A DNA stretch of 57,843 nucleotides, taken from NCBI GenBank assembly GCA_964414055.1, contig CAYPVD010000002.1, positions 1 to 57,843 on the forward strand. Direction: 5' to 3'. Source of the stretch: an uncultured Fibrobacteraceae bacterium. GTDB taxonomy: Bacteria; Krumholzibacteriota; Krumholzibacteriia; LZORAL124-64-63. Positions 1 through 57,843 of this stretch are shown here, one piece after another; positions within the stretch are counted from its first letter, which is position 1, and each line of letters starts with the position of its first letter. The position numbers and the translations under genes are program-made. A model generated the notes under the pieces. It made no database searches. It was not told the origin of the DNA and was given only the letters and a program-made list of their open reading frames with translations.

Positions 1-4
1 TCAG

Positions 5-877
5 TTAAAGACTAAAAATTATCGTAAAATTGCCCGTCAGCTCCAGGTCGATGATCCCGGCGGTCTCCTGGACCAGGTGGGCGACGGCACGGGCGAGTTC
101 TCGTCGCCGGTCGCCTTCGAGAGGGAGGTCCTGGGGATCGGGGACCGGTTCGTGGTCCCCGCTTTCGCCGTAGCCGAGGGTGTGCACGAACCGCCTGGCC
201 AAGGACAGGTTCAGAGCCAGGGGAGAGGAAGATGCCGTGGCGGGGTCCAGGCCGTCGGCCACTGCGGCGGCGATGTCCTGCGGGACCTGCCAGCGCACCA
301 GCAGCTTGGCGGCCAGGTGGCCGTGATGGAAGCCCAGTTCCCGGTTTTCGGCCGCGGCCAGGGTCAGCTTTTCGTCGGTGGCCAGGGCCAGGGCCCTCGT
401 CATGGCCGCCGGGGCCTGCCGGGCCAGAAGGGGTATGCCGATTCCGTGCAGCAAGCCGGTCAACCAGGCATCCTCGAGGTCCAGCGCCGGGTCTTCGGAT
501 GCCAGGCATTTGCAGGCACCGGCGGTGGCCAGGGTGAAGCGCCAGAACGCGACCGCGTCGATGCCTCCCCATTGCCCTGTTACCGGGACCAGATCATGCA
601 TTCCCATCAACAGGGCGACATCCCGGGTCCTGCGCAGACCCAGGCGTACCACGGCCTCCTTGACGCTGCGGACCGGGCAGCGTGGCGAGGAGGCGGCGCA
701 GTTGGCCAGCGCCAGGAACCTCAGGGTCATGGCGGGGTCCAGTTCGATCACCCGGGCCAGGGCATCCAGCCCGCAGTCGGGCCGGGAACTCAGGGCCACG
801 ATGCGGGCGGCGACCGAAGGCAGGCTGCCCACGTTCTCGACGAGGTCGGTGAGGGTATGATCGATGACGGTGCTCAT
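5..877 (-). CDS. HDOD domain signalling protein
   Basis: 290-aa ORF. HDOD-like pattern: VGSLPSVAARIVAL, LARVIELDPAMTLRFLALANC, VKEAVVRLGL, GLLHGIG, GFHHGHLAAKLL. Confidence 0.7.
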   Translation of the reverse strand: MSTVIDHTLTDLVENVGSLPSVAARIVALSSRPDCGLDALARVIELDPAMTLRFLALANCAASSPRCPVRSVKEAVVRLGLRRTRDVALLMGMHDLVPVTGQWGGIDAVAFWRFTLATAGACKCLASEDPALDLEDAWLTGLLHGIGIPLLARQAPAAMTRALALATDEKLTLAAAENRELGFHHGHLAAKLLVRWQVPQDIAAAVADGLDPATASSSPLALNLSLARRFVHTLGYGESGDHEPVPDPQDLPLEGDRRRELARAVAHLVQETAGIIDLELTGNFTIIFSL

Positions 878-914
878 GACCTGTCTATCGGTCGAACCCG
901 GCCGCGGTAAACGC

Positions 915-2726
915 TTATTTGACCAGGGAAAGCTTGCCGGTCGCCGTCAGGGAGCCACGGCTTTCAAGGGCGTAGAAGTAGGTGCCGGCGGCGGCCGGCC
1001 GACCGCTTTCACCCTGTCCCCGCCACAGGAGGGAGTTTGTGCCGGTGTGACCTGCCACCACGGGACCCGCCCAGATCCTGCGGCCCCGGGCGTCCAGGAT
1101 GATCAGCCTCACCGGTGCGTCCCCGGCCAGTTCGAAGCTGATGACGGTCCGGGGGTTGAAGGGATTGGGATCGGCCCTGTGATGGAGGATCAAGGAGGTG
1201 CCCCGGACCGGGAGATCGACAGGGGGAACGGCGGACAGTTCGTAGTTCGACTCGATGATCTCGTCGACGTTGATGTGGCCGAATTCGCCGCTCTCGTGAT
1301 CGACGATGCGGATGAAGCACTCGGTGCCCCGGTAGGGTCTCAGGTCCCAGGTGCGCGGGGTCATGAGATCCTGGTCGAGGCCGGTTTCCCGGTACAGGAC
1401 GGTGGAATCGGCCACGGTCAGCAAGGCCACATAGCACGTGGTCGGGTAATGACCTCCGCCCACCAGCAGTTTCATCATGTCACCGGTGATGACGAACGGC
1501 CTGCTGTCCATGCTGCCCTGGGCGGCATCCCCCAGGGACAATCCCGGGGCGCCCTTTCCTGAAAGAGGACCCTGGTAGTATTCCTGGCTGCTGAAATACC
1601 CGTTGCCCACCATCCCCACCGAGGGCTCCCCGCGCCACAGGGGATTGTCGCCGAAGGTGGGGTTGGCGTTGACCGAGAGCCCCGTGTGAAAGGCCCAATC
1701 CTCATCCAGGGGGTGGGGCTGGTAGATGGCTGGAGCGGAGCCGTCGGGGGCCGTCAGCAGGGTGTCCAGGCGGACGACGTAGGTGAGGCTGTCCGAGTCC
1801 GGCAGATGGAACGGCGTGATGCGCGAGTAGATCCAGTGGCCGGGGGAGAACTCGTTCAACTCCGGCGCGTAGGCGCCGTCTTCCAGGAAGGTACGATGGT
1901 CCATGGTCCAGGCGGAGGGATCGGTGTCGGATATGATGCTGACGCCTCCGGTATCGAACTCGCCGAACAGCAAATGATGGTATTCGCCGATCACACGGTA
2001 CTGGGAGCTCTCCAGCACACGCCAGGGATCGGGGCCGTCGTTGAGGAACATGGGTCCCACGTCGCTCCACGTGAGCAGATCGGACGAAACGGCGTGGTAC
2101 AGGATGCCCGTGCCGGTGCTGTAGTACTTCTTGGCCGTCACCAGGATGTGCCACGTGTCGTCATCCTGCCAGAGGAAGGGGTCGCGGAAGTTGCTCCATA
2201 TGTTCTGCGTGCTCCACATGTAGGCGGTGGAGTCCGGTTCCAGCACCGGGTTGTCCTGCTCCTTGGTCCATGTGAAGAGGTCCGGGGAATAGGCCAGGGC
2301 GATGCGCTGATTCATGCGGGAGTCGCAGGCGGTGTAGGCCATGACCCAGCGCTGTCCGGCTTGATCGAGAAAGACATCGGGAGCCCATACGGCGCCCGTT
2401 TCCCACTCATCCGTGCTGACGGTCAGCACGGGGCCCTGGATGGTCCAGTGTTTCAGGTCGCCGGTTGTGGCGTGCCAGATCGTGTCGCCGCACGAGGCGT
2501 AAGGCGTGGCGTCGGGGATGGCGTGGTAATAGATGTGAAAGAGGGAATCCTGCTCGACGAGGCTGAAATCCCAGACCTGGTGGCCGGGATGGACGAAGAA
2601 TTCCTGCTCGAAGTCGATGCGGACCATGGCTCCGGTTCCGCCCGAAACAAGGACGCAGACCGCCGTGACGAGCCCCAAGACCAACCGGCGCATCCTGCGA
2701 ATCGATGGGTTGCATGCAGAGTTCAC
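915..2726 (-). CDS. secreted glycoside hydrolase (GH32/GH43-type five-bladed propeller) with C-terminal FlgD-Ig/T9SS-like sorting domain
   Basis: 603-aa ORF with N-terminal signal-like helix (LVLGLVTAVCVLVSG). Propeller motifs WHATTGDLKHW, GAVWAPDV, and the GH32-like RDP motif (SNFRDPFLW). Beta-sandwich region ending GHINVDEI. C-terminal NPFNP...ILDARGRRIW...GTYFY domain. Confidence 0.65.
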   Translation of the reverse strand: MNSACNPSIRRMRRLVLGLVTAVCVLVSGGTGAMVRIDFEQEFFVHPGHQVWDFSLVEQDSLFHIYYHAIPDATPYASCGDTIWHATTGDLKHWTIQGPVLTVSTDEWETGAVWAPDVFLDQAGQRWVMAYTACDSRMNQRIALAYSPDLFTWTKEQDNPVLEPDSTAYMWSTQNIWSNFRDPFLWQDDDTWHILVTAKKYYSTGTGILYHAVSSDLLTWSDVGPMFLNDGPDPWRVLESSQYRVIGEYHHLLFGEFDTGGVSIISDTDPSAWTMDHRTFLEDGAYAPELNEFSPGHWIYSRITPFHLPDSDSLTYVVRLDTLLTAPDGSAPAIYQPHPLDEDWAFHTGLSVNANPTFGDNPLWRGEPSVGMVGNGYFSSQEYYQGPLSGKGAPGLSLGDAAQGSMDSRPFVITGDMMKLLVGGGHYPTTCYVALLTVADSTVLYRETGLDQDLMTPRTWDLRPYRGTECFIRIVDHESGEFGHINVDEIIESNYELSAVPPVDLPVRGTSLILHHRADPNPFNPRTVISFELAGDAPVRLIILDARGRRIWAGPVVAGHTGTNSLLWRGQGESGRPAAAGTYFYALESRGSLTATGKLSLVK

Positions 2727-2770
2727 CTGAGAGGATCTCCCGGGAAGCGGTTTGCCTCGGCAGTTGATGT

Positions 2771-2783
2771 ATGATTATATCAT
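2771..2783. repeat. AT-rich inverted repeat ATGAT-TAT-ATCAT in the divergent intergenic region
   Basis: Read directly. Perfect 5-bp arms, embedded in the only AT-rich stretch (ttgatgtatgattatatcat) between the divergent GH gene and the TPR gene. Function not established. Confidence 0.4.
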
Positions 2784-2828
2784 GGGGTGTCTTAGGCCGT
2801 CAACGGAACACGCTCGTGGAGGAGGGGG

Positions 2829-3926
2829 ATGCCCGCCATGCCGAAACTCTCTCCCGGCAACAGGTTGGGATGCTGGGTGTTGTGCGCCATGATCCTGGGT
2901 GTCTCATCGGCCGGAGCCGGGCCGGATCCCCGGATCTCCGGCCGGCTGGCCGCTGTGGACAGCCTGCTGGCGGTCCCCGACGCCGCGGCCGCGGCCGCGG
3001 GGGCCAGGGACCTGTGGGACCGGTTCGGGGATGATCCCGTTTACGGGGGGCAGATAGCCGGCAGATTGGGCCTGGCGCTGGTCAGGGTCGGCAAGGCCCT
3101 AGAGGGGATGCCTTTCCTGGAGGCCGCCGTCCGTGACCGGCCCCAGGATGCGGAACTTCACCGGAACCTGGCTTATGCCCTGCAGGCCCTCGGGCGCAGG
3201 GGGCGGGCCCTGGCCGAGTACGAAACGGCGGCCCGGCTCGCTCCCGCCGACCACAGGATGCGCCTGGAGTACGGGCAGGCCCTGCTGGCCTACAGGGATT
3301 ATTCCCGAGCGGAAAAGGAACTGATCCTGGCCTGGCGGCTGTGCGACGGTTGTCTTGACGCGGAGCAGGCCCTGGCGAACCTCTACCTCCAGAAGGGGGA
3401 TGCGAAACGGGCCGCCGACCACCTGGCCCGGATCTGGGAAGCCGATCCTTCGGCCAGGGTGAGGTTGCTGTATGCCTCCGCCCTGGCCCGGTCCCATCAC
3501 CGGGAGCGGGCTTATGCCCTGCTGGATTCGGTGCCCCGGTCCTCGTTGCAGCCGGATGAGTGGCGCCTCCTGGTCCAGATGGAGAAGGACGATCCCGGTC
3601 TGGGGGTCCGCTGGTCCTTGCGTGCCGTCCATGGTCTGGAGGAAGGCGGCCGGCGGGTCATTCCTTCGCGACTATTGGCCGAGAGCGGTTTCTGGGCCGT
3701 GGCCGGTTCCAACCTGCAGGCCGCCGGAGAGCTCGTCCGGGCCTTGGCGGCCCTGGACCAGGCTCTTGCCCTGGAGCCCGATAATGTCGTTTACATGCGC
3801 AACCGGGTTGTTATCCTGCAGGACCTCGGGCGCGCGGATGAAGCGCGCCGGGAGTGGGAAAAGGTCCTGCGCCTTGATCCTGAACAGAAACCCCGAGAAG
3901 GACCCTCGCATGATCCAAGTCCGTAA
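2829..3926 (+). CDS. TPR repeat protein with signal peptide
   Basis: 365-aa ORF preceded by GGAGGAGGGGG. Signal-like CWVLCAMILGVSSAGAG. Repeated TPR-like A..LG....A...Y..AL.L.P units (e.g. ELHRNLAYALQALGRRGRALAEYETAARLAP, ALDQALALEPDN). Confidence 0.75.
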   Translation: MPAMPKLSPGNRLGCWVLCAMILGVSSAGAGPDPRISGRLAAVDSLLAVPDAAAAAAGARDLWDRFGDDPVYGGQIAGRLGLALVRVGKALEGMPFLEAAVRDRPQDAELHRNLAYALQALGRRGRALAEYETAARLAPADHRMRLEYGQALLAYRDYSRAEKELILAWRLCDGCLDAEQALANLYLQKGDAKRAADHLARIWEADPSARVRLLYASALARSHHRERAYALLDSVPRSSLQPDEWRLLVQMEKDDPGLGVRWSLRAVHGLEEGGRRVIPSRLLAESGFWAVAGSNLQAAGELVRALAALDQALALEPDNVVYMRNRVVILQDLGRADEARREWEKVLRLDPEQKPREGPSHDPSP

Positions 3927-4851
3927 GGTGCGGTTCCGGGGCCGGATGCTCCTGGTCTGCCTGTCGTTTCTTCCGGCCGTGTCCCTGGCCCCGGGGTGTG
4001 CTTCCGGGCCTGGCGCGGGCAGTCCGGCCACAGGCACGGCTGCCGTCGGCCCCGGTTCGGCAACCGGGCAGGGCACGCTGCACGAGGTGCCGGTACCGCC
4101 GGGCAAGTGGCGGGAACACAGGCTTGCACGGTGCCGGCCGGATACGGCCGTGCCCTACCGGGTGGAAAAGTATCTGGGTACCTGCTCCGAGCTCTTCCGC
4201 GACCGTTCCGGTTCCGACGGCATGATCGAGCTGGAGATGGCCCTGGAGGCGGGAGTGAAGCATCCCCTGATCCTGCTCACCCTGGGGCAGCTCTACCTGA
4301 TGGCCGGCCAGGGCGAACCCGGATTGATGCCCAACGAGGGCCCGGCAGCGGACGTGGGAGACTGGCCGCGCAACCAGCGGCGTCTGCTCGGCAGGGCGCG
4401 CCTGCTGCTGGAAGAGGCGGGCCGGGGGCGGCCCGATGATGCGGCCGTGGACTACCTGCTGGCCGATGTGGACCGGGCCGAAGGGGATTTCGAGGGCGCG
4501 GCCGAACTTGTGGCGCGGGGCATGACCAAGTGCACGGGCGGGCGCAGCTTCCGTATCATGCGGCAGTATCAGGATCTGCACCACTATCCGGCCAAGTATC
4601 TGGGTGGGGTTCAACCCGAGTTTCCCCAGGAGGCCCTTGCCGAGGGTCTGAGCGGGGATGTCGTTCTCGACCTGCTGCTGGATCCGGCCGCACGCGTCCG
4701 TCAGGCCGTGGTCGTCTCCTCTCCCGGAACCCCGTTGACGGCAGCGGCGCAGGCCGCTCTCGAGGCAGGGGATTTCACGCCGGCCAAGGTGGGAAAATAT
4801 CCCGTGTGGGCATGGTTGCGGGTGACCATTTCCTTTAATTTGACTTCGTGA
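3910..4851 (+). CDS. TonB C-terminal domain protein with signal/lipoprotein-like N-terminus
   Basis: Track ORF 3472..4851 trimmed to ATG 3910 (MIQVRKVRFRGRMLLVCLSFLPAVSLAPGCAS), because its upstream part overlaps the TPR gene. C-terminus PEFPQEALAEGLSGDVVLDLLLD...FTPAKVGKYPVWAWLRVTISF resembles TonB_C. Confidence 0.6.
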   Translation: MIQVRKVRFRGRMLLVCLSFLPAVSLAPGCASGPGAGSPATGTAAVGPGSATGQGTLHEVPVPPGKWREHRLARCRPDTAVPYRVEKYLGTCSELFRDRSGSDGMIELEMALEAGVKHPLILLTLGQLYLMAGQGEPGLMPNEGPAADVGDWPRNQRRLLGRARLLLEEAGRGRPDDAAVDYLLADVDRAEGDFEGAAELVARGMTKCTGGRSFRIMRQYQDLHHYPAKYLGGVQPEFPQEALAEGLSGDVVLDLLLDPAARVRQAVVVSSPGTPLTAAAQAALEAGDFTPAKVGKYPVWAWLRVTISFNLTS

Positions 4852-4897
4852 ATGATGAACAGGACCGATCCCCAGGGATCCGCGAAGCAAACGGTGG

Positions 4898-4927
4898 TTG
4901 ATTTGCAGGGATGCCTTGCCTTATTTT
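4898..4927 (+). promoter_or_regulatory. candidate sigma70-type promoter (TTGATT-N18-TATTTT)
   Basis: Hexamers read directly in the AT-richer spacer upstream of the PD40 lipoprotein gene. No experimental support. Confidence 0.3.
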
Positions 4928-4967
4928 CACAGATCAGGCCAGGCAGCTGGTGTCGGCCTGTATCGTT

Positions 4968-6383
4968 ATGAATCCCATCCCCGCCCCGGAGGTTCAGTTG
5001 AACATGAAGTGGCAGCGCACCCGCTTCCTCGTGCTTTCTTACCTGGTGGCTCTTTCCATCCTGGTCATCGTCGGTTGTTCGAGCAAGGAGGACCCCTCAG
5101 AAGTCCTGGACGTGTGCGGCAACCATTCCTGCGGGGATCTGGTCATGGTTACCACCGATACCTCCAGCGACGGCTACCAGTACCTGGATCCGACTCTTTC
5201 CCCGGACGGAAGCCGCATCCTGTTCACGGCCGACTGGTGGGCCATGCCGACCACGCGTGATCCGGGCGATGCCCGTTACGTCGACTATCGTCAGATGGTG
5301 CTCATTCCCGTACGCCAGGGTGTCGAGCCGGCCCTGAGTCTCGAGGACGAGGGGGCGACCCTGATCAGGCTGAAGGAGTTCGGACTGCATATCGGAGGGG
5401 GTACGGAGACCCTCGTGGACATCGTCAACGACCGCAAGGCGGATCCCATCTGGCAGAGCGACAGCACCGTGATCTTCTCCTACGCCACGAGCTTCGGGTA
5501 CAGGCTGTTCCAGGCCGACATCTCCAACCCCGATGAGGCCCCCGTCACTCCCCTGTACATGGAGCCCTCGGATGCCAGCAATTCCGTGTTCTTTTGGCAG
5601 CACCAGGATCCCGCTCTCTCTCCCGACGGGCGCTGGCTCGTGTTCACCCGCTCGGGGTGCGCCATTCCCGATTCCTTCGAAACCTGCACGGGCATGGCCC
5701 TGTATTGCCTGGATATGGCCACGGCCGGAGGCCCCAACCAGGGCTACGACGGAGTCATCTTCCCCCTGACCAACGAGTATTCCCGCCTCCTGACGCCTTC
5801 CTGGTCCCCCGACGGCAGCAAGATCGTCTTTTCCGGCAACAAGGACGTCGGTGGCAGCTTCGGGACCGGCACCGAACTGTTCACGATCGATTTCGATACC
5901 ACCGGATACGCCGCCGGGAATGTCGCCCTGGACAGGAACCTGGAAAGGTTGACCTTCACCACGTACTCCCCGGGCGATCCCATCACCGGCGTGTTCAACG
6001 ATTCGCCCGTGTACTCCAAAGACGGCGGCACCATCTACTTCGTCTCGACACGGCGTGCGCCTTCGATAACCCTCCATGACCGGAACATCTGGGAAATTCC
6101 CGCCGATGGATCGCAGGAACCGGAGATCTATTTCTTCTCCCGATCCGACGACTGGGAGCCTTCGATCATGCCGGACGGTTCACTGCTCTTCAGCAGCATG
6201 ATGGGTTTCCCCACCTCGATGCTGGATCGTCTGGAAGAAGAGGCCTACCAGCGGTTCAAGCAGGAGAACATCGACCTGGGCCTGGGATTGACGGAGGTGC
6301 AGCTGCGTTCCAAGGCCGCCGATGAAAGGGACCTGCTGAGCTTCTTCGAGGGTGTCATGTCGCAGATCTACATCTTCCGGTAG
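4968..6383 (+). CDS. PD40/TolB-like beta-propeller repeat lipoprotein
   Basis: Start ATG 4968, or ATG 5004 (MKWQRTRFLVLSYLVALSILVIVGCSS, lipobox IVGC). Repeated PD40 motifs: LSPDGSRILFTAD, LSPDGRWLVFTRS, WSPDGSKIVFSG, YSKDGGTIYFVS, IMPDGSLLFSS. Confidence 0.75.
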   Translation: MNPIPAPEVQLNMKWQRTRFLVLSYLVALSILVIVGCSSKEDPSEVLDVCGNHSCGDLVMVTTDTSSDGYQYLDPTLSPDGSRILFTADWWAMPTTRDPGDARYVDYRQMVLIPVRQGVEPALSLEDEGATLIRLKEFGLHIGGGTETLVDIVNDRKADPIWQSDSTVIFSYATSFGYRLFQADISNPDEAPVTPLYMEPSDASNSVFFWQHQDPALSPDGRWLVFTRSGCAIPDSFETCTGMALYCLDMATAGGPNQGYDGVIFPLTNEYSRLLTPSWSPDGSKIVFSGNKDVGGSFGTGTELFTIDFDTTGYAAGNVALDRNLERLTFTTYSPGDPITGVFNDSPVYSKDGGTIYFVSTRRAPSITLHDRNIWEIPADGSQEPEIYFFSRSDDWEPSIMPDGSLLFSSMMGFPTSMLDRLEEEAYQRFKQENIDLGLGLTEVQLRSKAADERDLLSFFEGVMSQIYIFR

Positions 6384-6390
6384 CGGATCC

Positions 6391-7023
6391 GTGGCTGATC
6401 TGGTGCTGCTGCGCAGGCAACTCGTCGCTTTCGGACGCAGGATGCGGGAGCAGGGCATGATCGTGGCCGCCGAAGGGAACCTCTCGGTTCGCTGCGGCGG
6501 CCACTGCTTTCTGGTGACGCCCGGCGGGGTGTCCAAGGGAGAGCTGCGGGTGCAGGATCTGGTGGAGGTGGACCTGCAGGGCCGGTCGGCGGGAGGGCGT
6601 CCGACCAGCGAATGGCCCATGCATGGATTCATCTACAGGGAACGTCCGGATGTGCGGGCCGTCTGCCACGCCCACCCGCCCTGGGCGACGGCCGTGTCGG
6701 TGGCCGGGCGCAGCCTGGACGGAAGCATCCTGACGGAGACGGCCGACCCGCTGCCGTCGGTGCCGCTTGCCGTGCGCTCGATGCCCGGAACGGAGGAGGT
6801 CCCCGCCGCCATCGCACCCTTGTTACAGGACCATGACGCGATCCTGCTGGGCGGCCACGGAGTCGTGACGGTAGGGTCGGATCTGTCCTCGGCTTTCATG
6901 CTGATGGAGACGGTGGAAAGATTGGCCCAGGTGACGCTGCTCGCGGAACTGGCCGCCGGCCGGAGCACGCTGTCGACGGAGGAGTTGATCGAACTCTGCC
7001 GGCAGGGTCGCCGAGGGGGCTGA
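6391..7023 (+). CDS. class II aldolase/adducin family protein (fuculose-1-P aldolase / MTRu-1-P dehydratase-like)
   Basis: GTG 6391 follows the upstream TAG stop. Motifs AAEGNLSVR, FLVTPGGVSKGEL, PTSEWPMHGFIY, AVCHAHPPWATA, GHGVVTVG. Confidence 0.75.
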   Translation: MADLVLLRRQLVAFGRRMREQGMIVAAEGNLSVRCGGHCFLVTPGGVSKGELRVQDLVEVDLQGRSAGGRPTSEWPMHGFIYRERPDVRAVCHAHPPWATAVSVAGRSLDGSILTETADPLPSVPLAVRSMPGTEEVPAAIAPLLQDHDAILLGGHGVVTVGSDLSSAFMLMETVERLAQVTLLAELAAGRSTLSTEELIELCRQGRRGG

Positions 7024-7121
7024 ATCGGTGCCCAGGATGATTCCACGGTCGGATCCGTGTCGCTGTCTAGACAACCGGGGCTCGGTCTGATAACTTTGCC
7101 GCGTGAATCATAGTCGTCTTC

Positions 7122-7150
7122 GGGTCGCGCCCCGCGGCCTTTTCTTTGTT
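7122..7150 (+). terminator. rho-independent terminator after the aldolase gene
   Basis: GGTCGC/GCGGCC stem (one G-U pair) with 5-nt loop, followed by TTTTCTTTGTT. Read directly. Confidence 0.55.
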
Positions 7151-7175
7151 GAGCGACAACGCGGGTAACAGCTGC

Positions 7176-8585
7176 ATGAATGATGTCCAGCAACGGCTAA
7201 GGGAACTGCCCCAGATCAGCACTCTGCTCGACGACGACTCGGTGCGCGATCTGGCCCGGGGGCGCAGGCAGGGCTGGGTGACGCGTGTCGTTCAGGATAC
7301 CGTGGACGAGCTGCGCCGCCGGCTGCAGGCCGAGGACGGTCCCGTCAGGAAGCGAAGCGAATTGACGGAGACGGCTCTGGACATGATCAGGACACGCTGC
7401 AGGCTCCTGCTGGCCCCTTCCTGGACCAGGGTGATCAACGGCACCGGGGTGGTGGTCCATACCAACCTGGGACGGTCCAACCTGTCCCCCGAGGCCGCCG
7501 CGGTCGCCGCGGAGGTCGCCGCCCGCAACAGCGATCTGGAGTACGACCTGGACAAGGGCGTACGCGGCCACAGGGGCAGGCGGGTCGAAGGAAAAGCTGC
7601 GCTGTTGGCTGGCGCCGAGGATGCCCTGGTGGTCAACAACAACGCCGCCGCGGTCTGGTTGTCGGTACGGTACCTGGGTTCCGGCGGCCCGGTGCTGTTG
7701 TCGCGGGGCGAGGTTGTGGCCATCGGCGGCTCGTTCCGCATGAACGAGATCATTGCCGAGACCGGGTCTCCCCTGGTGGAAGTTGGCACGACCAACCGCA
7801 CCTCGCTTGCCGATTATGAACGGGCCATGACTCCGGGGGCGACGGTCCTCAAGGTCCACCGCAGCAATTTCACGGTGGAGGGTTTCACCGAGGATGTGAC
7901 CCTGGCCGATCTCGCCCGCCTCTGCCGGGAAAAAGGCGCTTATCTGGTGTACGACGCCGGCAGCGGTGCCCTGTTCCCTTTCGCGGAATTGGGACTGCCT
8001 GAGGGCGAAAAGCAGTTGGACGAGGATGTGGCCGCGGGACCGGACCTCGTCACCTGTAGCGGAGACAAGCTGCTGGGGGCCTGCCAGGCGGGGATCATCT
8101 TCGGTTCGCGGGAACTGATCGCCGGTCTGAGGGACCATCCCATGCGCAGGGCCTTGCGGGTCGATAAGATCACCCTGGCCGTTCTGGACAGTGTCCTGAC
8201 CACATACCTGGAGGCCGAGGGATTGCCCGCGATCCCGACTCTCGCCCTGCTGGCCCAGGGTGAGGACGAACTCCAGCGGCGTGCGGAGCGGCTGCTGGCC
8301 GAGCTGGCTCCCCTGGCGCCGTCATCCTGGTCGGGACAGGTCGTACCTGGGCGATCCAGCGTGGGCGGGGGATCGTTCTCCACCACCAGCGTTCCCTCGC
8401 GCCTGGTGCTGTGGCAGGGACCCAAGGACCGGCTGGAGGCCTGCCATGCACTTCTGCGCCGGGGAAAGCCGGCCCTGGTGGGCCGCATGAACCAGGATGG
8501 CCTTGCCGTGGATGTGCGGACGATACTTCCGGACGAGGAGCCCCTGGTGATCGAAGCCTTCCGGCGGGCCTGGGAGAAGTCATGA
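7176..8585 (+). CDS. selA: L-seryl-tRNA(Sec) selenium transferase
   Basis: Start ATG 7176 (MNDVQQRLRELPQISTLLDD). SelA-like blocks VINGTGVVVHTNLGRS, EYDLDKGVRGHRG, VNNNAAAV, GGSFRMNE, TNRTS, KVHRSNF, SGDKLLGACQAG. Confidence 0.85.
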   Translation: MNDVQQRLRELPQISTLLDDDSVRDLARGRRQGWVTRVVQDTVDELRRRLQAEDGPVRKRSELTETALDMIRTRCRLLLAPSWTRVINGTGVVVHTNLGRSNLSPEAAAVAAEVAARNSDLEYDLDKGVRGHRGRRVEGKAALLAGAEDALVVNNNAAAVWLSVRYLGSGGPVLLSRGEVVAIGGSFRMNEIIAETGSPLVEVGTTNRTSLADYERAMTPGATVLKVHRSNFTVEGFTEDVTLADLARLCREKGAYLVYDAGSGALFPFAELGLPEGEKQLDEDVAAGPDLVTCSGDKLLGACQAGIIFGSRELIAGLRDHPMRRALRVDKITLAVLDSVLTTYLEAEGLPAIPTLALLAQGEDELQRRAERLLAELAPLAPSSWSGQVVPGRSSVGGGSFSTTSVPSRLVLWQGPKDRLEACHALLRRGKPALVGRMNQDGLAVDVRTILPDEEPLVIEAFRRAWEKS

Positions 8586-10078
8586 ACGGCACACCGGAAA
8601 GTCCCGTCATCTGGTCGACCGGTTTGCCCGGCGAGTTGCCGCCCGCCGGCGTCGGGGAGGATTTCTGGGCCGTGGCCGGCTCCTTCGTCCGTGGCCTGGA
8701 AATCGAGGCCGGTGACCTGGGACTCGACCTGGATGCGTCGTCCGACAGACCCCGCGTCTGGTTGCTGTTGAACCGTCTTGGCGGCGAGGAAACGGGGGCG
8801 GTGGCCGGCTTGGAGCTGACCGGATTCCTCGCGGGTCTGGGCCGAAGAACGCTGCTGATCGACGCCGACGAGTCCGAACGGGTCTTGACCGGCCGCAGCG
8901 GCAGGACGTTCAAATCCGGCTGGCTGGACATGGCCCGTTACGGCACCTCCCTGGCTGCCGCGGCGGTGACGGTGGACTGGGAGGGGCGTCAAGGGTATTT
9001 CCTGGGCCTGGGCAGCTACTGTCCGCCGGAGATCACAGGCGAGGAGATCCAGGGGCTGGTCTCCCGTCTGAAGAGCCAGGTCGATGACGTTATCGTCGTC
9101 TGCGGGATGGGCGCCGCAGCGGAACCCTGGGCCGCCGTGGCTGATAACTGCTGGTACTGCTGGAACCGCACCACCGATGTGCCCCAGGTCCTGCAGGCCG
9201 CTCTGGCCGATCTGCGGGAAAAGGGCCTGGAGTGCCGGGGCGTGCTGGCTTTCGGCCGGGAACCGGTTCCTGAATTTTCACCGGATCCAGAGACGGCCGC
9301 CCCCGACCTGGAGAATGGGGGTCCTGCGGTTCCTGCCTCACGGGTCCGGGAGCCGGTGGATTCTCCGGTCGCCCCCTTGCCTGCGGCCGCGGCGCCGTCG
9401 GGAACGGACGGAAGTTCCCACTCCTCGGGCATCTTCAGGGTGGTGGCCTTGACGGGGCTGTTCGTGGTGGTCGTGCTGGCTGTTTTCATCTGGAAGTTCA
9501 CGGATCTCGGGCGACCGGCAGCCGAGTTTTCCGTTCCGCTCCGGGCGACCGGAAACGGGAGCGTCGTGCCGGTGAGCAACGATTCGGCCGGACAGGCGGA
9601 AACACGACTCGACTCGGTCGTCGTGGCCCGACCCGATTCCACCGCCGTGGTCGCCTCAGACACCATTGCCGGCCCCGCTGCCGACGTGGCGGTGCCCGAC
9701 ACCGTGACCGCAGCGTCCGATTCCCTGCCGGCTGTAGGTGAAGCGGAACGTCCGGAGAGCCGGAAGGCTCAGGAGGACGACTGGGACGCCGTGGCAGCCG
9801 CCTTCGAAGGTCCCGTGGGAAGGGACGGCTGGTGCCTGCACGTCTATTCCCTGCGCGACAGCACGGCGGCGTGGCGCGAGATCAGGATGATCGAGGCCCG
9901 GGGGGTCCGGGCCGTGGGGGCGCCGGTAGTGCTGCCCGACTCCACCCTCTGGTATCGTGTCTACGTGGGGAGCTTCGCGTCCCGTCAGGAAGCGCGGGCT
10001 GCGGAGCCGGCCTTGAAGAAAAAATTGCGGACCGACTGGGCGCGACCCACGATGTTGCCCCGTTCCGCCCGGGACTGA
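8582..10078 (+). CDS. bitopic protein: degenerate MinD/ParA-like P-loop domain, TM helix, low-complexity linker, C-terminal SPOR domain
   Basis: ATG 8582 overlaps the selA stop (ATGA). RVWLLLNRLGGEETGAVAGLELTGFLAGLGRRTLLIDAD aligns without gaps to the MinD N-terminus (RIIVVTSGKGGVGKTT...VVIDFD), but both Walker A lysines are replaced. TM helix IFRVVALTGLFVVVVLAVFIW. C-terminus WCLHVYSLRDSTAAWREI...LWYRVYVGSFASRQEARAA is SPOR-like. Confidence 0.65.
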   Translation: MNGTPESPVIWSTGLPGELPPAGVGEDFWAVAGSFVRGLEIEAGDLGLDLDASSDRPRVWLLLNRLGGEETGAVAGLELTGFLAGLGRRTLLIDADESERVLTGRSGRTFKSGWLDMARYGTSLAAAAVTVDWEGRQGYFLGLGSYCPPEITGEEIQGLVSRLKSQVDDVIVVCGMGAAAEPWAAVADNCWYCWNRTTDVPQVLQAALADLREKGLECRGVLAFGREPVPEFSPDPETAAPDLENGGPAVPASRVREPVDSPVAPLPAAAAPSGTDGSSHSSGIFRVVALTGLFVVVVLAVFIWKFTDLGRPAAEFSVPLRATGNGSVVPVSNDSAGQAETRLDSVVVARPDSTAVVASDTIAGPAADVAVPDTVTAASDSLPAVGEAERPESRKAQEDDWDAVAAAFEGPVGRDGWCLHVYSLRDSTAAWREIRMIEARGVRAVGAPVVLPDSTLWYRVYVGSFASRQEARAAEPALKKKLRTDWARPTMLPRSARD

Positions 10079-10134
10079 TGTCCGGTTCCGGCAACCATGC
10101 AAGTTCAACGTAAGATCCAGCGGAAGGTTCAGGC

Positions 10135-13100
10135 GTGAAACTCAAATCCATCGAACTGCAGGGATTCAAGTCCTTCGTCGATCGCACCCGCTTGGAATTC
10201 GATGAGGGGATCACGGCGATTCTCGGCCCCAACGGCTGCGGCAAGTCCAACGTCGTGGATGCCGTGCGCTGGGTGCTGGGCGAGCAGTCGGCCAAGCAGC
10301 TGCGCGGCGGGAAGATGGACGACGTGATCTTCAAGGGCACCACCAAGCGCCGCCCCGTGGGCATGTCCGAGGTGACCCTGGTGTTCGACAACGAAGACCA
10401 CGGCCTGCCCATCGAGTTCACGGAGGTGGCCATCAAACGGCGGGTCACCCGGGACGGGGGCAGCGACTATTTCCTCAACGGCCAGCCTTGCCGGCTGAAG
10501 GACCTGCGCGACCTGTTCTACGACAGCGGCGTCAACAACACATCGTATTCGATCATCGAGGAGTCGATGATCAAGCAGGTTCTCAACGAGAACAACGACG
10601 AGCTGTTGAACCTGCTGGAGCAGGGCTCGGGCATCACCAAGTACAAGGCGAGGCGGAAGGAGACCCAGCGCAAGCTCGACCGCACCCAGGCGGACCTGGT
10701 GCGCCTGTACGACATCATTGAGGAGATCGGCCGCGAAGTGCGCTCCCTGCAGCGCCAGGTGGGCAAGGCCAGGCGGCACCAGAGGCTCTTCAAGGAGATC
10801 AGGGCCCTGGATCTGCTGGTGGCCGGACGACGGCACAAGGAACTGGACCGCCAGGAGGAGGAGGCCCGGCGCCGGCTGCAGGAATTCCGTACCCAGGCCG
10901 AAGCGGGCGTGGGCGAGCTGTCCCGGCTCCAGGCCGATATCGAGGCCGCGCGGCCGAAGATCGACGAACGGGAGGCGGAGCGCAGGCAGCTGGAGGAATC
11001 GCTCCAGGCCTTCGAGGAGGAGCTGCAGGAACACGAACGGCAAGTCCTGCTTCTCCAGCACCGGATCGGCGAGCATGAGCGACGCATCGAGGACAACACC
11101 CTGGGCATCCAGGAGGCGACCGACCGGCAGAAGGAGATCGAGAGCCGCATCACGGGCATGACTGCGGGACTGGAGGAACTGGCCGGGCAGATCGAAGAGA
11201 CCGCGGGCACCCTGGCTGCGATGAACGAGCAGCTGGAGCTGGTGGACGGGAAGCTGGCAGCGGACAGGACGGCCCTGGAAGAGGCTTCCCGCCTGAATCT
11301 CGAATACATCGAGCAGGACGCCGCCCAGCGCAGCCGCCTGCGCGAGCTGCAGGTCAAGCGGGAAAACCGCCAGGAACGCATCGCGATCCTGACCGAGGAC
11401 CGCAAGCGGATCCTCGCGTCGGCCGAAGATGCCGACCGGAACCTGGTCGAGCTGAAGGACAAGCAGGAGGAGAGTCGCAACCTGCGCGGACGGTTGCTGT
11501 CGGAGCTGGCTGAGCTGGAGAAGGCCGAGCATGACCTGGAGGATCGCAGTGCGGTTCTGCAGGAGGAGACGTCCGCCCTGGCGGCCCGTCGGGAGGCTGC
11601 CCACTCCACCCTCGAGCTCCTGCAGAAGCTCCAGGACGACTACGAGGGCTACGGCCAGGGGGCGCGGGAGATTCTGCGACGCCATGGCGGAGATCCGGGG
11701 ATCAAGGGTGGTCTGGCGGACATGCTCCGGGTCGCTCCCGAGGATGCTCCCGCCCTGGAGGCCTTGCTGTCCGGGCTGCTGGATGCCGTGGTGGTGCAGG
11801 ATCCGGAACAGGCCCTGGGATTGACGGCCGAGCTGGATGCCCATGATTTCGGCCGGGCCAACATGCTGTGCGGTGATGGTTTCCAGGCCGGCAAGGCCAT
11901 GGATGAGGCGCTGCCCGAAGGCGGTCGGCTGGCTGCCGAGGTAATCACCGGCCCGGGGACCGAGATTCCCTATCTGCGGGGGCTGTTGGCCCGTACCCTC
12001 ATCTTCGCTGATCGTGGGCAGGCCCTGACGGCGGCCCGCAGCTGGGGCGGGACCGGGCAGCTCGTGTGTGTCAGCCGGGACGGCCTGCTGGCCACCAGCG
12101 ACGGCCGGCTCAGCGGAGGCAGGGGGGAGGCCCAGGAGACCGGGCTGCTCGGACGCCGTGAGAAGCTGGATGAGCTGCGGGCGGAGGTCGAGCGGCTGGA
12201 CGGTCGCCTGGAGGATCTGAGGGACAAGGCGGCCCGCAACAAGGCCGACCGGGAAGATCTGCGCGAGAAGCTGATCGCCGGCCGGAGCAGGCTCGCGGAG
12301 CTGGACGAGGAAGCCCACGCCCTGCAGGTCCAACTGGCGGAACTGGTCCACACGCGGGACGCCGCCCGGCAGCGGGCCAGCGAAATGTCCGTGGAGCAGG
12401 AGCGCCTGGCGGTCGAGGTCGCCGAGCTGGCCGCCCAGGAGGAGCAGCTCACCGATCTGCTCGACGAGAGCGGGCGTTTGCGCGAGACCAGCACCGTCGA
12501 CCGGAATACCCTGCGCCAGAGGGTGCAGGCCGCGGAGGAGCAGCGGGACGAGATCCGGCAGCAGGTCGAGGAATTGCGCCTGACCCACCAGCGGCTCCTG
12601 AGCCGCCGGCGGGAGACCGAATCGACCCTGGAACACCTGCGCCAGGGCGTCGCCGAGCAGTTCTCGCGCCGGGAACGACTGGCCCAGGAGACGGAGGTGA
12701 GCCGGGAGACCCTGCAGGCCCTGCAGGAGGATCTCGAGACCAAGCAGGAGATCCTCGCCAAGGGCATGGATGAGCGTCAGAGGAGGCGCCAGGTCGTCCA
12801 GGCCGCGGCCGAAGGCATCAAGGCCCTGCACGCCGAGACCGAGGGCTGGCACCAGCGCGTGCAGGTCATCGAGAAGCAGCGGGGAGGGTTCCGGGACCAG
12901 GCCCACGAGATCGAGACCCTGCTGGCGACCCTGGACATCAAGCGCAACAACCTCGAGGAGCGCATCGAACAGCAGTACGAGGGTAATTTCCGGGATCTCC
13001 TGGACGGCCTCGACGAGGAGGATCTGCCGCGGGAACTCGAGCGCGACGAAGGGACCTTCCAGCTCGATCAGGCCGAAGCCCTGCTGGCGCAGAAGAAGAG

Positions 13101-13911
13101 CAAGCTGGCCGGTCTGGGTCCCATCAACCACCTGGCCCTAGAGGAGTTCGACGAGAAGAAGGAGCGTCTGACCTTCCTGGAGAACCAGCGCGACGACGTT
13201 GAACGCGCGCGGGACGACCTGCAGAAGGCCATCAACGAGATCAACCGCACCGCCCGCAAGAGGTTCCTCGAGACCTTCGAGGAGGTGCGGCGCAACTACA
13301 TCGCGGTCTTTCAGACCCTGTTCAAGGGGGGGCGTGCGGATCTGCAGCTTATCCGCACGGACGACCCGCTGGAGAGCCAGATCCACGTCACGGCCCAGCC
13401 CACGGGCAAGGTGGTCGATACGGTGGCGCTGCTGTCCGGCGGCGAGCGTTGCCTGACGGCCCTGTCGTTGCTGTTCGCCGTCTACCTGGTCAAACCATCG
13501 CCCTTCTGCATCCTGGATGAGGCGGACGCGCCCCTTGACGACACGAACATCGGACGCTTCGTCAACATGCTGCGGGAGTTCAGCAAGACCACCCAGTTCC
13601 TGGTGATCACCCACAACAAGCTGACCATGGAAACCGCCAACCACCTCTACGGGGTGACCATGATGGAGCCCGGGGTTTCCAGCATCGTCTCTGTGAGTTT
13701 TCACGACGTGGCCCAGACGCGCGGTGACCAGGATCTGGGTGACGCCATCGCCAATCGTCGCCGCCGGCTGGATGAAAAGGCGGGTCCGGTGGACGCCGTG
13801 CTGGCGGACGAGGAGATCCAGGAGCCCGATGAAGGCCCGGAGACCGGGGATCACGAGGCGGCCCAGCCGTCCGCTGACGACGACAGCCGGACCCTGGAGG
13901 CCAGCGAATGA
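10135..13911 (+). CDS. smc: chromosome segregation protein SMC
   Basis: GTG start with GGAAGG upstream. N-terminus MKLKSIELQGFKSFVDRTRLEFDEGITAILGPNGCGKSNVVDAVRWVLGEQS. Long coiled coils, a hinge, and C-terminal LSGGERCLTALSLLFA...PFCILDEADAPLD. Confidence 0.95.
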   Translation: MKLKSIELQGFKSFVDRTRLEFDEGITAILGPNGCGKSNVVDAVRWVLGEQSAKQLRGGKMDDVIFKGTTKRRPVGMSEVTLVFDNEDHGLPIEFTEVAIKRRVTRDGGSDYFLNGQPCRLKDLRDLFYDSGVNNTSYSIIEESMIKQVLNENNDELLNLLEQGSGITKYKARRKETQRKLDRTQADLVRLYDIIEEIGREVRSLQRQVGKARRHQRLFKEIRALDLLVAGRRHKELDRQEEEARRRLQEFRTQAEAGVGELSRLQADIEAARPKIDEREAERRQLEESLQAFEEELQEHERQVLLLQHRIGEHERRIEDNTLGIQEATDRQKEIESRITGMTAGLEELAGQIEETAGTLAAMNEQLELVDGKLAADRTALEEASRLNLEYIEQDAAQRSRLRELQVKRENRQERIAILTEDRKRILASAEDADRNLVELKDKQEESRNLRGRLLSELAELEKAEHDLEDRSAVLQEETSALAARREAAHSTLELLQKLQDDYEGYGQGAREILRRHGGDPGIKGGLADMLRVAPEDAPALEALLSGLLDAVVVQDPEQALGLTAELDAHDFGRANMLCGDGFQAGKAMDEALPEGGRLAAEVITGPGTEIPYLRGLLARTLIFADRGQALTAARSWGGTGQLVCVSRDGLLATSDGRLSGGRGEAQETGLLGRREKLDELRAEVERLDGRLEDLRDKAARNKADREDLREKLIAGRSRLAELDEEAHALQVQLAELVHTRDAARQRASEMSVEQERLAVEVAELAAQEEQLTDLLDESGRLRETSTVDRNTLRQRVQAAEEQRDEIRQQVEELRLTHQRLLSRRRETESTLEHLRQGVAEQFSRRERLAQETEVSRETLQALQEDLETKQEILAKGMDERQRRRQVVQAAAEGIKALHAETEGWHQRVQVIEKQRGGFRDQAHEIETLLATLDIKRNNLEERIEQQYEGNFRDLLDGLDEEDLPRELERDEGTFQLDQAEALLAQKKSKLAGLGPINHLALEEFDEKKERLTFLENQRDDVERARDDLQKAINEINRTARKRFLETFEEVRRNYIAVFQTLFKGGRADLQLIRTDDPLESQIHVTAQPTGKVVDTVALLSGGERCLTALSLLFAVYLVKPSPFCILDEADAPLDDTNIGRFVNMLREFSKTTQFLVITHNKLTMETANHLYGVTMMEPGVSSIVSVSFHDVAQTRGDQDLGDAIANRRRRLDEKAGPVDAVLADEEIQEPDEGPETGDHEAAQPSADDDSRTLEASE

Positions 13912-14951
13912 TCAAAGGGGCCTTCAACCGTTTCCGCCAGGGGCTGCGCAAGACCCGCGAGGGGTTCGTGGGGCGGATGCAGAACCTCTTCGGCGGCAGG
14001 ATCCGCCTGGACGAGGACACGCTGGACCAGATCGAGGAGCTGCTGATCTCCGCGGACATGGGTGTGCAGTCGGCGGTGGCGATCACGCGCAACATCGAGA
14101 AAAGGCTGAAGGAGGAAGGCGGCGAGGCCACCCTGGATTCGGTGCTCGAGGTCATCGGCAAGGACGTGCGCCGCATCCTGACCACCGCTCAGCCCAAGCT
14201 CAAGCCCGTGAGCTGGGACCAGCAGGACAAGCCGGGCGGCGGCAAGAAGCACAAGAAGCGGAAGGAAGCCGACCCGGTTCCCGAGGCGGCCGTTGCCGGG
14301 TCCCTGCAGGTCATCTTCGTGGTCGGTGTCAACGGCACCGGCAAGACCACCTCCATCGCCAAACTGGCGCACATGCTGAAGGCCGAGGGCAGGCAGGTGA
14401 TGCTGGCCGCGGGCGACACGTTCCGGGCCGCGGCGGTGGAGCAGCTCCGGATCTGGGCCGAGCGCGTCGGCGTGGACTGCATTTCCCAGGGCCAGGGCGC
14501 CGATCCGGCAGCTGTGGTCTTCGACGCCCTGAGCGCCGCAGAGGCCCGCGGCTGCGACGTGCTGATCGTCGATACGGCGGGCCGCCTGCATACCAAGACC
14601 AGCCTGATGGACGAGCTGGGCAAGGTGGCGCGAGTCATCCGCAAACGCACAGGCCGCGATCCCGAAACACTGCTGGTCGTGGACGGCAACACGGGCCAGA
14701 ACGGCCTGAGCCAGGCCCGGGTTTTCGCCGAGACCATTCCCGTTCAGGGGCTGGTGCTGACCAAGCTGGACGGTACGGCCAAGGGGGGTATCGTGGTGGC
14801 CATCGCCGAGACCCTCGGTTTGCCCGTACGCTACGTGGGCATGGGCGAGAAGGTGGAGGATTTCGCGGTGTTCGACCCCGACCAGTTCACCGACGCCCTG
14901 TTCGCCGACTGGACGAGTGAGGATCAGGAAAACCCGGGGGAAGCCCGATGA
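13908..14951 (+). CDS. ftsY: signal recognition particle receptor FtsY
   Basis: ATGA overlap with smc. Motifs VGVNGTGKTTSIAKLA, AAGDTFRAAAVEQL, DTAGRLH, TKLDGTAKGG. Confidence 0.95.
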   Translation: MIKGAFNRFRQGLRKTREGFVGRMQNLFGGRIRLDEDTLDQIEELLISADMGVQSAVAITRNIEKRLKEEGGEATLDSVLEVIGKDVRRILTTAQPKLKPVSWDQQDKPGGGKKHKKRKEADPVPEAAVAGSLQVIFVVGVNGTGKTTSIAKLAHMLKAEGRQVMLAAGDTFRAAAVEQLRIWAERVGVDCISQGQGADPAAVVFDALSAAEARGCDVLIVDTAGRLHTKTSLMDELGKVARVIRKRTGRDPETLLVVDGNTGQNGLSQARVFAETIPVQGLVLTKLDGTAKGGIVVAIAETLGLPVRYVGMGEKVEDFAVFDPDQFTDALFADWTSEDQENPGEAR

Positions 14952-14966
14952 CGCGGGGAACGAGGC

Positions 14967-16280
14967 GTGGCGCGGTTTCCTAGACGCAAGCGGTCACCCG
15001 CACAGCGGATCGAGGCGCTGCTGGATCAGGTCAGCGGCAGGTCCGGTGCCGGCCGCGGCCGGCACGGCCGGGATGAGAAGAGCCGCTACGGCGGGGCGCG
15101 CACCATGGATATCCGGCGCGACGCCGAACTGTTCAACAGGCTCGTGCAGCTGGATTTCGACTACCTCATGCAGCAGAGATTCATGGCCGGGTCCCGAACC
15201 CTGGCCGATCTGTTGCCCCAGTCGGTACTGGGGCGGGCCCAGAACGGCCACGGCTGGTTCACCGACGAATGGGGGGTGGCGCTCCAGTTTCCAGACGCCA
15301 CCTTCGACAGGGTGCTGAGTGTCCTGGAAATCGGCGATCCCCGTCTCAAGGGGTACCTGGTGCGCCAGCGACGCGGCGACATGCTCAACCGTTTCAAGGC
15401 CTGGATCCTGGCCAACCTGTGGCAACCGGAACTGGAACTGGTCCTCGACGGGGCGCCGGTATTCGGGGTGGAGTTCCTGGCCGACCGTACGGTCGATACC
15501 CGCACCTTCCTGACGGGCATGGTCATGGCCGGATTCATGGATGACTGGACCTACCGCGAGACGGCCATGATGCACCGCAAGAAGACCTTCGGCGGCTATC
15601 CCTTCCATATCGGCGGCGGCGAGATCCTCATTGTCGACCGGGAAAAGTTCAAGCTCTGCGGCCTGGGGGATACGGGTCAGACGGTGTTCAGCGACGACCA
15701 GTTGCGGGATCTGCGGGACGCCGGGGTCATCATCCGCAACCGTGAGATCGCCTGCCGCTTCCCCGACAACGACCAGGTGTATTTCCGGCGTTGTGCGGGA
15801 GACGGTGTCAGCGACGACATGGCCATGCTGTACATCGGCGCCCGCCACGGTTTCGACGCCATGCTGGGCGCCTTCGTCATGGACGCCATCGATACCTACG
15901 ACAAGTACGTGATCGACCTGACCTGGGGCGGTGTGGACACGGATCTCGCCCGCACCATCCAGAATCGGTTCCTGGACCGTGAGGACGAGGCCCTGGTGGA
16001 TGACCGTGCCATCCTGGACCTTATCCACTTCGCCGCCAAGCGCAACGACCCCGCCGTGAATCTCAGTTCATCCCATCGGCGCTTCATCCAGCTGGAATGG
16101 CCGGCCAACATCCCGACCCTGTTGAACCACTGGCGTTTCCTGCAGGGCGAGCCCGTGTTCGACATCAAGCTCGGCTACAGCAGGGTGCCGGCCAAGCAGT
16201 TCTACGGCCTCGCCCGTCAACGTCTTGCCGCCTCGGGCATTCCCGTCAAGGAGCCCGAGTTCCTGGCGCCCAAGCGCTGA
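14967..16280 (+). CDS. hypothetical protein, no family recognised
   Basis: 437-aa ORF (GTG 14967; alternative ATG 15105, MDIRRD). No TM or signal peptide seen. Amino-acid composition looks like a real soluble protein, and it is the only plausible reading of this interval. Confidence 0.6.
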   Translation: MARFPRRKRSPAQRIEALLDQVSGRSGAGRGRHGRDEKSRYGGARTMDIRRDAELFNRLVQLDFDYLMQQRFMAGSRTLADLLPQSVLGRAQNGHGWFTDEWGVALQFPDATFDRVLSVLEIGDPRLKGYLVRQRRGDMLNRFKAWILANLWQPELELVLDGAPVFGVEFLADRTVDTRTFLTGMVMAGFMDDWTYRETAMMHRKKTFGGYPFHIGGGEILIVDREKFKLCGLGDTGQTVFSDDQLRDLRDAGVIIRNREIACRFPDNDQVYFRRCAGDGVSDDMAMLYIGARHGFDAMLGAFVMDAIDTYDKYVIDLTWGGVDTDLARTIQNRFLDREDEALVDDRAILDLIHFAAKRNDPAVNLSSSHRRFIQLEWPANIPTLLNHWRFLQGEPVFDIKLGYSRVPAKQFYGLARQRLAASGIPVKEPEFLAPKR

Positions 16281-16307
16281 GTTTCCGCCTTGGATCGGCG
16301 GTTGACC

Positions 16308-16336
16308 TTGACGCTCGAGCCTGGTGCCCGTATCAT
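16308..16336 (+). promoter_or_regulatory. sigma70-type promoter of the rib operon (TTGACG-N17-TATCAT)
   Basis: Near-consensus hexamers with a 17-nt spacer, read directly, about 45 nt upstream of the FMN aptamer. Confidence 0.55.
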
Positions 16337-16382
16337 TGATTGCAACAATACCATAGGGCCCGTCAAGACCCGGGCCCGAGCC

Positions 16383-16518
16383 TTCAACTTCAGGGCGGGG
16401 TGGAAGTCCCCACCGGCGGTAACAGCCCGCGAGCTTGTGTCCAAGGCCTTTGGCCGCACATGCTGATCCGGTGTGATTCCGGAGCCGACAGTGAGAGTCT
16501 GGATGGGAGAAGTTGGCG
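16383..16518 (+). promoter_or_regulatory. FMN riboswitch (RFN element)
   Basis: Matches the conserved RFN core: CUUCAGGGCGGGGUGGAAGUCCCCACCGGCGGUAACAGCCCGCGAGC ... GAUCCGGUGUGAUUCCGGAGCCGACAGUGAGAGUCUGGAUGGGAGAAG. P1 pairs CAACUUC (16385-16391) with GAAGUUG (16509-16515). Lies directly upstream of ribD. Confidence 0.92.
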
Positions 16519-16528
16519 GACGACTCAT

Positions 16529-16568
16529 GGCGGCGCAGGCCTGCGCGTGCCTTGTTTTCCCCTTTTCT
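16529..16568 (+). terminator. riboswitch expression-platform terminator
   Basis: GC-rich hairpin around the palindrome GCGCAGGCCTGCGC, extendable with one bulge (GGCG.../...GCC), followed by TTGTTTTCCCCTTTTCTCC. Confidence 0.6.
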
Positions 16569-16588
16569 CCGTCGATAATGCCCTGTGG

Positions 16589-17752
16589 ATGTTCATGAAT
16601 GTCGAGCATGCACACGCTCCTGATCCCGTGCGTGAACAGGATGCCCGGTACATGTCCATGGCCCTCGACCAGGCATGCGCCATCACTGCGCGCCCCTGGC
16701 CCAACCCCCCGGTGGGGGCGGTCGTGGTCCGCGACGGCAATGTCGTGGGCCTGGGCGCCCATGAGGGCCCCGGCACACCCCATGCCGAGCGGGTCGCCCT
16801 GGCCAAGGCGGGTTCCGCCGCCAGGGGTGCGACCCTTTACGTGACCCTCGAACCCTGCAACCACACGGGCCGCACGCCTCCCTGTGCGCCCTTGATCGCG
16901 GAGGCAGGGGTGCGTCGTGTGGTCTTCGCCATGCGGGATCCCAATCCGACGGTCACCGGCGGAGGGGGGCGGTTCCTGCGCGAGCGCGGCCTCGAAGTCG
17001 TGTGCGGCGTCAAGGCCCGGGAAGCCCTGGAACTCGTCTGGCCCTTCGTGGTCACGGGGAATTTCCGGCGTCCGTTCATCGAACTGAAAACCGCGCAGAG
17101 CATGGACGGCCTCTTCGCTCCCGATCCGGAGCGCAGGGAACCCATGACGCCCGCCTACCTCACCGGAACCCTGTCGCGCCAGCAGGTGCATCGCCGCCGC
17201 TGCTGGATGGATGCCGTGCTGGTGGGGGAGGGGACGGCCCGGGCCGACAGGCCGCGCCTGGATTCCCGCCTGGCCAAGTCGCCGGTCGACGGGCCGCGCA
17301 CTTCTCCCAGGCCGGGTTACATCGACACGGATCTGAGTTTCACAGACGGGCTGACAGCCGCCTCCTTCCTCGTGATCGCCGGGAGGAACTCGGCGGCTGC
17401 GGAGAAGGTCGAGGCCCTGCGCAACAGGGGAGCGAAGGTCCTGCTGGCGGAGGAGAAGGACGGGCATGTCGATCCCGCCGCCGCCGTGTCCGCCCTCCAC
17501 GAGGCCGGTATTCATGTGGCCATGGTAGAGGGTGGTCCCCGGCTGGCCCGCTCCTTTCTGGCGGCGGGCATGGTGGATCGCTGGTCCATGTTCGTGGCGC
17601 CCGTTTTCCTGGGCAGCGGCGTATCCTGGCCCGATGTTCCGGTGGCCGGCCGGAGCTTCACCCTGACTCGGGTGGAGAGATACGGTCAGGATACTCTGAG
17701 CGTCTTCGATCGGCAGAGTTTCCTCGATGTGTTGCTGAAGGTCATGGTGTGA
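16589..17752 (+). CDS. ribD: bifunctional diaminohydroxyphosphoribosylaminopyrimidine deaminase / 5-amino-6-(5-phosphoribosylamino)uracil reductase
   Basis: Track ORF 16340..17752 trimmed to ATG 16589, because the upstream part is the riboswitch. Motifs YMSMALDQA, PNPPVGAVVV, HAERVAL, TLEPCNHTGRTPPC, and the reductase half GGPRLARSFL. Confidence 0.9.
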   Translation: MFMNVEHAHAPDPVREQDARYMSMALDQACAITARPWPNPPVGAVVVRDGNVVGLGAHEGPGTPHAERVALAKAGSAARGATLYVTLEPCNHTGRTPPCAPLIAEAGVRRVVFAMRDPNPTVTGGGGRFLRERGLEVVCGVKAREALELVWPFVVTGNFRRPFIELKTAQSMDGLFAPDPERREPMTPAYLTGTLSRQQVHRRRCWMDAVLVGEGTARADRPRLDSRLAKSPVDGPRTSPRPGYIDTDLSFTDGLTAASFLVIAGRNSAAAEKVEALRNRGAKVLLAEEKDGHVDPAAAVSALHEAGIHVAMVEGGPRLARSFLAAGMVDRWSMFVAPVFLGSGVSWPDVPVAGRSFTLTRVERYGQDTLSVFDRQSFLDVLLKVMV

Positions 17753-17779
17753 AAACCGGCCGACTTGGGAGGTGACGAG

Positions 17780-18481
17780 GTGTTCACCGGGTTGATTCGA
17801 GAAATCGGGATCCTGCGCGCGACCACGGCGCGCGGCGGCGTGGTGCGCCTGGATATCACCGCACCGGTGACCGCGGAGGACCTGGGAGTCGGCGACAGCG
17901 TGGCGGTCAACGGGATCTGTCTGACGGCCATCGCGGTCGGTGACCGGGGATTTTCCGCCGAGGCCGCCACCGAGACCAGGCGGTTGACGACCCTGGACTC
18001 GTGGCGCACCGGCCGGCGCCTGCACCTTGAACGAGCCCTGCGCGTGGGTGATCCCCTGGACGGGCACATGGTCCAGGGGCACATCGACGGGCTGGGTACG
18101 GTGAGGTCGTTGCGTCGGGCCGCAGGCGGCTGGATGCTGACGGTGTCATACCCCAGGGATCTGGGCCGTTTCCTGGTGCCCAAGGGTGCGGTCGCCGTGG
18201 ACGGGGTCTCGCTGACGGTGGACCGGGGCCCGTTCAACGGGGTATTCACCGTCAACCTCATTCCCCACACCATGGAGAAGACGACCTTCGCGAAACTGGG
18301 TCCCGGCGACAAGGTCAACCTGGAGATGGACGTGCTGGTCAAGGCCGCCGTGCAGCGCGGCGACAGCGCCGCGGCAGGCGTCGGACCGGTACCAGCGGCC
18401 CCCGCAACAGGTGGGGGCCTGACAATGGACAAGATCCGGGCCTCCGGGTTCGGACGTTCCATGGACAAGGGGTCATCATGA
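17780..18481 (+). CDS. ribE: riboflavin synthase
   Basis: GTG 17780 gives the canonical [10 protein letters not shown] start, with GGAGG at 17768-17772. Motifs [31 protein letters not shown]. Confidence 0.9.
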
Positions 18482-19704
18482 GTGGCGAACAAGACACCGC
18501 CTTTTCCTGCGACACCATCGAAGATGCCCTGGCCGCCCTGCAGAGGGGGGAGATCGTCATCGTGGTGGACGATGAGGACCGCGAGAACGAGGGTGATTTC
18601 ATCATCCCCGCCCAGATGGTCACTCCCGAGGCGGTGAACTTCATCGCCAGGCACGGACGGGGGCTGATCTGCCTCGCGGCCCGCGGAGAACGGCTGCGAG
18701 AGCTCGACATCCACCCCATGGTCACCCGCAACACCGCCGCCCTGGGTACGAATTTCACGGTGAGCATCGACGCGGCCACCGGGATCACCACCGGCATCAG
18801 CGCCACCGACCGGGCCCGCACCGTCCAGGTCTTCATCGATCCTCGGACAAGGCCGGACGATCTGGCCCGGCCCGGACACATCTTTCCCCTCGAGGCCCAG
18901 CCCGGCGGCGTGCTGCAGCGGGCCGGCCACACCGAGGCGGTCGTGGACCTGTGCCAGGCTGCGGGCCTGTATCCGGCGGGACTGCTGTGCGAGATCATGG
19001 ACGAGGACGGGGAGATGGCGCGCATGCCCCGGCTGCGGGAGATCGCGCGGGAGCACGGACTGAAACTGGTGACCATCGCCGACCTGATCGCCTGGCGTCG
19101 CCGGAACGAGCAGCAGGTCGTCCGGGAAGCGGAGGTTCCCCTCCCCACGGACTGGGGCGAATTCCAGATGGTGGCCTATTCCACCCGCGTGGACAACGCC
19201 ATCCATATCGCCCTGGTCATGGGCGAGATCAGGTCCGAGGATTCCATCCTGGTGCGTGTGCACAGCGAATGCATGACCGGCGACCTCTTCCACAGCCTGC
19301 GTTGCGACTGCGGGCAGCAGATGGACGCCGCGCTCAGATGCATCGCCGCCGAGGGAACGGGCGTGTTCCTGTACATGAGGCAGGAGGGCCGCGGCATCGG
19401 GCTGGTGAACAAGATGAAGGCCTACCGGTTGCAGGACCAGGGGGCCGACACCGTGGAGGCCAACGAGAAGCTCGGCTTCCCCGCGGACCTGCGCGACTAC
19501 GGCATCGGGGCCCAGATCCTGCGCGACCTGGGCGTGCGCCGCATGCGCCTGATCACCAACAACCCCCGCAAGATCGTGGGCCTGAAGAGCTACGGGCTGG
19601 AGGTGGTCGACCGGGTGCCGGTGGAGATCGCCCCCAACCCGCGCAACGAGCGCTACCTGAAGACGAAGAAGGCCCGCATGGGCCACATACTCGACCACCT
19701 GTAA
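18478..19704 (+). CDS. ribBA: bifunctional 3,4-dihydroxy-2-butanone-4-phosphate synthase / GTP cyclohydrolase II
   Basis: ATGA overlap with ribE. Motifs [46 protein letters not shown]. Confidence 0.95.
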
Positions 19705-19715
19705 AGGAGTGTGAC

Positions 19716-20189
19716 ATGGGCATGAAATTCGAGGGCAAGTTCGATGCGCACGGCAAGAAGATCGCCGTGGTCGGGAGCCGATTCAACGACTTCTTCACCA
19801 GGGAGCTCATGGACGGGGCGCTGGACTGCCTGCACCGCCACGGCGTCGACGACGAGCAGATCGACACGGCCTGGGTACCGGGCGGTTTCGAGATCCCCAT
19901 GGCCGCCAAGCGTCTGGTGCAGACCGGCCGCTACGCGGCGGTCGTCTGCGTGGGCTGCATCATCCAGGGGGACACGCCCCATTTCCACTACATCTCCAGC
20001 GAGGTGACCAAGGGCATCGCCCAGGTGGCGCTGAACTCCGACATCCCGGTGGTTTTCGGCATTGTCACCGCCGAGACCATCGAACAGGCCATCGAGCGCA
20101 GCGGTACCAAGGCCGGCAACAAGGGCTTCGACGCCGCCATGACCGCGCTGGAGATGATCGACCTGTGCGCCGTGATCGACGAGGGTTAG
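19716..20189 (+). CDS. ribH: 6,7-dimethyl-8-ribityllumazine synthase
   Basis: Track ORF 18951..20189 trimmed to ATG 19716, preceded by AAGGAG. Motifs IAVVGSRFNDFFT, WVPGGFEIP, VVCVGCIIQGDTPHFHYIS, FGIVT. Confidence 0.92.
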   Translation: MGMKFEGKFDAHGKKIAVVGSRFNDFFTRELMDGALDCLHRHGVDDEQIDTAWVPGGFEIPMAAKRLVQTGRYAAVVCVGCIIQGDTPHFHYISSEVTKGIAQVALNSDIPVVFGIVTAETIEQAIERSGTKAGNKGFDAAMTALEMIDLCAVIDEG

Positions 20190-20202
20190 AGAATGCGCAT
20201 GA

Positions 20203-20400
20203 ATGAATGGCCGCGCCCGCAACCCGGGCCGTACGATGCGGAACACACGCGATACCTGGAGCTTCACCGCGGACATGAGGGCGCGGCGCGGTGTGTGCGA
20301 CGGTATCGAGGTGATCGCCGGGGCCCTGCCCTGGCTGGTGGCCGGCCACGAGAGACACCATCTGGATGTTCTGCGCGACAGGTACGGACTGGGGGAGTGA
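20203..20400 (+). CDS. possible small ORF or gene remnant (65 aa) in the ribH-nusB spacer
   Basis: This is the only frame in the spacer with high third-position G+C, counted by hand over the 65 codons. The tail ALPWLVAGHERHHLDVLRDRYG faintly resembles the C-terminal His-rich helix of DinB-fold proteins. No SD sequence seen. Weak call. Confidence 0.25.
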   Translation: MNGRARNPGRTMRNTRDTWSFTADMRARRGVCDGIEVIAGALPWLVAGHERHHLDVLRDRYGLGE

Positions 20401-20457
20401 AGGCCGGTTCTGCCGGTCGTCGTTGCAATCACGCCCCCGGTGGGTTAAAATTGATGC

Positions 20458-20484
20458 GGGAAGGCGCAGCCTTCCCTTCTGCTT
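20458..20484 (+). terminator. candidate terminator hairpin downstream of the rib operon
   Basis: GGGAAGG-CGCAG-CCTTCCC followed by TTCTGCTT. Read directly. The U-tract is imperfect. Confidence 0.4.
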
Positions 20485-20561
20485 GGCAGGGGACCGGCAG
20501 CCGGTCGTTTCGGCTGTGCGGTGCGGTTCCGGTGGTTGCTCTTTGACAGGGGTGAAGATTC

Positions 20562-21017
20562 TTGGGTAAGCGCAGAAAGGGACGCGAGATCGTTCTGCAA
20601 TCCATGTACGCTTCCATGATCAGCGGCGCGCCGCTGCTGGAAGTCCTGGACGATCAGATCCAACGTCGGGAGTCGGCGCCCGAGACGGCGGCGTTCGCGC
20701 GCCAGCTGGCGGGTAAGGTCAAGGCGCATAGCGCCGATATCGACCGCTGGCTCAAGACCCTGGTCACCAGCAACTGGGATCCGGACCGGCTGGGCTCCCT
20801 GGAAATCGTCATCCTGTCCCTGGGCCTGGCGGAACTGCGCTACAGTCCGGACGTACCTCCGGCCGTGGTCATCAACGAGGCTCTCGAATTGACTCATCGC
20901 TACTGCGAGGACGGCGCCGTGGGCTTCGTGAACGGGGTGCTGGACAAGGCCGCTTCAGAGATCACGGACCGGGACGGGACCGCCCCCTCCGGCAACGCAA
21001 CCGAGGATCAAGCGTGA
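20562..21017 (+). CDS. nusB: transcription antitermination factor NusB
   Basis: TTG start directly after an in-frame stop. N-terminus GKRRKGREIVLQSMYA and the later AELRYSPDVPPAVVINEALELTHRY are NusB-like. Confidence 0.85.
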   Translation: MGKRRKGREIVLQSMYASMISGAPLLEVLDDQIQRRESAPETAAFARQLAGKVKAHSADIDRWLKTLVTSNWDPDRLGSLEIVILSLGLAELRYSPDVPPAVVINEALELTHRYCEDGAVGFVNGVLDKAASEITDRDGTAPSGNATEDQA

Positions 21018-21826
21018 GATCATCCACCCCCGATCACTGGCAGCGCTTCTGGGATCAGGCCGAGGCCATCGACCTGGATGAGGTCTACGACAACGACGGC
21101 AGGCTCGTCCGCGAGATCACACGGCTGTACGACCTGGAGTCCATGGGGGATCTGAGCGGCGTCCGCATCCTGGAGGTGGGAGCCGGCAGCGGGCGCGACG
21201 CCGTGGCCCTGGCCCGGGCCGGGGCGGAGGTCGTCACCATCGACTACGTACGCGGCTCCCTGGATCTGACGGCCAGAGAGGCCGCTGCAGCCGACGTGAC
21301 CGTCTTTCCCGTCTGCGGCGACGGCCTGGGCTCCTCTTTTCCCGACGGGACCTTCGACGTGGTCTTCCACCAGGGGCTGCTGGAACATTTCCGCGATCCG
21401 CTGCCCCTGTTGCAGGACAACATCCGCATCCTCAAGCCGGGCGGTTTCCTGGTGGTGGACGTGCCCCAGACCTTCCACTACTACACCCTGGGCAAGCAGG
21501 TCCTCATCGCCCTGAACCGCTGGTTCGCCGGCTGGGAGACCCAGTTCACCGTCGGCCAGCTGGAACGGATCATGGCGGGCCAGGGTTTGGAACTGGTGCG
21601 CAGCTACGGCGACTGGATGGTGCCGGGGCTCTGGTACCGCGCCCTGCGCAAGGTGCTTGTGACCAGGTTGGGCTGGAAACTGCCCATGCATCCGGAGCCC
21701 ATCGGGCCGCTGGCCCGGCTGGGCGAGAAGTGGCGCGACTGGTTCGGCGGCAAGCGATTGTCCCTTTACACCACGCCGACCATCGGGGTCATCGGTCGCA
21801 AGCCCCGGCCGGGGTCCGGCCGTTGA
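21014..21826 (+). CDS. class I SAM-dependent methyltransferase
   Basis: GTGA overlap with nusB. Motif I ILEVGAGSGRDAVALARAG, then VVTIDY, and DVVFHQGLLEHFRDP. Confidence 0.8.
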   Translation: MRSSTPDHWQRFWDQAEAIDLDEVYDNDGRLVREITRLYDLESMGDLSGVRILEVGAGSGRDAVALARAGAEVVTIDYVRGSLDLTAREAAAADVTVFPVCGDGLGSSFPDGTFDVVFHQGLLEHFRDPLPLLQDNIRILKPGGFLVVDVPQTFHYYTLGKQVLIALNRWFAGWETQFTVGQLERIMAGQGLELVRSYGDWMVPGLWYRALRKVLVTRLGWKLPMHPEPIGPLARLGEKWRDWFGGKRLSLYTTPTIGVIGRKPRPGSGR

Positions 21827-21863
21827 TCTCCAGCGCGGAGGACGTTCCCTGAAACTGCTCGCG

Positions 21864-22976
21864 GTGAACTGGCGGGATATCGAGGACCCCCTGGGGGGCG
21901 GGGCCGAACTGCACCTGCACCACATCCTCAAGGGGGCTGCGGCGGCGGGTTGGGAAGTCGATCTGGTCTGCAGCGGCTATGAGGGTGCGCCGCGCACCGG
22001 GGTCATCGACGGTGTGAACATCCACCGCCGCGGCCACTGGGCCGTGGCCAATTTCGTGCTGCCGCCGGTGGTCCGTAGCATGCTGCGCCGCAGCCGCTAC
22101 GACCTGCTGGTCGAGGACATCAACAAGATCCCCTTCTACACGCCCCTGTACCGCGACGGTGTTCCGCTGGTCGCCGTCGTGCCGCACCTGTTCGGGCGGA
22201 CAGTCTACCGGGAAACCAACCCGGTGACGGCCAGCTATGTGTACGCGGCCGAAAGTCTCATCCGGCATCTGTACCGCGATGTGGATTTCGAGGTCATCAG
22301 CCCCTCGACCCGGGACGACCTCATCGCCCGGGGGCTGGATCCCGAACGCATCCGGACCATCTACTGCGGCATGGATCACGCCCGTTTCACCCTTGATGAT
22401 CCGCCGCCCAGGGAAGATGAGGCGCCCCTGGTGGTCACCTGGAGCCGCCTGCTCCGCTACAAGAGCATCGATGTGGCCCTGCGGGCTTTCGATGTCATCC
22501 ACCGGGAGCTGCCCCGGGCCCGCATGCTGGTCATGGGACGGGGGCCGGACGAAGCCCGTCTGCGCCGCCTGTGCACGAGACTCGGCCTGGACGAGGTGGT
22601 GGAGTTCAGGGGGTTCCAGCCCTGGGACGAACTGGTCAGGACCCTGCACCGCTGTCACGTGTTCCTGAATCCCAGCCCCAAGGAAGGATGGGGGCTGACC
22701 GTGATCGAGGCCAACCAGTGCGGGTTGCCGGTCGTCGCCAGCGATCGCCCTGGCCTGAAGGATTCTGTGCGCGACGGGGAGACCGGACTGCTGGTCCCCT
22801 ACGGCGACCACCGGGCCATGGCCGCGGCCGCCCTGGGTCTGCTGAGGGACCGGGAAACCTGGTCCAGGTTCAGTGAAGCAGCCAGGCGCTGGGCGGCCGG
22901 CTTCAGCTGGCAGCGCTGTGTTGACGAGTCGCTGGCCTATTTCCAGGAGGTCGCCGGCCGGGGTGACGCTTCATGA
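21864..22976 (+). CDS. glycosyltransferase family 4 (GT-B)
   Basis: 370-aa ORF with C-terminal EGWGLTVIEANQCGLPVVASDRPGLKDSVRDGETGLLVP. The true start may be slightly upstream, since LKLLAVNWRD reads through in frame. Confidence 0.8.
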   Translation: MNWRDIEDPLGGGAELHLHHILKGAAAAGWEVDLVCSGYEGAPRTGVIDGVNIHRRGHWAVANFVLPPVVRSMLRRSRYDLLVEDINKIPFYTPLYRDGVPLVAVVPHLFGRTVYRETNPVTASYVYAAESLIRHLYRDVDFEVISPSTRDDLIARGLDPERIRTIYCGMDHARFTLDDPPPREDEAPLVVTWSRLLRYKSIDVALRAFDVIHRELPRARMLVMGRGPDEARLRRLCTRLGLDEVVEFRGFQPWDELVRTLHRCHVFLNPSPKEGWGLTVIEANQCGLPVVASDRPGLKDSVRDGETGLLVPYGDHRAMAAAALGLLRDRETWSRFSEAARRWAAGFSWQRCVDESLAYFQEVAGRGDAS

Positions 22977-24007
22977 CGGGGGAGCGTTCGGCACCCCGGG
23001 GCTCGTCCCTGCGCCCGTTGCTGGTGTTCGCCGGCAAGCTCCTGATCAGTTCGGTGCTGATCTGGTTCGTCCTGTCGCGCCTGTCGTTGACCGAGATCAC
23101 CGCCGCCATGACCCATCCCCGCTGGGGATTGCTGGTGGCCGCCTTCGCGGTCTACGGGATCTCGGCGCTGGGCGGGGCCCTGCAGTGGGCCTGGATCCTG
23201 CGTGCCGGCGGCATCCGGGTCTCGCGGCGACGCATCCTGCGCGTCTATTTCATCGGCCTGTTCTTCAACAACTTCCTGCCTGCGAACATCGGGGGCGACG
23301 CCTGGAAGATCGTCGACCTGGGCGGTCAGGAAGGACGGCGGCTGGGGGTGTTCTGCGCGACCCTGCTGGACCGGCTCATCGGGCTGGGAGCGCTGTCGCT
23401 GGCGGCGGTGCTCGTGCTGCTGGGCACGGCCCTGGGGGGCGTGCCGTTGCCCGGGGTCACCCTGGTGATGATCCCCGTCCTGCTGATCCTGATGCTGGTG
23501 CTGGTGGTGCTGCTTTCCCGCCGTCTGGGCGGGTGGGGTGTGTCCCTGCTGACCCGTGTCGGGTTGGGGCGGCTGGCGGCCCCCCTGGAGCGTGTGACGG
23601 GGGAACTCGGTCTCTACCGGCCCCAGGTCGGTCTGTTGCAGCGCGTATTCCTGTTCAGCATGGGGGTCCAATCCCTGCGCATGGCCACCCATATCCTGGT
23701 GGCTCTGGGGCTTGGATACGTGCTGGACGGATCCCAGATCCTGCAACTGCTGGTGCTGGTCCCGGTGCTGGCGGTGAGTCTGACCCTGCCGGTGACCATC
23801 AACGGCATCGGCCTGCGGGAATCCGTCTCGGCGAGTCTGCTGACCTGGTCGGGCCTGGCGGGACCCCAGGCGGTGGCCATGGAAGTGGCCGCCTACCTGG
23901 TGCAGGTCTTCTTCAGCCTCAGCGGCGGGATCCTGCTGCTGACCCGCCGGGGAGGGACCGGAACTTCCGGGGCTGCCGACGGTTCCGAATCGGTCGATGT
24001 TTTGTGA
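22973..24007 (+). CDS. UPF0104 / lysylphosphatidylglycerol-synthase-TM-like flippase-like membrane protein
   Basis: ATGA overlap. Polytopic: LLISSVLIWFVLSRL, then RVYFIGLFFNNFLPANIGGDAWK, typical of this family. Confidence 0.65.
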   Translation: MTGERSAPRGSSLRPLLVFAGKLLISSVLIWFVLSRLSLTEITAAMTHPRWGLLVAAFAVYGISALGGALQWAWILRAGGIRVSRRRILRVYFIGLFFNNFLPANIGGDAWKIVDLGGQEGRRLGVFCATLLDRLIGLGALSLAAVLVLLGTALGGVPLPGVTLVMIPVLLILMLVLVVLLSRRLGGWGVSLLTRVGLGRLAAPLERVTGELGLYRPQVGLLQRVFLFSMGVQSLRMATHILVALGLGYVLDGSQILQLLVLVPVLAVSLTLPVTINGIGLRESVSASLLTWSGLAGPQAVAMEVAAYLVQVFFSLSGGILLLTRRGGTGTSGAADGSESVDVL

Positions 24008-24118
24008 CGGTCCGGTTGGCTGGTTGTTGCCGGTGCGGCCGTGTGTTAGGTTCTGCGGGCCCGTTTTCGCGTGGTCGCCGCGCGTCATGGTGGATTCCAG
24101 CTGTGCGAAGGTGATGTC

Positions 24119-26878
24119 TTGACGAAATCCGTATTATCCCGTCCCCAGTTCCTGGTCGCCGTCGCTGTTTTCCTGGTGGCCCTGGGTGTCTACTCCTCCA
24201 CCATGGGACCCACGATCAACTTCTGGGATTGTGGTGAATTCGTGACCACAAGCCACATCGTGGGCATTCCCCATCAGCCGGGAACCCCCCTGTACGTCCT
24301 GGTGGGGCGGGTCTTCGATATCCTGTTGGGACAGGCCGACATCACCCGCCCCAGCTACGAGACGGCCCGCGCCCTGAACTTCATGTCGGCATTCTTCAGC
24401 GCCCTGGCCGTGGCCTTCATCTACCTGCTGATCTGGGAACTGGCCCGGAGGTCAGACCCCGACGCCGGCTGGCTGGCCCATGCGGGCGGTATCGTCGGCG
24501 CCTTCTTCCTGGCGTTTTCCGAGACCTTCTGGAACAATGCCATCGAGGCCGAGGTCTACGGGCTGGCGGGATTCATGATGGCCCTGCTCTCCTGGCTGGC
24601 CGTACGCTGGTATGACACCCGTCAGCAGTGGCGCAGCAACAACCTGCTGCTGCTGATCATCTACCTGCTGGGATTGGGGGTGGGGTTCCACCTGGGGACC
24701 CTGCTGGCCTATCCGGGGATATTCCTGCTCGTCCTGCTGGCCAGGCCCAATCGCCTGCCCATCTACGATCTGTTGTTGATGAGTGCCGGGCTGGCCATCT
24801 TCCTGCTCTCGACCGCCAGCGGCAACAACGCCCTCATCATGTTGTTGCTGGGGATCTATGTCCTGCTGGTCATTTTCCGGAGTGTCCAGGGGAGGCATTT
24901 CGTCCTGCTGGGCAGCACCCTGTTCTTCGTGGGGCTGACCGTCCACGCGATGATGATGATCCGCGCCGGGGCCAACCCCGAGCCCATCATCAACCAGACG
25001 GACCCGGACAATTTCCACACCCTGCTGAAGGTCATCCGCCGCGAGCAGTATCCGCCCATGAATCCCCTGGTGCGCAGGGCGCCCCTGGGGTGGCAGTTCG
25101 GCTATTTCTACCACTACCTGCTGGAGCAGTTCTATTTCCTGGGCCCGGGCAAGGGCGCCCTCACGGTGCTGACCACGGTCCTGGGGCCCATCTTCCTGGC
25201 CCTGGTCGGGCTGTTCCAGGGGCTGCGCAGGGTGCGGCTGCTGATCCTGGTGCCCTTGACGGCCTACCTGATCAACGGCGAGATCCTGACCCTGTACCTG
25301 AACTTCACCGACCACGAGGTTCGCGACCGGGACTACTTCTACTTCGCGGCCTTCATGTTCTTCGCGGTGTTCATCGGTCTGGGGGCGAGTTCCCTGTTGC
25401 GCTTCCTGGCCGGTGACGAGGGCGAATCCGCCGCCCAGATCGAGGCCTCGGGCGGCAACTGGATGACCGACATCAAGGCCGTCGCCCCGGGTTCGGGCGT
25501 CAAGGCGGCGGCATTCCTGCTCGTGCTGCTGGCCCTGTTGCCCCTGGCTCCGGGACAGACGAAGTATTTCCAGCACGACCGTTCCCAGAACCGCATCGCC
25601 TACGAGTACGCCTGGAACATCATGGCGGGGCTGGATGAGAACGCCATCGTCTTCACCAACGGCGACAACGACACTTTCCCCATCTGGTACCTGCAGATCG
25701 TGGAGAAATTCAGGACAGACGTCTCGGTGGTGAACCTGTCCCTGGTCAATCTCCCGTGGTACATCAAGCAGAACAAGCATGCGGAAAACGGCGTGGACAT
25801 GAAGCGTTCGGACGCGGAGATCGACGCCCTGCAGCCCCGTCTCTTCGCCGACCCCAAGACGGGGAAACGGACCCTGGTCATGGTCAAGGACTACGTCCTG
25901 CACGACATCATCACCACCAACCGGGCCGGCAAGAACAGGCCGGTGTTCTTCGCGGTGACCATTCCCCGGGAAAACATGGAACGGTACTACAACAACCTGC
26001 GCATGGAGGGCATGGCCTACCGCCTGGTGGATACCAAGGGGCCCGACGGTTTGCCCACCACCGATCCCCAGCGGGTGCTGGAGAACATCCTGGGCGTGTA
26101 TCGGATGGGTTCGCTCATGACCGGCGACACTCCTGAAAGGCAACAGGCCTTTGCCCGGATGACCGGTCTGCCCGTTACCGAGCAGGGCGAGATCGTTCTC
26201 GGACAGCGCGGACGGGATCTGAACGCCGGCCGGCTGAACACGCTGAACCATATGCTGGGCAAGGTCCGCACGGACATCTTCCGCAACAAGAACGCCGTGC
26301 ACCTGCTGGGCAACTACCCGGCCGCGTTGAACCGGGCGGGTTACGAGTTCTACCTGATGGCCGACAAGGTGGCCGAGACCGACAGCGCGGCCTACCGCGA
26401 GAACCTGGCCAAGTCCATCATCGCCTTCGAGGCCAGTCTGGCCATCGAACCTTTCAACGACCAGGCCCTGGATTTCTATCCCCTGCTGCTGGTCCAGGAT
26501 TATCGCGACGACGATGCCAAGGCCTTCCTGAGTTCCCTGTCGGGCAATGTCCCGCCCGAGATGGAGGAGAAGGTCGTCTACACCGCGCTGCGCGGCATGC
26601 TGGGCGGAGGCGCCAGCGATCTGGCGTTGGGGTGGATCCAGGAGCAGATCCAGGCGCATCCGGACCGCAAGTTCTACTATCAGGTCCAGTTCACCATCTA
26701 CCAGGCCATGGGGCAGCGCGACATGGCGCGGGGGGTCATGGAGAACTGGGAACGCCAGAGCGGCGAACGGGATCCGGACATGGTCCAGGCCCTGAAGGAT
26801 ATGCAGCAGGAGGCCCTGCAGCGCGAGCAGCAGCGCATCGAGGATGCGGCGGGACAGCACAACCGAGAGCGGAACTGA
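24119..26878 (+). CDS. DUF2723 / TMEM260-like GT-C fold glycosyltransferase with C-terminal TPR-like region
   Basis: TTG 24119 (GAAGGTG upstream) or GTG 24071. Motifs NFWDCGEFVTTSHIVGIPHQPGTPLY, many TM helices, the periplasmic block TNGDNDTFPIWYLQIVEKFRTDVSVVNLSL, and a helical repeat tail. Confidence 0.7.
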   Translation: MTKSVLSRPQFLVAVAVFLVALGVYSSTMGPTINFWDCGEFVTTSHIVGIPHQPGTPLYVLVGRVFDILLGQADITRPSYETARALNFMSAFFSALAVAFIYLLIWELARRSDPDAGWLAHAGGIVGAFFLAFSETFWNNAIEAEVYGLAGFMMALLSWLAVRWYDTRQQWRSNNLLLLIIYLLGLGVGFHLGTLLAYPGIFLLVLLARPNRLPIYDLLLMSAGLAIFLLSTASGNNALIMLLLGIYVLLVIFRSVQGRHFVLLGSTLFFVGLTVHAMMMIRAGANPEPIINQTDPDNFHTLLKVIRREQYPPMNPLVRRAPLGWQFGYFYHYLLEQFYFLGPGKGALTVLTTVLGPIFLALVGLFQGLRRVRLLILVPLTAYLINGEILTLYLNFTDHEVRDRDYFYFAAFMFFAVFIGLGASSLLRFLAGDEGESAAQIEASGGNWMTDIKAVAPGSGVKAAAFLLVLLALLPLAPGQTKYFQHDRSQNRIAYEYAWNIMAGLDENAIVFTNGDNDTFPIWYLQIVEKFRTDVSVVNLSLVNLPWYIKQNKHAENGVDMKRSDAEIDALQPRLFADPKTGKRTLVMVKDYVLHDIITTNRAGKNRPVFFAVTIPRENMERYYNNLRMEGMAYRLVDTKGPDGLPTTDPQRVLENILGVYRMGSLMTGDTPERQQAFARMTGLPVTEQGEIVLGQRGRDLNAGRLNTLNHMLGKVRTDIFRNKNAVHLLGNYPAALNRAGYEFYLMADKVAETDSAAYRENLAKSIIAFEASLAIEPFNDQALDFYPLLLVQDYRDDDAKAFLSSLSGNVPPEMEEKVVYTALRGMLGGGASDLALGWIQEQIQAHPDRKFYYQVQFTIYQAMGQRDMARGVMENWERQSGERDPDMVQALKDMQQEALQREQQRIEDAAGQHNRERN

Positions 26879-27924
26879 TGAATGAAACCGAAGTGAAGAA
26901 AATGACGGCCGAGCTTCCGGCGGCGGTAAGGGAGATCCTGGCGCCTGGGACGCCTGTGGTCGTCACAGGGTGCGCCGGCTTCATCGGCAGCACCTTGACC
27001 GAGGCCCTGCTGGGTCTGGGGTGCAGGGTCACGGGCGTGGACTGCCTGACAGATTACTACGATCCGCAGCTCAAGCGGGAGAACATGGCCGGCTTCGCAG
27101 GCAACCCCGATTTCACCTTTGTCCAGGACGATCTGCAGACCCTCGACGCCACGGCCCTGCTGCGGGGCAAGAGGGTGTGTTTCCACCTGGCGGCCCAGGC
27201 GGGAGTGCGCGCCAGTTGGGGAGAGTATTTCGCGGAGTACGTCGGGCGCAACGTGATGTCAACCCAGCGTCTGCTGGAAGCCTGTCGGCGGCCGGAAATC
27301 GCCTCTGATCTGGCGCGGTTCGTGTACTCGAGCAGCAGTTCCGTGTACGGCGACCAGGAGGTCCTGCCGGTGACCGAACAGGCCCTTCCCCAGCCGCGGT
27401 CGCCCTACGGCGTGACCAAGATGGCGGCCGAGCACCTTTGCGTCCTGTATTCCATGAACTTCGGCGTGCCCACCAGCAGCCTGCGCTACTTCACCGTCTT
27501 CGGCCCGCGCCAGCGGCCGGACATGGCCTTTCGCAAGTACATCGAGGCGGCCCTGGACGGGCGTACCTTCGAGGTCTACGGCGACGGGTCCCAGACGCGC
27601 GATTTCACCTACGTGGCCGATGCGGTGCGATCGAATCTGCTGGCCGTGGCCTGCGATTCTCCCTGGGAGGTCTTCAATACCGGCGGCGGCAGCCGCGTGG
27701 TCTTCAGCGAGGCCCTGGATATGCTTCAGGAGATCCTGACCTCCCGCGTTCCGGGTCTGAAGGCCAGCATCACCTACGGGGAGACGGCCAAGGGAGACGT
27801 GAAGAACACCTTCGCCGACCGTACCCATGTGGAAGCCGTGATCGGCTACCGGCCCACCATCAGCTTCCGGGAGGGGCTGGTCAGGGAGGCTGAGTGGGCC
27901 ATCGCCAGGAGGACGTCGGATTGA
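26878..27924 (+). CDS. NAD-dependent sugar-nucleotide epimerase (UDP-glucuronate 4-epimerase-like SDR)
   Basis: ATGA overlap. Motifs VVVTGCAGFIGS, DYYDPQLKRENM, SSSSVYG, and YGVTKMAAE (YxxxK). Confidence 0.75.
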   Translation: MNETEVKKMTAELPAAVREILAPGTPVVVTGCAGFIGSTLTEALLGLGCRVTGVDCLTDYYDPQLKRENMAGFAGNPDFTFVQDDLQTLDATALLRGKRVCFHLAAQAGVRASWGEYFAEYVGRNVMSTQRLLEACRRPEIASDLARFVYSSSSSVYGDQEVLPVTEQALPQPRSPYGVTKMAAEHLCVLYSMNFGVPTSSLRYFTVFGPRQRPDMAFRKYIEAALDGRTFEVYGDGSQTRDFTYVADAVRSNLLAVACDSPWEVFNTGGGSRVVFSEALDMLQEILTSRVPGLKASITYGETAKGDVKNTFADRTHVEAVIGYRPTISFREGLVREAEWAIARRTSD

Positions 27925-28874
27925 ACAGCGAACAGACCGGTCGGGATGAGCTGCTGGATCTGGCCATCGTGGTGCCGGCCTTCAACGAGGCCGAATCCCT
28001 GCCCGAACTCGTCCGGCGCATAACCGCCGCGGTCGAACCCCTGGGCCTGTCCCACGGGATCTGGATCATCGACGACGGCAGCAGCGACGGCACCTTCGAG
28101 GTCATCTGCAGCCTGGCGGCCGAGAATCCAGCGGTCCACGGGGTCCGTTTCGGCCGCAACTTCGGCAAGTCAGCCGCCCTGGCCGCCGGCTTCGACGAGG
28201 CCAAAGGCGACATCGTCATCACCATGGATGCCGACCTGCAGGACGATCCGGCCGAGATCCCGTCCCTGATCGCCAAGCTCCAAGAAGGCTGGGACCTGGT
28301 CTCGGGCTGGAAGCAGGACCGCAAGGACAGCTTCATCAAGAACAAGACGAGCCGGATCTTCAACTGGTTCACCAGCAGGATGTGCGGCCTGAAGCTGCAC
28401 GATTTCAACTGCGGCCTGAAGGCCTACCGGCGCCGGGTCACACGGCGGGTGCGCATCTACGGCGAGATGCACCGCTACGTGCCGGCCCTGGCCCATCTGG
28501 AGGGCTTCCGGGTCACCGAAAAGCCCGTGCGCCATTTCGCCCGCAAGTACGGCCGCACCAAGTACGGCCCGGCCCGCTTCATCAACGGTTTCCTGGACCT
28601 GCTGACGGTGTATTTCCTGCACGCCCGCCGCACTTCGCCCCTGCACATGTTCGGACGGCTGGGGCTGCTGTTCCTGACGGTCGGCGGCGGGATCAGCGCC
28701 TACTTCCTCGCCTACTGGCTGCTCGGCCACGGTCTGCACCTGCGGCCCATGCTGCTGCTGGGCCTGGTCCTGATCATCCTCTCCTTCCAGTTCATCAGCC
28801 TGGGCCTGATCGCCGAGCTGGTCGTGGCCGGGCGCCGCCCCGAGCGCGACTACAGGATCGCCGATCGTGTCTGA
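27921..28874 (+). CDS. polyprenyl-phosphate sugar synthase, GT2 (GtrB/ArnC/CsbB-like) with two C-terminal TM helices
   Basis: TTG 27921 with AGGAGG 8 nt upstream (track start 27894 also possible). Motifs VVPAFNEAESL, IIDDGSSDGT, FGRNFGKSAALAAG, TMDADLQDDP, GWKQDRKDS. C-terminal helices LLFLTVGGGISAYFLAYWL and LLLGLVLIILSFQFISLGLI. Confidence 0.8.
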   Translation: MNSEQTGRDELLDLAIVVPAFNEAESLPELVRRITAAVEPLGLSHGIWIIDDGSSDGTFEVICSLAAENPAVHGVRFGRNFGKSAALAAGFDEAKGDIVITMDADLQDDPAEIPSLIAKLQEGWDLVSGWKQDRKDSFIKNKTSRIFNWFTSRMCGLKLHDFNCGLKAYRRRVTRRVRIYGEMHRYVPALAHLEGFRVTEKPVRHFARKYGRTKYGPARFINGFLDLLTVYFLHARRTSPLHMFGRLGLLFLTVGGGISAYFLAYWLLGHGLHLRPMLLLGLVLIILSFQFISLGLIAELVVAGRRPERDYRIADRV

Positions 28875-29799
28875 GGGTACCGGGCGCAGGGAAGAGGGCG
28901 GTCTGCCGCCGCTGGCTGTGGTGGTCATAAACTGGAACGGCCGCGAGGTCCTGGCCGATTGCCTGGGGTCCTTGGCCCAGGAGAGCTATCCCGCGCTGCG
29001 CCTGATCATGGTGGACAACGCCTCGGCAGATGATTCGGTGGCCTGGACCAGGCGGCACCATCCCGAGGTCGAGATCCTCGTCTCGGACCGGAACCTGCGC
29101 TGGGCCGGCGGCTGCAACCTGGCCCTCAGGGCCCTCCAGCGGGAGGGTTTCGCGGGCTGGATCCTGTTGCTGAACAACGACACGGTGGTGCCCGAGGGCA
29201 GTCTGCGGCGGCTGGTCGAGGCGGTTGCCTGCGTACCCGAGGCCTGGGCCGGAACACCGCGGATATGTTACGCCTCCGACCCCGGGCGCATCTGGTACGA
29301 CGGCGGGATCATCGGCCGCTGGTGCGGCTGGGTGCGGCACAAGGGGATCCGGATGGTGGCGGGAGATCTGCCCCTGGATTCCCGGTTCGTGGACTACGGG
29401 ACCGGTTGCGCCCTGCTGGTGGGGCAGAAGGCCCTGGCGCAGGTGGGGCTGTTCGACGAGGACTTTCATTTCTACGGGGAAGACGCCGACTATTCCCTGC
29501 GGATCCTGGCGGCAGGTGGCAGGATTCTCCATGTGCCGCGGTCCATCGTGCTGCACAAGGTCAGCATGTCCGTGGGCGAGTCCTCGCCGCTGAAGGTCTG
29601 GTTGCGCAACCGCAGCCACTGGCGCCTGCTGCGCAAGCACTGGCGCTGGTACCGGTGGCCCCTGCTGGCGGTCTGCCAACTGGTGTACCTGTCCGGGCAC
29701 ACCGTCTTTCACCTGTGGCACGGGCGCATGGGCACGGCAGCGGCGGTCTGGCTCGGCATTATCGACGAGATCCGGGACCGGCCCTATCCCCGCCGGTAG
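28867..29799 (+). CDS. glycosyltransferase family 2 (soluble, rhamnosyltransferase-like)
   Basis: Overlaps the upstream stop. Motifs VVVINWNGREVLADCLGSL, MVDNASADDS, GCALLVGQKAL, FFYGEDADYSLR-like block (FHFYGEDADYSLR). Confidence 0.75.
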   Translation: MSEGTGRREEGGLPPLAVVVINWNGREVLADCLGSLAQESYPALRLIMVDNASADDSVAWTRRHHPEVEILVSDRNLRWAGGCNLALRALQREGFAGWILLLNNDTVVPEGSLRRLVEAVACVPEAWAGTPRICYASDPGRIWYDGGIIGRWCGWVRHKGIRMVAGDLPLDSRFVDYGTGCALLVGQKALAQVGLFDEDFHFYGEDADYSLRILAAGGRILHVPRSIVLHKVSMSVGESSPLKVWLRNRSHWRLLRKHWRWYRWPLLAVCQLVYLSGHTVFHLWHGRMGTAAAVWLGIIDEIRDRPYPRR

Positions 29800-29969
29800 G
29801 CGGGCGGCCCCGGGATTCGGCCGGGTCTTTCCGGGTGGCGGCATTGGACAGCCGCGGTCCGTAATGATATGATTCGACATGGTTTGTAACGCAACCTGAC
29901 GGGCCTGGTTCAGTGCCCTCGCCTTCCCCGCAGGGGATTTTCCCGGGAGGCCCCGTGGCCAAGCAACGT

Positions 29970-32540
29970 ATGCGACATCCGGCCTCGACCAGCACCGAGA
30001 CTGGCGGCAGTGGTCTGTCCGCGGCCGGCCCGGCCCGTTGGTTGGCCTGCGACCAAGGCTGGGGCTACTGGCTGAAGATGACGGTCCTGATCCTGGTGGT
30101 GCTGGCGATCATCTATCCCGAGGCCGTGTTCCGGGGCGAGGTCTTCCGGAGCAGCGACGCCGGCAATTCCCTCATGTTCTCGCAGATCGGCGACCAGGCC
30201 CTGTCCCGTGGCGAGTATCCCCTGTGGAATCCCTACCTTTTCGCGGGCATGCCGAGCTTCGGCTCCCTGGCCTACGTGAAGTACCTGTACCCGCCCGGGA
30301 TTCTGTTCAACTTCCTGCAGAACAGCCTGGGCTTTCCTCCCTTGACTTGGATGCTGGGGCATCTGCTGTTCGGCGGTCTGGGGATGGTCTGGCTGTTGCG
30401 CCGCTGGAAGCTGGGCCAGGGCGAGGTTCTTTTGGGCGTGGTGATCTGGCTGCTGTTTCCCAAGGTGGTGGCCTGGGGCGTGCACGGCCACGGCTCCAAG
30501 CTGGGGGCGGCCATGTATCTGCCCTGGCTCGTCGGTTGGACCTTGCGCATCCTGGACGGCGGCCGCCTGCGGGCTATCGCCGTGACCGGTCTGCTGGTGG
30601 GGCTGCAACTGCTTCGCGGTCACATCCAGATCGCCTATTACAGCCTCGGCCTCATGGCCTGGTTGGCCGTGTGGGCCGTGTTGTGGCCCATGGAAACCCC
30701 TTGGCGGGGGGTGTCCCCGGGCGTGCGTCTGCAGCGGGCCGGAAGACTGGTGGCGGGGTTGGCCCTGGGCTTCCTCATCGCGGGGATCCTCCTGGTGCCG
30801 GTCCAGCGCTACGCCAAGGTCTCCATCCGGGGCCAGGACACCTCCGGCGGGGGGGGGGTGGGCCTGGCCTACGCCACCGGATGGTCCCTGTCGCCCCAGG
30901 AAATGCCCACCCTGGTGCTGCCTTCGGATGCCGGTTTCGGCCAGGCGACCTACATGGGACGCATGCCGTTCACCGATTACCCCAACTACGTCGGGTGGCT
31001 CGTCCTGTTGCTGGCGGGGCTGGCCTGGGGCCGGGGCCGCCGGCGCTGGGCCGTGGTCTGGGGCGTGTTGGCTTTGCTGGCCATCCTGGTTTCCTGGGGC
31101 AACTACGGTTTCGGGTTCTACGAACTGCTGTACCGCCATCTGCCCTTCTTCAACAAGTTCCGGGTTCCTTCGATGATCCTGATCCTGGTGTCCTTCGCCC
31201 TGGCGGTGACCGCTCCGCGCGGGCTGGCCGCATGGCGCGAAAGGCGTGCCGTCGGGCCCCGGTGGTTGCCCGTGGCGGTCTGCGGGATCCTGGGTCTGGT
31301 GCTGCTGCTGGCCGGGGGACTGTCCCTGGCTCACCAGGGATATGTGGACCATCTGCAGAAGCTCGCGGGGCTGGAACAGAAACCCACGGCCCCGGTCCTT
31401 CTGGAAGCGGCCTGGGACATGCAGAAGAACGATCTGGTCAGGATCGGATTCTTCCTGTTGCTGGCCGCCGGGGCGTTCCAACTGGCCCGTTGGAAAGAGG
31501 GGTTCGCCCGCTACGGTCTGCCCTGGGTGCTGTGCCTGCTGGTGGTGGCGGATCTGGGTCGGGTGGATGCACGGATCACCCATCCGGAGGATTTCCTGCT
31601 GCGGGTAGGGCAGGGGCAGGGAGGACAGGCGGCCCTGATGCCGGCGGTGCCCCTGGTGACGGACCCACCATCCCGGGATGTCGCCAGCGGACCCCACGCG
31701 GATGTCATCAAGCGCGAACTGGGGCACGACAGGTTGTTCCCCCTGGGGCAGGACGGGAGCCGCAACACCTGGATGGCCGACGGCATCAGGTCCCTGGGCG
31801 GATACCACCCGGCCAAGCTGGCGGCCTTCGAGACCATTCGCAAGCGGTTGTACGGACAGTTGCCCGCCGGGCGCATCGCCGCCTGGCTGGCTGCCAGGCT
31901 CGTGAGCTTCGACCGGCCATTCAATGAGCAGGAGTTGTCGCTGCTGGCCGAACAGGGCCTGGATCTTGTGCCGCGGCCTTTGACCAGGAGTGCGCCTTAC
32001 CTGTACAGGATGCGGTCCTATCTTCCGCGGGCCCGCTTGGTGTCGCGCTGGGAACCCGTGGCGGCGTTGCCGGGCGGGGACGACCTGGGCTCCTTCCTGG
32101 ATGGGATCCAGGCCGGTATCGTCGATCCGGGCGCCGTAGTGCACCTGGCCGGGGATCTGCGCGGGGTACCGGATGTCGCCGCGGATACGGAAGGAGAGTC
32201 CGCTCTGCCGGCCGTGAAGTTCCTCGTCGACGGCATGAACGAGGTCGTGCTGCAGACCTCGACCCCCGTGGCCGCGGTGCTGGTCCTGGCGGACATGAAC
32301 GCCCCGGGCTGGCGGGTGCTGGTCGATGGCCGACCCAGGCCGCTGCTGACGGCGGATCTCGTGCTGCGGGCCGTGGCGATCGAACCGGGGGAGCACGAGG
32401 TACGCTTCGTCTACGGGGATCCGGCCGTGAAATTGGGATTGATCCTGACCGTCAGTGGCGTGATCATCGTCCTGTTCCTGCTGCTGGGGGATTTCTTCCT
32501 GATGCGGCGTGCAAGAGCTACCGGAGGTCAAGAGGCATGA
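29970..32540 (+). CDS. YfhO-like polytopic membrane glycosyltransferase (GT-C type)
   Basis: ATG 29970 (alternatives GTG 29913, ATG 30078). YfhO-like N-terminus FRSSDAGNSLMFSQIGDQALSRGEYPLWNPYLFAGMPSFGS, more than 10 TM helices, a large C-terminal non-membrane domain and a terminal TM helix. Confidence 0.65.
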   Translation: MRHPASTSTETGGSGLSAAGPARWLACDQGWGYWLKMTVLILVVLAIIYPEAVFRGEVFRSSDAGNSLMFSQIGDQALSRGEYPLWNPYLFAGMPSFGSLAYVKYLYPPGILFNFLQNSLGFPPLTWMLGHLLFGGLGMVWLLRRWKLGQGEVLLGVVIWLLFPKVVAWGVHGHGSKLGAAMYLPWLVGWTLRILDGGRLRAIAVTGLLVGLQLLRGHIQIAYYSLGLMAWLAVWAVLWPMETPWRGVSPGVRLQRAGRLVAGLALGFLIAGILLVPVQRYAKVSIRGQDTSGGGGVGLAYATGWSLSPQEMPTLVLPSDAGFGQATYMGRMPFTDYPNYVGWLVLLLAGLAWGRGRRRWAVVWGVLALLAILVSWGNYGFGFYELLYRHLPFFNKFRVPSMILILVSFALAVTAPRGLAAWRERRAVGPRWLPVAVCGILGLVLLLAGGLSLAHQGYVDHLQKLAGLEQKPTAPVLLEAAWDMQKNDLVRIGFFLLLAAGAFQLARWKEGFARYGLPWVLCLLVVADLGRVDARITHPEDFLLRVGQGQGGQAALMPAVPLVTDPPSRDVASGPHADVIKRELGHDRLFPLGQDGSRNTWMADGIRSLGGYHPAKLAAFETIRKRLYGQLPAGRIAAWLAARLVSFDRPFNEQELSLLAEQGLDLVPRPLTRSAPYLYRMRSYLPRARLVSRWEPVAALPGGDDLGSFLDGIQAGIVDPGAVVHLAGDLRGVPDVAADTEGESALPAVKFLVDGMNEVVLQTSTPVAAVLVLADMNAPGWRVLVDGRPRPLLTADLVLRAVAIEPGEHEVRFVYGDPAVKLGLILTVSGVIIVLFLLLGDFFLMRRARATGGQEA
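30849..30858 (+). repeat. G10 homopolymer inside the YfhO-like gene
   Basis: Read directly (tcc ggc ggg ggg ggg gtg = SGGGGV). It is the longest homopolymer I found in the window. Confidence 0.9.
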
Positions 32541-33292
32541 ACGAGAACCGGGGCGGTTCCGGCGTCACTCCGCCTTTGAACCTGCGCAAGGCCGTGGTGG
32601 TGGTGCCCACCTACAACGAGGCCGAGAACGTAGGCAGATTGCTGCCCCTGATCCTTGAACAGGATCCGCGGCTGTCCGTGCTCGTGGTCGACGACAGCTC
32701 GCCCGACGGGACCGCCGATGTGGTCAAGGGTCTGCCGGAGTTCGGCGACCGCATCCTCATCCTCGAGCGCCCGCTCAAGGAAGGGCTGGGCGCGGCCTAC
32801 ATCGCGGGTTTCCAGTGGATCCTGGCCAACACCGATTTCGAGGCCGTGTTCGAGATGGATGCGGATTTCAGCCACGATCCTGCGGCCCTGCCGCTTTTCC
32901 TCGAACACATCGAGACCCACGACTTGGTCCTGGGCAGTCGTTATCTGCACGGCATCACGGTGGTGAACTGGCCGTTGCGGCGCCTGGTCCTGAGCGTGGG
33001 CGCCAACATGTACGCGCGGTGGGTGACGGGTCTGCCCATCAAGGACAGCACCGGCGGGTTCAAGTGTTTCCGGCGGACGACTCTCGAACAGCTGCCCCTG
33101 GACAGGATCAAGAGCGACGGCTATTCCTTCCAGATCGAGATGAACTACCACTGCTGGAAGCGCGGCCTGACCATCAAGGAAATTCCCATCATGTTCGTAG
33201 ACCGGCAGGTCGGAGTCTCGAAGATGTCCAAACGGATAATCCTGGAGGCCATGTTCATGGTCTGGACCCTGCGTCTGCGGCGCATACCTTGA
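32537..33292 (+). CDS. polyprenol-phosphate mannose synthase-like GT2 (Dpm1/Ppm1-like)
   Basis: ATGA overlap. Motifs VVVPTYNEAENV, VVDDSSPDGT, KEGLGAAYIAGF, FEMDADFSHDP, VLGSRY, DSTGGFKCF. Confidence 0.8.
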   Translation: MNENRGGSGVTPPLNLRKAVVVVPTYNEAENVGRLLPLILEQDPRLSVLVVDDSSPDGTADVVKGLPEFGDRILILERPLKEGLGAAYIAGFQWILANTDFEAVFEMDADFSHDPAALPLFLEHIETHDLVLGSRYLHGITVVNWPLRRLVLSVGANMYARWVTGLPIKDSTGGFKCFRRTTLEQLPLDRIKSDGYSFQIEMNYHCWKRGLTIKEIPIMFVDRQVGVSKMSKRIILEAMFMVWTLRLRRIP

Positions 33293-33303
33293 GGTCCCCC
33301 GGG

Positions 33304-35439
33304 GTGTCCGCCGTTGCAGACAGGGACAGGGACGGGATCCTGGACCTAGGGATCGTCATCGTCCACTTCAACAGCAGCGCCGACCTCCAGCGTTGCCTGG
33401 AATCGATCTTCGCCAACCCGCCTTCCTGTTCCTTCCGGGTCACCGTGGTGGACAACGCCTCCACGGATCCGGGACTGGCCGCGGTCAGGGAACGGTTCAC
33501 CGGTGTGGATTGGCTTCTCAACAGTCAGAACACCGGATATGCACGTGGTTGCAATCAGGGCATGGCGGCCCATCCGGCGGCGTGGTACCTGATCCTCAAC
33601 CCCGACATCGTCGTGCAGCCGGGGGCCATCGACGGTCTGCTCCATTGCGGCCGTTCCCATCCCCGCGCCGGGATCATCGGGCCCCAGCTGCTGAACGAGG
33701 ACGGTTCCATCCAGGAGTCCTGCCGCCGTTTCTACACCCTGGGCACCCTCTTGCTCAGGCGCACCTTCCTCGGCAGGCTTTTTCCCCGCAGCAGCATCGT
33801 TCAGCGTCACCTGATGCGCGATTTCGATCACAACACGACCCGGCCCGTGGACTGGGTGCTGGGCGGCTGCATGCTGGTCAGCGGCCAGGCCCTCGAGCGG
33901 ACCGGTCCCATGGACGAACGCTTCTTTCTCTATTTCGAGGACGTTGACTGGTGCTACCGGATGTGGCAGGCCGGTTGCGAGGTGCTCTACACGCCGGACG
34001 CGCGTTTTCAGCACCGGCATCGGCGTGCCAGCGCGCAGAGGACCTTCAACCGCTCCTTCTGGCTGCATCTGGGCAGCATGATCTCCTTCTACGAGAAATG
34101 GGGTCTGCTGGTCTGGCTGGTCAAACGCTGGCGGGAACCCATGTTGATGCTGCTCTTCTGGCTCCTGGACATGACCTTCGTGGGCGGAGGCTTCGTGCTG
34201 GCGTATGGGCTGCGCAAGTTGGCCGGCCGGTTCTTTCCCCAGGAGCTCTTCGCCTTCAGCGAGTATACGCCCCTGTTGATCTACACCCTGCTGCTGTCCA
34301 CGGTGGTCTTCCTGGGCAGCGGACGGTATGCTCCCGGCAGCCTGCGCGGGGGATCGCAGCCGGTGCGCGATCTGCAGCGTGCCGGCACGATTTTCATGCT
34401 GCTGCTTGCCAGCACGTACCTGGGACACATGGAGGTTATCAGCCGGGCCGTCCTGTTGATCTATCTGCCCCTGCTGGTGACCGTCGTCCCGGGGACCCGT
34501 CGGCTGCTGAACCTGGTGCTGCACAGGCTGGAACGGGGACGTCTGGCCCTGGAGAGGACCCTGCTGGTGGGAACCCACGGACGGATCGCGGCCTGGCTGA
34601 AAGATGCGGGAGATCCTGTGGCCGAGGGGGTGGACCTGGTGGGCTATGTCTGTCCCCGCGAAGGCACTGGCGTGCTGCCACCCCTGGGCGGTGGTAGAAT
34701 CCCCTGGCTGGGCGAGCCTGCCGATCTCGACGCCGTGGTCCGCCGCTACCGCGCCGGGCAGGTGGTCATCTGGCCCGAGGACGAGGCCGGGCCGGGGACC
34801 CTGCGCATGTGGGGCAAGTTGCGCCGACTGGGCGTGCGCCTGCGGTGGCAGACGGGACATTCATGGTTGCTGGCGGCCGGTGCCCGCGTCGAGGTGTTCG
34901 GAGGCGGGCTCGGGGCGGTGCGGGGAGTGAACCAGGCCTCGTTGTTGAAGGGGGCGGCACGGCGTCTGGTGGATCTGGTCGGGGGTGTGCTGCTGATGAT
35001 CATCTGCGGTCCCTTCAGACTGTGGGACCGGATCAGGGGTCGTTCCAGGCACCATTTCCGGTCGGAATCGTTGCGTTTGCGCGACCCCTGGGGGTTCGAT
35101 CCGGAACTCCGGGTGCTGGTTTCCGACGAGGATGCCGTATTGCCCCTGGCATGGCAGTGGGATCTTGGGTGCGCCCTCTTGAGGGGCAGGATCACCCTGG
35201 TGGGACCCTGGTGCCTAGCCGACGGACTCCAGTGGCGGGAGCCTGATCCCGAGGGTATGCTGGTTTTCTGGGGCAGCGATCCTGTACCATGCGCCCTGTG
35301 GGCCTCCGGTCGGGCCCGGGGCTGGGCCGGTTTCCGCTATTTCTGGTCACATCCGGGTGGCTTGTCCCGGTGGCATGTTCCTGCTGCCGACGGCGACCAG
35401 CCCGGTGCGGCCGTTGCTGAACATAACGAGGTGGAATGA
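33304..35439 (+). CDS. fusion protein: GT2 glycosyltransferase, polytopic/CoA-binding-like region, and divergent bacterial sugar transferase (PGT) domain
   Basis: Track ORF 32815..35439 trimmed to GTG 33304. N-terminus IVIVHFNSSADLQRCL, VVDNASTD, GGCMLVSGQAL, FLYFEDVDWCYR. Middle TM block and ERTLLVGTHGRIA, as in WbaP-type enzymes. C-terminus ARRLVDLVGGVLLMIICGPF...WDLGCALLRGRITLVGPW resembles but deviates from KR..D...LDELPQL.NVL.G.MSLVGPRP. Confidence 0.6.
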   Translation: MSAVADRDRDGILDLGIVIVHFNSSADLQRCLESIFANPPSCSFRVTVVDNASTDPGLAAVRERFTGVDWLLNSQNTGYARGCNQGMAAHPAAWYLILNPDIVVQPGAIDGLLHCGRSHPRAGIIGPQLLNEDGSIQESCRRFYTLGTLLLRRTFLGRLFPRSSIVQRHLMRDFDHNTTRPVDWVLGGCMLVSGQALERTGPMDERFFLYFEDVDWCYRMWQAGCEVLYTPDARFQHRHRRASAQRTFNRSFWLHLGSMISFYEKWGLLVWLVKRWREPMLMLLFWLLDMTFVGGGFVLAYGLRKLAGRFFPQELFAFSEYTPLLIYTLLLSTVVFLGSGRYAPGSLRGGSQPVRDLQRAGTIFMLLLASTYLGHMEVISRAVLLIYLPLLVTVVPGTRRLLNLVLHRLERGRLALERTLLVGTHGRIAAWLKDAGDPVAEGVDLVGYVCPREGTGVLPPLGGGRIPWLGEPADLDAVVRRYRAGQVVIWPEDEAGPGTLRMWGKLRRLGVRLRWQTGHSWLLAAGARVEVFGGGLGAVRGVNQASLLKGAARRLVDLVGGVLLMIICGPFRLWDRIRGRSRHHFRSESLRLRDPWGFDPELRVLVSDEDAVLPLAWQWDLGCALLRGRITLVGPWCLADGLQWREPDPEGMLVFWGSDPVPCALWASGRARGWAGFRYFWSHPGGLSRWHVPAADGDQPGAAVAEHNEVE

Positions 35440-37877
35440 TGATGTGCGACAGGCACCGTGACGGATCCGGTCGGATGCCGACGGGACGGGTTCTCATGGC
35501 TGGTTTCCTGGCCTTGATGATCGGCACGGGAGTGGAAGCCGAGCCGGTTTTTCAGCCGCTGCTGGCCGCCCACGACATGACGAGCCTGCTAGAACACGAC
35601 GGGTTCGTGTATGGCGGATTGGATGGGGGCGGGCTGGTCGTGCGTCCGGTGGATGACCCGGGGCATGGCGAGCGGTGGTACGCCGGACTCGGTCTGGGAG
35701 GCAACGAGATCACGGATCTGGCCTGGACCGGAAGGTACCTCTGGGTGGCCACCGCCGACGGGGGGCTGACCCGCATCGGCGACCCCGGCGGGAATCCGGA
35801 TTTCCGGCAATACACGAGCAACCTGGGCAGCCTGGATATCACGGCGGTCACGGGCACGATCATCGGTGAGAGCGAACGGGTGTTCTACGGGATGCGTAAC
35901 GGTGGTTTGGGCCAGATCACCGATGGCTTGTCGGGAAACATCTACACCGCCGAACAGGACGATTTGATCGACAACGATATCAACGCCCTGGTGTTCTATC
36001 ATGACGACCTCTTCATCGCCACCCCTTCGGGGATCTCCCGCTTCGCGGGCAACGTGTTCACGACCCTCAACGAGGGTCTCCCTGCGGGAGGGGTCACGGA
36101 CCTTGTGACCACGGATGCGGACCAACTGCTGGCCGGAACCGAGGAAGGTGTGTACGGCTGGGACCCGGAGCTCGAATTGTGGCAGGCGGTGGGTAATTTC
36201 GGTTTCCCGGTCGGCGACCTCGCCGCCGGCCCGGCGGGGGTCTATGCCCTCAGGACAAAGTGGAGCGGACTTCTGCGCCGCTGGAACGGCGAGACCTGGA
36301 CCACGGTGGACATTTCCGAGTCCCGGTGTTCGGCGGTGGCTTCGGGGCGGGAACTCTGGTTTTCCGGCCCGTGGACCCGGCCCGACGGCTCCGCCGGCCA
36401 GGCCTACCTCGGCCATGTCTCGAATCAGGGAGTGACCGGAATCCATATCCTCGCGGCACCCCTGGTGCGCAACGCCGAGGGTGTGGCTTTCGATACCCAG
36501 GGGACGGCCTGGGTCGGCTCCTACGTGGCGAATGCGGTTTCCGGCCTGAAAGTCGAGGACGCCTGGATCAATATCTATTCCCTGGCCGAGGATTCGGACT
36601 ATGAATACGGTCTGTTCAACCATTACAGCAACATCCTGTCCATGACCGGCGATCTGCAGGGCCAGGTCTGGATCTCCCAGTACACAACCGGCCTGATCCG
36701 GCACGACCCTGTCACCGGGAAGGACACCTACTACACTCCCGCCGACGGGGGCATGTCCGGAGCCTTCATCCTGGACATGGTCGTGCACCCGGACGGACCA
36801 TTGATCACCACCCATGATATCGTCTGGAAGGAGGGCCGGGAGTATCCGGAGAAGGTAGACGTGCTGCTGGATACCGATCACGGCGACGACCCCGGGCAGT
36901 GGCTGACCCTGCCGTTGGACACGGGGGGCATCACCAGCACCAACCGGATCTGGAGCGCCCTGGTGGAGCGCCGTGACGTGGTGTGGTTCGCCGCCGAGGA
37001 CTACGGCCTTCTGCGGTGGGACATCAACGGGGACGGGCAGGGACCCGACGACCCCCTGACCTGGAGCGATTTCAGCGACGACCGCTGGGACGGTCCCCTG
37101 ACGGCTTTCTTCGGCTCCGGCAGCGATCCCAAGAAAGTCAAGGGTTTGGCCCTGGCGCCCGACGGGAGCATCTGGGCCGGCGGCAACGGGCTGGTGCGCT
37201 TCAGCTACGATGCGGTCTCGCGCCTGGCTACCGTCCTGGAGACCTACGGCGAGAAGACCAGCAACTTCCTGCCCGGCCTGGTCAGCGGATCTGTGTCCGA
37301 CGTGGTGGTCGACGGCAACGGGGACGCCTGGGTGACCAGCACGGCAGGTGTGAACCGGATCAGCTCCCGCGGCGGCGAGGTCACCGTCGACGCCTGGATC
37401 GACCTGCCCAACTACCTGGCCAATTCCAACTACGGGTTGCTCTACTCCACGGGGGTCATCGCACCATTGCCCGGCACGATCTACCGCGACCTGGCGGTGT
37501 CGCCGGACGGCAGGCATGTCCTGCTCTCGGCGGACAGGGGCGCCGTGCTCATCGACGTGGGCAGCGGAAGCGCCGGTGCCGGCCAGGCGAACCTAGCGGG
37601 GATCTACTGTTATCCCAATCCCTGGCATCCGACCGATAGCGGCGGTACCGTGAAGCTGGGTGGGCTTCCCGTGGATGAGCTGGGGGGCACGGGAGTGAAA
37701 GCGGAGGTCTATAACCTCGAGGGGGAACTCGTGTTTCGCAACACCGGCGTGCTGCCCGACCAGGGTTTCTGGGACGGACGTAATCGTTTCGGCGATACGG
37801 CGGCCACGGGGACCTATGTGGTGCGTGTTTCCTGGTCCGGCCAAGCGGTGACCATCCCCTTGAGCGTGGTGCGCTGA
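35436..37877 (+). CDS. secreted beta-propeller repeat protein with C-terminal FlgD-Ig/T9SS-like sorting domain
   Basis: ATGA overlap. Signal-like VLMAGFLALMIGTGVEA. Repeated propeller-like units (ITDLAWTGRYLWVATADGGLTRI, INALVFYHDDLFIATPSGISRF, VTDLVTTDADQLLAGTEEGVYGW). C-terminus CYPNPW...AEVYNLEGELVF...WDGRN..GDTAATGTYVVRV. Confidence 0.65.
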   Translation: MMMCDRHRDGSGRMPTGRVLMAGFLALMIGTGVEAEPVFQPLLAAHDMTSLLEHDGFVYGGLDGGGLVVRPVDDPGHGERWYAGLGLGGNEITDLAWTGRYLWVATADGGLTRIGDPGGNPDFRQYTSNLGSLDITAVTGTIIGESERVFYGMRNGGLGQITDGLSGNIYTAEQDDLIDNDINALVFYHDDLFIATPSGISRFAGNVFTTLNEGLPAGGVTDLVTTDADQLLAGTEEGVYGWDPELELWQAVGNFGFPVGDLAAGPAGVYALRTKWSGLLRRWNGETWTTVDISESRCSAVASGRELWFSGPWTRPDGSAGQAYLGHVSNQGVTGIHILAAPLVRNAEGVAFDTQGTAWVGSYVANAVSGLKVEDAWINIYSLAEDSDYEYGLFNHYSNILSMTGDLQGQVWISQYTTGLIRHDPVTGKDTYYTPADGGMSGAFILDMVVHPDGPLITTHDIVWKEGREYPEKVDVLLDTDHGDDPGQWLTLPLDTGGITSTNRIWSALVERRDVVWFAAEDYGLLRWDINGDGQGPDDPLTWSDFSDDRWDGPLTAFFGSGSDPKKVKGLALAPDGSIWAGGNGLVRFSYDAVSRLATVLETYGEKTSNFLPGLVSGSVSDVVVDGNGDAWVTSTAGVNRISSRGGEVTVDAWIDLPNYLANSNYGLLYSTGVIAPLPGTIYRDLAVSPDGRHVLLSADRGAVLIDVGSGSAGAGQANLAGIYCYPNPWHPTDSGGTVKLGGLPVDELGGTGVKAEVYNLEGELVFRNTGVLPDQGFWDGRNRFGDTAATGTYVVRVSWSGQAVTIPLSVVR

Positions 37878-39331
37878 TGCGAAAACCGCGGGTCCTGATC
37901 ATCGGCGCCGGTTCGGCCGGGCGCTCCCTCGTGGACGAGATCCAGGCCAAGGATCTGCCCGTGGAACCGGTGGCCTTCCTGGATGATGATCCTGCGCTGC
38001 AGGGGTCGACCGTCTGCGGTCTTCCCGTGACCGGTGGAACGGAAGAGCTGAAGGCCGCCTGCGACACGGTGGGGGCCGACCAGATCCTGCTGGCCATCCC
38101 TTCGGCCGGCGGCCCCCTGATCAGGCGGCTGGTCCTGCTGGCCAAGAAGGCGGGGCGCCCCTTGCGCATCGTGCCGGGTCTGCGGGACATCATCCTGGGC
38201 GACGTGAGTTTCCAGCAGGTGGCCGAGGTCCGTCCCGAGCACCTGCTGGGGCGCGAGAGCGTGGACTTCCAGGAGGAACCGGCCCGCCGGGTTGTCAGCG
38301 GTCGGACCGTTCTGGTCACCGGGGCCGGCGGATCCATCGGCGGGGAGCTGTGCCGCCGCCTGCTTCCTCTCGAGCCGGCCCGCCTGATCATGCTGGGCAG
38401 GGGTGAGAACAGCCTGTTCGAAATGGAGGCATCCCTGCGCAACGATTTTCCGCAGGCCCCCCTGCAACTGGTGGTCGCCGATGTCAGGGACAGCAAGAGG
38501 ATGTCGGTGCTCGCCGGGAGGATGGCTCCCGACCTGGTCCTTCATGCGGCGGCCCACAAGCATGTGCCCCTGATGGAGGACAACCCGGAAGAGGCCGTCA
38601 TGGTCAACGTGGGCGGAACGGCCAACGTGGTGGACCTGGCCCGGACGGTGGGCGCCGAGCGCTTCGTGCTGATCAGCACCGACAAGGCCGTCGAGCCCTC
38701 CAGCGTCATGGGGGCGACGAAGAAACTGGCCGAGGAGGTCGTCCGGCGCGCGGCCGCCGAGGGCGGCGGGACGCGGATGATGACCGTGCGCTTCGGCAAC
38801 GTGCTGGGCAGCAGGGGCTCGGTCATCCCCTTCTTCAAACGACGCATCGAGGCCGGTCTGCCCCTGCCGGTGACGCATCCGGATATGACGCGCTACTTCA
38901 TGACCATCAAGGAGGCGGCGCTGCTGGTGATCGAAGCCATGGTGCTGGGCGAGTCGGGTGCGACCTACATCCTGGAGATGGGCGAACCGGTCTCCATCCT
39001 GGAACTGGCCAAGAACCTCCTTGTGCTCTCGGGCGTAGCGGCGTCCGATGACGATTCATGGCCCCAGATCGATTTCACGGGTCTGCGGCCGGGCGAGAAG
39101 ATGCACGAGGCCCTCCATGAACCGCGGGAACGGATCCTGCCCAGCGCCAACCCCCTGATCCGCAAGGCGGTCATCCAGGGGCCGGATGAGCCCCTGGGCC
39201 CTTCGGACCAGGAGGCCCTGTTGGAGCTCGCCGCCCAGGGCGATATTCCTCAGCTGCGCCGCCTGCTGGCTGATCTTCTGGACAGCCCGGTGCTGGGGCC
39301 TGGAACGGGAGATGACCATGACCGGCAATGA
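37877..39331 (+). CDS. polysaccharide biosynthesis NDP-sugar 4,6-dehydratase (PglF/CapD/WbpM-like), without the usual N-terminal TM region
   Basis: TGATG junction. Motifs VLIIGAGSAGRSLV, VLVTGAGGSIGGELCRR, AAAHKHVPLME, ISTDKAV.PSSVMGATK, RFGNVLGSRGSV. Confidence 0.8.
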   Translation: MRKPRVLIIGAGSAGRSLVDEIQAKDLPVEPVAFLDDDPALQGSTVCGLPVTGGTEELKAACDTVGADQILLAIPSAGGPLIRRLVLLAKKAGRPLRIVPGLRDIILGDVSFQQVAEVRPEHLLGRESVDFQEEPARRVVSGRTVLVTGAGGSIGGELCRRLLPLEPARLIMLGRGENSLFEMEASLRNDFPQAPLQLVVADVRDSKRMSVLAGRMAPDLVLHAAAHKHVPLMEDNPEEAVMVNVGGTANVVDLARTVGAERFVLISTDKAVEPSSVMGATKKLAEEVVRRAAAEGGGTRMMTVRFGNVLGSRGSVIPFFKRRIEAGLPLPVTHPDMTRYFMTIKEAALLVIEAMVLGESGATYILEMGEPVSILELAKNLLVLSGVAASDDDSWPQIDFTGLRPGEKMHEALHEPRERILPSANPLIRKAVIQGPDEPLGPSDQEALLELAAQGDIPQLRRLLADLLDSPVLGPGTGDDHDRQ

Positions 39332-40520
39332 GGGCGGTATCGGAGGCAGGGTCTTCATCTCGCGCGACGAATTCCTGCCGTTTTTCCGGCCCGACGTCAG
39401 CGAACAGGAGATCGCCGCCGTGGCCGAGGTCCTGCGCTCGGGATGGCTGACGTACGGGGCCAAGGTGCGGGAGTTCGGCCGGGCCTGCGCGGACTATCTC
39501 CAGGTCCCCCGTGCGGAACCCGTATCGAGCTGCACGGCGGGATTGCACCTGGCCCTGGAGGCCCTGGAAGTCGGACCGGGGCACGAGGTGATCCTGCCGG
39601 CGTTGACTTTCGTGTCCACGCTCAGCGCCGTGGTCCACAGGGGTGCGAAGCCCGTACTTGCCGACGTGGACCCCGTCACCCTGTGTGTGAGTCCGGGTTC
39701 GTGCGGGGATCTCGTCACACCCCGGACTCGTGCCATCATTCCCGTGGACATGGGCGGGCATCCCTGCGACATGGCCGAGCTGCGCGAACTGGCGACAGCC
39801 AACGGCCTGCGCATCGTCCGCGACGCGGCCCACAGCTTCGGTGCCCGAGAGGGCGGCCGTCTTGTCGGCTCCGGCTGTGACGCCACCGTGTTCTCCTTCT
39901 ACGCCACCAAGTGCATCACCACCGGCGACGGAGGGCTGGTGACCTGCGACGACGACCACCTGGCCGATCGCATCGCGAGACTCGGTTTTCACGGCATGGA
40001 CGGCAACGCCTGGCAGCGTTACGGCGACAAGGGGCGCTGGTACTACGAGATCCTCGAACCAGGCTGGAAGTACCACCTGAGCGATCCCGCGGCGGCCCTC
40101 GGACTGGGGCAGCTGGCCCGCGCCGACGAGTTCATGGCCCGGCGTACGTCCATCGCCCGCAGCTATTCCTCGGCCCTGGCCGACCTGCCCGGGGTGACGG
40201 TGCCCCGTGTCGCCGACGGGATGACCTCCGCCTGGCATCTCTACCTGTTGCGGGTGGATCCGGACATCGTTCCCGGCGGCCGGGATCGTGTGATCGCTGA
40301 CCTGACCGCCAACCGGATCGGTTCATCGGTCCATTTCATCCCCCTGCACCATCACCCGGCCTTCAGGGAGTTGGCCGTCGAGTTCGGTGACCGCCTGCCG
40401 GAAACGGAGCATTACTTCCGGGCCGCCGTCAGTCTGCCTCTTTTTCCGGCCATGACCCCGCAGGATGTGGATGACGTGGTGACCGTGGTGCGGGCCAGCA
40501 TCCAGGCCGCCGTCGGGTGA
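39312..40520 (+). CDS. DegT/DnrJ/EryC1/StrS family aminotransferase (PglE-like)
   Basis: Track ORF trimmed to ATG 39312. Motifs FFRPDVSEQEIAAVAEVLRSGWLTYGAKV, LHLALEAL, DAAHSFGA, FSFYATKCITTGDGG (PLP lysine). Confidence 0.85.
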   Translation: MTMTGNEGGIGGRVFISRDEFLPFFRPDVSEQEIAAVAEVLRSGWLTYGAKVREFGRACADYLQVPRAEPVSSCTAGLHLALEALEVGPGHEVILPALTFVSTLSAVVHRGAKPVLADVDPVTLCVSPGSCGDLVTPRTRAIIPVDMGGHPCDMAELRELATANGLRIVRDAAHSFGAREGGRLVGSGCDATVFSFYATKCITTGDGGLVTCDDDHLADRIARLGFHGMDGNAWQRYGDKGRWYYEILEPGWKYHLSDPAAALGLGQLARADEFMARRTSIARSYSSALADLPGVTVPRVADGMTSAWHLYLLRVDPDIVPGGRDRVIADLTANRIGSSVHFIPLHHHPAFRELAVEFGDRLPETEHYFRAAVSLPLFPAMTPQDVDDVVTVVRASIQAAVG

Positions 40521-41608
40521 TGGGCACCGTGGGCGGACACGAACCCTACACCATCGAGCAGTCGGTCTCGTTGCCGGCGGACTGGGACGACCTGGTCCTG
40601 GCAGATCCGGCGGCCGAGTACACGCACTGCGCACACTGGCTGGAATCGGTCCGCCGTTGCTACGACGGTGCGAAGCTGCTGGTGCTCACGGTGCGGCAGG
40701 AGGGAGAACTGATCGGCGGTCTCGCCGCCGTTGACAGGAGGGTCGGCCGTCTCCGGCGGTTGGACAGCAGCCTCGACGGCACCACAGGCGGCCCTCTTTT
40801 GCACCGCCAACTGGACCAGATGTCGCGGCGCAGGTTGTTTCTGGAGCTGGTTCGCCGGTTCCGGGCGTTGCGCCGAGGTCCCTTGACCGCTCTGGGCATG
40901 GCCCTGAACGCCTCGGGAGAGGAAGCCTACGGGCCGCTGCTGGCGGGGGAGGGGGATTGGCTGCGCCATGACGCCCCGACAGCCGTGGTCTCCCTGTCAG
41001 GCGGTATCGAGGACGTGGAGAAGAACAAGCTGGTGATGAACAAGCGCAACGAACGAAACCGGGGCCTGCGGCGCGGAGCGGAAGTGTTCGCCACCAAGGA
41101 TCCGGCCTGGCTGGAGCGGTACTATCGACTGTATCTGCAGGCGGCCCGCCACTGGAAAGTGGAGCCGGTGCCGGAATCCTTCCTGCACAGCCTGCTCGAC
41201 GGCCCCGGGGATCGTGACGGCGCCGGCGATGTCTTCTTCACCTGCGTGAAGATCGGGGACCGGGTCATCGGCGGCCACCTGAATCTGCACCTGGGCGACA
41301 GGGTGTTCGCCTGGAACGGTGTGACGGATCCCGCCTACGCCCGCTCCCATTTTCCGGCCACGCTCTGTTTCTGGGGCGACATGGTGGAGGCCTGCCGACG
41401 CGGGGCGCTGTGGCTGGATTTTGGCGCCAGCGGTGTCGCGGCCTCCCTGTCGACCTTCAAGAAATATTTTGGTGCGCAGATGGAGCAGCGCGGCTACTAC
41501 ACCAGTGAATCGGCGGCCCTCAAACTGGCGAGAAAACTGCGCCGGGGGCCGGCGGGATCAGGCCGCCACCGGGTCCGCTGGCACGATACCCTGCGGAGGC
41601 GCTCGTGA
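40517..41608 (+). CDS. FemAB/CelD-like GNAT-fold acyltransferase
   Basis: Overlaps the upstream stop. Pattern AEYTHCAHWLESVRRCYDGAKLLVLTVRQEGELIGGLA, NKRNERNRGLRRG, GGHLNLHLGDRVFAWNGVTDP resembles the FemAB-like / BioF2-like acetyltransferase family. Confidence 0.55.
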   Translation: MMGTVGGHEPYTIEQSVSLPADWDDLVLADPAAEYTHCAHWLESVRRCYDGAKLLVLTVRQEGELIGGLAAVDRRVGRLRRLDSSLDGTTGGPLLHRQLDQMSRRRLFLELVRRFRALRRGPLTALGMALNASGEEAYGPLLAGEGDWLRHDAPTAVVSLSGGIEDVEKNKLVMNKRNERNRGLRRGAEVFATKDPAWLERYYRLYLQAARHWKVEPVPESFLHSLLDGPGDRDGAGDVFFTCVKIGDRVIGGHLNLHLGDRVFAWNGVTDPAYARSHFPATLCFWGDMVEACRRGALWLDFGASGVAASLSTFKKYFGAQMEQRGYYTSESAALKLARKLRRGPAGSGRHRVRWHDTLRRRS

Positions 41609-42924
41609 GTCTCATCAGGCCCGGATCGCGCATCTTCGCCAGCCGTCTCGTGCAGGTGGCCGCCAACGCGGCGGTGGTCCTGATCGTGGCCTCCATCCTG
41701 GGGCCCGAAGGCCAGGGTCACTACAGCCTGACCTTGGCCTTGGCTCTGTTGCTCGCCTCCCTGCTGGCGGGGGGGCAGGGGCTGGCCGCCGTCCCGTTGC
41801 TGCGGCGGGGAAGCCCGTCCGGCGCCCGGATCTTCAGGGCACAGCTGCTGTGGGCCGCGGGGGCGTTGGTGGTGATGCTGCTCCTGGCGGCGGCGACCAT
41901 GGCGCCGGGGCCGGCGGGGTTCCTCGCAGCCCACCTGGGCTGGTTCCCGGGGCTGGGATTCGTGGTCGTCGGCGCGGTCATGGGCATCCTGCTGTTCGAG
42001 ATCTTCTCCTATGATCTGCTGGCCCGCGGCCGGCTGGTGGTGGGGGCCGTGATCAACGGAACCAGGGCGCTGACCCACCTGGTACTGGTCTGTCTCGCGG
42101 CGGTGGCCGGGGCCCTGACTCTGGGCAAGGCCGTGGGGCTGGTGGCGGCGGCCCAGGCGCTGGGGGGATTTCTGGTTGTCGTGGTGGCGGGCAGGGAAAT
42201 CCGGCACGCCGTGGTCGGTGCCTCCGGAGCCGTAGCCGGCGACACGACCAGGTCGTCCGGCGACCCGCCCCTGTCCCTGACAGGGCTGATGATGTTCCTG
42301 GCTCGGAGAGGCTGGCTGGGACAGCTGTCGGCGGTGGCGTATTTTCTGTTGCTGCGCCTGGACCAGGCGTTGCTCGAACATTTCCGGGGTGCAGCCGAGG
42401 TGGGAGTGTATTCGGTGGCCGTGTATTTCGGCGAGATGCTGTGGCTGCTGCCCGGCGCCCTGACTCCCCTGCTTGTGCACAGCGCCACCGCCGAGCGGGG
42501 TGACGGCACGGGCGACCGTGATTCCCTGGGGGCGGTGAGACTGGGGTTGGTGGTGACACTGGCCGCGGGAATCCCCCTGTATTTCCTGGCCGGCCCGTTG
42601 CTGCCGTTCCTGGCGGGCGGGTCGTACGTGGCCTCGGGGCCGGCCCTGCGGGCGCTTCTGCCGGGGATCGTCGCCTTCGCGCCGGGGGCTGTTCTGGCCG
42701 GGGATTTCATCGGGCGCGGTCGTCCCCACTGGAATACCCAGGCCAGTCTCATAACCCTGGTCATCAACATCGTTGCTGGATTGTGGCTGATCCCCGTTCA
42801 CGGTGCCGTGGGTGCGGGATGGGCCAGCACCATCGCCTACACCTGCGGATCCGCCCTCATGATCGCGCGCTTCCTCTCCGCCAGCGGTTATCCATTTCGT
42901 TCCCTGTTCACCGGTCGTCCCTAG
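41605..42924 (+). CDS. Wzx-like oligosaccharide flippase (MOP superfamily)
   Basis: GTGA overlap. Polytopic 439 aa with N-terminus RIFASRLVQVAANAAVVLIVASILGPEGQGHYSL, typical of polysaccharide flippases. Confidence 0.7.
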   Translation: MSLIRPGSRIFASRLVQVAANAAVVLIVASILGPEGQGHYSLTLALALLLASLLAGGQGLAAVPLLRRGSPSGARIFRAQLLWAAGALVVMLLLAAATMAPGPAGFLAAHLGWFPGLGFVVVGAVMGILLFEIFSYDLLARGRLVVGAVINGTRALTHLVLVCLAAVAGALTLGKAVGLVAAAQALGGFLVVVVAGREIRHAVVGASGAVAGDTTRSSGDPPLSLTGLMMFLARRGWLGQLSAVAYFLLLRLDQALLEHFRGAAEVGVYSVAVYFGEMLWLLPGALTPLLVHSATAERGDGTGDRDSLGAVRLGLVVTLAAGIPLYFLAGPLLPFLAGGSYVASGPALRALLPGIVAFAPGAVLAGDFIGRGRPHWNTQASLITLVINIVAGLWLIPVHGAVGAGWASTIAYTCGSALMIARFLSASGYPFRSLFTGRP

Positions 42925-43051
42925 ATATGCGGCTGCGGCCACGGCCTCCGGTATCTTCCCCGCCGGGAGGCGGACTCTTGCTTCCCGGGAACCGGTGTGC
43001 TTAAATCGCGCCGGTTCGCAATACACCATCTCTTGCCGGAGCTCCGATTCC

Positions 43052-43954
43052 ATGACCAACGACCGCGGCCAGCACGCTCCTGACTTCCTCGGCATCGGTG
43101 TCGTGCGCGGTGGCACGACCTGGTTGTGGCGGCAACTCGCCCAGCATCCGGACGCCTGGATGACCCCCGTCAAGGAACTCAACTACTTCACGAGGCGGCA
43201 CCCCATCATGGTGGCCCGCCCCGACGACAAGACGCATCGGGCGGAACAGCAGCCCAACCTGTTCGTGCAAAGCCTCCAGCGGTTCAACCCCGGGAAAATC
43301 TCCCACTATCTGCAGACCTATTCCCTGGATTCCGTGCGCTGGCGGTGGCGCTTCTACCGCGGCCGGCCGGGGCCGAAGTGGTACCGCTCGCTATTCGAGG
43401 CGGCCGGCGGCCGACTGACAGGCGACATCACGCCTCATTATTCCGGACTGGGTGAAACCGCCGTGCGTGAAATCATGTCTTTCCTGCCGGATGTGAAGAT
43501 CATCCTGATATTGCGTGATCCCATCGACCGCGACTGGTCCCACGCCGTGCACTACCTCACCTACAACCTCGGATGCAAGCGCGACGAACTGACCACCGAC
43601 CGGATCCTCTCCCATGTGCACGACCCTTCCACGCGCTTGCGCGGTGATTACCTGCCGATGCTCGATCTCTGGCGCCGATATGTCCCGCCCGCCCGGTTTC
43701 GTGTCATGTTCTTCGACGATATCCAGCGACGACCGGTGGAGTTTCTCGACGAGATCCACGAGTTCCTCGGCCTTTCCCCCTTCACGCCCCCTGGATTGAT
43801 CACCAAGGTCAACGCCAGCGGGGCTACCGCCATCCCGGCCGAGGTGGAACGCCATCTGGCGGAACTTCATTTGCCTGCGCTGGAGAAAATGGCGCAGGAG
43901 ATGGGGGGGTATGCGGTTGCCTGGCGTGATCGCGCCCGCCTCCTTGTGGTATGA
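43052..43954 (+). CDS. PAPS-dependent sulfotransferase family protein
   Basis: ATG 43052. 5-prime-PSB-like PDFLGIGVVRGGTTWL and 3-prime-PB-like ILILRDPIDRDWSH motifs. Confidence 0.7.
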   Translation: MTNDRGQHAPDFLGIGVVRGGTTWLWRQLAQHPDAWMTPVKELNYFTRRHPIMVARPDDKTHRAEQQPNLFVQSLQRFNPGKISHYLQTYSLDSVRWRWRFYRGRPGPKWYRSLFEAAGGRLTGDITPHYSGLGETAVREIMSFLPDVKIILILRDPIDRDWSHAVHYLTYNLGCKRDELTTDRILSHVHDPSTRLRGDYLPMLDLWRRYVPPARFRVMFFDDIQRRPVEFLDEIHEFLGLSPFTPPGLITKVNASGATAIPAEVERHLAELHLPALEKMAQEMGGYAVAWRDRARLLVV

Positions 43955-44220
43955 TGGTTGTGCCTCTGAAATTGTGTCTTTCCCTCTCCCACTTGGTTTG
44001 ATTAATCCATAAGCAATTGTCAGAAAGTGTTTTAGGTGGTTTAGCGCCATGACTGGCGAAGGGGCTGGTGCATGGCTATCTCCTGGCATGGTATATGGGG
44101 CTAACTCCTTATTTAGCAACGTGTAATTGGAATCCAGGGAGGCCTGGATCGGGCATCCAAAGTGGTCGGACACAATTTCGGCGGCACAAGAAAAAAAATC
44201 CAGATTAGGGGAAAAGGGGC

Positions 44221-44250
44221 TTGACCACCCCGGTGGGGACCGGTTATTGT
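44221..44250 (+). promoter_or_regulatory. candidate dcw promoter (TTGACC-N18-TATTGT)
   Basis: Hexamers read directly in the AT-rich leader. The GTGG repeats start at and just downstream of the predicted transcription start, as at E. coli Pmra. Confidence 0.4.
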
Positions 44251-44290
44251 GCGGTGGTTGGCAGTGGGGAAAAATGGTGGAAATAGGTGA
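44232..44290 (+). promoter_or_regulatory. GTGG(G/A)-AAA direct repeats, putative MraZ operator
   Basis: GTGG/GTGA cores start at 44233, 44254, 44264, 44277 and 44287, giving spacings of 21, 10, 13 and 10 nt. The last three read AGTGGGGAAAAAT / GGTGGAAATA / GGTGAAAATT. An additional AAAGTGG lies at 44158. Confidence 0.5.
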
Positions 44291-44423
44291 AAATTGACGA
44301 AGGACCAGGGGTTGGCGGGACGCCGCAGGAGCGGCACAACTTACACGGATGTAATGAGTTCCCGCCAAAACCCTGACTTTTCCCCGCCGATCCATGGTGA
44401 TTTCCTTATTTGATCTGGAGCGC

Positions 44424-44900
44424 ATGAATCACTACGAAACGGCATCTCCCTGGACTTCAGCCCCCTGCAACTTCACGGGGGAATATACCCGCGCCGTCGA
44501 TGCCAAAGGCCGCTTCAACCTGCCTTTCAGGTTTCGCAAGGCTCTTCCGGGCAACGAGGAAGAGAAGTACGTCTTGACCAGCAGCCCCGAGGGGGCCCTG
44601 GCCCTGATGCCGTATGCGACCTGGTTGGAGAACTTCAACCGTGTCCGCCAGGGGCCGCCCAGCAAGGAGCGACGTCAGTTCCTGCGCATGATGTCCCGCG
44701 CGAGCCACGAGGTGACTCCCGACAGCCAGGGACGGATCGCCGTCCCGGCACGGTTCCTGGCGGCGGCGGGCGTGTCGAAGAAAGTGACCGTGGTGGGGGT
44801 GGGGGATTACATGGAACTGTGGAATCCCGAGTCCCTGCCCGAGATCAGCACAAGTCCCCAGGAGATGAACGAGCAGTTGAGCAACGAGTTCTTCCGCTAG
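44424..44900 (+). CDS. mraZ: transcriptional regulator MraZ
   Basis: ATG 44424 with GGAG upstream. Duplicated MraZ signature DAKGRFNLPFRFRK and DSQGRIAVPARF. Confidence 0.9.
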   Translation: MNHYETASPWTSAPCNFTGEYTRAVDAKGRFNLPFRFRKALPGNEEEKYVLTSSPEGALALMPYATWLENFNRVRQGPPSKERRQFLRMMSRASHEVTPDSQGRIAVPARFLAAAGVSKKVTVVGVGDYMELWNPESLPEISTSPQEMNEQLSNEFFR

Positions 44901-45058
44901 TTTCGTGTTGGCGGTTGGATCCCGGCGGCAAGGAGGCCGGCCGGAGATCGCCGGGCCACAGGGCATCGATGGATCGATACCGGCCCGGCGGCCATGACAG
45001 GAACAGGGTCAATGGATAACAGGCCCAGGGAGGGGCCGAACCAGGGAAGGATCCCGCC

Positions 45059-45472
45059 ATGCCGAGAGAGAGCACCCAGCAGTCCGCGAGGCAGGAGGCC
45101 GCACGCACCACGCTGGATATGGAGATCACGCACAGGGACAGGACTGTGTGGGTCTCTCTCTCGGGTATCCTGGACCGTGCCTGCCTGCAGAGGTTGCTGG
45201 CCGGCATAGCGCCCTTCCTGGGGGACAGGGGACATCGGATCGTCCTGGACGGCTCCGGTCTCATTCACATGGACTACCGGTGTACAGGCCCCCTCCTGGC
45301 CTGGAACCGGACCTTGAAGCAGTACGGCCACCAGCTTTTCCTGCGTAACTGGAGTGCGTATCTCAAGGCGATCCTGGTCATGGAGGACTGGGAGCGCGAA
45401 CTGGGAGCGCCGGAACCCGGTCTGGCAACCTGGCGCCGCCCCGCGGCGGCGCCGCGCACCCGGCGGCCATGA
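45059..45472 (+). CDS. STAS-fold (anti-sigma-factor-antagonist-like) protein inserted between mraZ and rsmH
   Basis: High GC3 frame, and the stop overlaps the rsmH start (ATGA). TVWVSLSGILDRACLQRLLAGIAPFL..HRIVLDGSGLIHMDYRCTGPLLAWNRTLKQYGHQLFL aligns with SpoIIAA-type STAS, but the DSSG phospho-serine position reads DYRC. Alternative start ATG 45119. Confidence 0.6.
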   Translation: MPRESTQQSARQEAARTTLDMEITHRDRTVWVSLSGILDRACLQRLLAGIAPFLGDRGHRIVLDGSGLIHMDYRCTGPLLAWNRTLKQYGHQLFLRNWSAYLKAILVMEDWERELGAPEPGLATWRRPAAAPRTRRP

Positions 45473-46407
45473 GCGATGCCCGGCACACACCGGTTCTGGC
45501 CACCGAATCACTGGCCTTCCTCGAACCGGGACCGGGCAAGCGCATCATCGACGGCACATTCGGTTTCGGGGGCCACGCCACGGCCATGCTCGAGGCCGGG
45601 GCCCAGGTACTGGGTTTGGACCTCAGCGCGGACGCCTTCACGGCCTGCGGCGAACTCGCCGCCCGTTATCCCCGTCTGGGCTGTGCGCGTTGTTCGTTCG
45701 ACCGCATGCGGGAAGCCGCCTCCGATCATGGTTGGGACCGGGTCGAGGGAATCCTGCTGGACCTGGGCGTCAGTTCCCTGCAATTGGACGATCCGAACCT
45801 GGGGTTCAGCTACCGCCGGGATGGCCCTTTGGACCTGCGGTTCGACCAGCGCTCGGGAAAATGCGCCGCCGATCTTGTCAACGATTTGCCCGAAAAGGAG
45901 TTGGCCGACCTGATCTGGCGCTTCGGGGAGGAACGGGCCAGCCGCCGTATCGCCCGGGCGCTGGTCAGGGCACGTGCGGAGGAGCCTGTCACGACCACCT
46001 TCGCCTTGCGGGCGGTAATCGAGAAACTTGTCCCGCCCGGAAAGAAAACCACCCCCGTCCTCAGCCGGGTCTTCCAGGCCCTGCGTATCGCGGTCAACCA
46101 TGAGATGGATGCCTTGGCGGCGGCGCTGGAACAGATCCCCTCCCTGCTCGCCCCGGGGGGGGTGATGGTCGTGATCAGCTACCATTCCCTGGAGGACCGC
46201 CAGGTCAAGCGGTTCATCGATCGGGAACGCCGTGACTGCCTGTGCCCGCCGGAACTGCCGACCTGCCGCTGTGGGCACCGGCGCACGCTGGATCCCCTGA
46301 CGCGCAAGGCGGTCAAGGCGGGTCCCGCCGAGGAAGCAGCCAATCCACGTTCCCGCAGCGCCCGTCTGCGGGCGGCCCGCAGGGTGCAGGAGGTTTCGTC
46401 ATCATGA
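45469..46407 (+). CDS. rsmH: 16S rRNA (cytosine1402-N4)-methyltransferase
   Basis: Motifs HTPVL, IDGTFGFGGHA, LLDLGVSS.QLDD..RGFS-like (GFSYRRDGPLDLRF), SYHSLEDR.VK. Confidence 0.93.
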   Translation: MSDARHTPVLATESLAFLEPGPGKRIIDGTFGFGGHATAMLEAGAQVLGLDLSADAFTACGELAARYPRLGCARCSFDRMREAASDHGWDRVEGILLDLGVSSLQLDDPNLGFSYRRDGPLDLRFDQRSGKCAADLVNDLPEKELADLIWRFGEERASRRIARALVRARAEEPVTTTFALRAVIEKLVPPGKKTTPVLSRVFQALRIAVNHEMDALAAALEQIPSLLAPGGVMVVISYHSLEDRQVKRFIDRERRDCLCPPELPTCRCGHRRTLDPLTRKAVKAGPAEEAANPRSRSARLRAARRVQEVSSS

Positions 46408-46919
46408 TGTGGAGCGGATCAGGCGTTCGCCCGGTTTCCGGCCAGGACTATTCCAGGTACGAATATGGCCTCATGGCCCAGCGGCAGGACCTGTTCGGGC
46501 GGGGTGCGGCCTTGGCCGTTCCCCTGGTGCTGCTGGGGGTGTTGCTGTTGGCCGGGGCGGTGTTCATATCCAACCAGGTGGTGACCTGTCGGTTGCAGAT
46601 CGCCCAGCTCGATGATCAACGGGAATTCCTGGACGCCCGGTCCGCACTGTTGCAGGCCCGCTGGAATTCCCTGAGCAGGCCCGCAGTCATTCAGGCCCGG
46701 GCCAGGGAGGAACTCGGCCTGGTGGTGACCGGGCAGCCCCATCTGGTCCTGGTCCAGACGGTACCGGAAGCTCGGGAAAAATTCGGTATCTGGCGGCGGG
46801 TGCTGGCGCATTTCTCGGCCGGGACGCCGCTGGAAGCCGCGACCGATCCCCTTGCCGGCACCGGAGGCCGTGCCATGGTCACGCTGGAGCCGGTATACGG
46901 CAGGGATGGGGCCCCTTGA
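46404..46919 (+). CDS. ftsL: FtsL-like cell division protein
   Basis: Track ORF trimmed to ATG 46404, overlapping the rsmH stop. Single TM helix (AALAVPLVLLGVLLLAGAVFI) followed by a coiled-coil-like segment. Occupies the position between rsmH and ftsI. Confidence 0.6.
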   Translation: MMWSGSGVRPVSGQDYSRYEYGLMAQRQDLFGRGAALAVPLVLLGVLLLAGAVFISNQVVTCRLQIAQLDDQREFLDARSALLQARWNSLSRPAVIQARAREELGLVVTGQPHLVLVQTVPEAREKFGIWRRVLAHFSAGTPLEAATDPLAGTGGRAMVTLEPVYGRDGAP

Positions 46920-49030
46920 CGGGGGCAACGGACATGCGGGGCGTATTCCTGGCCCTGCGTATCCTTGTGGTTGCCGCGGGACTCCTGTTGACCGGCCGGA
47001 TCGTGCAGATCCAGGTTTTCGCTCATGACCATTACGGACAGATCGCCCAGGTCGTATGGGGCAAGACCATCCCCCTGTCGCCCGAACGCGGGCGTCTAGA
47101 GGACAGGGAGGGACGTCCCCTGGCCCTTTCGGTGACCACCTGGCAGGTGGGGATCGCTTCTTCCAAGGTCAAGGATCCGCAGCGTACCGCCGACCTGACC
47201 GCACGGGTTCTGGGGCTGGATGCGGCCGTGATCCGGAAGCGTCTCCGGGAGTACCGGGACCGCTTCCTGCCCCTTGCCAATGATGTGGTCCTGACCAGGC
47301 AGCAGAAACTGGCCCTGGAGGGCGACCAGGCCGTGACCCTGGACGGCAAGCTGGCGAGGGTCTATCCCCATGACGGGGTAGGGGCTTCCCTGGTGGGCTT
47401 CTTCAGGTACGGCGCCGAGGATACCGTGGCCACGGGGCTGGAGTACAGCCTGGCTTCCCATCTGGCGGGCAGACCCGGTCGGGCGCGGCTGGTCAAGACT
47501 CCCGTGGGCAGCCGGGACCTGGGCCGCATCGTGCTGGAGGAACCGGTCGACGGCGAGGATCTGACCCTGACCCTGGACGTCGTGCTGCAGACAATCAGCG
47601 AGGACCGGCTGGCCGACGCGGTGGAAAGGTGCGGGGCCCGGGGCGGGTCGGTGCTGATCCTGGATCCCCACAACGGCGACGTCCTGGCCGCCGCGAGCTG
47701 GCCCCTGATGGATACCCGCCAGGGCCCTCATCCCGATCCTGCGGTGTGGAACAACTGCAATTTCACGAGTCAGTACGAACCCGGATCGGTGTTCAAGATT
47801 TTCACCATGGCCTCCCTGCTGGGCAACTGCGCCATCGACACGGCCACGGTGTTCGATTGCAGCGATCCCCGTTTCGACGGCTACACCATCGACAATGAGA
47901 ACCATCACCGGTACGGGAACCTCAACCTCATGCAGGCCTTCACGAGGTCCAGCAACATCTACTTCGCCCGCGCGGTGGGGAACCTCAGCGACCGTGAATT
48001 CTACCGTGATCTGGTGGCGTTCGGTTTCGGCCAGCCGACGACCCTGCCCTACCGCGGGCAAGCCGGAGGCATTCTGAGGGATCCGGTGCAGTGGAGCAGG
48101 CGCTCCAAGTCCACCCTGGCCATCGGTCAGGAAGTGGCTGTCACGCCCCTGCAACTGGGATTGGCCCTGTGCGCGGTGGCCAACGGGGGCACGCTCTACG
48201 CGCCGCGTCTGATCCGCGACATCACAAGCCCCGCTACGGGGCGCACCCGGCAATTGCCTCCCCTGGCCTTGCGACGGGTCATGACCCCCGAGCTGGCCGC
48301 GCTTGTGAGGCTGGCCATGGGACGGGTGGTGACCGAGGGAACGGGGACCGCGGCCAGGATGGACTGGATCACCACCGGCGGCAAGACCGGCACCGCCCAG
48401 ATGAGCAGGGACGGGCGCACCCTGGCCTCTGGTGCCTACATGGCCAGCTTTGGCGGGATTGCTCCACTGGACGATCCCCGGCTGGTGATCCTCACGGTCC
48501 TGAACCAGCCCCGCGGCGTCTTCCACTTCGCATCCCAGAGCGCTGTGCCCCTTTTCCGGGATATCCTGCGGGAGATCCGCAACGAAACGGACTGGTTGAC
48601 TGATGTCCCCGGCTCCCGTACGGCCATGGTTCCGGTGGCCGGGCCCGGTCGGCGCACGGCGGTTCCCGATGTCCTGTTCCTGACCGTGGCCAATGCCGCC
48701 CAGCGTCTGACGGCTGCGGGTTTCACCCTGGCGGGAGCCGAACGCAAAGGTATTGTGGTGGAACAATTGCCGGGCCCGGGATCCATGTGTCCACCGGGGA
48801 CGACCATCAGTCTGACCGTGGGTCCCAGACGGCCCGGCCGCCCGAAGGAGACTTCGCTTTGCCCCGATTTTCACGGTCTGAGCGACCGCCAGGTTCGGGG
48901 GCTGGCGGCCCGCCTGGGGGTTGACGTGGAGATGATCGGCAACGGTTACGCCGTGGACCAGGACGTTCCCCCCGGCCAGCCCCTGGCCGACCGTCGTGTG
49001 CAGGTTAAGATGGGGGGGCTGTGGCCGTGA
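46916..49030 (+). CDS. ftsI: penicillin-binding protein (FtsI/PBP2B-type transpeptidase) with two C-terminal PASTA domains
   Basis: Motifs SVFK (YEPGSVFKIFT), SSN (TRSSNIYF), KTGTA. C-terminal PASTA-like units VPDVLFLTVANAAQRLTAAGFTL...GTTISLTVG and CPDFHGLSDRQVRGLAARLGVDVEMIGNGYAVDQDVPPGQPL. Confidence 0.88.
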   Translation: MTGATDMRGVFLALRILVVAAGLLLTGRIVQIQVFAHDHYGQIAQVVWGKTIPLSPERGRLEDREGRPLALSVTTWQVGIASSKVKDPQRTADLTARVLGLDAAVIRKRLREYRDRFLPLANDVVLTRQQKLALEGDQAVTLDGKLARVYPHDGVGASLVGFFRYGAEDTVATGLEYSLASHLAGRPGRARLVKTPVGSRDLGRIVLEEPVDGEDLTLTLDVVLQTISEDRLADAVERCGARGGSVLILDPHNGDVLAAASWPLMDTRQGPHPDPAVWNNCNFTSQYEPGSVFKIFTMASLLGNCAIDTATVFDCSDPRFDGYTIDNENHHRYGNLNLMQAFTRSSNIYFARAVGNLSDREFYRDLVAFGFGQPTTLPYRGQAGGILRDPVQWSRRSKSTLAIGQEVAVTPLQLGLALCAVANGGTLYAPRLIRDITSPATGRTRQLPPLALRRVMTPELAALVRLAMGRVVTEGTGTAARMDWITTGGKTGTAQMSRDGRTLASGAYMASFGGIAPLDDPRLVILTVLNQPRGVFHFASQSAVPLFRDILREIRNETDWLTDVPGSRTAMVPVAGPGRRTAVPDVLFLTVANAAQRLTAAGFTLAGAERKGIVVEQLPGPGSMCPPGTTISLTVGPRRPGRPKETSLCPDFHGLSDRQVRGLAARLGVDVEMIGNGYAVDQDVPPGQPLADRRVQVKMGGLWP

Positions 49031-50547
49031 AGCTGGACGACCTGGTCAGGACGATCGCACCCCTCGAGGTCAGGGGCGACCAGGGTCTGGAGATCACGGC
49101 CGTGACCGCGGATTCCCGCCGAGCGGGCAGCGGAACGATTTTCGTGGCGGTCAAGGGGGTCCGGGCGGACGGGCATCGGTTCCTGGCCGCGGCCCTGGAG
49201 GCGGGCAGTCCTGCCCTGGTGATCATGGCGGATATGCAGACGCGGTTGGATCCTCGCCTGCTCGAGAGGGCCCCGGCCCTGGTCGTGGTGGACGACTCGC
49301 GGCCCGTGCCGGCCCTGCTGGCCAGGGCCCTGGCCAATGAACCCGACCGCACCCTGTTCACCGCCGGTGTGACCGGCACCAACGGCAAGACCACCGTGGC
49401 CTTCCTGCTGCGCAGCGTGCTGGAGAGGTTGCGGGGACCTTGCGGATTGCTGGGCACCATCAGGTACCAGGCGGTCGATACCGTGGAGCCTGCGCCGTTG
49501 ACCACGCCGGCGGGACCGGACCTGTATCGCTGGCTCGAGACCATGGTCGCCGAGGGTTGCCGTAGCGTGGCCCTGGAACTCTCCTCCCACGCCCTGGACC
49601 AGCGGCGCGCCGCAGGACTGGAACTGGACGTAGCGGTCATGACCAATCTGGGGCGCGACCACCTCGATTATCATCCCGACCTGGACGCCTACCTGGCGGC
49701 CAAGGCGCGCATCCTGGGGATGCTGCGGGCGGAGCGGGGGCAGGCGGTCATCAATGCCGATGATCCGGGTCTGGCACCGCTGGCTCATGAGCATCCGGAC
49801 GCCGTCCTGTTCTCCGTGTCGGGGCGGCCGGTCGTCGCGCGCCGCTGTGACCTGTCGGTCACAAGCAGTCGTCTTCAACTGACGGGGACCAGCCTGGACC
49901 TGGACTGGCGTGGCCACCCCCTGCATGTGGAAAGTCCGCTGGTGGGGCTTTATAACGTGGAAAACCTGACCGCCGCCCTGGCTGCCGTGCTGGCGGCGGG
50001 CTTTCCTTGCGATGAGGCGGTAACGGCCCTGGACAGCCTGCAGCAGGTGCCCGGCCGCCTGGAGCGGTTCGTCCTGCCTGTCGGCGGTCTGGCGGTGGTG
50101 GATTATGCCCACACGCCCGATGCCCTGGCCGCCGTGCTTTCTGCCTGCCGCGGGTTGACGGACCGGCGGGTGCTGGTGGTCTTCGGCTGCGGCGGGGACA
50201 GGGACCGGGGCAAGCGGCCGCTGATGGGCAAGGTTGCGGCCGAACTGGCGGACGAGGTCTGGATCACCGCAGACAATCCCCGCAGCGAGGACCCCGCAGC
50301 CATCAACGAGGAGATCATGAAGGGCGTCAAGGCGGTGGCCGCCCCCCGGGCGGGGACCGTACACCTGGAGCCTGATCGTCGCGCCGCGGTGGCAGAGGCC
50401 CTGTCGGCAGCAGGAGAACGGGACGTGGTGGTCATCGCCGGCAAGGGGCACGAGGATTACCAGCTGGTCGGGGACGAGGTCTTGCCTCTGGACGACCGTA
50501 ATCTGGTGCGCGAGTGGATCGCCGCCGCCGGAGGACATCATGGTTGA
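49021..50547 (+). CDS. murE: UDP-N-acetylmuramoyl-L-alanyl-D-glutamate--2,6-diaminopimelate ligase
   Basis: Motifs GVTGTNGKTT, DYAHTPDAL, and the DNPR motif (TADNPRSEDP) typical of meso-DAP-adding MurE. Start GTG 49021 or 49027. Confidence 0.92.
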   Translation: MAVKLDDLVRTIAPLEVRGDQGLEITAVTADSRRAGSGTIFVAVKGVRADGHRFLAAALEAGSPALVIMADMQTRLDPRLLERAPALVVVDDSRPVPALLARALANEPDRTLFTAGVTGTNGKTTVAFLLRSVLERLRGPCGLLGTIRYQAVDTVEPAPLTTPAGPDLYRWLETMVAEGCRSVALELSSHALDQRRAAGLELDVAVMTNLGRDHLDYHPDLDAYLAAKARILGMLRAERGQAVINADDPGLAPLAHEHPDAVLFSVSGRPVVARRCDLSVTSSRLQLTGTSLDLDWRGHPLHVESPLVGLYNVENLTAALAAVLAAGFPCDEAVTALDSLQQVPGRLERFVLPVGGLAVVDYAHTPDALAAVLSACRGLTDRRVLVVFGCGGDRDRGKRPLMGKVAAELADEVWITADNPRSEDPAAINEEIMKGVKAVAAPRAGTVHLEPDRRAAVAEALSAAGERDVVVIAGKGHEDYQLVGDEVLPLDDRNLVREWIAAAGGHHG

Positions 50548-52006
50548 CCCGGCGGGATACCCGGTCGATCTGGCGGCCCGCGATCTCATGGCTGCGGGAA
50601 TGCTGGTGGGAGTCTGGTGCTGCCGTCAGGGCGGTCTGGTCCCGGTACCGGCCGAGGCGCTGACGCCTGCGGATGGAGCGTGGTCGGGTGCGGGCCTGGA
50701 TTCACGCACCTTGACCGAAGGCCAGCTGTTCGTGGCCCTGCCCGGTGAACACGTGGATGGACGGGATTTTCTGGACCGGGCCGTGGCGACCGGACACTGG
50801 GTCCTGGCCGGGCGGGAAAACGGATGGTCAGGGGAGCAGGCCCTGGCCGGTCTGCCTGCAGCTCCCGGCGCCGGGGTGTTGCTGTGCCGTGACGGTGCCG
50901 AGGGTCTGGCTTTTCTGGCCGGTCGCCACCGGAGCCGCTGGCAAGGGACGCTCATCGGCATCACCGGCTCCAACGGGAAGACTACCTGCAAGGACCTGTG
51001 CGCGGCCCTGCTCGGCGGTGCGGCGCGGGTTTGGGCTACCGCGGGCAACCACAACAACCGCCTGGGCGTGCCCCTGACCCTGCTGGGCCTGCAGGCGGAG
51101 CACAGGTTCGCGGTGGTGGAAATGGGGGCCTCGAGCGAGGGGCAGATCGCGTTCCTGGCGGACCTGGTCCGGCCGAGCATCGGGGTCATCACCAACGCGG
51201 CGGCTGCCCACCTGTCGGAGTTCGGTTCCCTGGAAGGCGTGGTCCGGGGCAAGGGGGAACTGCTCGACGCCCTGCCGGAGAACGGGACGGCGGTTCTGAA
51301 CGCCGACAGTCCCGGCTTTGATCAATGGCGGCGGCGGGCGGGCTGTCCGGTGGTCTCCTGGGGCCGAGAGGCGGGGGATCACCGTTGGACCTGGAAGACC
51401 GTGCCGGGCCGCGGCTGGGTGACCGTCATCGACGGCGAGTCCTGGCCAACGCCCCTGCCCGGGCGTCACAACGGGGCCAACCTCACCGCGGCCCTGCTGG
51501 CCGTGCGGGCGGCGGGCCTATCCGACGAGGCCGCGCGGTCCGGTCTGGCCCGGTTCGAGGGCTCGCCCCATCGCAGCCATCTGCTGCGGTGGGATGGGCG
51601 CCTGATCCTGGATGACAGCTACAACGCCAACCCGCGCAGCATGCTGGCGGCCGGCAGCGCCCTGGTGGAACTGGCGTCCGGCGGAAAAAGCTGCGCCGTC
51701 CTGGGGGCCATGGCCGAGTTGGGCGACGACGCGGCCGGCCTGCACCGTGAAACCGGGCGCTCCCTGGCTGATCTGGGCGTGCAGGTTGTGGTGGCGGTGG
51801 GAGCCGGGGCCCGGCCCCTGGGCGAGGGCTTTGACGAAAGGGGGGGCGAGGTCCACTATTGCCCCGACCAGGAAGCGGCGGCCGACTGGATCAGGTCCCG
51901 CACACGGCCGCGGGACGTCGTTCTCCTGAAGGGATCACGCAGTTCCGCCATGGAAATCGTTCTGGATTATCTGCCCGGCATCACGACGGCTTCACAAGGA
52001 TCGTAG
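50540..52006 (+). CDS. murF: UDP-N-acetylmuramoyl-tripeptide--D-alanyl-D-alanine ligase
   Basis: Motifs ITGSNGKTT, NNRLGVPLTLL, DDSYNANP. Position in the dcw cluster agrees. Confidence 0.9.
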   Translation: MVDPAGYPVDLAARDLMAAGMLVGVWCCRQGGLVPVPAEALTPADGAWSGAGLDSRTLTEGQLFVALPGEHVDGRDFLDRAVATGHWVLAGRENGWSGEQALAGLPAAPGAGVLLCRDGAEGLAFLAGRHRSRWQGTLIGITGSNGKTTCKDLCAALLGGAARVWATAGNHNNRLGVPLTLLGLQAEHRFAVVEMGASSEGQIAFLADLVRPSIGVITNAAAAHLSEFGSLEGVVRGKGELLDALPENGTAVLNADSPGFDQWRRRAGCPVVSWGREAGDHRWTWKTVPGRGWVTVIDGESWPTPLPGRHNGANLTAALLAVRAAGLSDEAARSGLARFEGSPHRSHLLRWDGRLILDDSYNANPRSMLAAGSALVELASGGKSCAVLGAMAELGDDAAGLHRETGRSLADLGVQVVVAVGAGARPLGEGFDERGGEVHYCPDQEAAADWIRSRTRPRDVVLLKGSRSSAMEIVLDYLPGITTASQGS

Positions 52007-52009
52007 GTC

Positions 52010-53098
52010 ATGTTCTATCAATTGCTGTACCCTCTGCACCAGTACTGGTCGGCGCTGAACGTCTTCAAGTACATCACATTCCGTGCGTCCTACGCGGCGG
52101 TGACGGCGCTGCTGATCAGCTTCCTGTTCGGCGGATGGGTCATCCGCAAGCTGGAGCAGATGCAGATCGGCGAGACCATCCGCAGCGACGGTCCCGCCCA
52201 CCATCAGGCCAAGACGGGTACTCCGACCATGGGCGGGGTCCTGGTGCTGACCGCGGTGGTGCTGCCCACCCTGCTGTGGGCCGACCTTGGCAATCGCTAC
52301 GTCCAGCTGGCCCTGCTGGGCACCGTGTGGATGGGGGCCATCGGTTTCCTGGACGATTACCTGAAGGTGGTCAAGAAGCGCCCCAAGGGCATGGTCGGGC
52401 GTTTCAAGCTGGTGGGCCAGGTCAGCTACGGCCTGGTGCTGGGCGCCGTCCTCGTCTTCGGCGGGGACGGGGGAGCACTGGCCACCAGCAGCACCGTACC
52501 CCTGTTCAAGAACACCTTGGTCCACTGGGGCTGGGTGTACATTCCCCTGGTCATCTTCGTGGTCACAGCCACGAGCAACGCCGTGAACCTGGCCGACGGC
52601 CTGGACGGCCTGGCCATCGGCCTGAGCGGCCTGGCCTTCGTGGGATTCGGGGTCATCGCCTACCTGAGCGGACACGCGGGCTTCGCGGACTACCTGAACC
52701 TGCTGTTCATTCCCCAGGCCGGGGAACTGGCCGTCTACTGCGCTGCGGTGGTGGGGGCCGGTCTGGGCTTCCTATGGTTCAACGCCCATCCGGCGCGGAT
52801 CTTCATGGGCGATACCGGAAGTCTGGCGCTGGGCGGGGCCCTGGGCACGGTGGCCATCCTGGTCAAGCGGGAGTTCCTGCTGGTGATCATCGGCGGCATG
52901 TTCGTGGCCGAGGCCCTGTCGGTCATGTTGCAGGTGCTGTACTACAGGCGTACCGGCGGCAAGCGCATCTTCCGCATGGCCCCGTTGCACCATCATTTCG
53001 AACTGGGAGGCTGGTCGGAGACCCAGGTTGTGGTCCGGTTCTGGATCATCGGCATCCTGCTGCTGGTCGTCGGCATGTCATCCCTCAAACTGCAGTAG
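52010..53098 (+). CDS. mraY: phospho-N-acetylmuramoyl-pentapeptide transferase
   Basis: Motifs KYITFRA, TPTMGG, NAVNLADGLDGLA, FMGDTGSLALGG, APLHHHFEL.GW. Confidence 0.95.
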   Translation: MFYQLLYPLHQYWSALNVFKYITFRASYAAVTALLISFLFGGWVIRKLEQMQIGETIRSDGPAHHQAKTGTPTMGGVLVLTAVVLPTLLWADLGNRYVQLALLGTVWMGAIGFLDDYLKVVKKRPKGMVGRFKLVGQVSYGLVLGAVLVFGGDGGALATSSTVPLFKNTLVHWGWVYIPLVIFVVTATSNAVNLADGLDGLAIGLSGLAFVGFGVIAYLSGHAGFADYLNLLFIPQAGELAVYCAAVVGAGLGFLWFNAHPARIFMGDTGSLALGGALGTVAILVKREFLLVIIGGMFVAEALSVMLQVLYYRRTGGKRIFRMAPLHHHFELGGWSETQVVVRFWIIGILLLVVGMSSLKLQ

Positions 53099-53116
53099 CA
53101 GGGGAGTTTTCCGAGC

Positions 53117-54505
53117 ATGGTTCCGGAGGTGCGTGACAAGGTGTTCTGGGTGTTGGGCGCCGCCCGCAGCGGCTGCGCCGCCGGGGCCCTGTTGCGTCGC
53201 CACGGCGCCCGGGTCGTCGGCATAGACGACCGGAACGAGGCGGCCCTGGGCCGCCGGTGGGAGCGTGAAGGCCTGACCGATCTGGCACCCCGGGCTTTCG
53301 ACGATCTCCTGACCGGCGGCCGCCGCCCTTCGCCGGGAAAATTGCCCGAGGCGGTCGTCATCAGCCCCGGTGTCCCGCCGGGTCATGACCTGCTCACCGG
53401 CCTGCCGGAGACGGTGGAGGTCATGGGCGAGCTGGAACTGGCCTCCCGGTTCTGCCGTGCTGAGCTGGTGGCGATCACCGGCACCAACGGCAAATCCACC
53501 GTGACGGCCTGGTGCGCGCATGTCCTGGGTCACGGAGGACGGCGGGTCGAGGCCGTGGGCAACCTGGGCCGGCCCCTGGCCCTGGTGGCGGACGAACTGG
53601 CGCCGGGGGATGCGGCCGTGGTGGAGGTCTCGAGTTTCCAGCTCGAAACCATGCGGACCTTCAGCCCGCGTGCCGCGGCGGTGCTCAATCTGGCCCCCGA
53701 CCATCTGGACCGGTACGGGAGCCTGGAGGCCTACTACGCGGCCAAACGGATCATGGCCGGACTCGTCCCGGTCGGCGGCAGCCTGGTGGTCTGGACGGGC
53801 TGTCCCGAGGCCGTGTCCTGGCCCACGTCGGCCGACCGCATCCTGTACGGTTCCCGCGAGCTGGGGGCCAGGATCTATGAACAGGAGGGCGACTTGGTGG
53901 CCGAGGGCGGCGACGGCGGGATCCTTCCCCTGGTTCCGGTGGCCGAGCTGGCCCTGTCGTCCCCGCCCAACCGCATCAACGCCCAGGCGGTGGCCGCCCT
54001 GGCCCTGGCCATGGGGCTGGCGCCGGAAGAGATCGCCCCGGGACTGAGGGATTTCCCGGGCCTGCCTCACCGCCATCAGCTTGTGGGCCGCCTGGGGGGC
54101 GTGGATTTCGTCAACGATTCCAAGGCCACCAACGTGCATGCGGTCTGCGCGGGCCTGCGCGGGTACGCGCGGCCGGTGATCCTGATCGCCGGCGGCAGCG
54201 GCAAGGGGGAGGATTATTCCCCCCTGGCCGAGGTCATGGACGCGGTGCGCACGGTGCTGGTCATAGGCGAGGAGGGGCCGCGCATAGCCGCGGCCCTGGA
54301 CGACGTGGTTCCCTGTGCCGCAGGAGGCACAATGGAGGAGGCCGTGACCCGCGGTGCGCAACTGGCCGCCGAGATCGGCAACGCCACGGTCCTGCTGAGC
54401 CCGGCCTGCGCCAGCTTCGACATGTTCGCCAACTACCGGGACCGGGGTCGGGCCTTCGCAGCCGCGGTCGCCGGTCTGGGTGCCGAGATGATTTCCGGGC
54501 CCTGA
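53117..54505 (+). CDS. murD: UDP-N-acetylmuramoylalanine--D-glutamate ligase
   Basis: Motifs ITGTNGKST, SSFQLE, NDSKATN, SPACASFD.F..Y..RG. Confidence 0.92.
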   Translation: MVPEVRDKVFWVLGAARSGCAAGALLRRHGARVVGIDDRNEAALGRRWEREGLTDLAPRAFDDLLTGGRRPSPGKLPEAVVISPGVPPGHDLLTGLPETVEVMGELELASRFCRAELVAITGTNGKSTVTAWCAHVLGHGGRRVEAVGNLGRPLALVADELAPGDAAVVEVSSFQLETMRTFSPRAAAVLNLAPDHLDRYGSLEAYYAAKRIMAGLVPVGGSLVVWTGCPEAVSWPTSADRILYGSRELGARIYEQEGDLVAEGGDGGILPLVPVAELALSSPPNRINAQAVAALALAMGLAPEEIAPGLRDFPGLPHRHQLVGRLGGVDFVNDSKATNVHAVCAGLRGYARPVILIAGGSGKGEDYSPLAEVMDAVRTVLVIGEEGPRIAAALDDVVPCAAGGTMEEAVTRGAQLAAEIGNATVLLSPACASFDMFANYRDRGRAFAAAVAGLGAEMISGP

Positions 54506-54538
54506 CGGGAATCCGGGTTCGATGGGGAAGGAGCCCCC

Positions 54539-55702
54539 GTGCGACGAAAACTGAGACATCTTGCCGGCACCATCGAAAGCACCGACATGCCCCTGGTGCT
54601 GGCGGTGGTCGGCATGCTGCTGTACGGGGTGGTCATGGTGTACGGGGCGGGTTCGTTCAACCGCCACGCGGCCACGCCGGTGGGCTCCTACTACCTTATC
54701 GCCAAGCACCTGGTCATGATCTCGATCGGCCTGCTGGTGGCGGGGGTCCTCTTCCGTGTCGATTACCACCGTTTCGGACACCCCGGCGTGGCCTGGGTCT
54801 TGGTGGCCGTCAGCTACTTCCTGGTCGCCATGACCCTGGTGACCAAGGGCGACCGCGCCATCAACCGCTGGATCTACATCATGGGATTTTCCGTGCAGCC
54901 GGTGGAAGCGGCCAAGATCGCCCTCATCATGTTCCTGGCCGGGCGGGTAACCGTGGAGCGCGGACGCCCGCAACCGACCGCCAGGGCCGTCCTGCTGGCC
55001 CTCGGTTGCGGCGTGCTGCCGCTGCTTGCGCTCCTGGTCGGGCAGCCGAATTTCGGCAACGCCATGGTCACGGTGGGGATGACGGTGATCATCCTGGCGG
55101 TTTCTGATCTCTCGCCGCGGATCCGGTGGAGCGCGCTGCTGCTGCCTCCGGTGACGGTGGTCCTGATCATCCTGGTGTCGGCCAAGGTCCGGGAGAGGCT
55201 GGGCGACGTGCTCAAGGGCCTGCAGGAGGGCAGCTACCAGTACCAGGTCAAGGCCTCCCTGACGGGCCTGGGCGCGGGCGGGTGGCACGGCCTGGGCGTG
55301 GGTCAGAGCCACAACAAGTTCGCCTTCCTGCCGGAGGCCCATACGGATTTCATCTACTCGCTGCTGGGGGAGGAATTCGGCCTGCTGGGGACCATCCCGG
55401 TGATCATCCTGCTGGGGCTGCTGCTGTGGCGCGGTTACGGCATCGCCAACCGTGCGGCCGACAGTTTCGGACGCTGCGTGGCGGCGGGCCTGACGACCGG
55501 GTTGGCCATCTACGGTTTGACCAACATCGCCATGGTGACGGGCATCTTTCCGGTGGTGGGTGTGCCGCTGCCGTTCATCAGTTACGGCGGGACGGCCATG
55601 GTGGGATGTCTGGCCTCCGTCGGTATCCTGCTGAGCATCGAACGTCACAGCCGGTCCTACCACCTGTGGCGCAGGCGCTGGGAAAGAAACGGAGCGCAAT
55701 GA
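54539..55702 (+). CDS. ftsW: peptidoglycan glycosyltransferase FtsW (SEDS family)
   Basis: Polytopic. Motifs SVQPVEAAKI, LPEAHTDFIYS, LGEEFGL, GVPLPFISYGGT. Confidence 0.9.
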   Translation: MRRKLRHLAGTIESTDMPLVLAVVGMLLYGVVMVYGAGSFNRHAATPVGSYYLIAKHLVMISIGLLVAGVLFRVDYHRFGHPGVAWVLVAVSYFLVAMTLVTKGDRAINRWIYIMGFSVQPVEAAKIALIMFLAGRVTVERGRPQPTARAVLLALGCGVLPLLALLVGQPNFGNAMVTVGMTVIILAVSDLSPRIRWSALLLPPVTVVLIILVSAKVRERLGDVLKGLQEGSYQYQVKASLTGLGAGGWHGLGVGQSHNKFAFLPEAHTDFIYSLLGEEFGLLGTIPVIILLGLLLWRGYGIANRAADSFGRCVAAGLTTGLAIYGLTNIAMVTGIFPVVGVPLPFISYGGTAMVGCLASVGILLSIERHSRSYHLWRRRWERNGAQ

Positions 55703-56889
55703 GGGATCGTCCGGACAGCGATGCAGGCGGGAACACCGGGCGTCGGCTGCGGGTCCTGATCACCGGTGGCGGCACCGGTGGGCATATCTATCCCGGGCTG
55801 GCCGTGGCGGAGGCCGTGGCCGAGGCGGTGCCCGGGGCCGACATCCGCTTCGCCGGAACGGCCGCCGGTCTGGAAGCCGAGCTCATTCCCGAGGCCGGCT
55901 ACCGTTTGATCGTCCTGCCCGCCTCCGGCTTCCGTGGGCTGGGTCTGAAGGCGAGGTTGGCCTTTATCGTCAACACCTTCCTGGGGATCCTGCGCGGGAT
56001 GTTCGTCCTGATCCGGTGGCGCCCCGCCGTGGTGCTGGGTACGGGGGGATACGCCAGCGTGCCTGCTCTGGCGGCTGCCCGCCTCCTGGGGATTCCCTGC
56101 GCGCTGCAGGAACAGAACTCGGTGCCGGGATCGGCCAACCGCCTGCTCGGGCGCTGGATGAGGCGCATCTACCTGGGTTTCCCCGCCGCGGACCGGTTCT
56201 TCCGGCGCGGGCTTTGCCGCCACACCGGCAACCCCGTGCGCCGTGCGGTGGTGGAGGCCTTTGCCGGTCCGGAACGTCGGGACCCGTCGGAGGAGGGGGC
56301 GCTGAACATCCTGGTCTTCGGCGGCAGCCGTGGCGCCCGCACGCTCAATCGGGCGGTTATGGGAGCCGCCGGTGATTGGGCGGCGCAGAAGGGGCGGAGA
56401 TTTCTCGTGCAGACCGGGCCGCGGGAACTGGGGGAGGTGACGGCCGCCTGCGCCCACGCCGCCAACATCGAGGTGGTGGCCTACATCCAGGACATGGCCT
56501 CGGCCCTGCGATGGGCGGACCTGGTGGTATGCCGGGCCGGCGCCATGACCCTGGCCGAGATCCAGTGCGCGGGCAAGGCTGCCATCCTGGTACCCTATCC
56601 CCACGCCACCGACGACCACCAGCGGCACAACGCCGACGATTGCGCCGCCGCCGGGGCGGCGGTGGTGTTGCCGGACGAGGATTGCCGCGGCGAGTCCCTG
56701 ACCCGGCTGATGGATGGACTCTTGCGTGACGGCGCCAAACTGGCGAGGATGGGACAGGTGGCGCGCAACCTGGCCCGCCCGGAGGCCGCCCGGCTGATCG
56801 CGGGCGACCTGCTGGCCTTGGCAGGGCATCCGGCAGGTACGATGTTGCCTCCGGCGGAACGATCCGCGCCGACCACAGATCCGAAATGA
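55699..56889 (+). CDS. murG: undecaprenyldiphospho-muramoylpentapeptide beta-N-acetylglucosaminyltransferase
   Basis: Track ORF 55126..56889 trimmed to ATG 55699 (ATGA overlap with ftsW). Motifs ITGGGTGGHIYPGLAVA, EQNSVPG.ANR, GGSRGAR, CRAGAMTLAE. Confidence 0.92.
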   Translation: MRDRPDSDAGGNTGRRLRVLITGGGTGGHIYPGLAVAEAVAEAVPGADIRFAGTAAGLEAELIPEAGYRLIVLPASGFRGLGLKARLAFIVNTFLGILRGMFVLIRWRPAVVLGTGGYASVPALAAARLLGIPCALQEQNSVPGSANRLLGRWMRRIYLGFPAADRFFRRGLCRHTGNPVRRAVVEAFAGPERRDPSEEGALNILVFGGSRGARTLNRAVMGAAGDWAAQKGRRFLVQTGPRELGEVTAACAHAANIEVVAYIQDMASALRWADLVVCRAGAMTLAEIQCAGKAAILVPYPHATDDHQRHNADDCAAAGAAVVLPDEDCRGESLTRLMDGLLRDGAKLARMGQVARNLARPEAARLIAGDLLALAGHPAGTMLPPAERSAPTTDPK

Positions 56890-57843
56890 GGAACACCGTG
56901 TTCGGGAAGACGCGACATATCCATCTGGTGGCCATCGGCGGCATCGGCATGAGCGGCATCGCCGAGGTGCTGATGAGCCTGGGCTTCACCGTCAGCGGCA
57001 GCGACCTGCGCACGGGCGCCCTCACCGAGCGGCTGCAGAAATTGGGGGCGGTCGTTTTCCAGGGACATGCGCCGGAAAACATCGCCGGGGCCGATGTGGT
57101 GGTCCGCTCCTCGGCCGTGACCGAGGCCAACTGCGAGGTCGCCGCCGCTCACGCCGCGCGCATCCCCGTCATCCGCCGGGCCGAGATGCTGGCCGAGCTC
57201 ATGCGGCTCAAGCAGGGCATCAGCATCGCCGGTTCCCACGGCAAGACCACCACCACGAGCCTGGTGGCCGGCGTCCTCAAGGCGGGAGGACTGGATCCAA
57301 CGGTGATCGTGGGCGGGGTGGTCCGCTCCATGGGCACCAACGCCATCCTGGGTCAGGGACGGCATCTGGTGGCCGAAGCCGACGAAAGCGACGGCACGTT
57401 TTTGCACCTGACCCCCACCATCGCAGTGGTGACAAATATCGACCACGAGCACGTGGACTATTACCCGGACCTGGATTCCCTGCGCAGCGCCTTCCGCAGA
57501 TTCGTCCAGCAGGTCCCCTTCTACGGGAGCTGCGTGCTGTGCGTGGACGACCCCGAGGTCAGGGCGCTCCTGGCCCACATCGACCGCAAGGTCGTGACCT
57601 ACGGGCTGGGGCCCGACGCCATGGTGCGCTGTGATCCGGGAACCATCGTCACGGGGGACGGGGGACAGGAGGCCGTGGTGTGGGAGAACGGGCAGGAACT
57701 CGGCACCCTGCGCCTGGCCCTGCGCGGCACGCACAACCTGCGCAACGCCCTGGCGGCCGTTGCCGTCGGCCGCGAACTGGATCTTCCCTTCGCCGCCATC
57801 GCCTCGGGCCTGGCCGGTGATCTGGGCGTAGGAAGGCGCTCCG
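56886..57843 (+). CDS. murC: UDP-N-acetylmuramate--L-alanine ligase (partial, runs off the window)
   Basis: Absent from the ORF track because no stop is reached. Hand translation from ATG 56886 (ATGA overlap with murG) gives MRNTVFGKTRHIHLVAIGGIGMSGIAEVLMSLGFTVSGSDLR, and later IAGSHGKTTTTSL in the same frame. Confidence 0.9.
   Translation, partial: MRNTVFGKTRHIHLVAIGGIGMSGIAEVLMSLGFTVSGSDLRTGALTERLQKLGAVVFQGHAPENIAGADVVVRSSAVTEANCEVAAAHAARIPVIRRAEMLAELMRLKQGISIAGSHGKTTTTSLVAGVLKAGGLDPTVIVGGVVRSMGTNAILGQGRHLVAEADESDGTFLHLTPTIAVVTNIDHEHVDYYPDLDSLRSAFRRFVQQVPFYGSCVLCVDDPEVRALLAHIDRKVVTYGLGPDAMVRCDPGTIVTGDGGQEAVVWENGQELGTLRLALRGTHNLRNALAAVAVGRELDLPFAAIASGLAGDLGVGRRS

What the first reader, a model, noticed from the sequence alone, without database searches (positions are those of the whole stretch)
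21014..43954. 23-kb co-directional glycan locus built on two lipid-P-sugar synthases and two GT-C enzymes, with no polymerase, ligase or exporter
Sixteen + strand ORFs fill the space between nusB and the dcw leader. Many junctions are start/stop overlaps (21014, 22973, 26878, 27921, 28867, 32537, 35436, 37877, 39312, 40517, 41605). By motif they are: SAM-MTase, GT4, UPF0104 flippase-like protein, DUF2723/TMEM260-like GT-C with TPR tail, UDP-GlcA-4-epimerase-like SDR, GtrB/ArnC-like GT2, soluble GT2, YfhO-like GT-C, Dpm1-like GT2, GT2::PGT-like fusion, secreted propeller with sorting CTD, PglF-like dehydratase, DegT aminotransferase, FemAB-like acyltransferase, Wzx and sulfotransferase. I could not recognise a Wzy polymerase, Wzz, WaaL-type ligase, Wza/Wzc or an ABC exporter. 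Two polyprenyl-P-sugar synthases plus two large GT-C enzymes point to glycosylation on the periplasmic face of some acceptor (protein, lipid A/core or another polymer). This does not fit a standard O-antigen or capsule pathway. The first gene of the locus overlaps nusB by 4 nt, which suggests co-expression with housekeeping genes. The acceptor and the glycan are unknown.
Basis: partly seen in the sequence, partly recalled or inferred. Interest (0 to 1): 0.72.

Follow-up and report, generated by a model that had tools for sequence, protein, structure and literature searches.

The report
Conserved envelope-glycan operon with PorZ homologue
A 23-kb run of sixteen sugar-handling genes, kept in the same order across an uncultured bacterial phylum (Krumholzibacteriota), most likely makes a cell-surface glycan and may supply the sugar anchor that ties secreted proteins to the cell.

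Summary
Both large membrane proteins are GT-C enzymes: ORF4 is a TMEM260-family member that keeps both catalytic Asp residues, and ORF8 has a YfhO-like GT-C fold. None of the polytopic ORFs is a Wzy or WaaL.

Four things are new:
1. The window comes from Candidatus Krumholzibacteriota, and the locus is syntenic in about 80 species-level genomes. Its enzymes are more conserved than nusB and mraZ, which is the opposite of how O-antigen and capsule loci behave.
2. The "secreted propeller" (ORF11) is a PorZ homologue. PorZ is the type IX secretion component that hands the anchor glycolipid to the PorU sortase.
3. The FemAB-like enzyme (ORF14) belongs to the aminoacyl-tRNA-dependent FemX/VimA-type family.
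4. The PGT half of ORF10 is a degenerate relic.

Best reading (about 0.45): a housekeeping envelope-glycoconjugate pathway that combines periplasmic GT-C glycosylation with a PorZ/VimA-type module for attaching T9SS cargo. All functions are inferred from homology and context. T9SS core genes, wzy and waaL elsewhere in the genome could not be checked. This is a new variant of known kinds.

The parts
20562..21017 (+). nusB. Upstream boundary; its stop overlaps the ORF1 start by 4 nt.
   Evidence: Pfam NusB 88 bits. Overlap verified. The same overlap is present in L001 and L002.
21014..21826 (+). ORF1: class I SAM-dependent methyltransferase.
   Evidence: Methyltransf_11 65 bits. Present in 48/48 assessable loci. 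Median identity 70%.
21864..22976 (+). ORF2: GT4 (GT-B) glycosyltransferase, translationally coupled to ORF3.
   Evidence: Glycos_transf_1 129 bits. Weak hits to BshA, MshA and the GlcNAc-PG synthase. Present in 48/48 loci.
22973..24007 (+). ORF3: UPF0104 / LPG_synthase_TM (PplT) flippase-like membrane protein.
   Evidence: PF03706 110 bits. About 7 hydrophobic segments. Present in 48/49 loci. GT4+UPF0104 glycolipid operons are described in PMC12713373.
24071..26878 (+). ORF4: TMEM260-family GT-C glycosyltransferase with a luminal domain and a TPR-like tail.
   Evidence: PF11028 158 bits. PDB 9rql E 2.4e-16; D53 and D532 align with the catalytic D52 and D441. Present in 53/53 loci.
26878..27924 (+). 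ORF5: SDR, UDP-glucuronate 4-epimerase-like.
   Evidence: Best PDB hits are the 6zl6 family (E 1e-70) and MoeE5 (E 6e-60). Present in 61/61 loci.
27921..28874 (+). ORF6: ArnC/GtrB-type polyprenyl-phosphate glycosyltransferase (GT2 with two C-terminal TM helices).
   Evidence: Matches ArnC structures 9hwj/9bhc/8vxh over its full length, E 2e-57. NCBIfam ArnC 194 bits. TM segments.
28867..29799 (+). ORF7: soluble GT2, paralogue of the ORF10 GT2 domain.
   Evidence: Pfam GT2. 29% identical to the ORF10 N-terminal domain, E 6e-23.
29955..32540 (+). ORF8: YfhO-family GT-C glycosyltransferase (861 aa).
   Evidence: AF2 pLDDT 85 and pTM 0.86. Foldseek finds AftD, ArnT, STT3 and PglB. YfhO scores 23.7 bits in the window (below the 28.5 cut-off), but orthologues pass it.
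32537..33292 (+). ORF9: Dpm1/PpgS/AglJ-like polyprenyl-phosphate hexosyltransferase-type GT2 without TM helices. The most conserved gene of the locus.
   Evidence: GT2 94 bits. NCBIfam AglJ, PpgS and Dol-P-hexose transferase. Median identity 79%.
33289..35439 (+). ORF10: conserved GT2 domain fused to a WbaP-like membrane/CoA-binding-like region, followed by a degenerate PGT catalytic relic.
   Evidence: Pfam GT2 plus CoA_binding_3, no Bac_transf. The family profile matches WbaP residues 6-325 only. Orthologue alignment A3 shows the Asp-Glu dyad is not conserved.
35436..37877 (+). ORF11: PorZ-like secreted protein with two beta-propellers and a T9SS type A C-terminal domain.
   Evidence: AF2 pLDDT 88. 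Foldseek top hit is PorZ 5m11, E 4e-27, TM 0.58/0.62. The family profile hits 5m11 at E 2.5e-17. 38/38 orthologues have NCBIfam T9SS_PorZ as top family and 33/38 hit TIGR04183.
37877..39331 (+). ORF12: soluble PglF/PseB/CapD-type UDP-HexNAc 4,6-dehydratase (variable gene).
   Evidence: Polysacc_synt_2 338 bits. Present in 33/51 loci.
39312..40520 (+). ORF13: DegT/ArnB/PseC-type PLP sugar aminotransferase (variable gene).
   Evidence: DegT_DnrJ_EryC1 377 bits. Present in 22/51 loci.
40517..41608 (+). ORF14: FemX/VimA-type (Acetyltransf_6) aminoacyl transferase.
   Evidence: PF13480 64 bits. Its only NCBIfam hit is TIGR03019. The family profile hits the aminoacyl-tRNA-dependent peptide synthase 9wqy (E 2e-16) and FemX. 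Present in 47/47 loci.
41605..42924 (+). ORF15: MOP-superfamily (Wzx/MurJ-like) lipid-linked glycan flippase.
   Evidence: Family scan: MurJ in 11/13, Polysacc_synt in 9/13, MatE in 4/13 members. About 11 TM segments.
42995..43954 (+). ORF16: sulfotransferase, an insertion specific to this window.
   Evidence: Sulfotransfer_3 61 bits. Absent from 0/28 loci that span Wzx to mraZ. Lies in the lowest-GC stretch of the window.
44394..44900 (+). mraZ: start of the dcw cluster and downstream boundary.
   Evidence: Pfam MraZ; rsmH and ftsI follow.

Best explanation
This is a core, phylum-wide operon of Candidatus Krumholzibacteriota that builds an envelope glycoconjugate mainly on the periplasmic face. 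It is probably tied to type IX secretion.

Proposed steps (all inferred from homology and gene context):
1. Nucleotide-sugar tailoring.
   - ORF5 converts UDP-GlcA to UDP-GalA.
   - ORF12 and ORF13 make a UDP-4-amino-4,6-dideoxy-HexNAc.
   - ORF14 (FemX/VimA-type) adds an amino acid to that amine, leaving a free alpha-amine.
2. Lipid-carrier loading. ORF6 (ArnC-type) and ORF9 (Dpm1-type) load sugars onto undecaprenyl phosphate.
3. Glycan or glycolipid assembly. ORF2 (GT4), ORF7 and the GT2 domain of ORF10 assemble a lipid-linked glycan or glycolipid. The GT2 domain of ORF10 is held at the membrane by a dead WbaP-like scaffold. ORF1 methylates the product, and in this genome ORF16 sulfates it.
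4. Flipping. ORF15 (MOP) and ORF3 (UPF0104) move the lipid-linked intermediates across the membrane.
5. Periplasmic transfer. ORF4 transfers sugar from Und-P-sugar, most likely to Ser/Thr of exported proteins; it is a TMEM260-type enzyme with both catalytic Asp residues. ORF8 (YfhO-type) transfers sugar to a glycan or lipid acceptor.
6. Cargo attachment. ORF11, a PorZ homologue exported by the T9SS, binds the finished aminoacyl-sugar glycolipid and presents it to a PorU-type sortase. T9SS cargo proteins are thereby amide-linked to it. This would be a functional analogue of the P. gingivalis A-LPS linking saccharide.
For: Enzyme and fold identities:
- ORF4 is TMEM260-family with both catalytic Asp residues. 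The mechanism is taken from bioRxiv 10.64898/2026.03.17.711096.
- ORF8 has a GT-C fold.
- ORF6 matches ArnC over its full length.
- ORF9 is Dpm1-like.
- ORF5 is closest to UDP-GlcA 4-epimerases.
- ORF12 and ORF13 are strong PglF-type and DegT-type hits.
- ORF14 belongs to the FemX / aminoacyl-tRNA-dependent family, and its only NCBIfam hit is TIGR03019. That is the family VimA matches (PMC7468200).
- The ORF15 family is a MOP flippase.

PorZ evidence for ORF11:
- The Foldseek top hit is PorZ 5m11, full length, E 4e-27. That is about 5 orders of magnitude better than the next hits, with roughly double their TM-score.
- The family profile hits 5m11 at E 2.5e-17.
- 38/38 orthologues have T9SS_PorZ as their top NCBIfam family, and 33/38 carry the T9SS type A domain.
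- More distant full-length relatives score up to 103 bits on the PorZ model.
- A second protein with this CTD (a GH32-like protein) lies in the same window.

Linkage and conservation:
- The order PorZ-like, [PglF], [DegT], FemX-like, Wzx is conserved and translationally coupled. It persists even in the deepest-branching genomes.
- The whole locus is present in essentially all assessable genomes. Its enzymes are more conserved than nusB and mraZ.

Literature for the analogy:
- PorZ supplies A-LPS to PorU (PMC11285876).
- The VimA-made N-aminoacyl sugar is the attachment point (PMC7468200, PMC13086638).
- Three-component GT-C systems are described in PMC11127046.
Against: - No function has been demonstrated; everything rests on homology and context.
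- ORF11 and its orthologues score far below the NCBIfam PorZ equivalog cut-off (37-103 bits against 260). Sequence similarity to PorZ is confined to the last third plus the CTD. Double Reg_prop propellers also occur in sensor proteins.
- T9SS core genes (porU, porV, sprA, porK-N) could not be searched in any Krumholzibacteriota genome. No paper links this phylum to T9SS.
- P. gingivalis A-LPS synthesis uses no GT-C enzymes or Und-P-sugar synthases. It does need WbaP, Wzy and WaaL, which are absent or dead here.
- The amino-sugar genes ORF12 and ORF13 are missing from many genomes: both are absent in 10 of 50.
- Which GT-C pairs with which synthase, and what the acceptors are, remains undetermined.
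Confidence: 0.45

Rival explanations
1. A general periplasmic protein O-glycosylation system. ORF9 or ORF6 makes the Und-P-sugar. ORF4 (TMEM260-type, TPR-guided) puts the first sugar on Ser/Thr of exported proteins. ORF8 and the cytoplasmic GTs with Wzx extend or supply further glycan. The PorZ-like protein is a client or an unrelated passenger.
For: ORF4 keeps both catalytic Asp residues of a proven protein O-mannosyltransferase and has the luminal and TPR-like regions. The Dpm1-like ORF9 is the most conserved gene of the locus. This resembles actinobacterial Ppm1/Pmt and eukaryotic Dpm1/TMEM260 (PMC10214176).
Against: It does not explain why a PorZ homologue and a FemX/VimA-type enzyme are fixed and translationally coupled inside the operon in 52/53 and 47/47 genomes. 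It does not explain why a second GT-C with its own ArnC-type synthase is needed. No bacterial TMEM260 homologue has been characterised.
Confidence: 0.22
2. A lipoglycan or LPS-decoration pathway unrelated to secretion. The GT4 and UPF0104 proteins make and flip a glycolipid primer. GT-C enzymes extend or decorate it, or lipid A/core, with GalA and hexose from Und-P donors. Analogues are mycobacterial PIM/LM/LAM, Rhizobium RgtE/RgtA-D and ArnC/ArnT.
For: ORF2 and ORF3 form a GT4+UPF0104 pair like gpgSDF and hexSDF. ORF5 is UDP-GlcA 4-epimerase-like and is directly coupled to the ArnC-like ORF6. ORF8 is structurally closest to AftD and ArnT. No polymerase, ligase or exporter is needed in such pathways. 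Housekeeping-level conservation fits a core envelope lipid.
Against: The PorZ-like and FemX-like genes remain unexplained. ORF4 is closest to a protein-modifying enzyme. The analogies with Rgt and LM/LAM are recalled from memory and were not tested here.
Confidence: 0.23
3. An ordinary Wzx/Wzy-dependent O-antigen or capsule locus whose wzy, waaL, wzz and initiating PGT lie elsewhere in the genome.
For: A MOP/Wzx flippase, several Leloir GTs and sugar-tailoring genes are present. The PglF/DegT part varies between genomes, and a sulfotransferase has been inserted here.
Against: Gene order and content are conserved across about 80 species, down to 30% identity of ORF8. The enzymes are more conserved than nusB and mraZ, which is the opposite of O-antigen and capsule loci. 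No Wzy_C, Wzz, Wza/Wzc or ABC signature appears in any ORF. The PGT domain is degenerate. Two GT-C enzymes and two Und-P-sugar synthases are not part of that scheme.
Confidence: 0.05

Closest known systems
Porphyromonas gingivalis A-LPS linking-saccharide pathway (Wbp/Vim: PorR/WbpE, VimA, VimE, VimF, WbaP, PorS/Wzx) together with PorZ of the T9SS attachment complex
   Same: Both have a DegT-type aminotransferase, a FemAB/TIGR03019-type amino-acid transferase, a GT4, a WbaP-like protein, a Wzx-type flippase, and a PorZ-like double propeller with a T9SS CTD (PMC7468200, PMC13086638).
   Different: Here all the genes, including the porZ-like one, sit in one operon. The amino sugar would be a 4-amino-4,6-dideoxy-HexNAc rather than a 2,3-diamino uronic acid. 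There are no VimE, WbpA, WbpB or WbpD homologues. The WbaP-like domain is catalytically degenerate. No Wzy, WaaL or Wzz is present. Two GT-C enzymes and two Und-P-sugar synthases are added. The organism is outside Bacteroidota.
Three-component periplasmic glycosylation systems (GtrA/GtrB/GtrC; CsbB/GtcA/YfhO; ArnC/ArnEF/ArnT; GT136 systems)
   Same: Both use a GT2 polyprenyl-P-sugar synthase, a flippase and a GT-C transferase acting outside the cytoplasm (PMC11127046).
   Different: Two such sets are interleaved in one conserved operon. No GtrA- or ArnEF-type small flippase is present; the candidates are UPF0104 and MOP proteins. These systems usually decorate a polymer encoded elsewhere, and no such polymer is identified here.
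Eukaryotic TMEM260 with Dpm1 (Dol-P-Man-dependent O-mannosylation of IPT domains), and actinobacterial Ppm1/Pmt
   Same: ORF4 shares the Pfam family, both catalytic Asp residues and the luminal/TPR architecture. A Dpm1-like synthase is encoded nearby.
   Different: The homologue is bacterial, is 935 aa long against 707 aa for the human enzyme, and has unknown donor and acceptor. Only about 250 residues align by sequence. No bacterial member has been studied.
Mycobacterial PIM/LM/LAM assembly (GT4 PimA/B, Ppm1, GT-C Mpt/Aft/Emb) and gpgSDF/hexSDF glycolipid operons
   Same: Both combine a GT4 primer enzyme, a flippase-like protein, polyprenyl-P-sugar synthases and GT-C extension, with no Wzy, WaaL or exporter. 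ORF8 is structurally nearest to AftD.
   Different: There is no inositol or PG-specific signature. ORF2 scores only 51 bits on the GlcNAc-PG synthase model, whose cut-off is 480. The resemblance to LM/LAM is recalled from memory and was not tested.
Wzx/Wzy-dependent O-antigen loci
   Same: Both contain a Wzx-type flippase, Leloir GTs and sugar-tailoring genes.
   Different: This locus has no Wzy, Wzz or WaaL and no active PGT. It is conserved across a phylum instead of being hypervariable.

Membership tests
Wzx/Wzy-dependent O-antigen or capsule locus | Initiating phosphoglycosyl transferase with an active Bac_transf or WecA domain | tested here: not met
   No Bac_transf hit in Pfam. The ORF10 profile aligns to WbaP residues 6-325 only. 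The Asp-Glu dyad and KFRSM motif are not conserved in 29 orthologues.
Wzx/Wzy-dependent O-antigen or capsule locus | Wzy polymerase, Wzz, WaaL ligase, or Wza/Wzc/ABC exporter | tested here: not met
   None of the 16 ORFs hits these families. The rest of the genome could not be searched.
Wzx/Wzy-dependent O-antigen or capsule locus | Strain- or species-level hypervariability of gene content | tested here: not met
   13 of the 16 genes are present in at least 93% of assessable loci from about 80 species, in the same order.
Three-component GT-C glycosylation system | GT2 polyprenyl-phosphate sugar synthase | tested here: met
   ORF6 matches ArnC structures at E 2e-57 over its full length and has 2 C-terminal TM helices. 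ORF9 is Dpm1/PpgS/AglJ-like.
Three-component GT-C glycosylation system | Dedicated flippase for the Und-P-sugar | tested here: inconclusive
   No GtrA- or ArnE/F-type protein is present. ORF3 (UPF0104) and ORF15 (MOP) are candidates only.
Three-component GT-C glycosylation system | GT-C fold transferase | tested here: met
   ORF4 and ORF8.
TMEM260 family (ORF4) | Pfam PF11028 above the gathering score | tested here: met
   157.7 bits against a cut-off of 24.2.
TMEM260 family (ORF4) | Catalytic Asp in the first loop (D52) and in the luminal domain (D441) | tested here: met
   D53 and D532 align with D52 and D441 of 9rql. Their roles are taken from the bioRxiv structure paper.
TMEM260 family (ORF4) | Transfers mannose from a polyprenyl-P-Man donor to protein Ser/Thr | not testable with these tools
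   Needs biochemistry.
YfhO family (ORF8) | Pfam PF09586 above the gathering score | tested here: inconclusive
   The window protein scores 23.7 bits, below the 28.5 cut-off. The L075 orthologue scores 37 bits. Many orthologues carry a precomputed PF09586 hit or are named YfhO.
YfhO family (ORF8) | GT-C membrane core, an extracytoplasmic domain, and a final C-terminal TM helix | tested here: met
   AF2 model: helices up to residue 547, a beta-rich domain at 549-820, and a terminal helix at 823-856. GT-C hits by Foldseek.
PorZ (ORF11) | Two seven-bladed-type beta-propellers followed by an Ig-like T9SS CTD | tested here: met
   AF2 pLDDT 88. The top Foldseek hit is 5m11 over the full length, TM 0.58/0.62.
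PorZ (ORF11) | NCBIfam NF052228 equivalog cut-off (260 bits) | tested here: not met
   36.7 bits for the window protein. The best value printed for an ORF11 orthologue is E 9e-18. Remote full-length relatives reach at most 103 bits. PorZ is nevertheless the top family in 38/38 orthologues.
PorZ (ORF11) | T9SS type A sorting domain (TIGR04183 / PF18962) | tested here: inconclusive
   The window protein scores 16.1 bits, below the cut-off of 23. 33/38 orthologues hit at E <= 0.01. One orthologue is named a T9SS type A sorting-domain protein by NCBI. The L075 orthologue scores 24.8 bits on Por_Secre_tail.
PorZ (ORF11) | Works with PorU, PorV and PorQ, and binds the anchor glycolipid | not testable with these tools
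   Genomes could not be scanned for T9SS core genes. No literature was found.
FemABX / VimA-type aminoacyl transferase (ORF14) | Acetyltransf_6 / FemAB fold | tested here: met
   PF13480 64 bits against a cut-off of 22. The family profile hits the aminoacyl-tRNA-dependent peptide synthase 9wqy at E 2.3e-16, and FemX.
FemABX / VimA-type aminoacyl transferase (ORF14) | TIGR03019 equivalog cut-off; direct similarity to VimA | tested here: not met
   46.5 bits against a cut-off of 260. The link is that VimA matches the same family (PMC7468200).

The most novel reading that the evidence does not exclude
In Krumholzibacteriota, T9SS cargo proteins would be anchored not to classical Wzy/WaaL-made LPS but to a dedicated lipoglycan. 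That lipoglycan would be assembled largely in the periplasm by GT-C enzymes from Und-P-sugars and capped with an aminoacylated 4-amino-6-deoxy sugar. The whole pathway, including the PorZ delivery protein and a bacterial TMEM260-type protein O-glycosyltransferase, would be encoded in one housekeeping operon between nusB and the cell-division cluster. That would be an ancestral or alternative form of T9SS surface attachment and the first functional context for bacterial TMEM260 homologues.
Probability: 0.25. Interest if true: 0.75.

Novelty: new variant of a known kind. Interest (0 to 1): 0.6.

Why it matters
If the reading is right, the locus gives a ready-made parts list in one operon for how a T9SS attaches cargo outside Bacteroidota. 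In Bacteroidota the anchor-glycan genes are scattered and took two decades to assign.

It also gives the first genomic context for bacterial relatives of human TMEM260, a disease-linked protein O-mannosyltransferase.

It shows an envelope glycan pathway that is as conserved as core cell-division genes across a whole uncultured phylum. That makes it a candidate defining envelope trait.

Because the enzymes are compactly encoded, several steps could be tested by heterologous expression without cultivating the organism. These are Und-P-GalA synthesis, Und-P-hexose synthesis, aminoacyl-sugar formation, and GT-C transfer to peptides.

Tried and rejected
- Exact-sequence look-up of window ORF4 in public assemblies: not on record.
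- Single-sequence PDB searches of ORF8 and ORF11: nothing significant. Profiles and AF2 with Foldseek were needed instead.
- Looking for an active PGT in ORF10: rejected.
- Treating ORF15 or ORF3 as Wzy or WaaL: rejected.
- Literature search for T9SS in Krumholzibacteriota and for bacterial DUF2723: nothing relevant.
- Word-indexed protein search with the 90-aa CTD of the GH32-like protein, meant to list other cargo: 4 candidates, none significant.
- Promoter and terminator scans: the counts at 20-40 kb are no higher than in shuffles. The 40-46 kb stretch has 7 terminator-like sites against 2.9 +/- 1.6 expected, including one just after ORF15. This is weak evidence.
- tRNA scan: none, so there is no tRNA-flanked island.
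- Apparent gene-order violations are paralogue cross-hits between the GT2 genes at truncated contig ends. They are not rearrangements (compare).
- The profile search of 1.84 billion representatives did not bring any protein that reaches the PorZ equivalog cut-off into the ten sampled distant hits. Orthology to Bacteroidota PorZ therefore stays inferred.

Full report
**1. The observation**

The window has about 66% G+C. Sixteen + strand ORFs with high third-position G+C (0.79-0.90) occupy 21014-43954.

The flanks are housekeeping genes. Upstream lie an FMN riboswitch (16382-16518), ribD, ribE, ribBA, ribH and nusB. Downstream lie mraZ, rsmH and ftsI.

There are 4-nt ATGA/GTGA-type overlaps at 21014, 22973, 27921, 32537, 35436, 40517 and 41605. 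There are 1-nt overlaps at 26878 and 37877, an 8-nt overlap at 28867 and a 20-nt overlap at 39312. ORF10 probably starts at TTG 33289 and would then also overlap ORF9 by 4 nt.

The overlaps define tightly coupled blocks: nusB-ORF1, ORF2-3, ORF4-7 and ORF8-15.

**2. What the genes are**

Pfam and NCBIfam confirm the following:
- a SAM methyltransferase (ORF1)
- a GT4 (ORF2)
- UPF0104/LPG_synthase_TM (ORF3, 110 bits)
- TMEM260-like (ORF4, 158 bits)
- an SDR (ORF5)
- an ArnC-like GT2 (ORF6)
- a GT2 (ORF7)
- a Dpm1/AglJ/PpgS-like GT2 (ORF9)
- a GT2 with a CoA_binding_3 region (ORF10)
- Reg_prop repeats (ORF11)
- Polysacc_synt_2 (ORF12, 338 bits)
- DegT (ORF13, 377 bits)
- Acetyltransf_6 (ORF14)
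- a weak MOP flippase signal (ORF15)
- a sulfotransferase (ORF16)

Sharper assignments came from structures and profiles.
- ORF4: it matches the human TMEM260 structure 9rql (E 2.4e-16). Its D53 and D532 align with D52 and D441. The structure paper identifies these as the donor-aligning residue and the catalytic base.
- ORF5: its best solved relatives are the 6zl6 group (E 1e-70) and MoeE5. From memory, both are UDP-glucuronate 4-epimerases.
- ORF6: it aligns end to end with ArnC structures (E 2e-57) and has two C-terminal TM helices.
- ORF8: it has only a sub-threshold YfhO hit. It gave a confident AlphaFold model from 34 homologues (pLDDT 85, pTM 0.86). The best structural neighbours of that model are AftD, ArnT, STT3, PglB and EmbA/B. 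It shows the YfhO layout of a membrane core, an extracytoplasmic beta-rich domain and a last TM helix.
- ORF15: the family is a MOP flippase, with MurJ in 11/13 and Polysacc_synt in 9/13 members.
- ORF14: the family profile hits an aminoacyl-tRNA-dependent peptide synthase (9wqy, E 2.3e-16) and FemX. The only NCBIfam match of ORF14 is TIGR03019, the family that P. gingivalis VimA also matches (PMC7468200).

**3.

(a) ORF10 is a well conserved GT2 (DNAS, NPD and YFEDVDWC motifs are invariant). It is fused to the membrane and CoA-binding-like part of a WbaP-type phosphoglycosyl transferase, but the catalytic part is a relic.
- Pfam finds no Bac_transf domain.
- A profile of 29 orthologues aligns to WbaP structures only over residues 6-325 of about 480.
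- In the alignment the GxLxLVGP and PGLTGxW remnants survive. The Asp-Glu dyad before LPxxWQ and the KFRSM motif are not conserved.
- The locus therefore encodes no evidently active initiating PGT.

(b) ORF11 is not a generic propeller.
- Its AlphaFold model (pLDDT 88) has PorZ (5m11) as its best PDB neighbour over the full length, with E 4e-27 and TM 0.58/0.62. The next hits are Bacteroides hybrid two-component sensor domains at E about 1e-21 and TM about 0.3.
- A family profile hits 5m11 at E 2.5e-17 over the last propeller blades plus the CTD.
- All 38 aligned orthologues have NCBIfam T9SS_PorZ as their top family, and 33 of them hit the T9SS type A sorting domain.
- More distant full-length relatives, found by an exhaustive profile search, score higher still on the PorZ model, up to 103 bits.
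- None reaches the equivalog cut-off of 260 bits. The claim is therefore "PorZ homologue outside Bacteroidota", not proven orthology.
- A GH32-like protein elsewhere in the window (915-2726, minus strand) ends in the same kind of CTD.

**4. Where it comes from and how conserved it is**

Homologues and related loci are labelled Candidatus Krumholzibacteriota or Krumholzibacteriia.

Around ORF8 homologues in 80 species-representative genomes, the order is kept: nusB, MT, GT4, UPF0104, TMEM260-like, SDR, ArnC-like, GT2, YfhO-like, Dpm1-like, GT2-relic, PorZ-like, [PglF], [DegT], FemX-like, Wzx, mraZ.

Presence among assessable loci:

| Gene | Present / assessable |
|---|---|
| MT | 48/48 |
| GT4 | 48/48 |
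| UPF0104 | 48/49 |
| TMEM260-like | 53/53 |
| SDR | 61/61 |
| ArnC-like | 67/67 |
| GT2 | 77/79 |
| Dpm1-like | 73/74 |
| GT2-relic | 55/55 |
| PorZ-like | 52/53 |
| FemX-like | 47/47 |
| Wzx | 26/28 |
| PglF | 33/51 |
| DegT | 22/51 |
| Sulfotransferase | 0/28 |

A deep-branching Zodletone genome (L075, where ORF8 is 30% identical) still has TMEM260-like (two tandem copies), SDR, ArnC-like, GT4, GT2, YfhO, Dpm1-like, GT2-relic, a PorZ-like gene with Por_Secre_tail, PglF, FemAB and Wzx.

Median identities of the enzymes to the window are 70-79% for MT, GT4, SDR, ArnC-like and Dpm1-like. These exceed nusB (60%) and mraZ (44%). The PorZ-like protein (42%) and the FemX-like protein (45%) evolve fastest.

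This is housekeeping behaviour, the opposite of O-antigen and capsule loci.

**5. How it most likely works**

Shown here: domain and fold identities, retention of the catalytic residues in ORF4, degeneration of the PGT part of ORF10, synteny and coupling.

Inferred:
- ORF5 followed by ORF6 makes a Und-P-uronic acid, probably GalA. ORF9 makes a Und-P-hexose.
- ORF3 and/or ORF15 flip lipid-linked intermediates.
- ORF4 glycosylates exported proteins. TMEM260 grips an extended strand of Ig-like IPT domains through its TPR region.
- ORF8 glycosylates a glycan or lipid acceptor.
- ORF12, ORF13 and ORF14 make an N-aminoacylated 4-amino-4,6-dideoxy-HexNAc. ORF2, ORF7 and the ORF10 GT2 domain incorporate it into a lipid-linked glycan.
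- The PorZ homologue presents the finished glycolipid to a PorU-type sortase, so that T9SS cargo becomes amide-linked to the free amine.

The last step mirrors P. gingivalis. There PorZ supplies A-LPS to PorU (PMC11285876), and the attachment point is the VimA-made 2-N-seryl sugar of a pentasaccharide linker (PMC7468200, PMC13086638). Because the PorZ-like, FemX-like and Wzx genes are fixed next to each other and translationally coupled, I rank this integrated model first, at about 0.45.

**6. Rivals**

- A general protein O-glycosylation system centred on ORF4 and ORF9: about 0.22.
- A lipoglycan or LPS-decoration pathway in the style of Arn/Rgt or PIM/LM/LAM, with GT4+UPF0104 as a glycolipid primer pair like gpgSDF (PMC12713373): about 0.23.
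- A classical Wzx/Wzy locus with missing parts elsewhere in the genome: about 0.05.

The first two are not mutually exclusive with the main model, because the operon may serve more than one acceptor.

**7. Limits**

- No genome-wide search was possible, so T9SS core genes, wzy, waaL, lpx and an active PGT remain unchecked.
- The pairing of each GT-C with a synthase is unknown. Coupling suggests ORF4 with ORF5/6 and ORF8 with ORF9, while family analogy suggests the reverse.
- The identities of 6zl6 and MoeE5, the Rgt and LM/LAM analogies, and the CsbB/YfhO analogy rest on my own knowledge.

**8. Verdict**

All component families are known, and three-component GT-C glycosylation and T9SS anchor glycans are established concepts.

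What is new is their fusion into one phylum-wide housekeeping operon that includes a PorZ homologue, a bacterial TMEM260-type enzyme and a dead-PGT scaffold. None of the papers found by the searches run here describes it.

Novelty: a new variant of a known kind. Interest: 0.6.

Noticed in passing
window 42995-43954: The sulfotransferase ORF16 is absent from all 28 related loci that span Wzx to mraZ, where that gap is only 200-480 nt. It sits in the lowest-GC part of the window (0.60). A terminator-like hairpin at 42960-42973 separates it from ORF15. It looks like a recent insertion that adds sulfation in this lineage.
   Followed up: partly
window 915-2726 (- strand): A GH32-like glycoside hydrolase ends in an ~85-aa domain (DPNPFNP...GTYFY...). 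This domain matches an HMM of the ORF11 CTD (E 6e-4). It also matches, weakly, FlgD_ig, Por_Secre_tail and the PorU CTD. This is a probable T9SS-type cargo protein in the same window.
   Followed up: partly
window 16382-16518 (+): An FMN riboswitch (Rfam RF00050, 111 bits) lies ahead of ribD. The ribD-ribE-ribBA-ribH-nusB string runs straight into the glycan locus. A terminator-like hairpin (20458-20476) and a promoter-like site (20423-20451) lie between ribH and nusB.
   Followed up: no
window 46916-49030: The FtsI/PBP3 homologue of the dcw cluster carries a PASTA domain (59 bits). PASTA domains are more typical of Gram-positive PBPs.
   Followed up: no
window 7146-8585: SelA (L-seryl-tRNA selenium transferase, 382 bits). 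The organism probably uses selenocysteine.
   Followed up: no
window 14967-16280 and 8411-10078: A 437-aa ORF after ftsY has no Pfam or NCBIfam hit. A 555-aa ORF before smc has only a C-terminal SPOR domain.
   Followed up: no
L075 522-5790 and 7710-8864: In a deep-branching Zodletone Krumholzibacteriota genome, the TMEM260-like gene is duplicated in tandem, and both copies have clear TPR repeats. The GT4 sits between the ArnC-like gene and the GT2 instead of upstream.
   Followed up: partly
window 29845-29873: The best sigma-70-like site of the locus (TGGACA-17-TATGAT with an extended TG) lies in the only sizeable internal gap, between ORF7 and ORF8. It may be an internal promoter, but the overall count of such sites is not above chance.
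   Followed up: no
window 28867-29799 vs 33304-34200; 27921-28874 vs 32537-33292: The two soluble-type GT2 domains (ORF7 and the ORF10 N-terminal domain) are paralogues, 29% identical. So are the two synthase-type GT2s (ORF6 and ORF9), 26% identical. This suggests the two halves of the locus arose partly by duplication.
   Followed up: partly

What the first reader, a model, noticed from the sequence alone, without database searches (positions are those of the whole stretch)
24119..26878. DUF2723/TMEM260-like GT-C with TPR tail, near a Dpm1-like synthase: candidate bacterial protein O-mannosylation-type enzyme
The 920-935 aa protein carries the N-terminal loop motif WDCGEF...GIPHQPGTPLY and the periplasmic block NGDNDTFPIWYLQ, which I recognise as typical of DUF2723. 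About 300 aa of TPR-like helical repeats follow. The human DUF2723 member TMEM260 is a protein O-mannosyltransferase that uses Dol-P-Man; bacterial members are, to my knowledge, uncharacterised. A Dpm1/Ppm1-like polyprenyl-P-mannose synthase lies 5.7 kb downstream in the same transcriptional direction (32537..33292). A TPR tail on a GT-C enzyme would suit protein-substrate recognition.
Basis: partly seen in the sequence, partly recalled or inferred. Interest (0 to 1): 0.62.

Follow-up and report, generated by a model that had tools for sequence, protein, structure and literature searches.

The report
Bacterial TMEM260-type membrane glycosyltransferase
This gene encodes an intact bacterial relative of the human protein O-mannosyltransferase TMEM260 that is near-universal in its own phylum and in every Bacteroidota genome sampled; it is a credible, untested candidate for the still-missing enzyme that starts general protein O-glycosylation in these bacteria.

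Summary
Window 24119..26878 (+) encodes a 919-aa protein with the quoted motifs and a strong PF11028 (DUF2723/TMEM260-like) hit.

- **Structure.** A high-confidence AlphaFold model (pLDDT 94.6) shows 13 TM helices with a GT-C fold, a periplasmic Rossmann-like domain, and about 200 aa of TPR (not about 300).
- **Catalytic residues.** Four mutagenesis-tested TMEM260 residues are kept and invariant in 95 homologues: D52/H67/R355/D441 = D37/H52/R404/D516.
- **Distribution.** The family occurs in 118/121 genomes of its own phylum (homologues labelled Krumholzibacteriota) and in 61/61 sampled Bacteroidota genomes.
- **Donor pairing.** The Dpm1-like GT2 (32537..33292; best solved relative is archaeal Dol-P-Man synthase) is also 61/61 there. 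The nearer ArnC-type GT2 and the UDP-GlcA-4-epimerase-like SDR track the YfhO-like GT-C instead (adjacent in at least five genomes, missing together in one).
- **Against.** There is no co-loss, and physical linkage is limited to some lineages.

Most likely it transfers mannose from polyprenyl-phosphate to Ser/Thr of exported proteins. The sugar and the acceptor are inferred, not shown. No bacterial member has a published function in the library searched.

The parts
24119..26878 (+). DUF2723/TMEM260-type (GT117-like) GT-C glycosyltransferase, 919 aa, TTG start with an SD-like GAAGGTGA upstream
24119..25549 (+). Membrane GT-C module, aa 1-477, with 13 predicted TM helices. The first periplasmic loop carries D37 (24227-24229), E40 and H52 (24272-24274). 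The loop after TM11 carries N395 and EVRDR404DY (R404 = 25328-25330). The loop at aa 284-322 carries the invariant R308-x-x-Y311.
   Evidence: AF2 secondary structure. Hydropathy. Alignment to TMEM260 gives D52=D37, H67=H52, R355=R404. Invariance in 95 sequences.
25556..26278 (+). Periplasmic Rossmann-like alpha/beta domain, aa about 480-720. It holds T513-N-G-D516-N-D-T519 (D516 = 25664-25666), the counterpart of TMEM260 R439-G-D441, whose D441 is the catalytic base.
   Evidence: Strands and helices in the model. Alignment to TMEM260 residues 406-486. TNGDNDT is 95/95 invariant. The role of D441 comes from preprint 10.64898/2026.03.17.711096.
26288..26875 (+). C-terminal TPR domain, aa 724-918, about 10 helices. 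N725 and N732 at its base are conserved; the distal part is variable.
   Evidence: The family profile matches consensus TPR at E 1e-65 and the OGT TPR at about 1e-24. Foldseek TPR hits. Conservation.
32537..33292 (+). Dpm1/DPMS-like GT2 (251 aa, no TM helix), the most likely synthase of the polyprenyl-phosphate-mannose donor
   Evidence: Best solved relative is Pyrococcus Dol-P-Man synthase 5MLZ at E 1.6e-24, against ArnC at 1.5e-7. Sources name orthologues 'polyprenol monophosphomannose synthase'. There is at least one orthologue in each of 61/61 Bacteroidota genomes, 60 of them single-copy. No TM helix.
22973..24007 (+). LPG_synthase_TM / TIGR00374 flippase-like membrane protein directly upstream, a candidate flippase for the lipid-linked donor
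   Evidence: Pfam E 2.2e-31. NCBIfam flippase-like domain. An orthologue lies within 8 kb of DUF2723 in 15 of 80 loci.
21864..22976 (+). GT4 glycosyltransferase, a lineage-restricted accessory that lies beside DUF2723 wherever its orthologue occurs
   Evidence: Pfam. Orthologue at >=200 bits in 25 of 80 loci. In the Bacteroidota sample it occurs in 4 of 31 genomes, each time within 5 kb of DUF2723.
21014..21826 (+). Class I SAM methyltransferase, linked to GT4 and DUF2723 in several phyla in different gene orders
   Evidence: Pfam. Orthologue in 19 of 80 loci. Order is DUF2723-MT-GT4 in loci labelled Bacteroidetes, Chitinophagaceae and Ignavibacteriales, and MT-GT4-(flippase-like)-DUF2723 here.
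26878..27924 (+). UDP-glucuronate 4-epimerase-like SDR. Its start overlaps the DUF2723 stop (TGATG). It is probably part of the neighbouring YfhO module, not the DUF2723 donor path.
   Evidence: PDB 6ZL6 at E 1e-70 and MoeE5 at 6e-60. The S/T126, S127, S128, Y149, K153, T178 and R185 positions are kept. The role of Arg185 is described in PMC12338863.
27894..28874 (+). ArnC/GtrB-type polyprenyl-phosphate glycosyltransferase with two C-terminal TM helices, the probable partner of the YfhO-like GT-C
   Evidence: ArnC structures at E about 2e-57, GtrB at 1e-32. TM helices. In Bacteroidota it is present in 30/31 genomes, adjacent to YfhO-like in at least 5, and absent together with it in G148.
29913..32540 (+). 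YfhO-like GT-C (875 aa), the second periplasm-facing transferase of the cluster
   Evidence: Weak PF09586 hit, stronger in relatives. Present in 30/31 Bacteroidota genomes.

Best explanation
The gene encodes an inner-membrane, periplasm-facing GT-C glycosyltransferase of the TMEM260 (DUF2723, CAZy GT117) type.

Proposed mechanism:
1. A cytoplasmic Dpm1-like GT2 (32537..33292) loads mannose from GDP-mannose onto polyprenyl phosphate.
2. The lipid-linked sugar is flipped, possibly by the flippase-like protein encoded just upstream.
3. The 13-helix membrane module binds the polyprenyl-phosphate-sugar through D37, H52 and R404, and probably R308/Y311.
4. The C-terminal TPR and Rossmann-like domains hold an extended stretch of an exported protein.
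5. D516 deprotonates a Ser/Thr hydroxyl, which attacks the anomeric carbon with inversion.

Shown here: the fold, the domain order, conservation of the residues that were mutagenesis-tested in human TMEM260, near-universal presence in two phyla, and co-occurrence with the Dpm1-like synthase.

Inferred: periplasmic orientation, mannose as the sugar, protein Ser/Thr as the acceptor, and the flippase role.
For: - **Family hit.** PF11028 at E 3e-46. phmmer to TMEM260 chains 9RQL/M/N gives E 6e-16, and the family profile gives E 2e-40.
- **Residue mapping.** D37=D52, H52=H67, R404=R355, D516=D441. All four are essential or important in TMEM260 mutagenesis and invariant in 95 homologues from about 15 phylum-level lineages.
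- **Model and fold.** AF2 model pLDDT 94.6, pTM 0.92. Foldseek top hits are all GT-C enzymes: Pmt4, AglB, ArnT, STT3, Pmt1/2, DPY19, EmbB, ALG9/12.
- **Domain order.** TM, then Rossmann-like, then TPR, as described for TMEM260. Conservation falls off towards the distal TPR, as in TMEM260.
- **Distribution.** Single copy in this genome. Present in 118/121 genomes of its phylum and 61/61 of the Bacteroidota sample. Among 14 control genomes it is found only in B. thetaiotaomicron.
- **Donor synthase.** The Dpm1-like GT2 is DPMS-like, occurs in 61/61 of the same genomes, and lies within 8 kb of DUF2723 in 12 of 80 loci of several phyla, including loci with no YfhO-like gene nearby.
- **Competing synthase excluded.** The ArnC-type GT2 tracks YfhO-like. 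G148 lacks both of these yet keeps DUF2723 and the Dpm1-like gene.
Against: - No experiment exists on any bacterial member in the library searched.
- The acceptor is inferred from architecture alone. TPR and a catalytic Asp would also fit a non-protein acceptor.
- The TMEM260 donor-loop residues R264/Y267 could not be aligned. R308-x-x-Y311 is only a spacing match.
- The three genomes of the phylum without a PF11028 hit (G007, G032, G114) still carry the Dpm1-like gene, so there is no co-loss. That synthase could feed other GT-Cs; this genome has at least 4 PMT_2-type GT-Cs elsewhere.
- In most Bacteroidota genomes the two genes are unlinked. Only 19 of 80 loci have any polyprenyl-P-sugar synthase orthologue within 8 kb.
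- In this lineage the genes translationally coupled to DUF2723 are the uronate epimerase-like SDR and the ArnC-type GT2. A uronic-acid donor is therefore not excluded.
- The TMEM260 coordinates were not in the Foldseek library, so no direct superposition was made.
Confidence: 0.5

Rival explanations
1. Same enzyme class and periplasmic protein acceptor, but the donor is a polyprenyl-phosphate uronic acid (galacturonate). It would be made by the two genes translationally coupled to DUF2723: the UDP-GlcA 4-epimerase-like SDR and the ArnC-type GT2. The Dpm1-like synthase would then serve the YfhO-like GT-C, whose stop codon its start overlaps.
For: The DUF2723 stop and the SDR start overlap (TGATG). 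The order DUF2723-SDR-ArnC-type GT2 is kept in the three Krumholzibacteria-type clusters L002-L004 and in loci labelled Eisenbacteria and Latescibacterota. The SDR keeps the UDP-GlcA 4-epimerase signature, including Arg185. The genome has a UDP-glucose 6-dehydrogenase. The YfhO-like stop and the Dpm1-like start overlap (ATGA at 32537-32540).
Against: In the Bacteroidota sample the ArnC-type orthologue sits beside YfhO-like in at least five genomes, and the two are missing together in G148, which keeps DUF2723 and the Dpm1-like gene. The SDR/ArnC-type pair is next to DUF2723 in only 12 of 80 loci, while the sugar-contacting residues shared with mannose-using TMEM260 are invariant across the family. 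From my own knowledge: GtrB/CsbB-type GT2s with C-terminal TM helices are the known partners of YfhO enzymes.
Confidence: 0.17
2. The acceptor is not a protein but a membrane glycolipid or lipoglycan. The upstream GT4 would build a glycolipid in the cytoplasm, the MprF-like flippase-like protein would flip it, and DUF2723 would extend it in the periplasm with polyprenyl-P-mannose. This resembles mycobacterial PIM/LM synthesis (PimA/PimB GT4, Ppm1, GT-C PimE/MptA).
For: GT4, the flippase-like protein and DUF2723 are neighbours in several phyla despite gene-order changes. All 4 GT4 orthologues in the Bacteroidota sample lie within 5 kb of DUF2723. LPG_synthase_TM domains belong to lipid flippases. 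The GT4 has weak NCBIfam matches to glycolipid synthases.
Against: 27 of 31 Bacteroidota genomes have DUF2723 but no GT4 orthologue, and 55 of 80 loci have none nearby. The GT4 product therefore cannot be the general acceptor. The Rossmann-like plus TPR lobe is the peptide-gripping part in TMEM260. The GT4 family matches are generic, with BshA and MshA scoring higher.
Confidence: 0.15
3. The enzyme decorates another envelope polymer (LPS core or lipid A, capsule/EPS, or peptidoglycan). It would then be one step of the large surface-glycan locus it sits in (21.0-44.0 kb, between nusB and mraZ), in the manner of ArnT, Rgt or GtrC enzymes.
For: The gene lies in a same-strand block about 23 kb long. 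This block holds GT2/GT4 enzymes, a Wzx-like flippase, amino-sugar enzymes and a sulfotransferase. Foldseek also matches ArnT.
Against: There is no PMT_2/ArnT Pfam hit on this protein. The family is near-universal and usually stands alone or with other partners outside this lineage, unlike variable surface-glycan genes. The acceptor lobe is homologous to that of a protein-specific enzyme.
Confidence: 0.1

Closest known systems
Human TMEM260 (Pfam PF11028; PDB 9RQL/9RQM/9RQN), the ER protein O-mannosyltransferase for IPT domains of plexins, cMET and RON
   Same: Sequence family. GT-C membrane core followed by a Rossmann-like domain and a TPR. The tested residues D52, H67, R355 and D441 are all kept (D37, H52, R404, D516). 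Conservation decays towards the distal TPR.
   Different: 919 aa against 707 aa. 13 predicted TM helices against 11, and a longer TPR. Bacterial inner membrane with polyprenyl (undecaprenyl-type) rather than dolichyl carrier. The IPT-domain sequon has no known counterpart here. The DLL residues R264/Y267 could not be aligned. Sugar and acceptor are untested.
PMT/POMT (GT39) protein O-mannosyltransferases of fungi, animals and Actinobacteria, with Ppm1/Dpm1
   Same: GT-C enzymes that take mannose from polyprenyl/dolichyl phosphate, made by a Dpm1-type GT2, onto Ser/Thr of translocating proteins. The first-loop acidic residue is conserved. They are the top Foldseek matches (Pmt4, Pmt1/2).
   Different: No sequence-level membership: there is no PMT or PMT_2 Pfam hit. 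The acceptor lobe is Rossmann-like plus TPR rather than MIR domains. The general base lies in the soluble domain, as in TMEM260.
TMTC1-4 (GT105), the cadherin O-mannosyltransferases
   Same: GT-C core plus a lumenal TPR used for protein clients.
   Different: A different sequence family (PMT_2-type core), and no Rossmann-like domain carrying the base.
ArnC/ArnT, RgtE/RgtA-D and CsbB/YfhO three-component lipid-linked glycosylation
   Same: The same logic: a GT2 polyprenyl-P-sugar synthase, a flippase and a periplasmic GT-C. The window holds such a pair right beside the gene (ArnC-type GT2 and YfhO-like GT-C).
   Different: Those GT-Cs act on lipid A/LPS core or teichoic acids and lack the Rossmann-like/TPR acceptor lobe. 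The ArnC-type GT2 here tracks YfhO-like, not DUF2723.
General O-glycosylation system of Bacteroidota (D-S/T-A/I/L/V/M/T sequon)
   Same: A phylum-wide periplasmic protein O-glycosylation whose glycan starts with a hexose (mannose). Its initiating transferase, core-glycan machinery and core flippase are stated to be undiscovered (PMC12871550). DUF2723 and the Dpm1-like GT2 are in 61/61 sampled genomes.
   Different: No experiment links the two. The current model assumes en-bloc transfer of an Und-P(P)-linked core glycan by an OTase, not monosaccharide transfer. Whether Krumholzibacteriota glycosylate proteins at all is unknown.

Membership tests
TMEM260 / DUF2723 (Pfam PF11028; CAZy GT117 per my knowledge and earlier notes) | N-terminal PF11028 domain above the gathering score | tested here: met
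   157.8 bits against a cut-off of 24.2, aa 37-209. Also 163 bits in the whole-genome scan.
TMEM260 / DUF2723 | First-loop sugar-recognition motif with the essential Asp (D52) and His (H67) | tested here: met
   D37 and H52 align to D52 and H67. Both are invariant in 95 sequences.
TMEM260 / DUF2723 | Catalytic base Asp (D441) in the Rossmann-like domain (RGD motif) | tested here: met
   NGD516 aligns with RGD441. TNGDNDT is 95/95 invariant.
TMEM260 / DUF2723 | Arg of TMH10 contacting the sugar (R355) | tested here: met
   The profile alignment places R404 (EVRDRDY) on R355. R404 is invariant.
TMEM260 / DUF2723 | Donor-loading loop Arg/Tyr (R264, Y267) binding phosphate and sugar | tested here: inconclusive
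   This region was not aligned by HMMER. The invariant R308-x-x-Y311, in the periplasmic loop at aa 284-322, has the same spacing. This is inference only.
TMEM260 / DUF2723 | GT-C fold of the membrane part | tested here: met
   AF2 pLDDT 94.6. Foldseek matches to Pmt4, AglB, ArnT, STT3, Pmt1/2, DPY19, EmbB and ALG9/12 at probability 1.00. No direct superposition on 9RQL was possible because it is not in the library.
TMEM260 / DUF2723 | Lumenal/periplasmic Rossmann-like domain followed by a TPR domain | tested here: met
   Alpha/beta domain at aa about 480-720 and helical repeats at 724-918. The family profile matches consensus TPR at E 1e-65. PF28495 TMEM260_2 is recorded on close homologues.
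TMEM260 / DUF2723 | Uses polyprenyl/dolichyl-phosphate-mannose as donor | not testable with these tools
   Only indirect evidence: a DPMS-like GT2 in the cluster and in 61/61 co-sampled genomes.
TMEM260 / DUF2723 | Transfers to Ser/Thr of an extended polypeptide | not testable with these tools
   Inferred from the conserved acceptor lobe.
Dpm1/Ppm1/DPMS-type polyprenyl-phosphate mannose synthase (for the gene at 32537..33292) | GT2 catalytic domain closest to characterised Dol-P/polyprenyl-P-mannose synthases | tested here: met
   Best PDB sequence match is Pyrococcus DPMS 5MLZ at E 1.6e-24 over aa 17-244, against ArnC at 1.5e-7. Sources name orthologues 'polyprenol monophosphomannose synthase'. 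All NCBIfam equivalog hits are below their cut-offs, so sugar specificity is not established.
ArnT / PMT_2-type lipid A or LPS-core glycosyltransferases | PF13231/PF02366-type membrane core | tested here: not met
   Pfam hits only PF11028 on this protein. The genome's PMT_2 hits lie on other contigs.
Initiating transferase of Bacteroidota-type general protein O-glycosylation (considered, not filed) | Present throughout the phylum that has the system | tested here: met
   61/61 sampled genomes of the phylum of G121. B. thetaiotaomicron is the only positive among 14 control genomes.
Initiating transferase of Bacteroidota-type general protein O-glycosylation (considered, not filed) | Loss abolishes O-glycans at the D-(S/T)-(A/I/L/V/M/T) sequon | not testable with these tools
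   Needs genetics and glycoproteomics. The review PMC12871550 states that the enzyme is undiscovered.

The most novel reading that the evidence does not exclude
DUF2723/TMEM260-type enzymes, fed by the equally universal Dpm1-like polyprenyl-phosphate-mannose synthase, are the long-missing initiating transferase of a housekeeping general protein O-glycosylation. This system would be shared by Bacteroidota and their FCB-superphylum relatives, including this phylum (homologues labelled Krumholzibacteriota). The first mannose would be put on Ser/Thr in the periplasm by a eukaryote-like O-mannosylation step rather than by an oligosaccharyltransferase. The co-universal ArnC-type GT2 and YfhO-like GT-C pair would act as a second periplasmic step on the same or a related glycan.
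Probability: 0.3. Interest if true: 0.85.

Novelty: new variant of a known kind. Interest (0 to 1): 0.66.

Why it matters
Lipid-phosphate-mannose-dependent protein O-mannosylation is known in eukaryotes and Actinobacteria (PMT family). The TMEM260 branch was characterised only in humans, in 2023-2026. No bacterial member has a published function in the library I searched.

This window shows an intact, near-universal bacterial version together with its probable donor synthase and a candidate flippase. The general O-glycosylation of Bacteroidota, a dominant gut phylum, still lacks its initiating enzyme, core-glycan machinery and core flippase (PMC12871550). The family is present in every Bacteroidota genome sampled here.

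That turns an open question into a one-gene knockout experiment in standard laboratory strains. It would also show that this animal disease gene (the SHDRA syndrome gene TMEM260) descends from, or shares an origin with, a bacterial housekeeping enzyme.

Tried and rejected
1. **My first alternative.** I suspected that the operon-coupled SDR and ArnC-type GT2, not the Dpm1-like gene, supply the DUF2723 donor. I rejected this as the leading reading. The ArnC-type orthologue is adjacent to YfhO-like in at least five Bacteroidota genomes, and both are absent from G148, which keeps DUF2723 and the Dpm1-like gene. It is kept as a rival.
2. **Propeller protein 35436..37877 as dedicated acceptor.** It is not conserved in the syntenic cluster L004 or in other phyla.
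3. **Single-sequence Pfam/NCBIfam TPR detection.** This found nothing significant. The family profile and the model were needed.
4. **Foldseek against the PDB.** The library does not hold the TMEM260 coordinates, so there was no direct superposition.
5. **Presence/absence of YfhO-like in ten genomes that keep DUF2723-SDR-GT2.** YfhO-like was present in all ten, so the test did not discriminate.
6. **Co-loss test.** The three genomes of the phylum without a PF11028 hit still have the Dpm1-like gene. This gives no support for strict coupling, although MAG gaps are possible.
7. **Literature searches.** I looked for a characterised bacterial DUF2723, or for an identified Bacteroidota O-mannosyltransferase or OTase, and found none.
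8. **GT4 specificity.** Only generic GT4 matches were found.
9. **Sequon-enrichment test.** I considered testing D-S/T-aliphatic enrichment in exported proteins of this genome. I dropped it because no positive-control genome could be loaded and no signal-peptide predictor was available.

Full report
**1. Observation**

The + strand carries an open frame from 24071 (GTG) or 24119 (TTG) to 26878. The 919-aa form fits the homologues, which are mostly 917-919 aa. It is preceded by GAAGGTGA 7 nt upstream.

Pfam gives one hit, PF11028 'Protein O-mannosyl-transferase TMEM260-like': E 3.3e-46, 157.8 bits against a cut-off of 24.2. No TPR model passes E 0.01 on the single sequence. NCBIfam shows only a weak PrsT-TPR match.

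**2. Anatomy of the protein**

With a 95-sequence alignment (A2), AlphaFold2 gives a model with mean pLDDT 94.6 and pTM 0.92.

| Region (aa) | Feature |
|---|---|
| 1-477 | 13 membrane helices |
| about 480-720 | alpha/beta Rossmann-like domain, with strands at 510-513, 536-539, 574-577, 584-587, 609-612 and 627-636 |
| 724-918 | about ten paired helices (TPR) |

- Foldseek against the PDB returns GT-C enzymes first: Pmt4 9i5k, AglB 3waj, ArnT 5f15/5ezm, STT3 8age, Pmt1/2 6p25, DPY19 7zlh, EmbB and ALG9/12. TPR proteins match the tail.
- The family profile matches consensus TPR proteins at E 1e-65 and the OGT TPR at about 1e-24 over profile positions about 700-850.
- The TPR is therefore real, but it is about 200 aa long.

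**3. Relation to TMEM260**

By sequence, the only solved relative is human TMEM260 (9RQL/M/N): phmmer E 6e-16 and profile E 2e-40.

The 2026 cryo-EM preprint (10.64898/2026.03.17.711096) gives these roles:
- D52 and H67 in the first-loop sugar-recognition motif;
- R264/Y267 in the donor-loading loop;
- R355 in TMH10;
- D441 of the Rossmann-like domain as the catalytic base.

D52A, H67A, R264A, Y267A and D441A are inactive, and R355A keeps about 20% activity.

The alignments place D37 on D52, H52 on H67, R404 (EVRDRDY) on R355, and D516 (NGD) on D441 (RGD). All four are invariant in 95 homologues from about 15 phylum-level lineages, as is the whole TNGDNDT block. The donor-loop residues were not aligned. 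The invariant R308-x-x-Y311 has the same spacing, but I count this as inference.

N725 and N732 at the base of the TPR are conserved while the distal TPR varies. This matches the pattern described for TMEM260.

**4. Distribution**

- The genome (2.9 Mb, 306 contigs, 90.6% complete) has one copy.
- The close homologues that carry a source name are mostly labelled Candidatus Krumholzibacteriota.
- An exhaustive HMMER search of 1.84 billion cluster representatives finds 12,039 relatives at E<=1e-3 and 851 at E<=1e-30. Homology usually spans aa about 10-670.
- PF11028 is present in 118 of 121 genomes of the window's phylum, and in 102 of 104 high-quality ones.
- It is present in 61 of 61 genomes of the phylum of G121, the genome of locus L063, 'Bacteroidetes bacterium KatS3mg041'.
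- Of 14 control genomes only Bacteroides thetaiotaomicron has it.
- A scan of species-representative genomes with the motifs TNGDNDTF and EVR[DE]RDYF returned hits across the FCB group. The lineages include Eisenbacteria, Zixibacteria, KSB1, Calditrichota, Chlorobi, Ignavibacteria, Bacteroidota, Cloacimonadota, Gemmatimonadota, Marinimicrobia, Latescibacterota, Fibrobacterota and WOR-3.
- The tree roughly follows these lineages, with local tandem duplications.

**5. Context in the window**

From nusB (20562) to mraZ (44394), all genes lie on the + strand, and many have overlapping stops and starts:

| Coordinates | Gene |
|---|---|
| 21014-21826 | SAM methyltransferase |
| 21864-22976 | GT4 |
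| 22973-24007 | LPG_synthase_TM flippase-like protein |
| 24119-26878 | DUF2723 |
| 26878-27924 | SDR |
| 27894-28874 | ArnC/GtrB-type GT2 with two C-terminal TM helices |
| 28867-29799 | soluble GT2 |
| 29913-32540 | YfhO-like GT-C |
| 32537-33292 | Dpm1-like GT2 |
| about 33304-35439 | GT2 fused to a phosphoglycosyltransferase-like region |
| 35436-37877 | PorZ-like propeller |
| 37877-43954 | amino-sugar enzymes, a Wzx-like protein and a sulfotransferase |

The order from ribD to the GT2 fusion is kept in three Krumholzibacteria-type contigs whose DUF2723 proteins are 55-65% identical to the query. The propeller is missing from one of them, L004.

**6. Which lipid-sugar synthase feeds DUF2723?**

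*The ArnC-type pair.* The SDR's best solved relatives are PDB 6ZL6 and related entries at E 1e-70 (by my recollection the Bacillus cereus UDP-GlcA 4-epimerase; the residue numbering fits) and MoeE5 at 6e-60. It keeps Ser/Thr126-Ser127-Ser128, Y149, K153, T178 and Arg185. Arg185 holds the GalA carboxylate (PMC12338863). The genome has a UDP-glucose 6-dehydrogenase (E 7e-137 to 4A7P). The adjacent GT2 is ArnC-like (E about 2e-57). Together they should make a polyprenyl-phosphate uronic acid.

Because the SDR start overlaps the DUF2723 stop, I first took this pair as the DUF2723 donor path. Comparative data argue otherwise. In a 31-genome Bacteroidota sample:
- the ArnC-type orthologue (44-56% identity) is in 30 genomes and the YfhO-like GT-C is in 30;
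- they are adjacent in G128, G132, G133, G138 and G143, and within 6 kb in G137 and G147;
- the single genome lacking one (G148) lacks both, while keeping DUF2723 and the Dpm1-like gene.

*The Dpm1-like GT2.* Its best solved relative is Pyrococcus Dol-P-Man synthase (E 1.6e-24, against 1.5e-7 for ArnC). Sources name it 'polyprenol monophosphomannose synthase'. It has no TM helix. It has an orthologue in 61/61 of the same genomes, single-copy in 60 of them, at 44-59% identity.

Within 8 kb of DUF2723 it occurs in 12 of 80 loci. These include loci with no YfhO-like gene nearby (L011, L012, L018, L019, L023, L042, L055, L060, L067).

*Caveats.*
- The three genomes of the phylum without a PF11028 hit still have the Dpm1-like gene.
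- The two genes are unlinked in most Bacteroidota genomes.
- This genome has at least four PMT_2-type GT-Cs that could also use the donor.

**7. Other linked genes**

Orthologues of the GT4 (>=200 bits) and the methyltransferase lie next to DUF2723 in 25 and 19 of 80 loci, in different gene orders. The order is DUF2723-MT-GT4 in loci labelled Bacteroidetes, Chitinophagaceae and Ignavibacteriales. The flippase-like protein is nearby in 15 loci.

In the Bacteroidota sample the GT4 orthologue exists in only 4 of 31 genomes, each time within 5 kb of DUF2723. It is therefore a tightly linked but dispensable accessory. This argues against its product being the general acceptor.

**8. Mechanism proposed, and rivals**

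The best-supported reading is a periplasm-facing, inverting GT-C. It takes a single sugar, most likely mannose, from polyprenyl phosphate. It places that sugar on Ser/Thr of exported proteins held by the TPR and Rossmann-like lobe, with D516 as the base.

- Enzyme class and fold are shown.
- Sugar, acceptor and topology are inferred.

Rivals are a uronic-acid donor, a glycolipid acceptor of PIM/LM type, and another envelope polymer. Confidences are given in the report sections.

**9. Comparison with what is known**

Larsen et al. 2023 (PMC10214176) mention only 'distant homologs in bacteria'. Searches for DUF2723, TMEM260 with 'bacterial', PF11028/TMEM260-like, and O-mannosyltransferase with Bacteroides found no characterised bacterial member.

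A 2025 review of Bacteroidota O-glycosylation (PMC12871550) makes these points:
- the glycan's reducing end is a hexose (mannose);
- the core-glycan machinery, its flippase and the transferase are undiscovered;

Universal presence of DUF2723 and the Dpm1-like synthase in that phylum makes the family an obvious candidate. This is consistency, not proof.

Earlier notes of this scan reached the same bold reading on other genomes. They are not independent evidence.

**10. Verdict**

This is a bacterial, housekeeping variant of a known kind of enzyme. Its function is untested.

Noticed in passing
window 26878-28874 and 29913-32540: The UDP-GlcA 4-epimerase-like SDR (Arg185 signature kept), the ArnC-type GT2 and the YfhO-like GT-C look like a separate lipid-linked uronic-acid transfer module. 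In a Bacteroidota sample the GT2 and YfhO-like are each in 30/31 genomes, adjacent in at least 5, and both missing from the same genome (G148).
   Followed up: partly
window 32537-33292: The Dpm1-like GT2 is unusually conserved: 78-93% identity among the 120 best-scoring homologues, which are Krumholzibacteria-type where labelled, against about 65% for DUF2723. It is 44-59% identical to its orthologue in 61/61 Bacteroidota genomes, single-copy in 60 of them. It is also retained in the three genomes of the phylum where PF11028 was not detected.
   Followed up: partly
window 21014-22976; loci L024, L037, L046, L047, L066: The methyltransferase and GT4 orthologues travel with DUF2723 across phyla in different gene orders. 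The GT4 orthologue exists in only 4/31 Bacteroidota genomes, always within 5 kb of DUF2723. Its role is unknown.
   Followed up: partly
loci L011, L013, L060; G092:C7:400060-403298, G036:C1:496749-500139, G024:C3:50007-53283: Tandem duplicates of DUF2723 genes occur in KSB1/Cytophagia-labelled contigs and in one family (f4) of the window's own phylum. This suggests paralogues with diverged acceptor or donor specificity.
   Followed up: no
window 35436-37877: The PorZ-like propeller protein (NCBIfam T9SS PorZ E 1.6e-9, far below its cut-off) sits inside the glycan locus. It is absent from the otherwise syntenic cluster L004.
   Followed up: partly
window 22873-24114: The 413-aa ORF listed on the + strand has no family hit and overlaps the real gene in another frame. 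The coding frame by third-position GC and Pfam is 22973-24007 (LPG_synthase_TM).
   Followed up: yes
window 21014-43954: About 23 kb of same-strand envelope-glycan genes, many with overlapping stop/start codons (TGATG at 26876-26880, ATGA at 32537-32540), are wedged between the rib-nusB genes and the mraZ/dcw cluster. The rib-nusB-MT-GT4-flippase-like-DUF2723 order is conserved in relatives.
   Followed up: partly
genome contigs C1:51528-52010, C68:8915-9280, C15:22937-23356, C123:2065-2535: At least four further PMT_2/ArnT-type GT-C genes lie elsewhere in this 2.9-Mb genome. Several periplasmic lipid-linked glycosylation routes therefore coexist.
   Followed up: no
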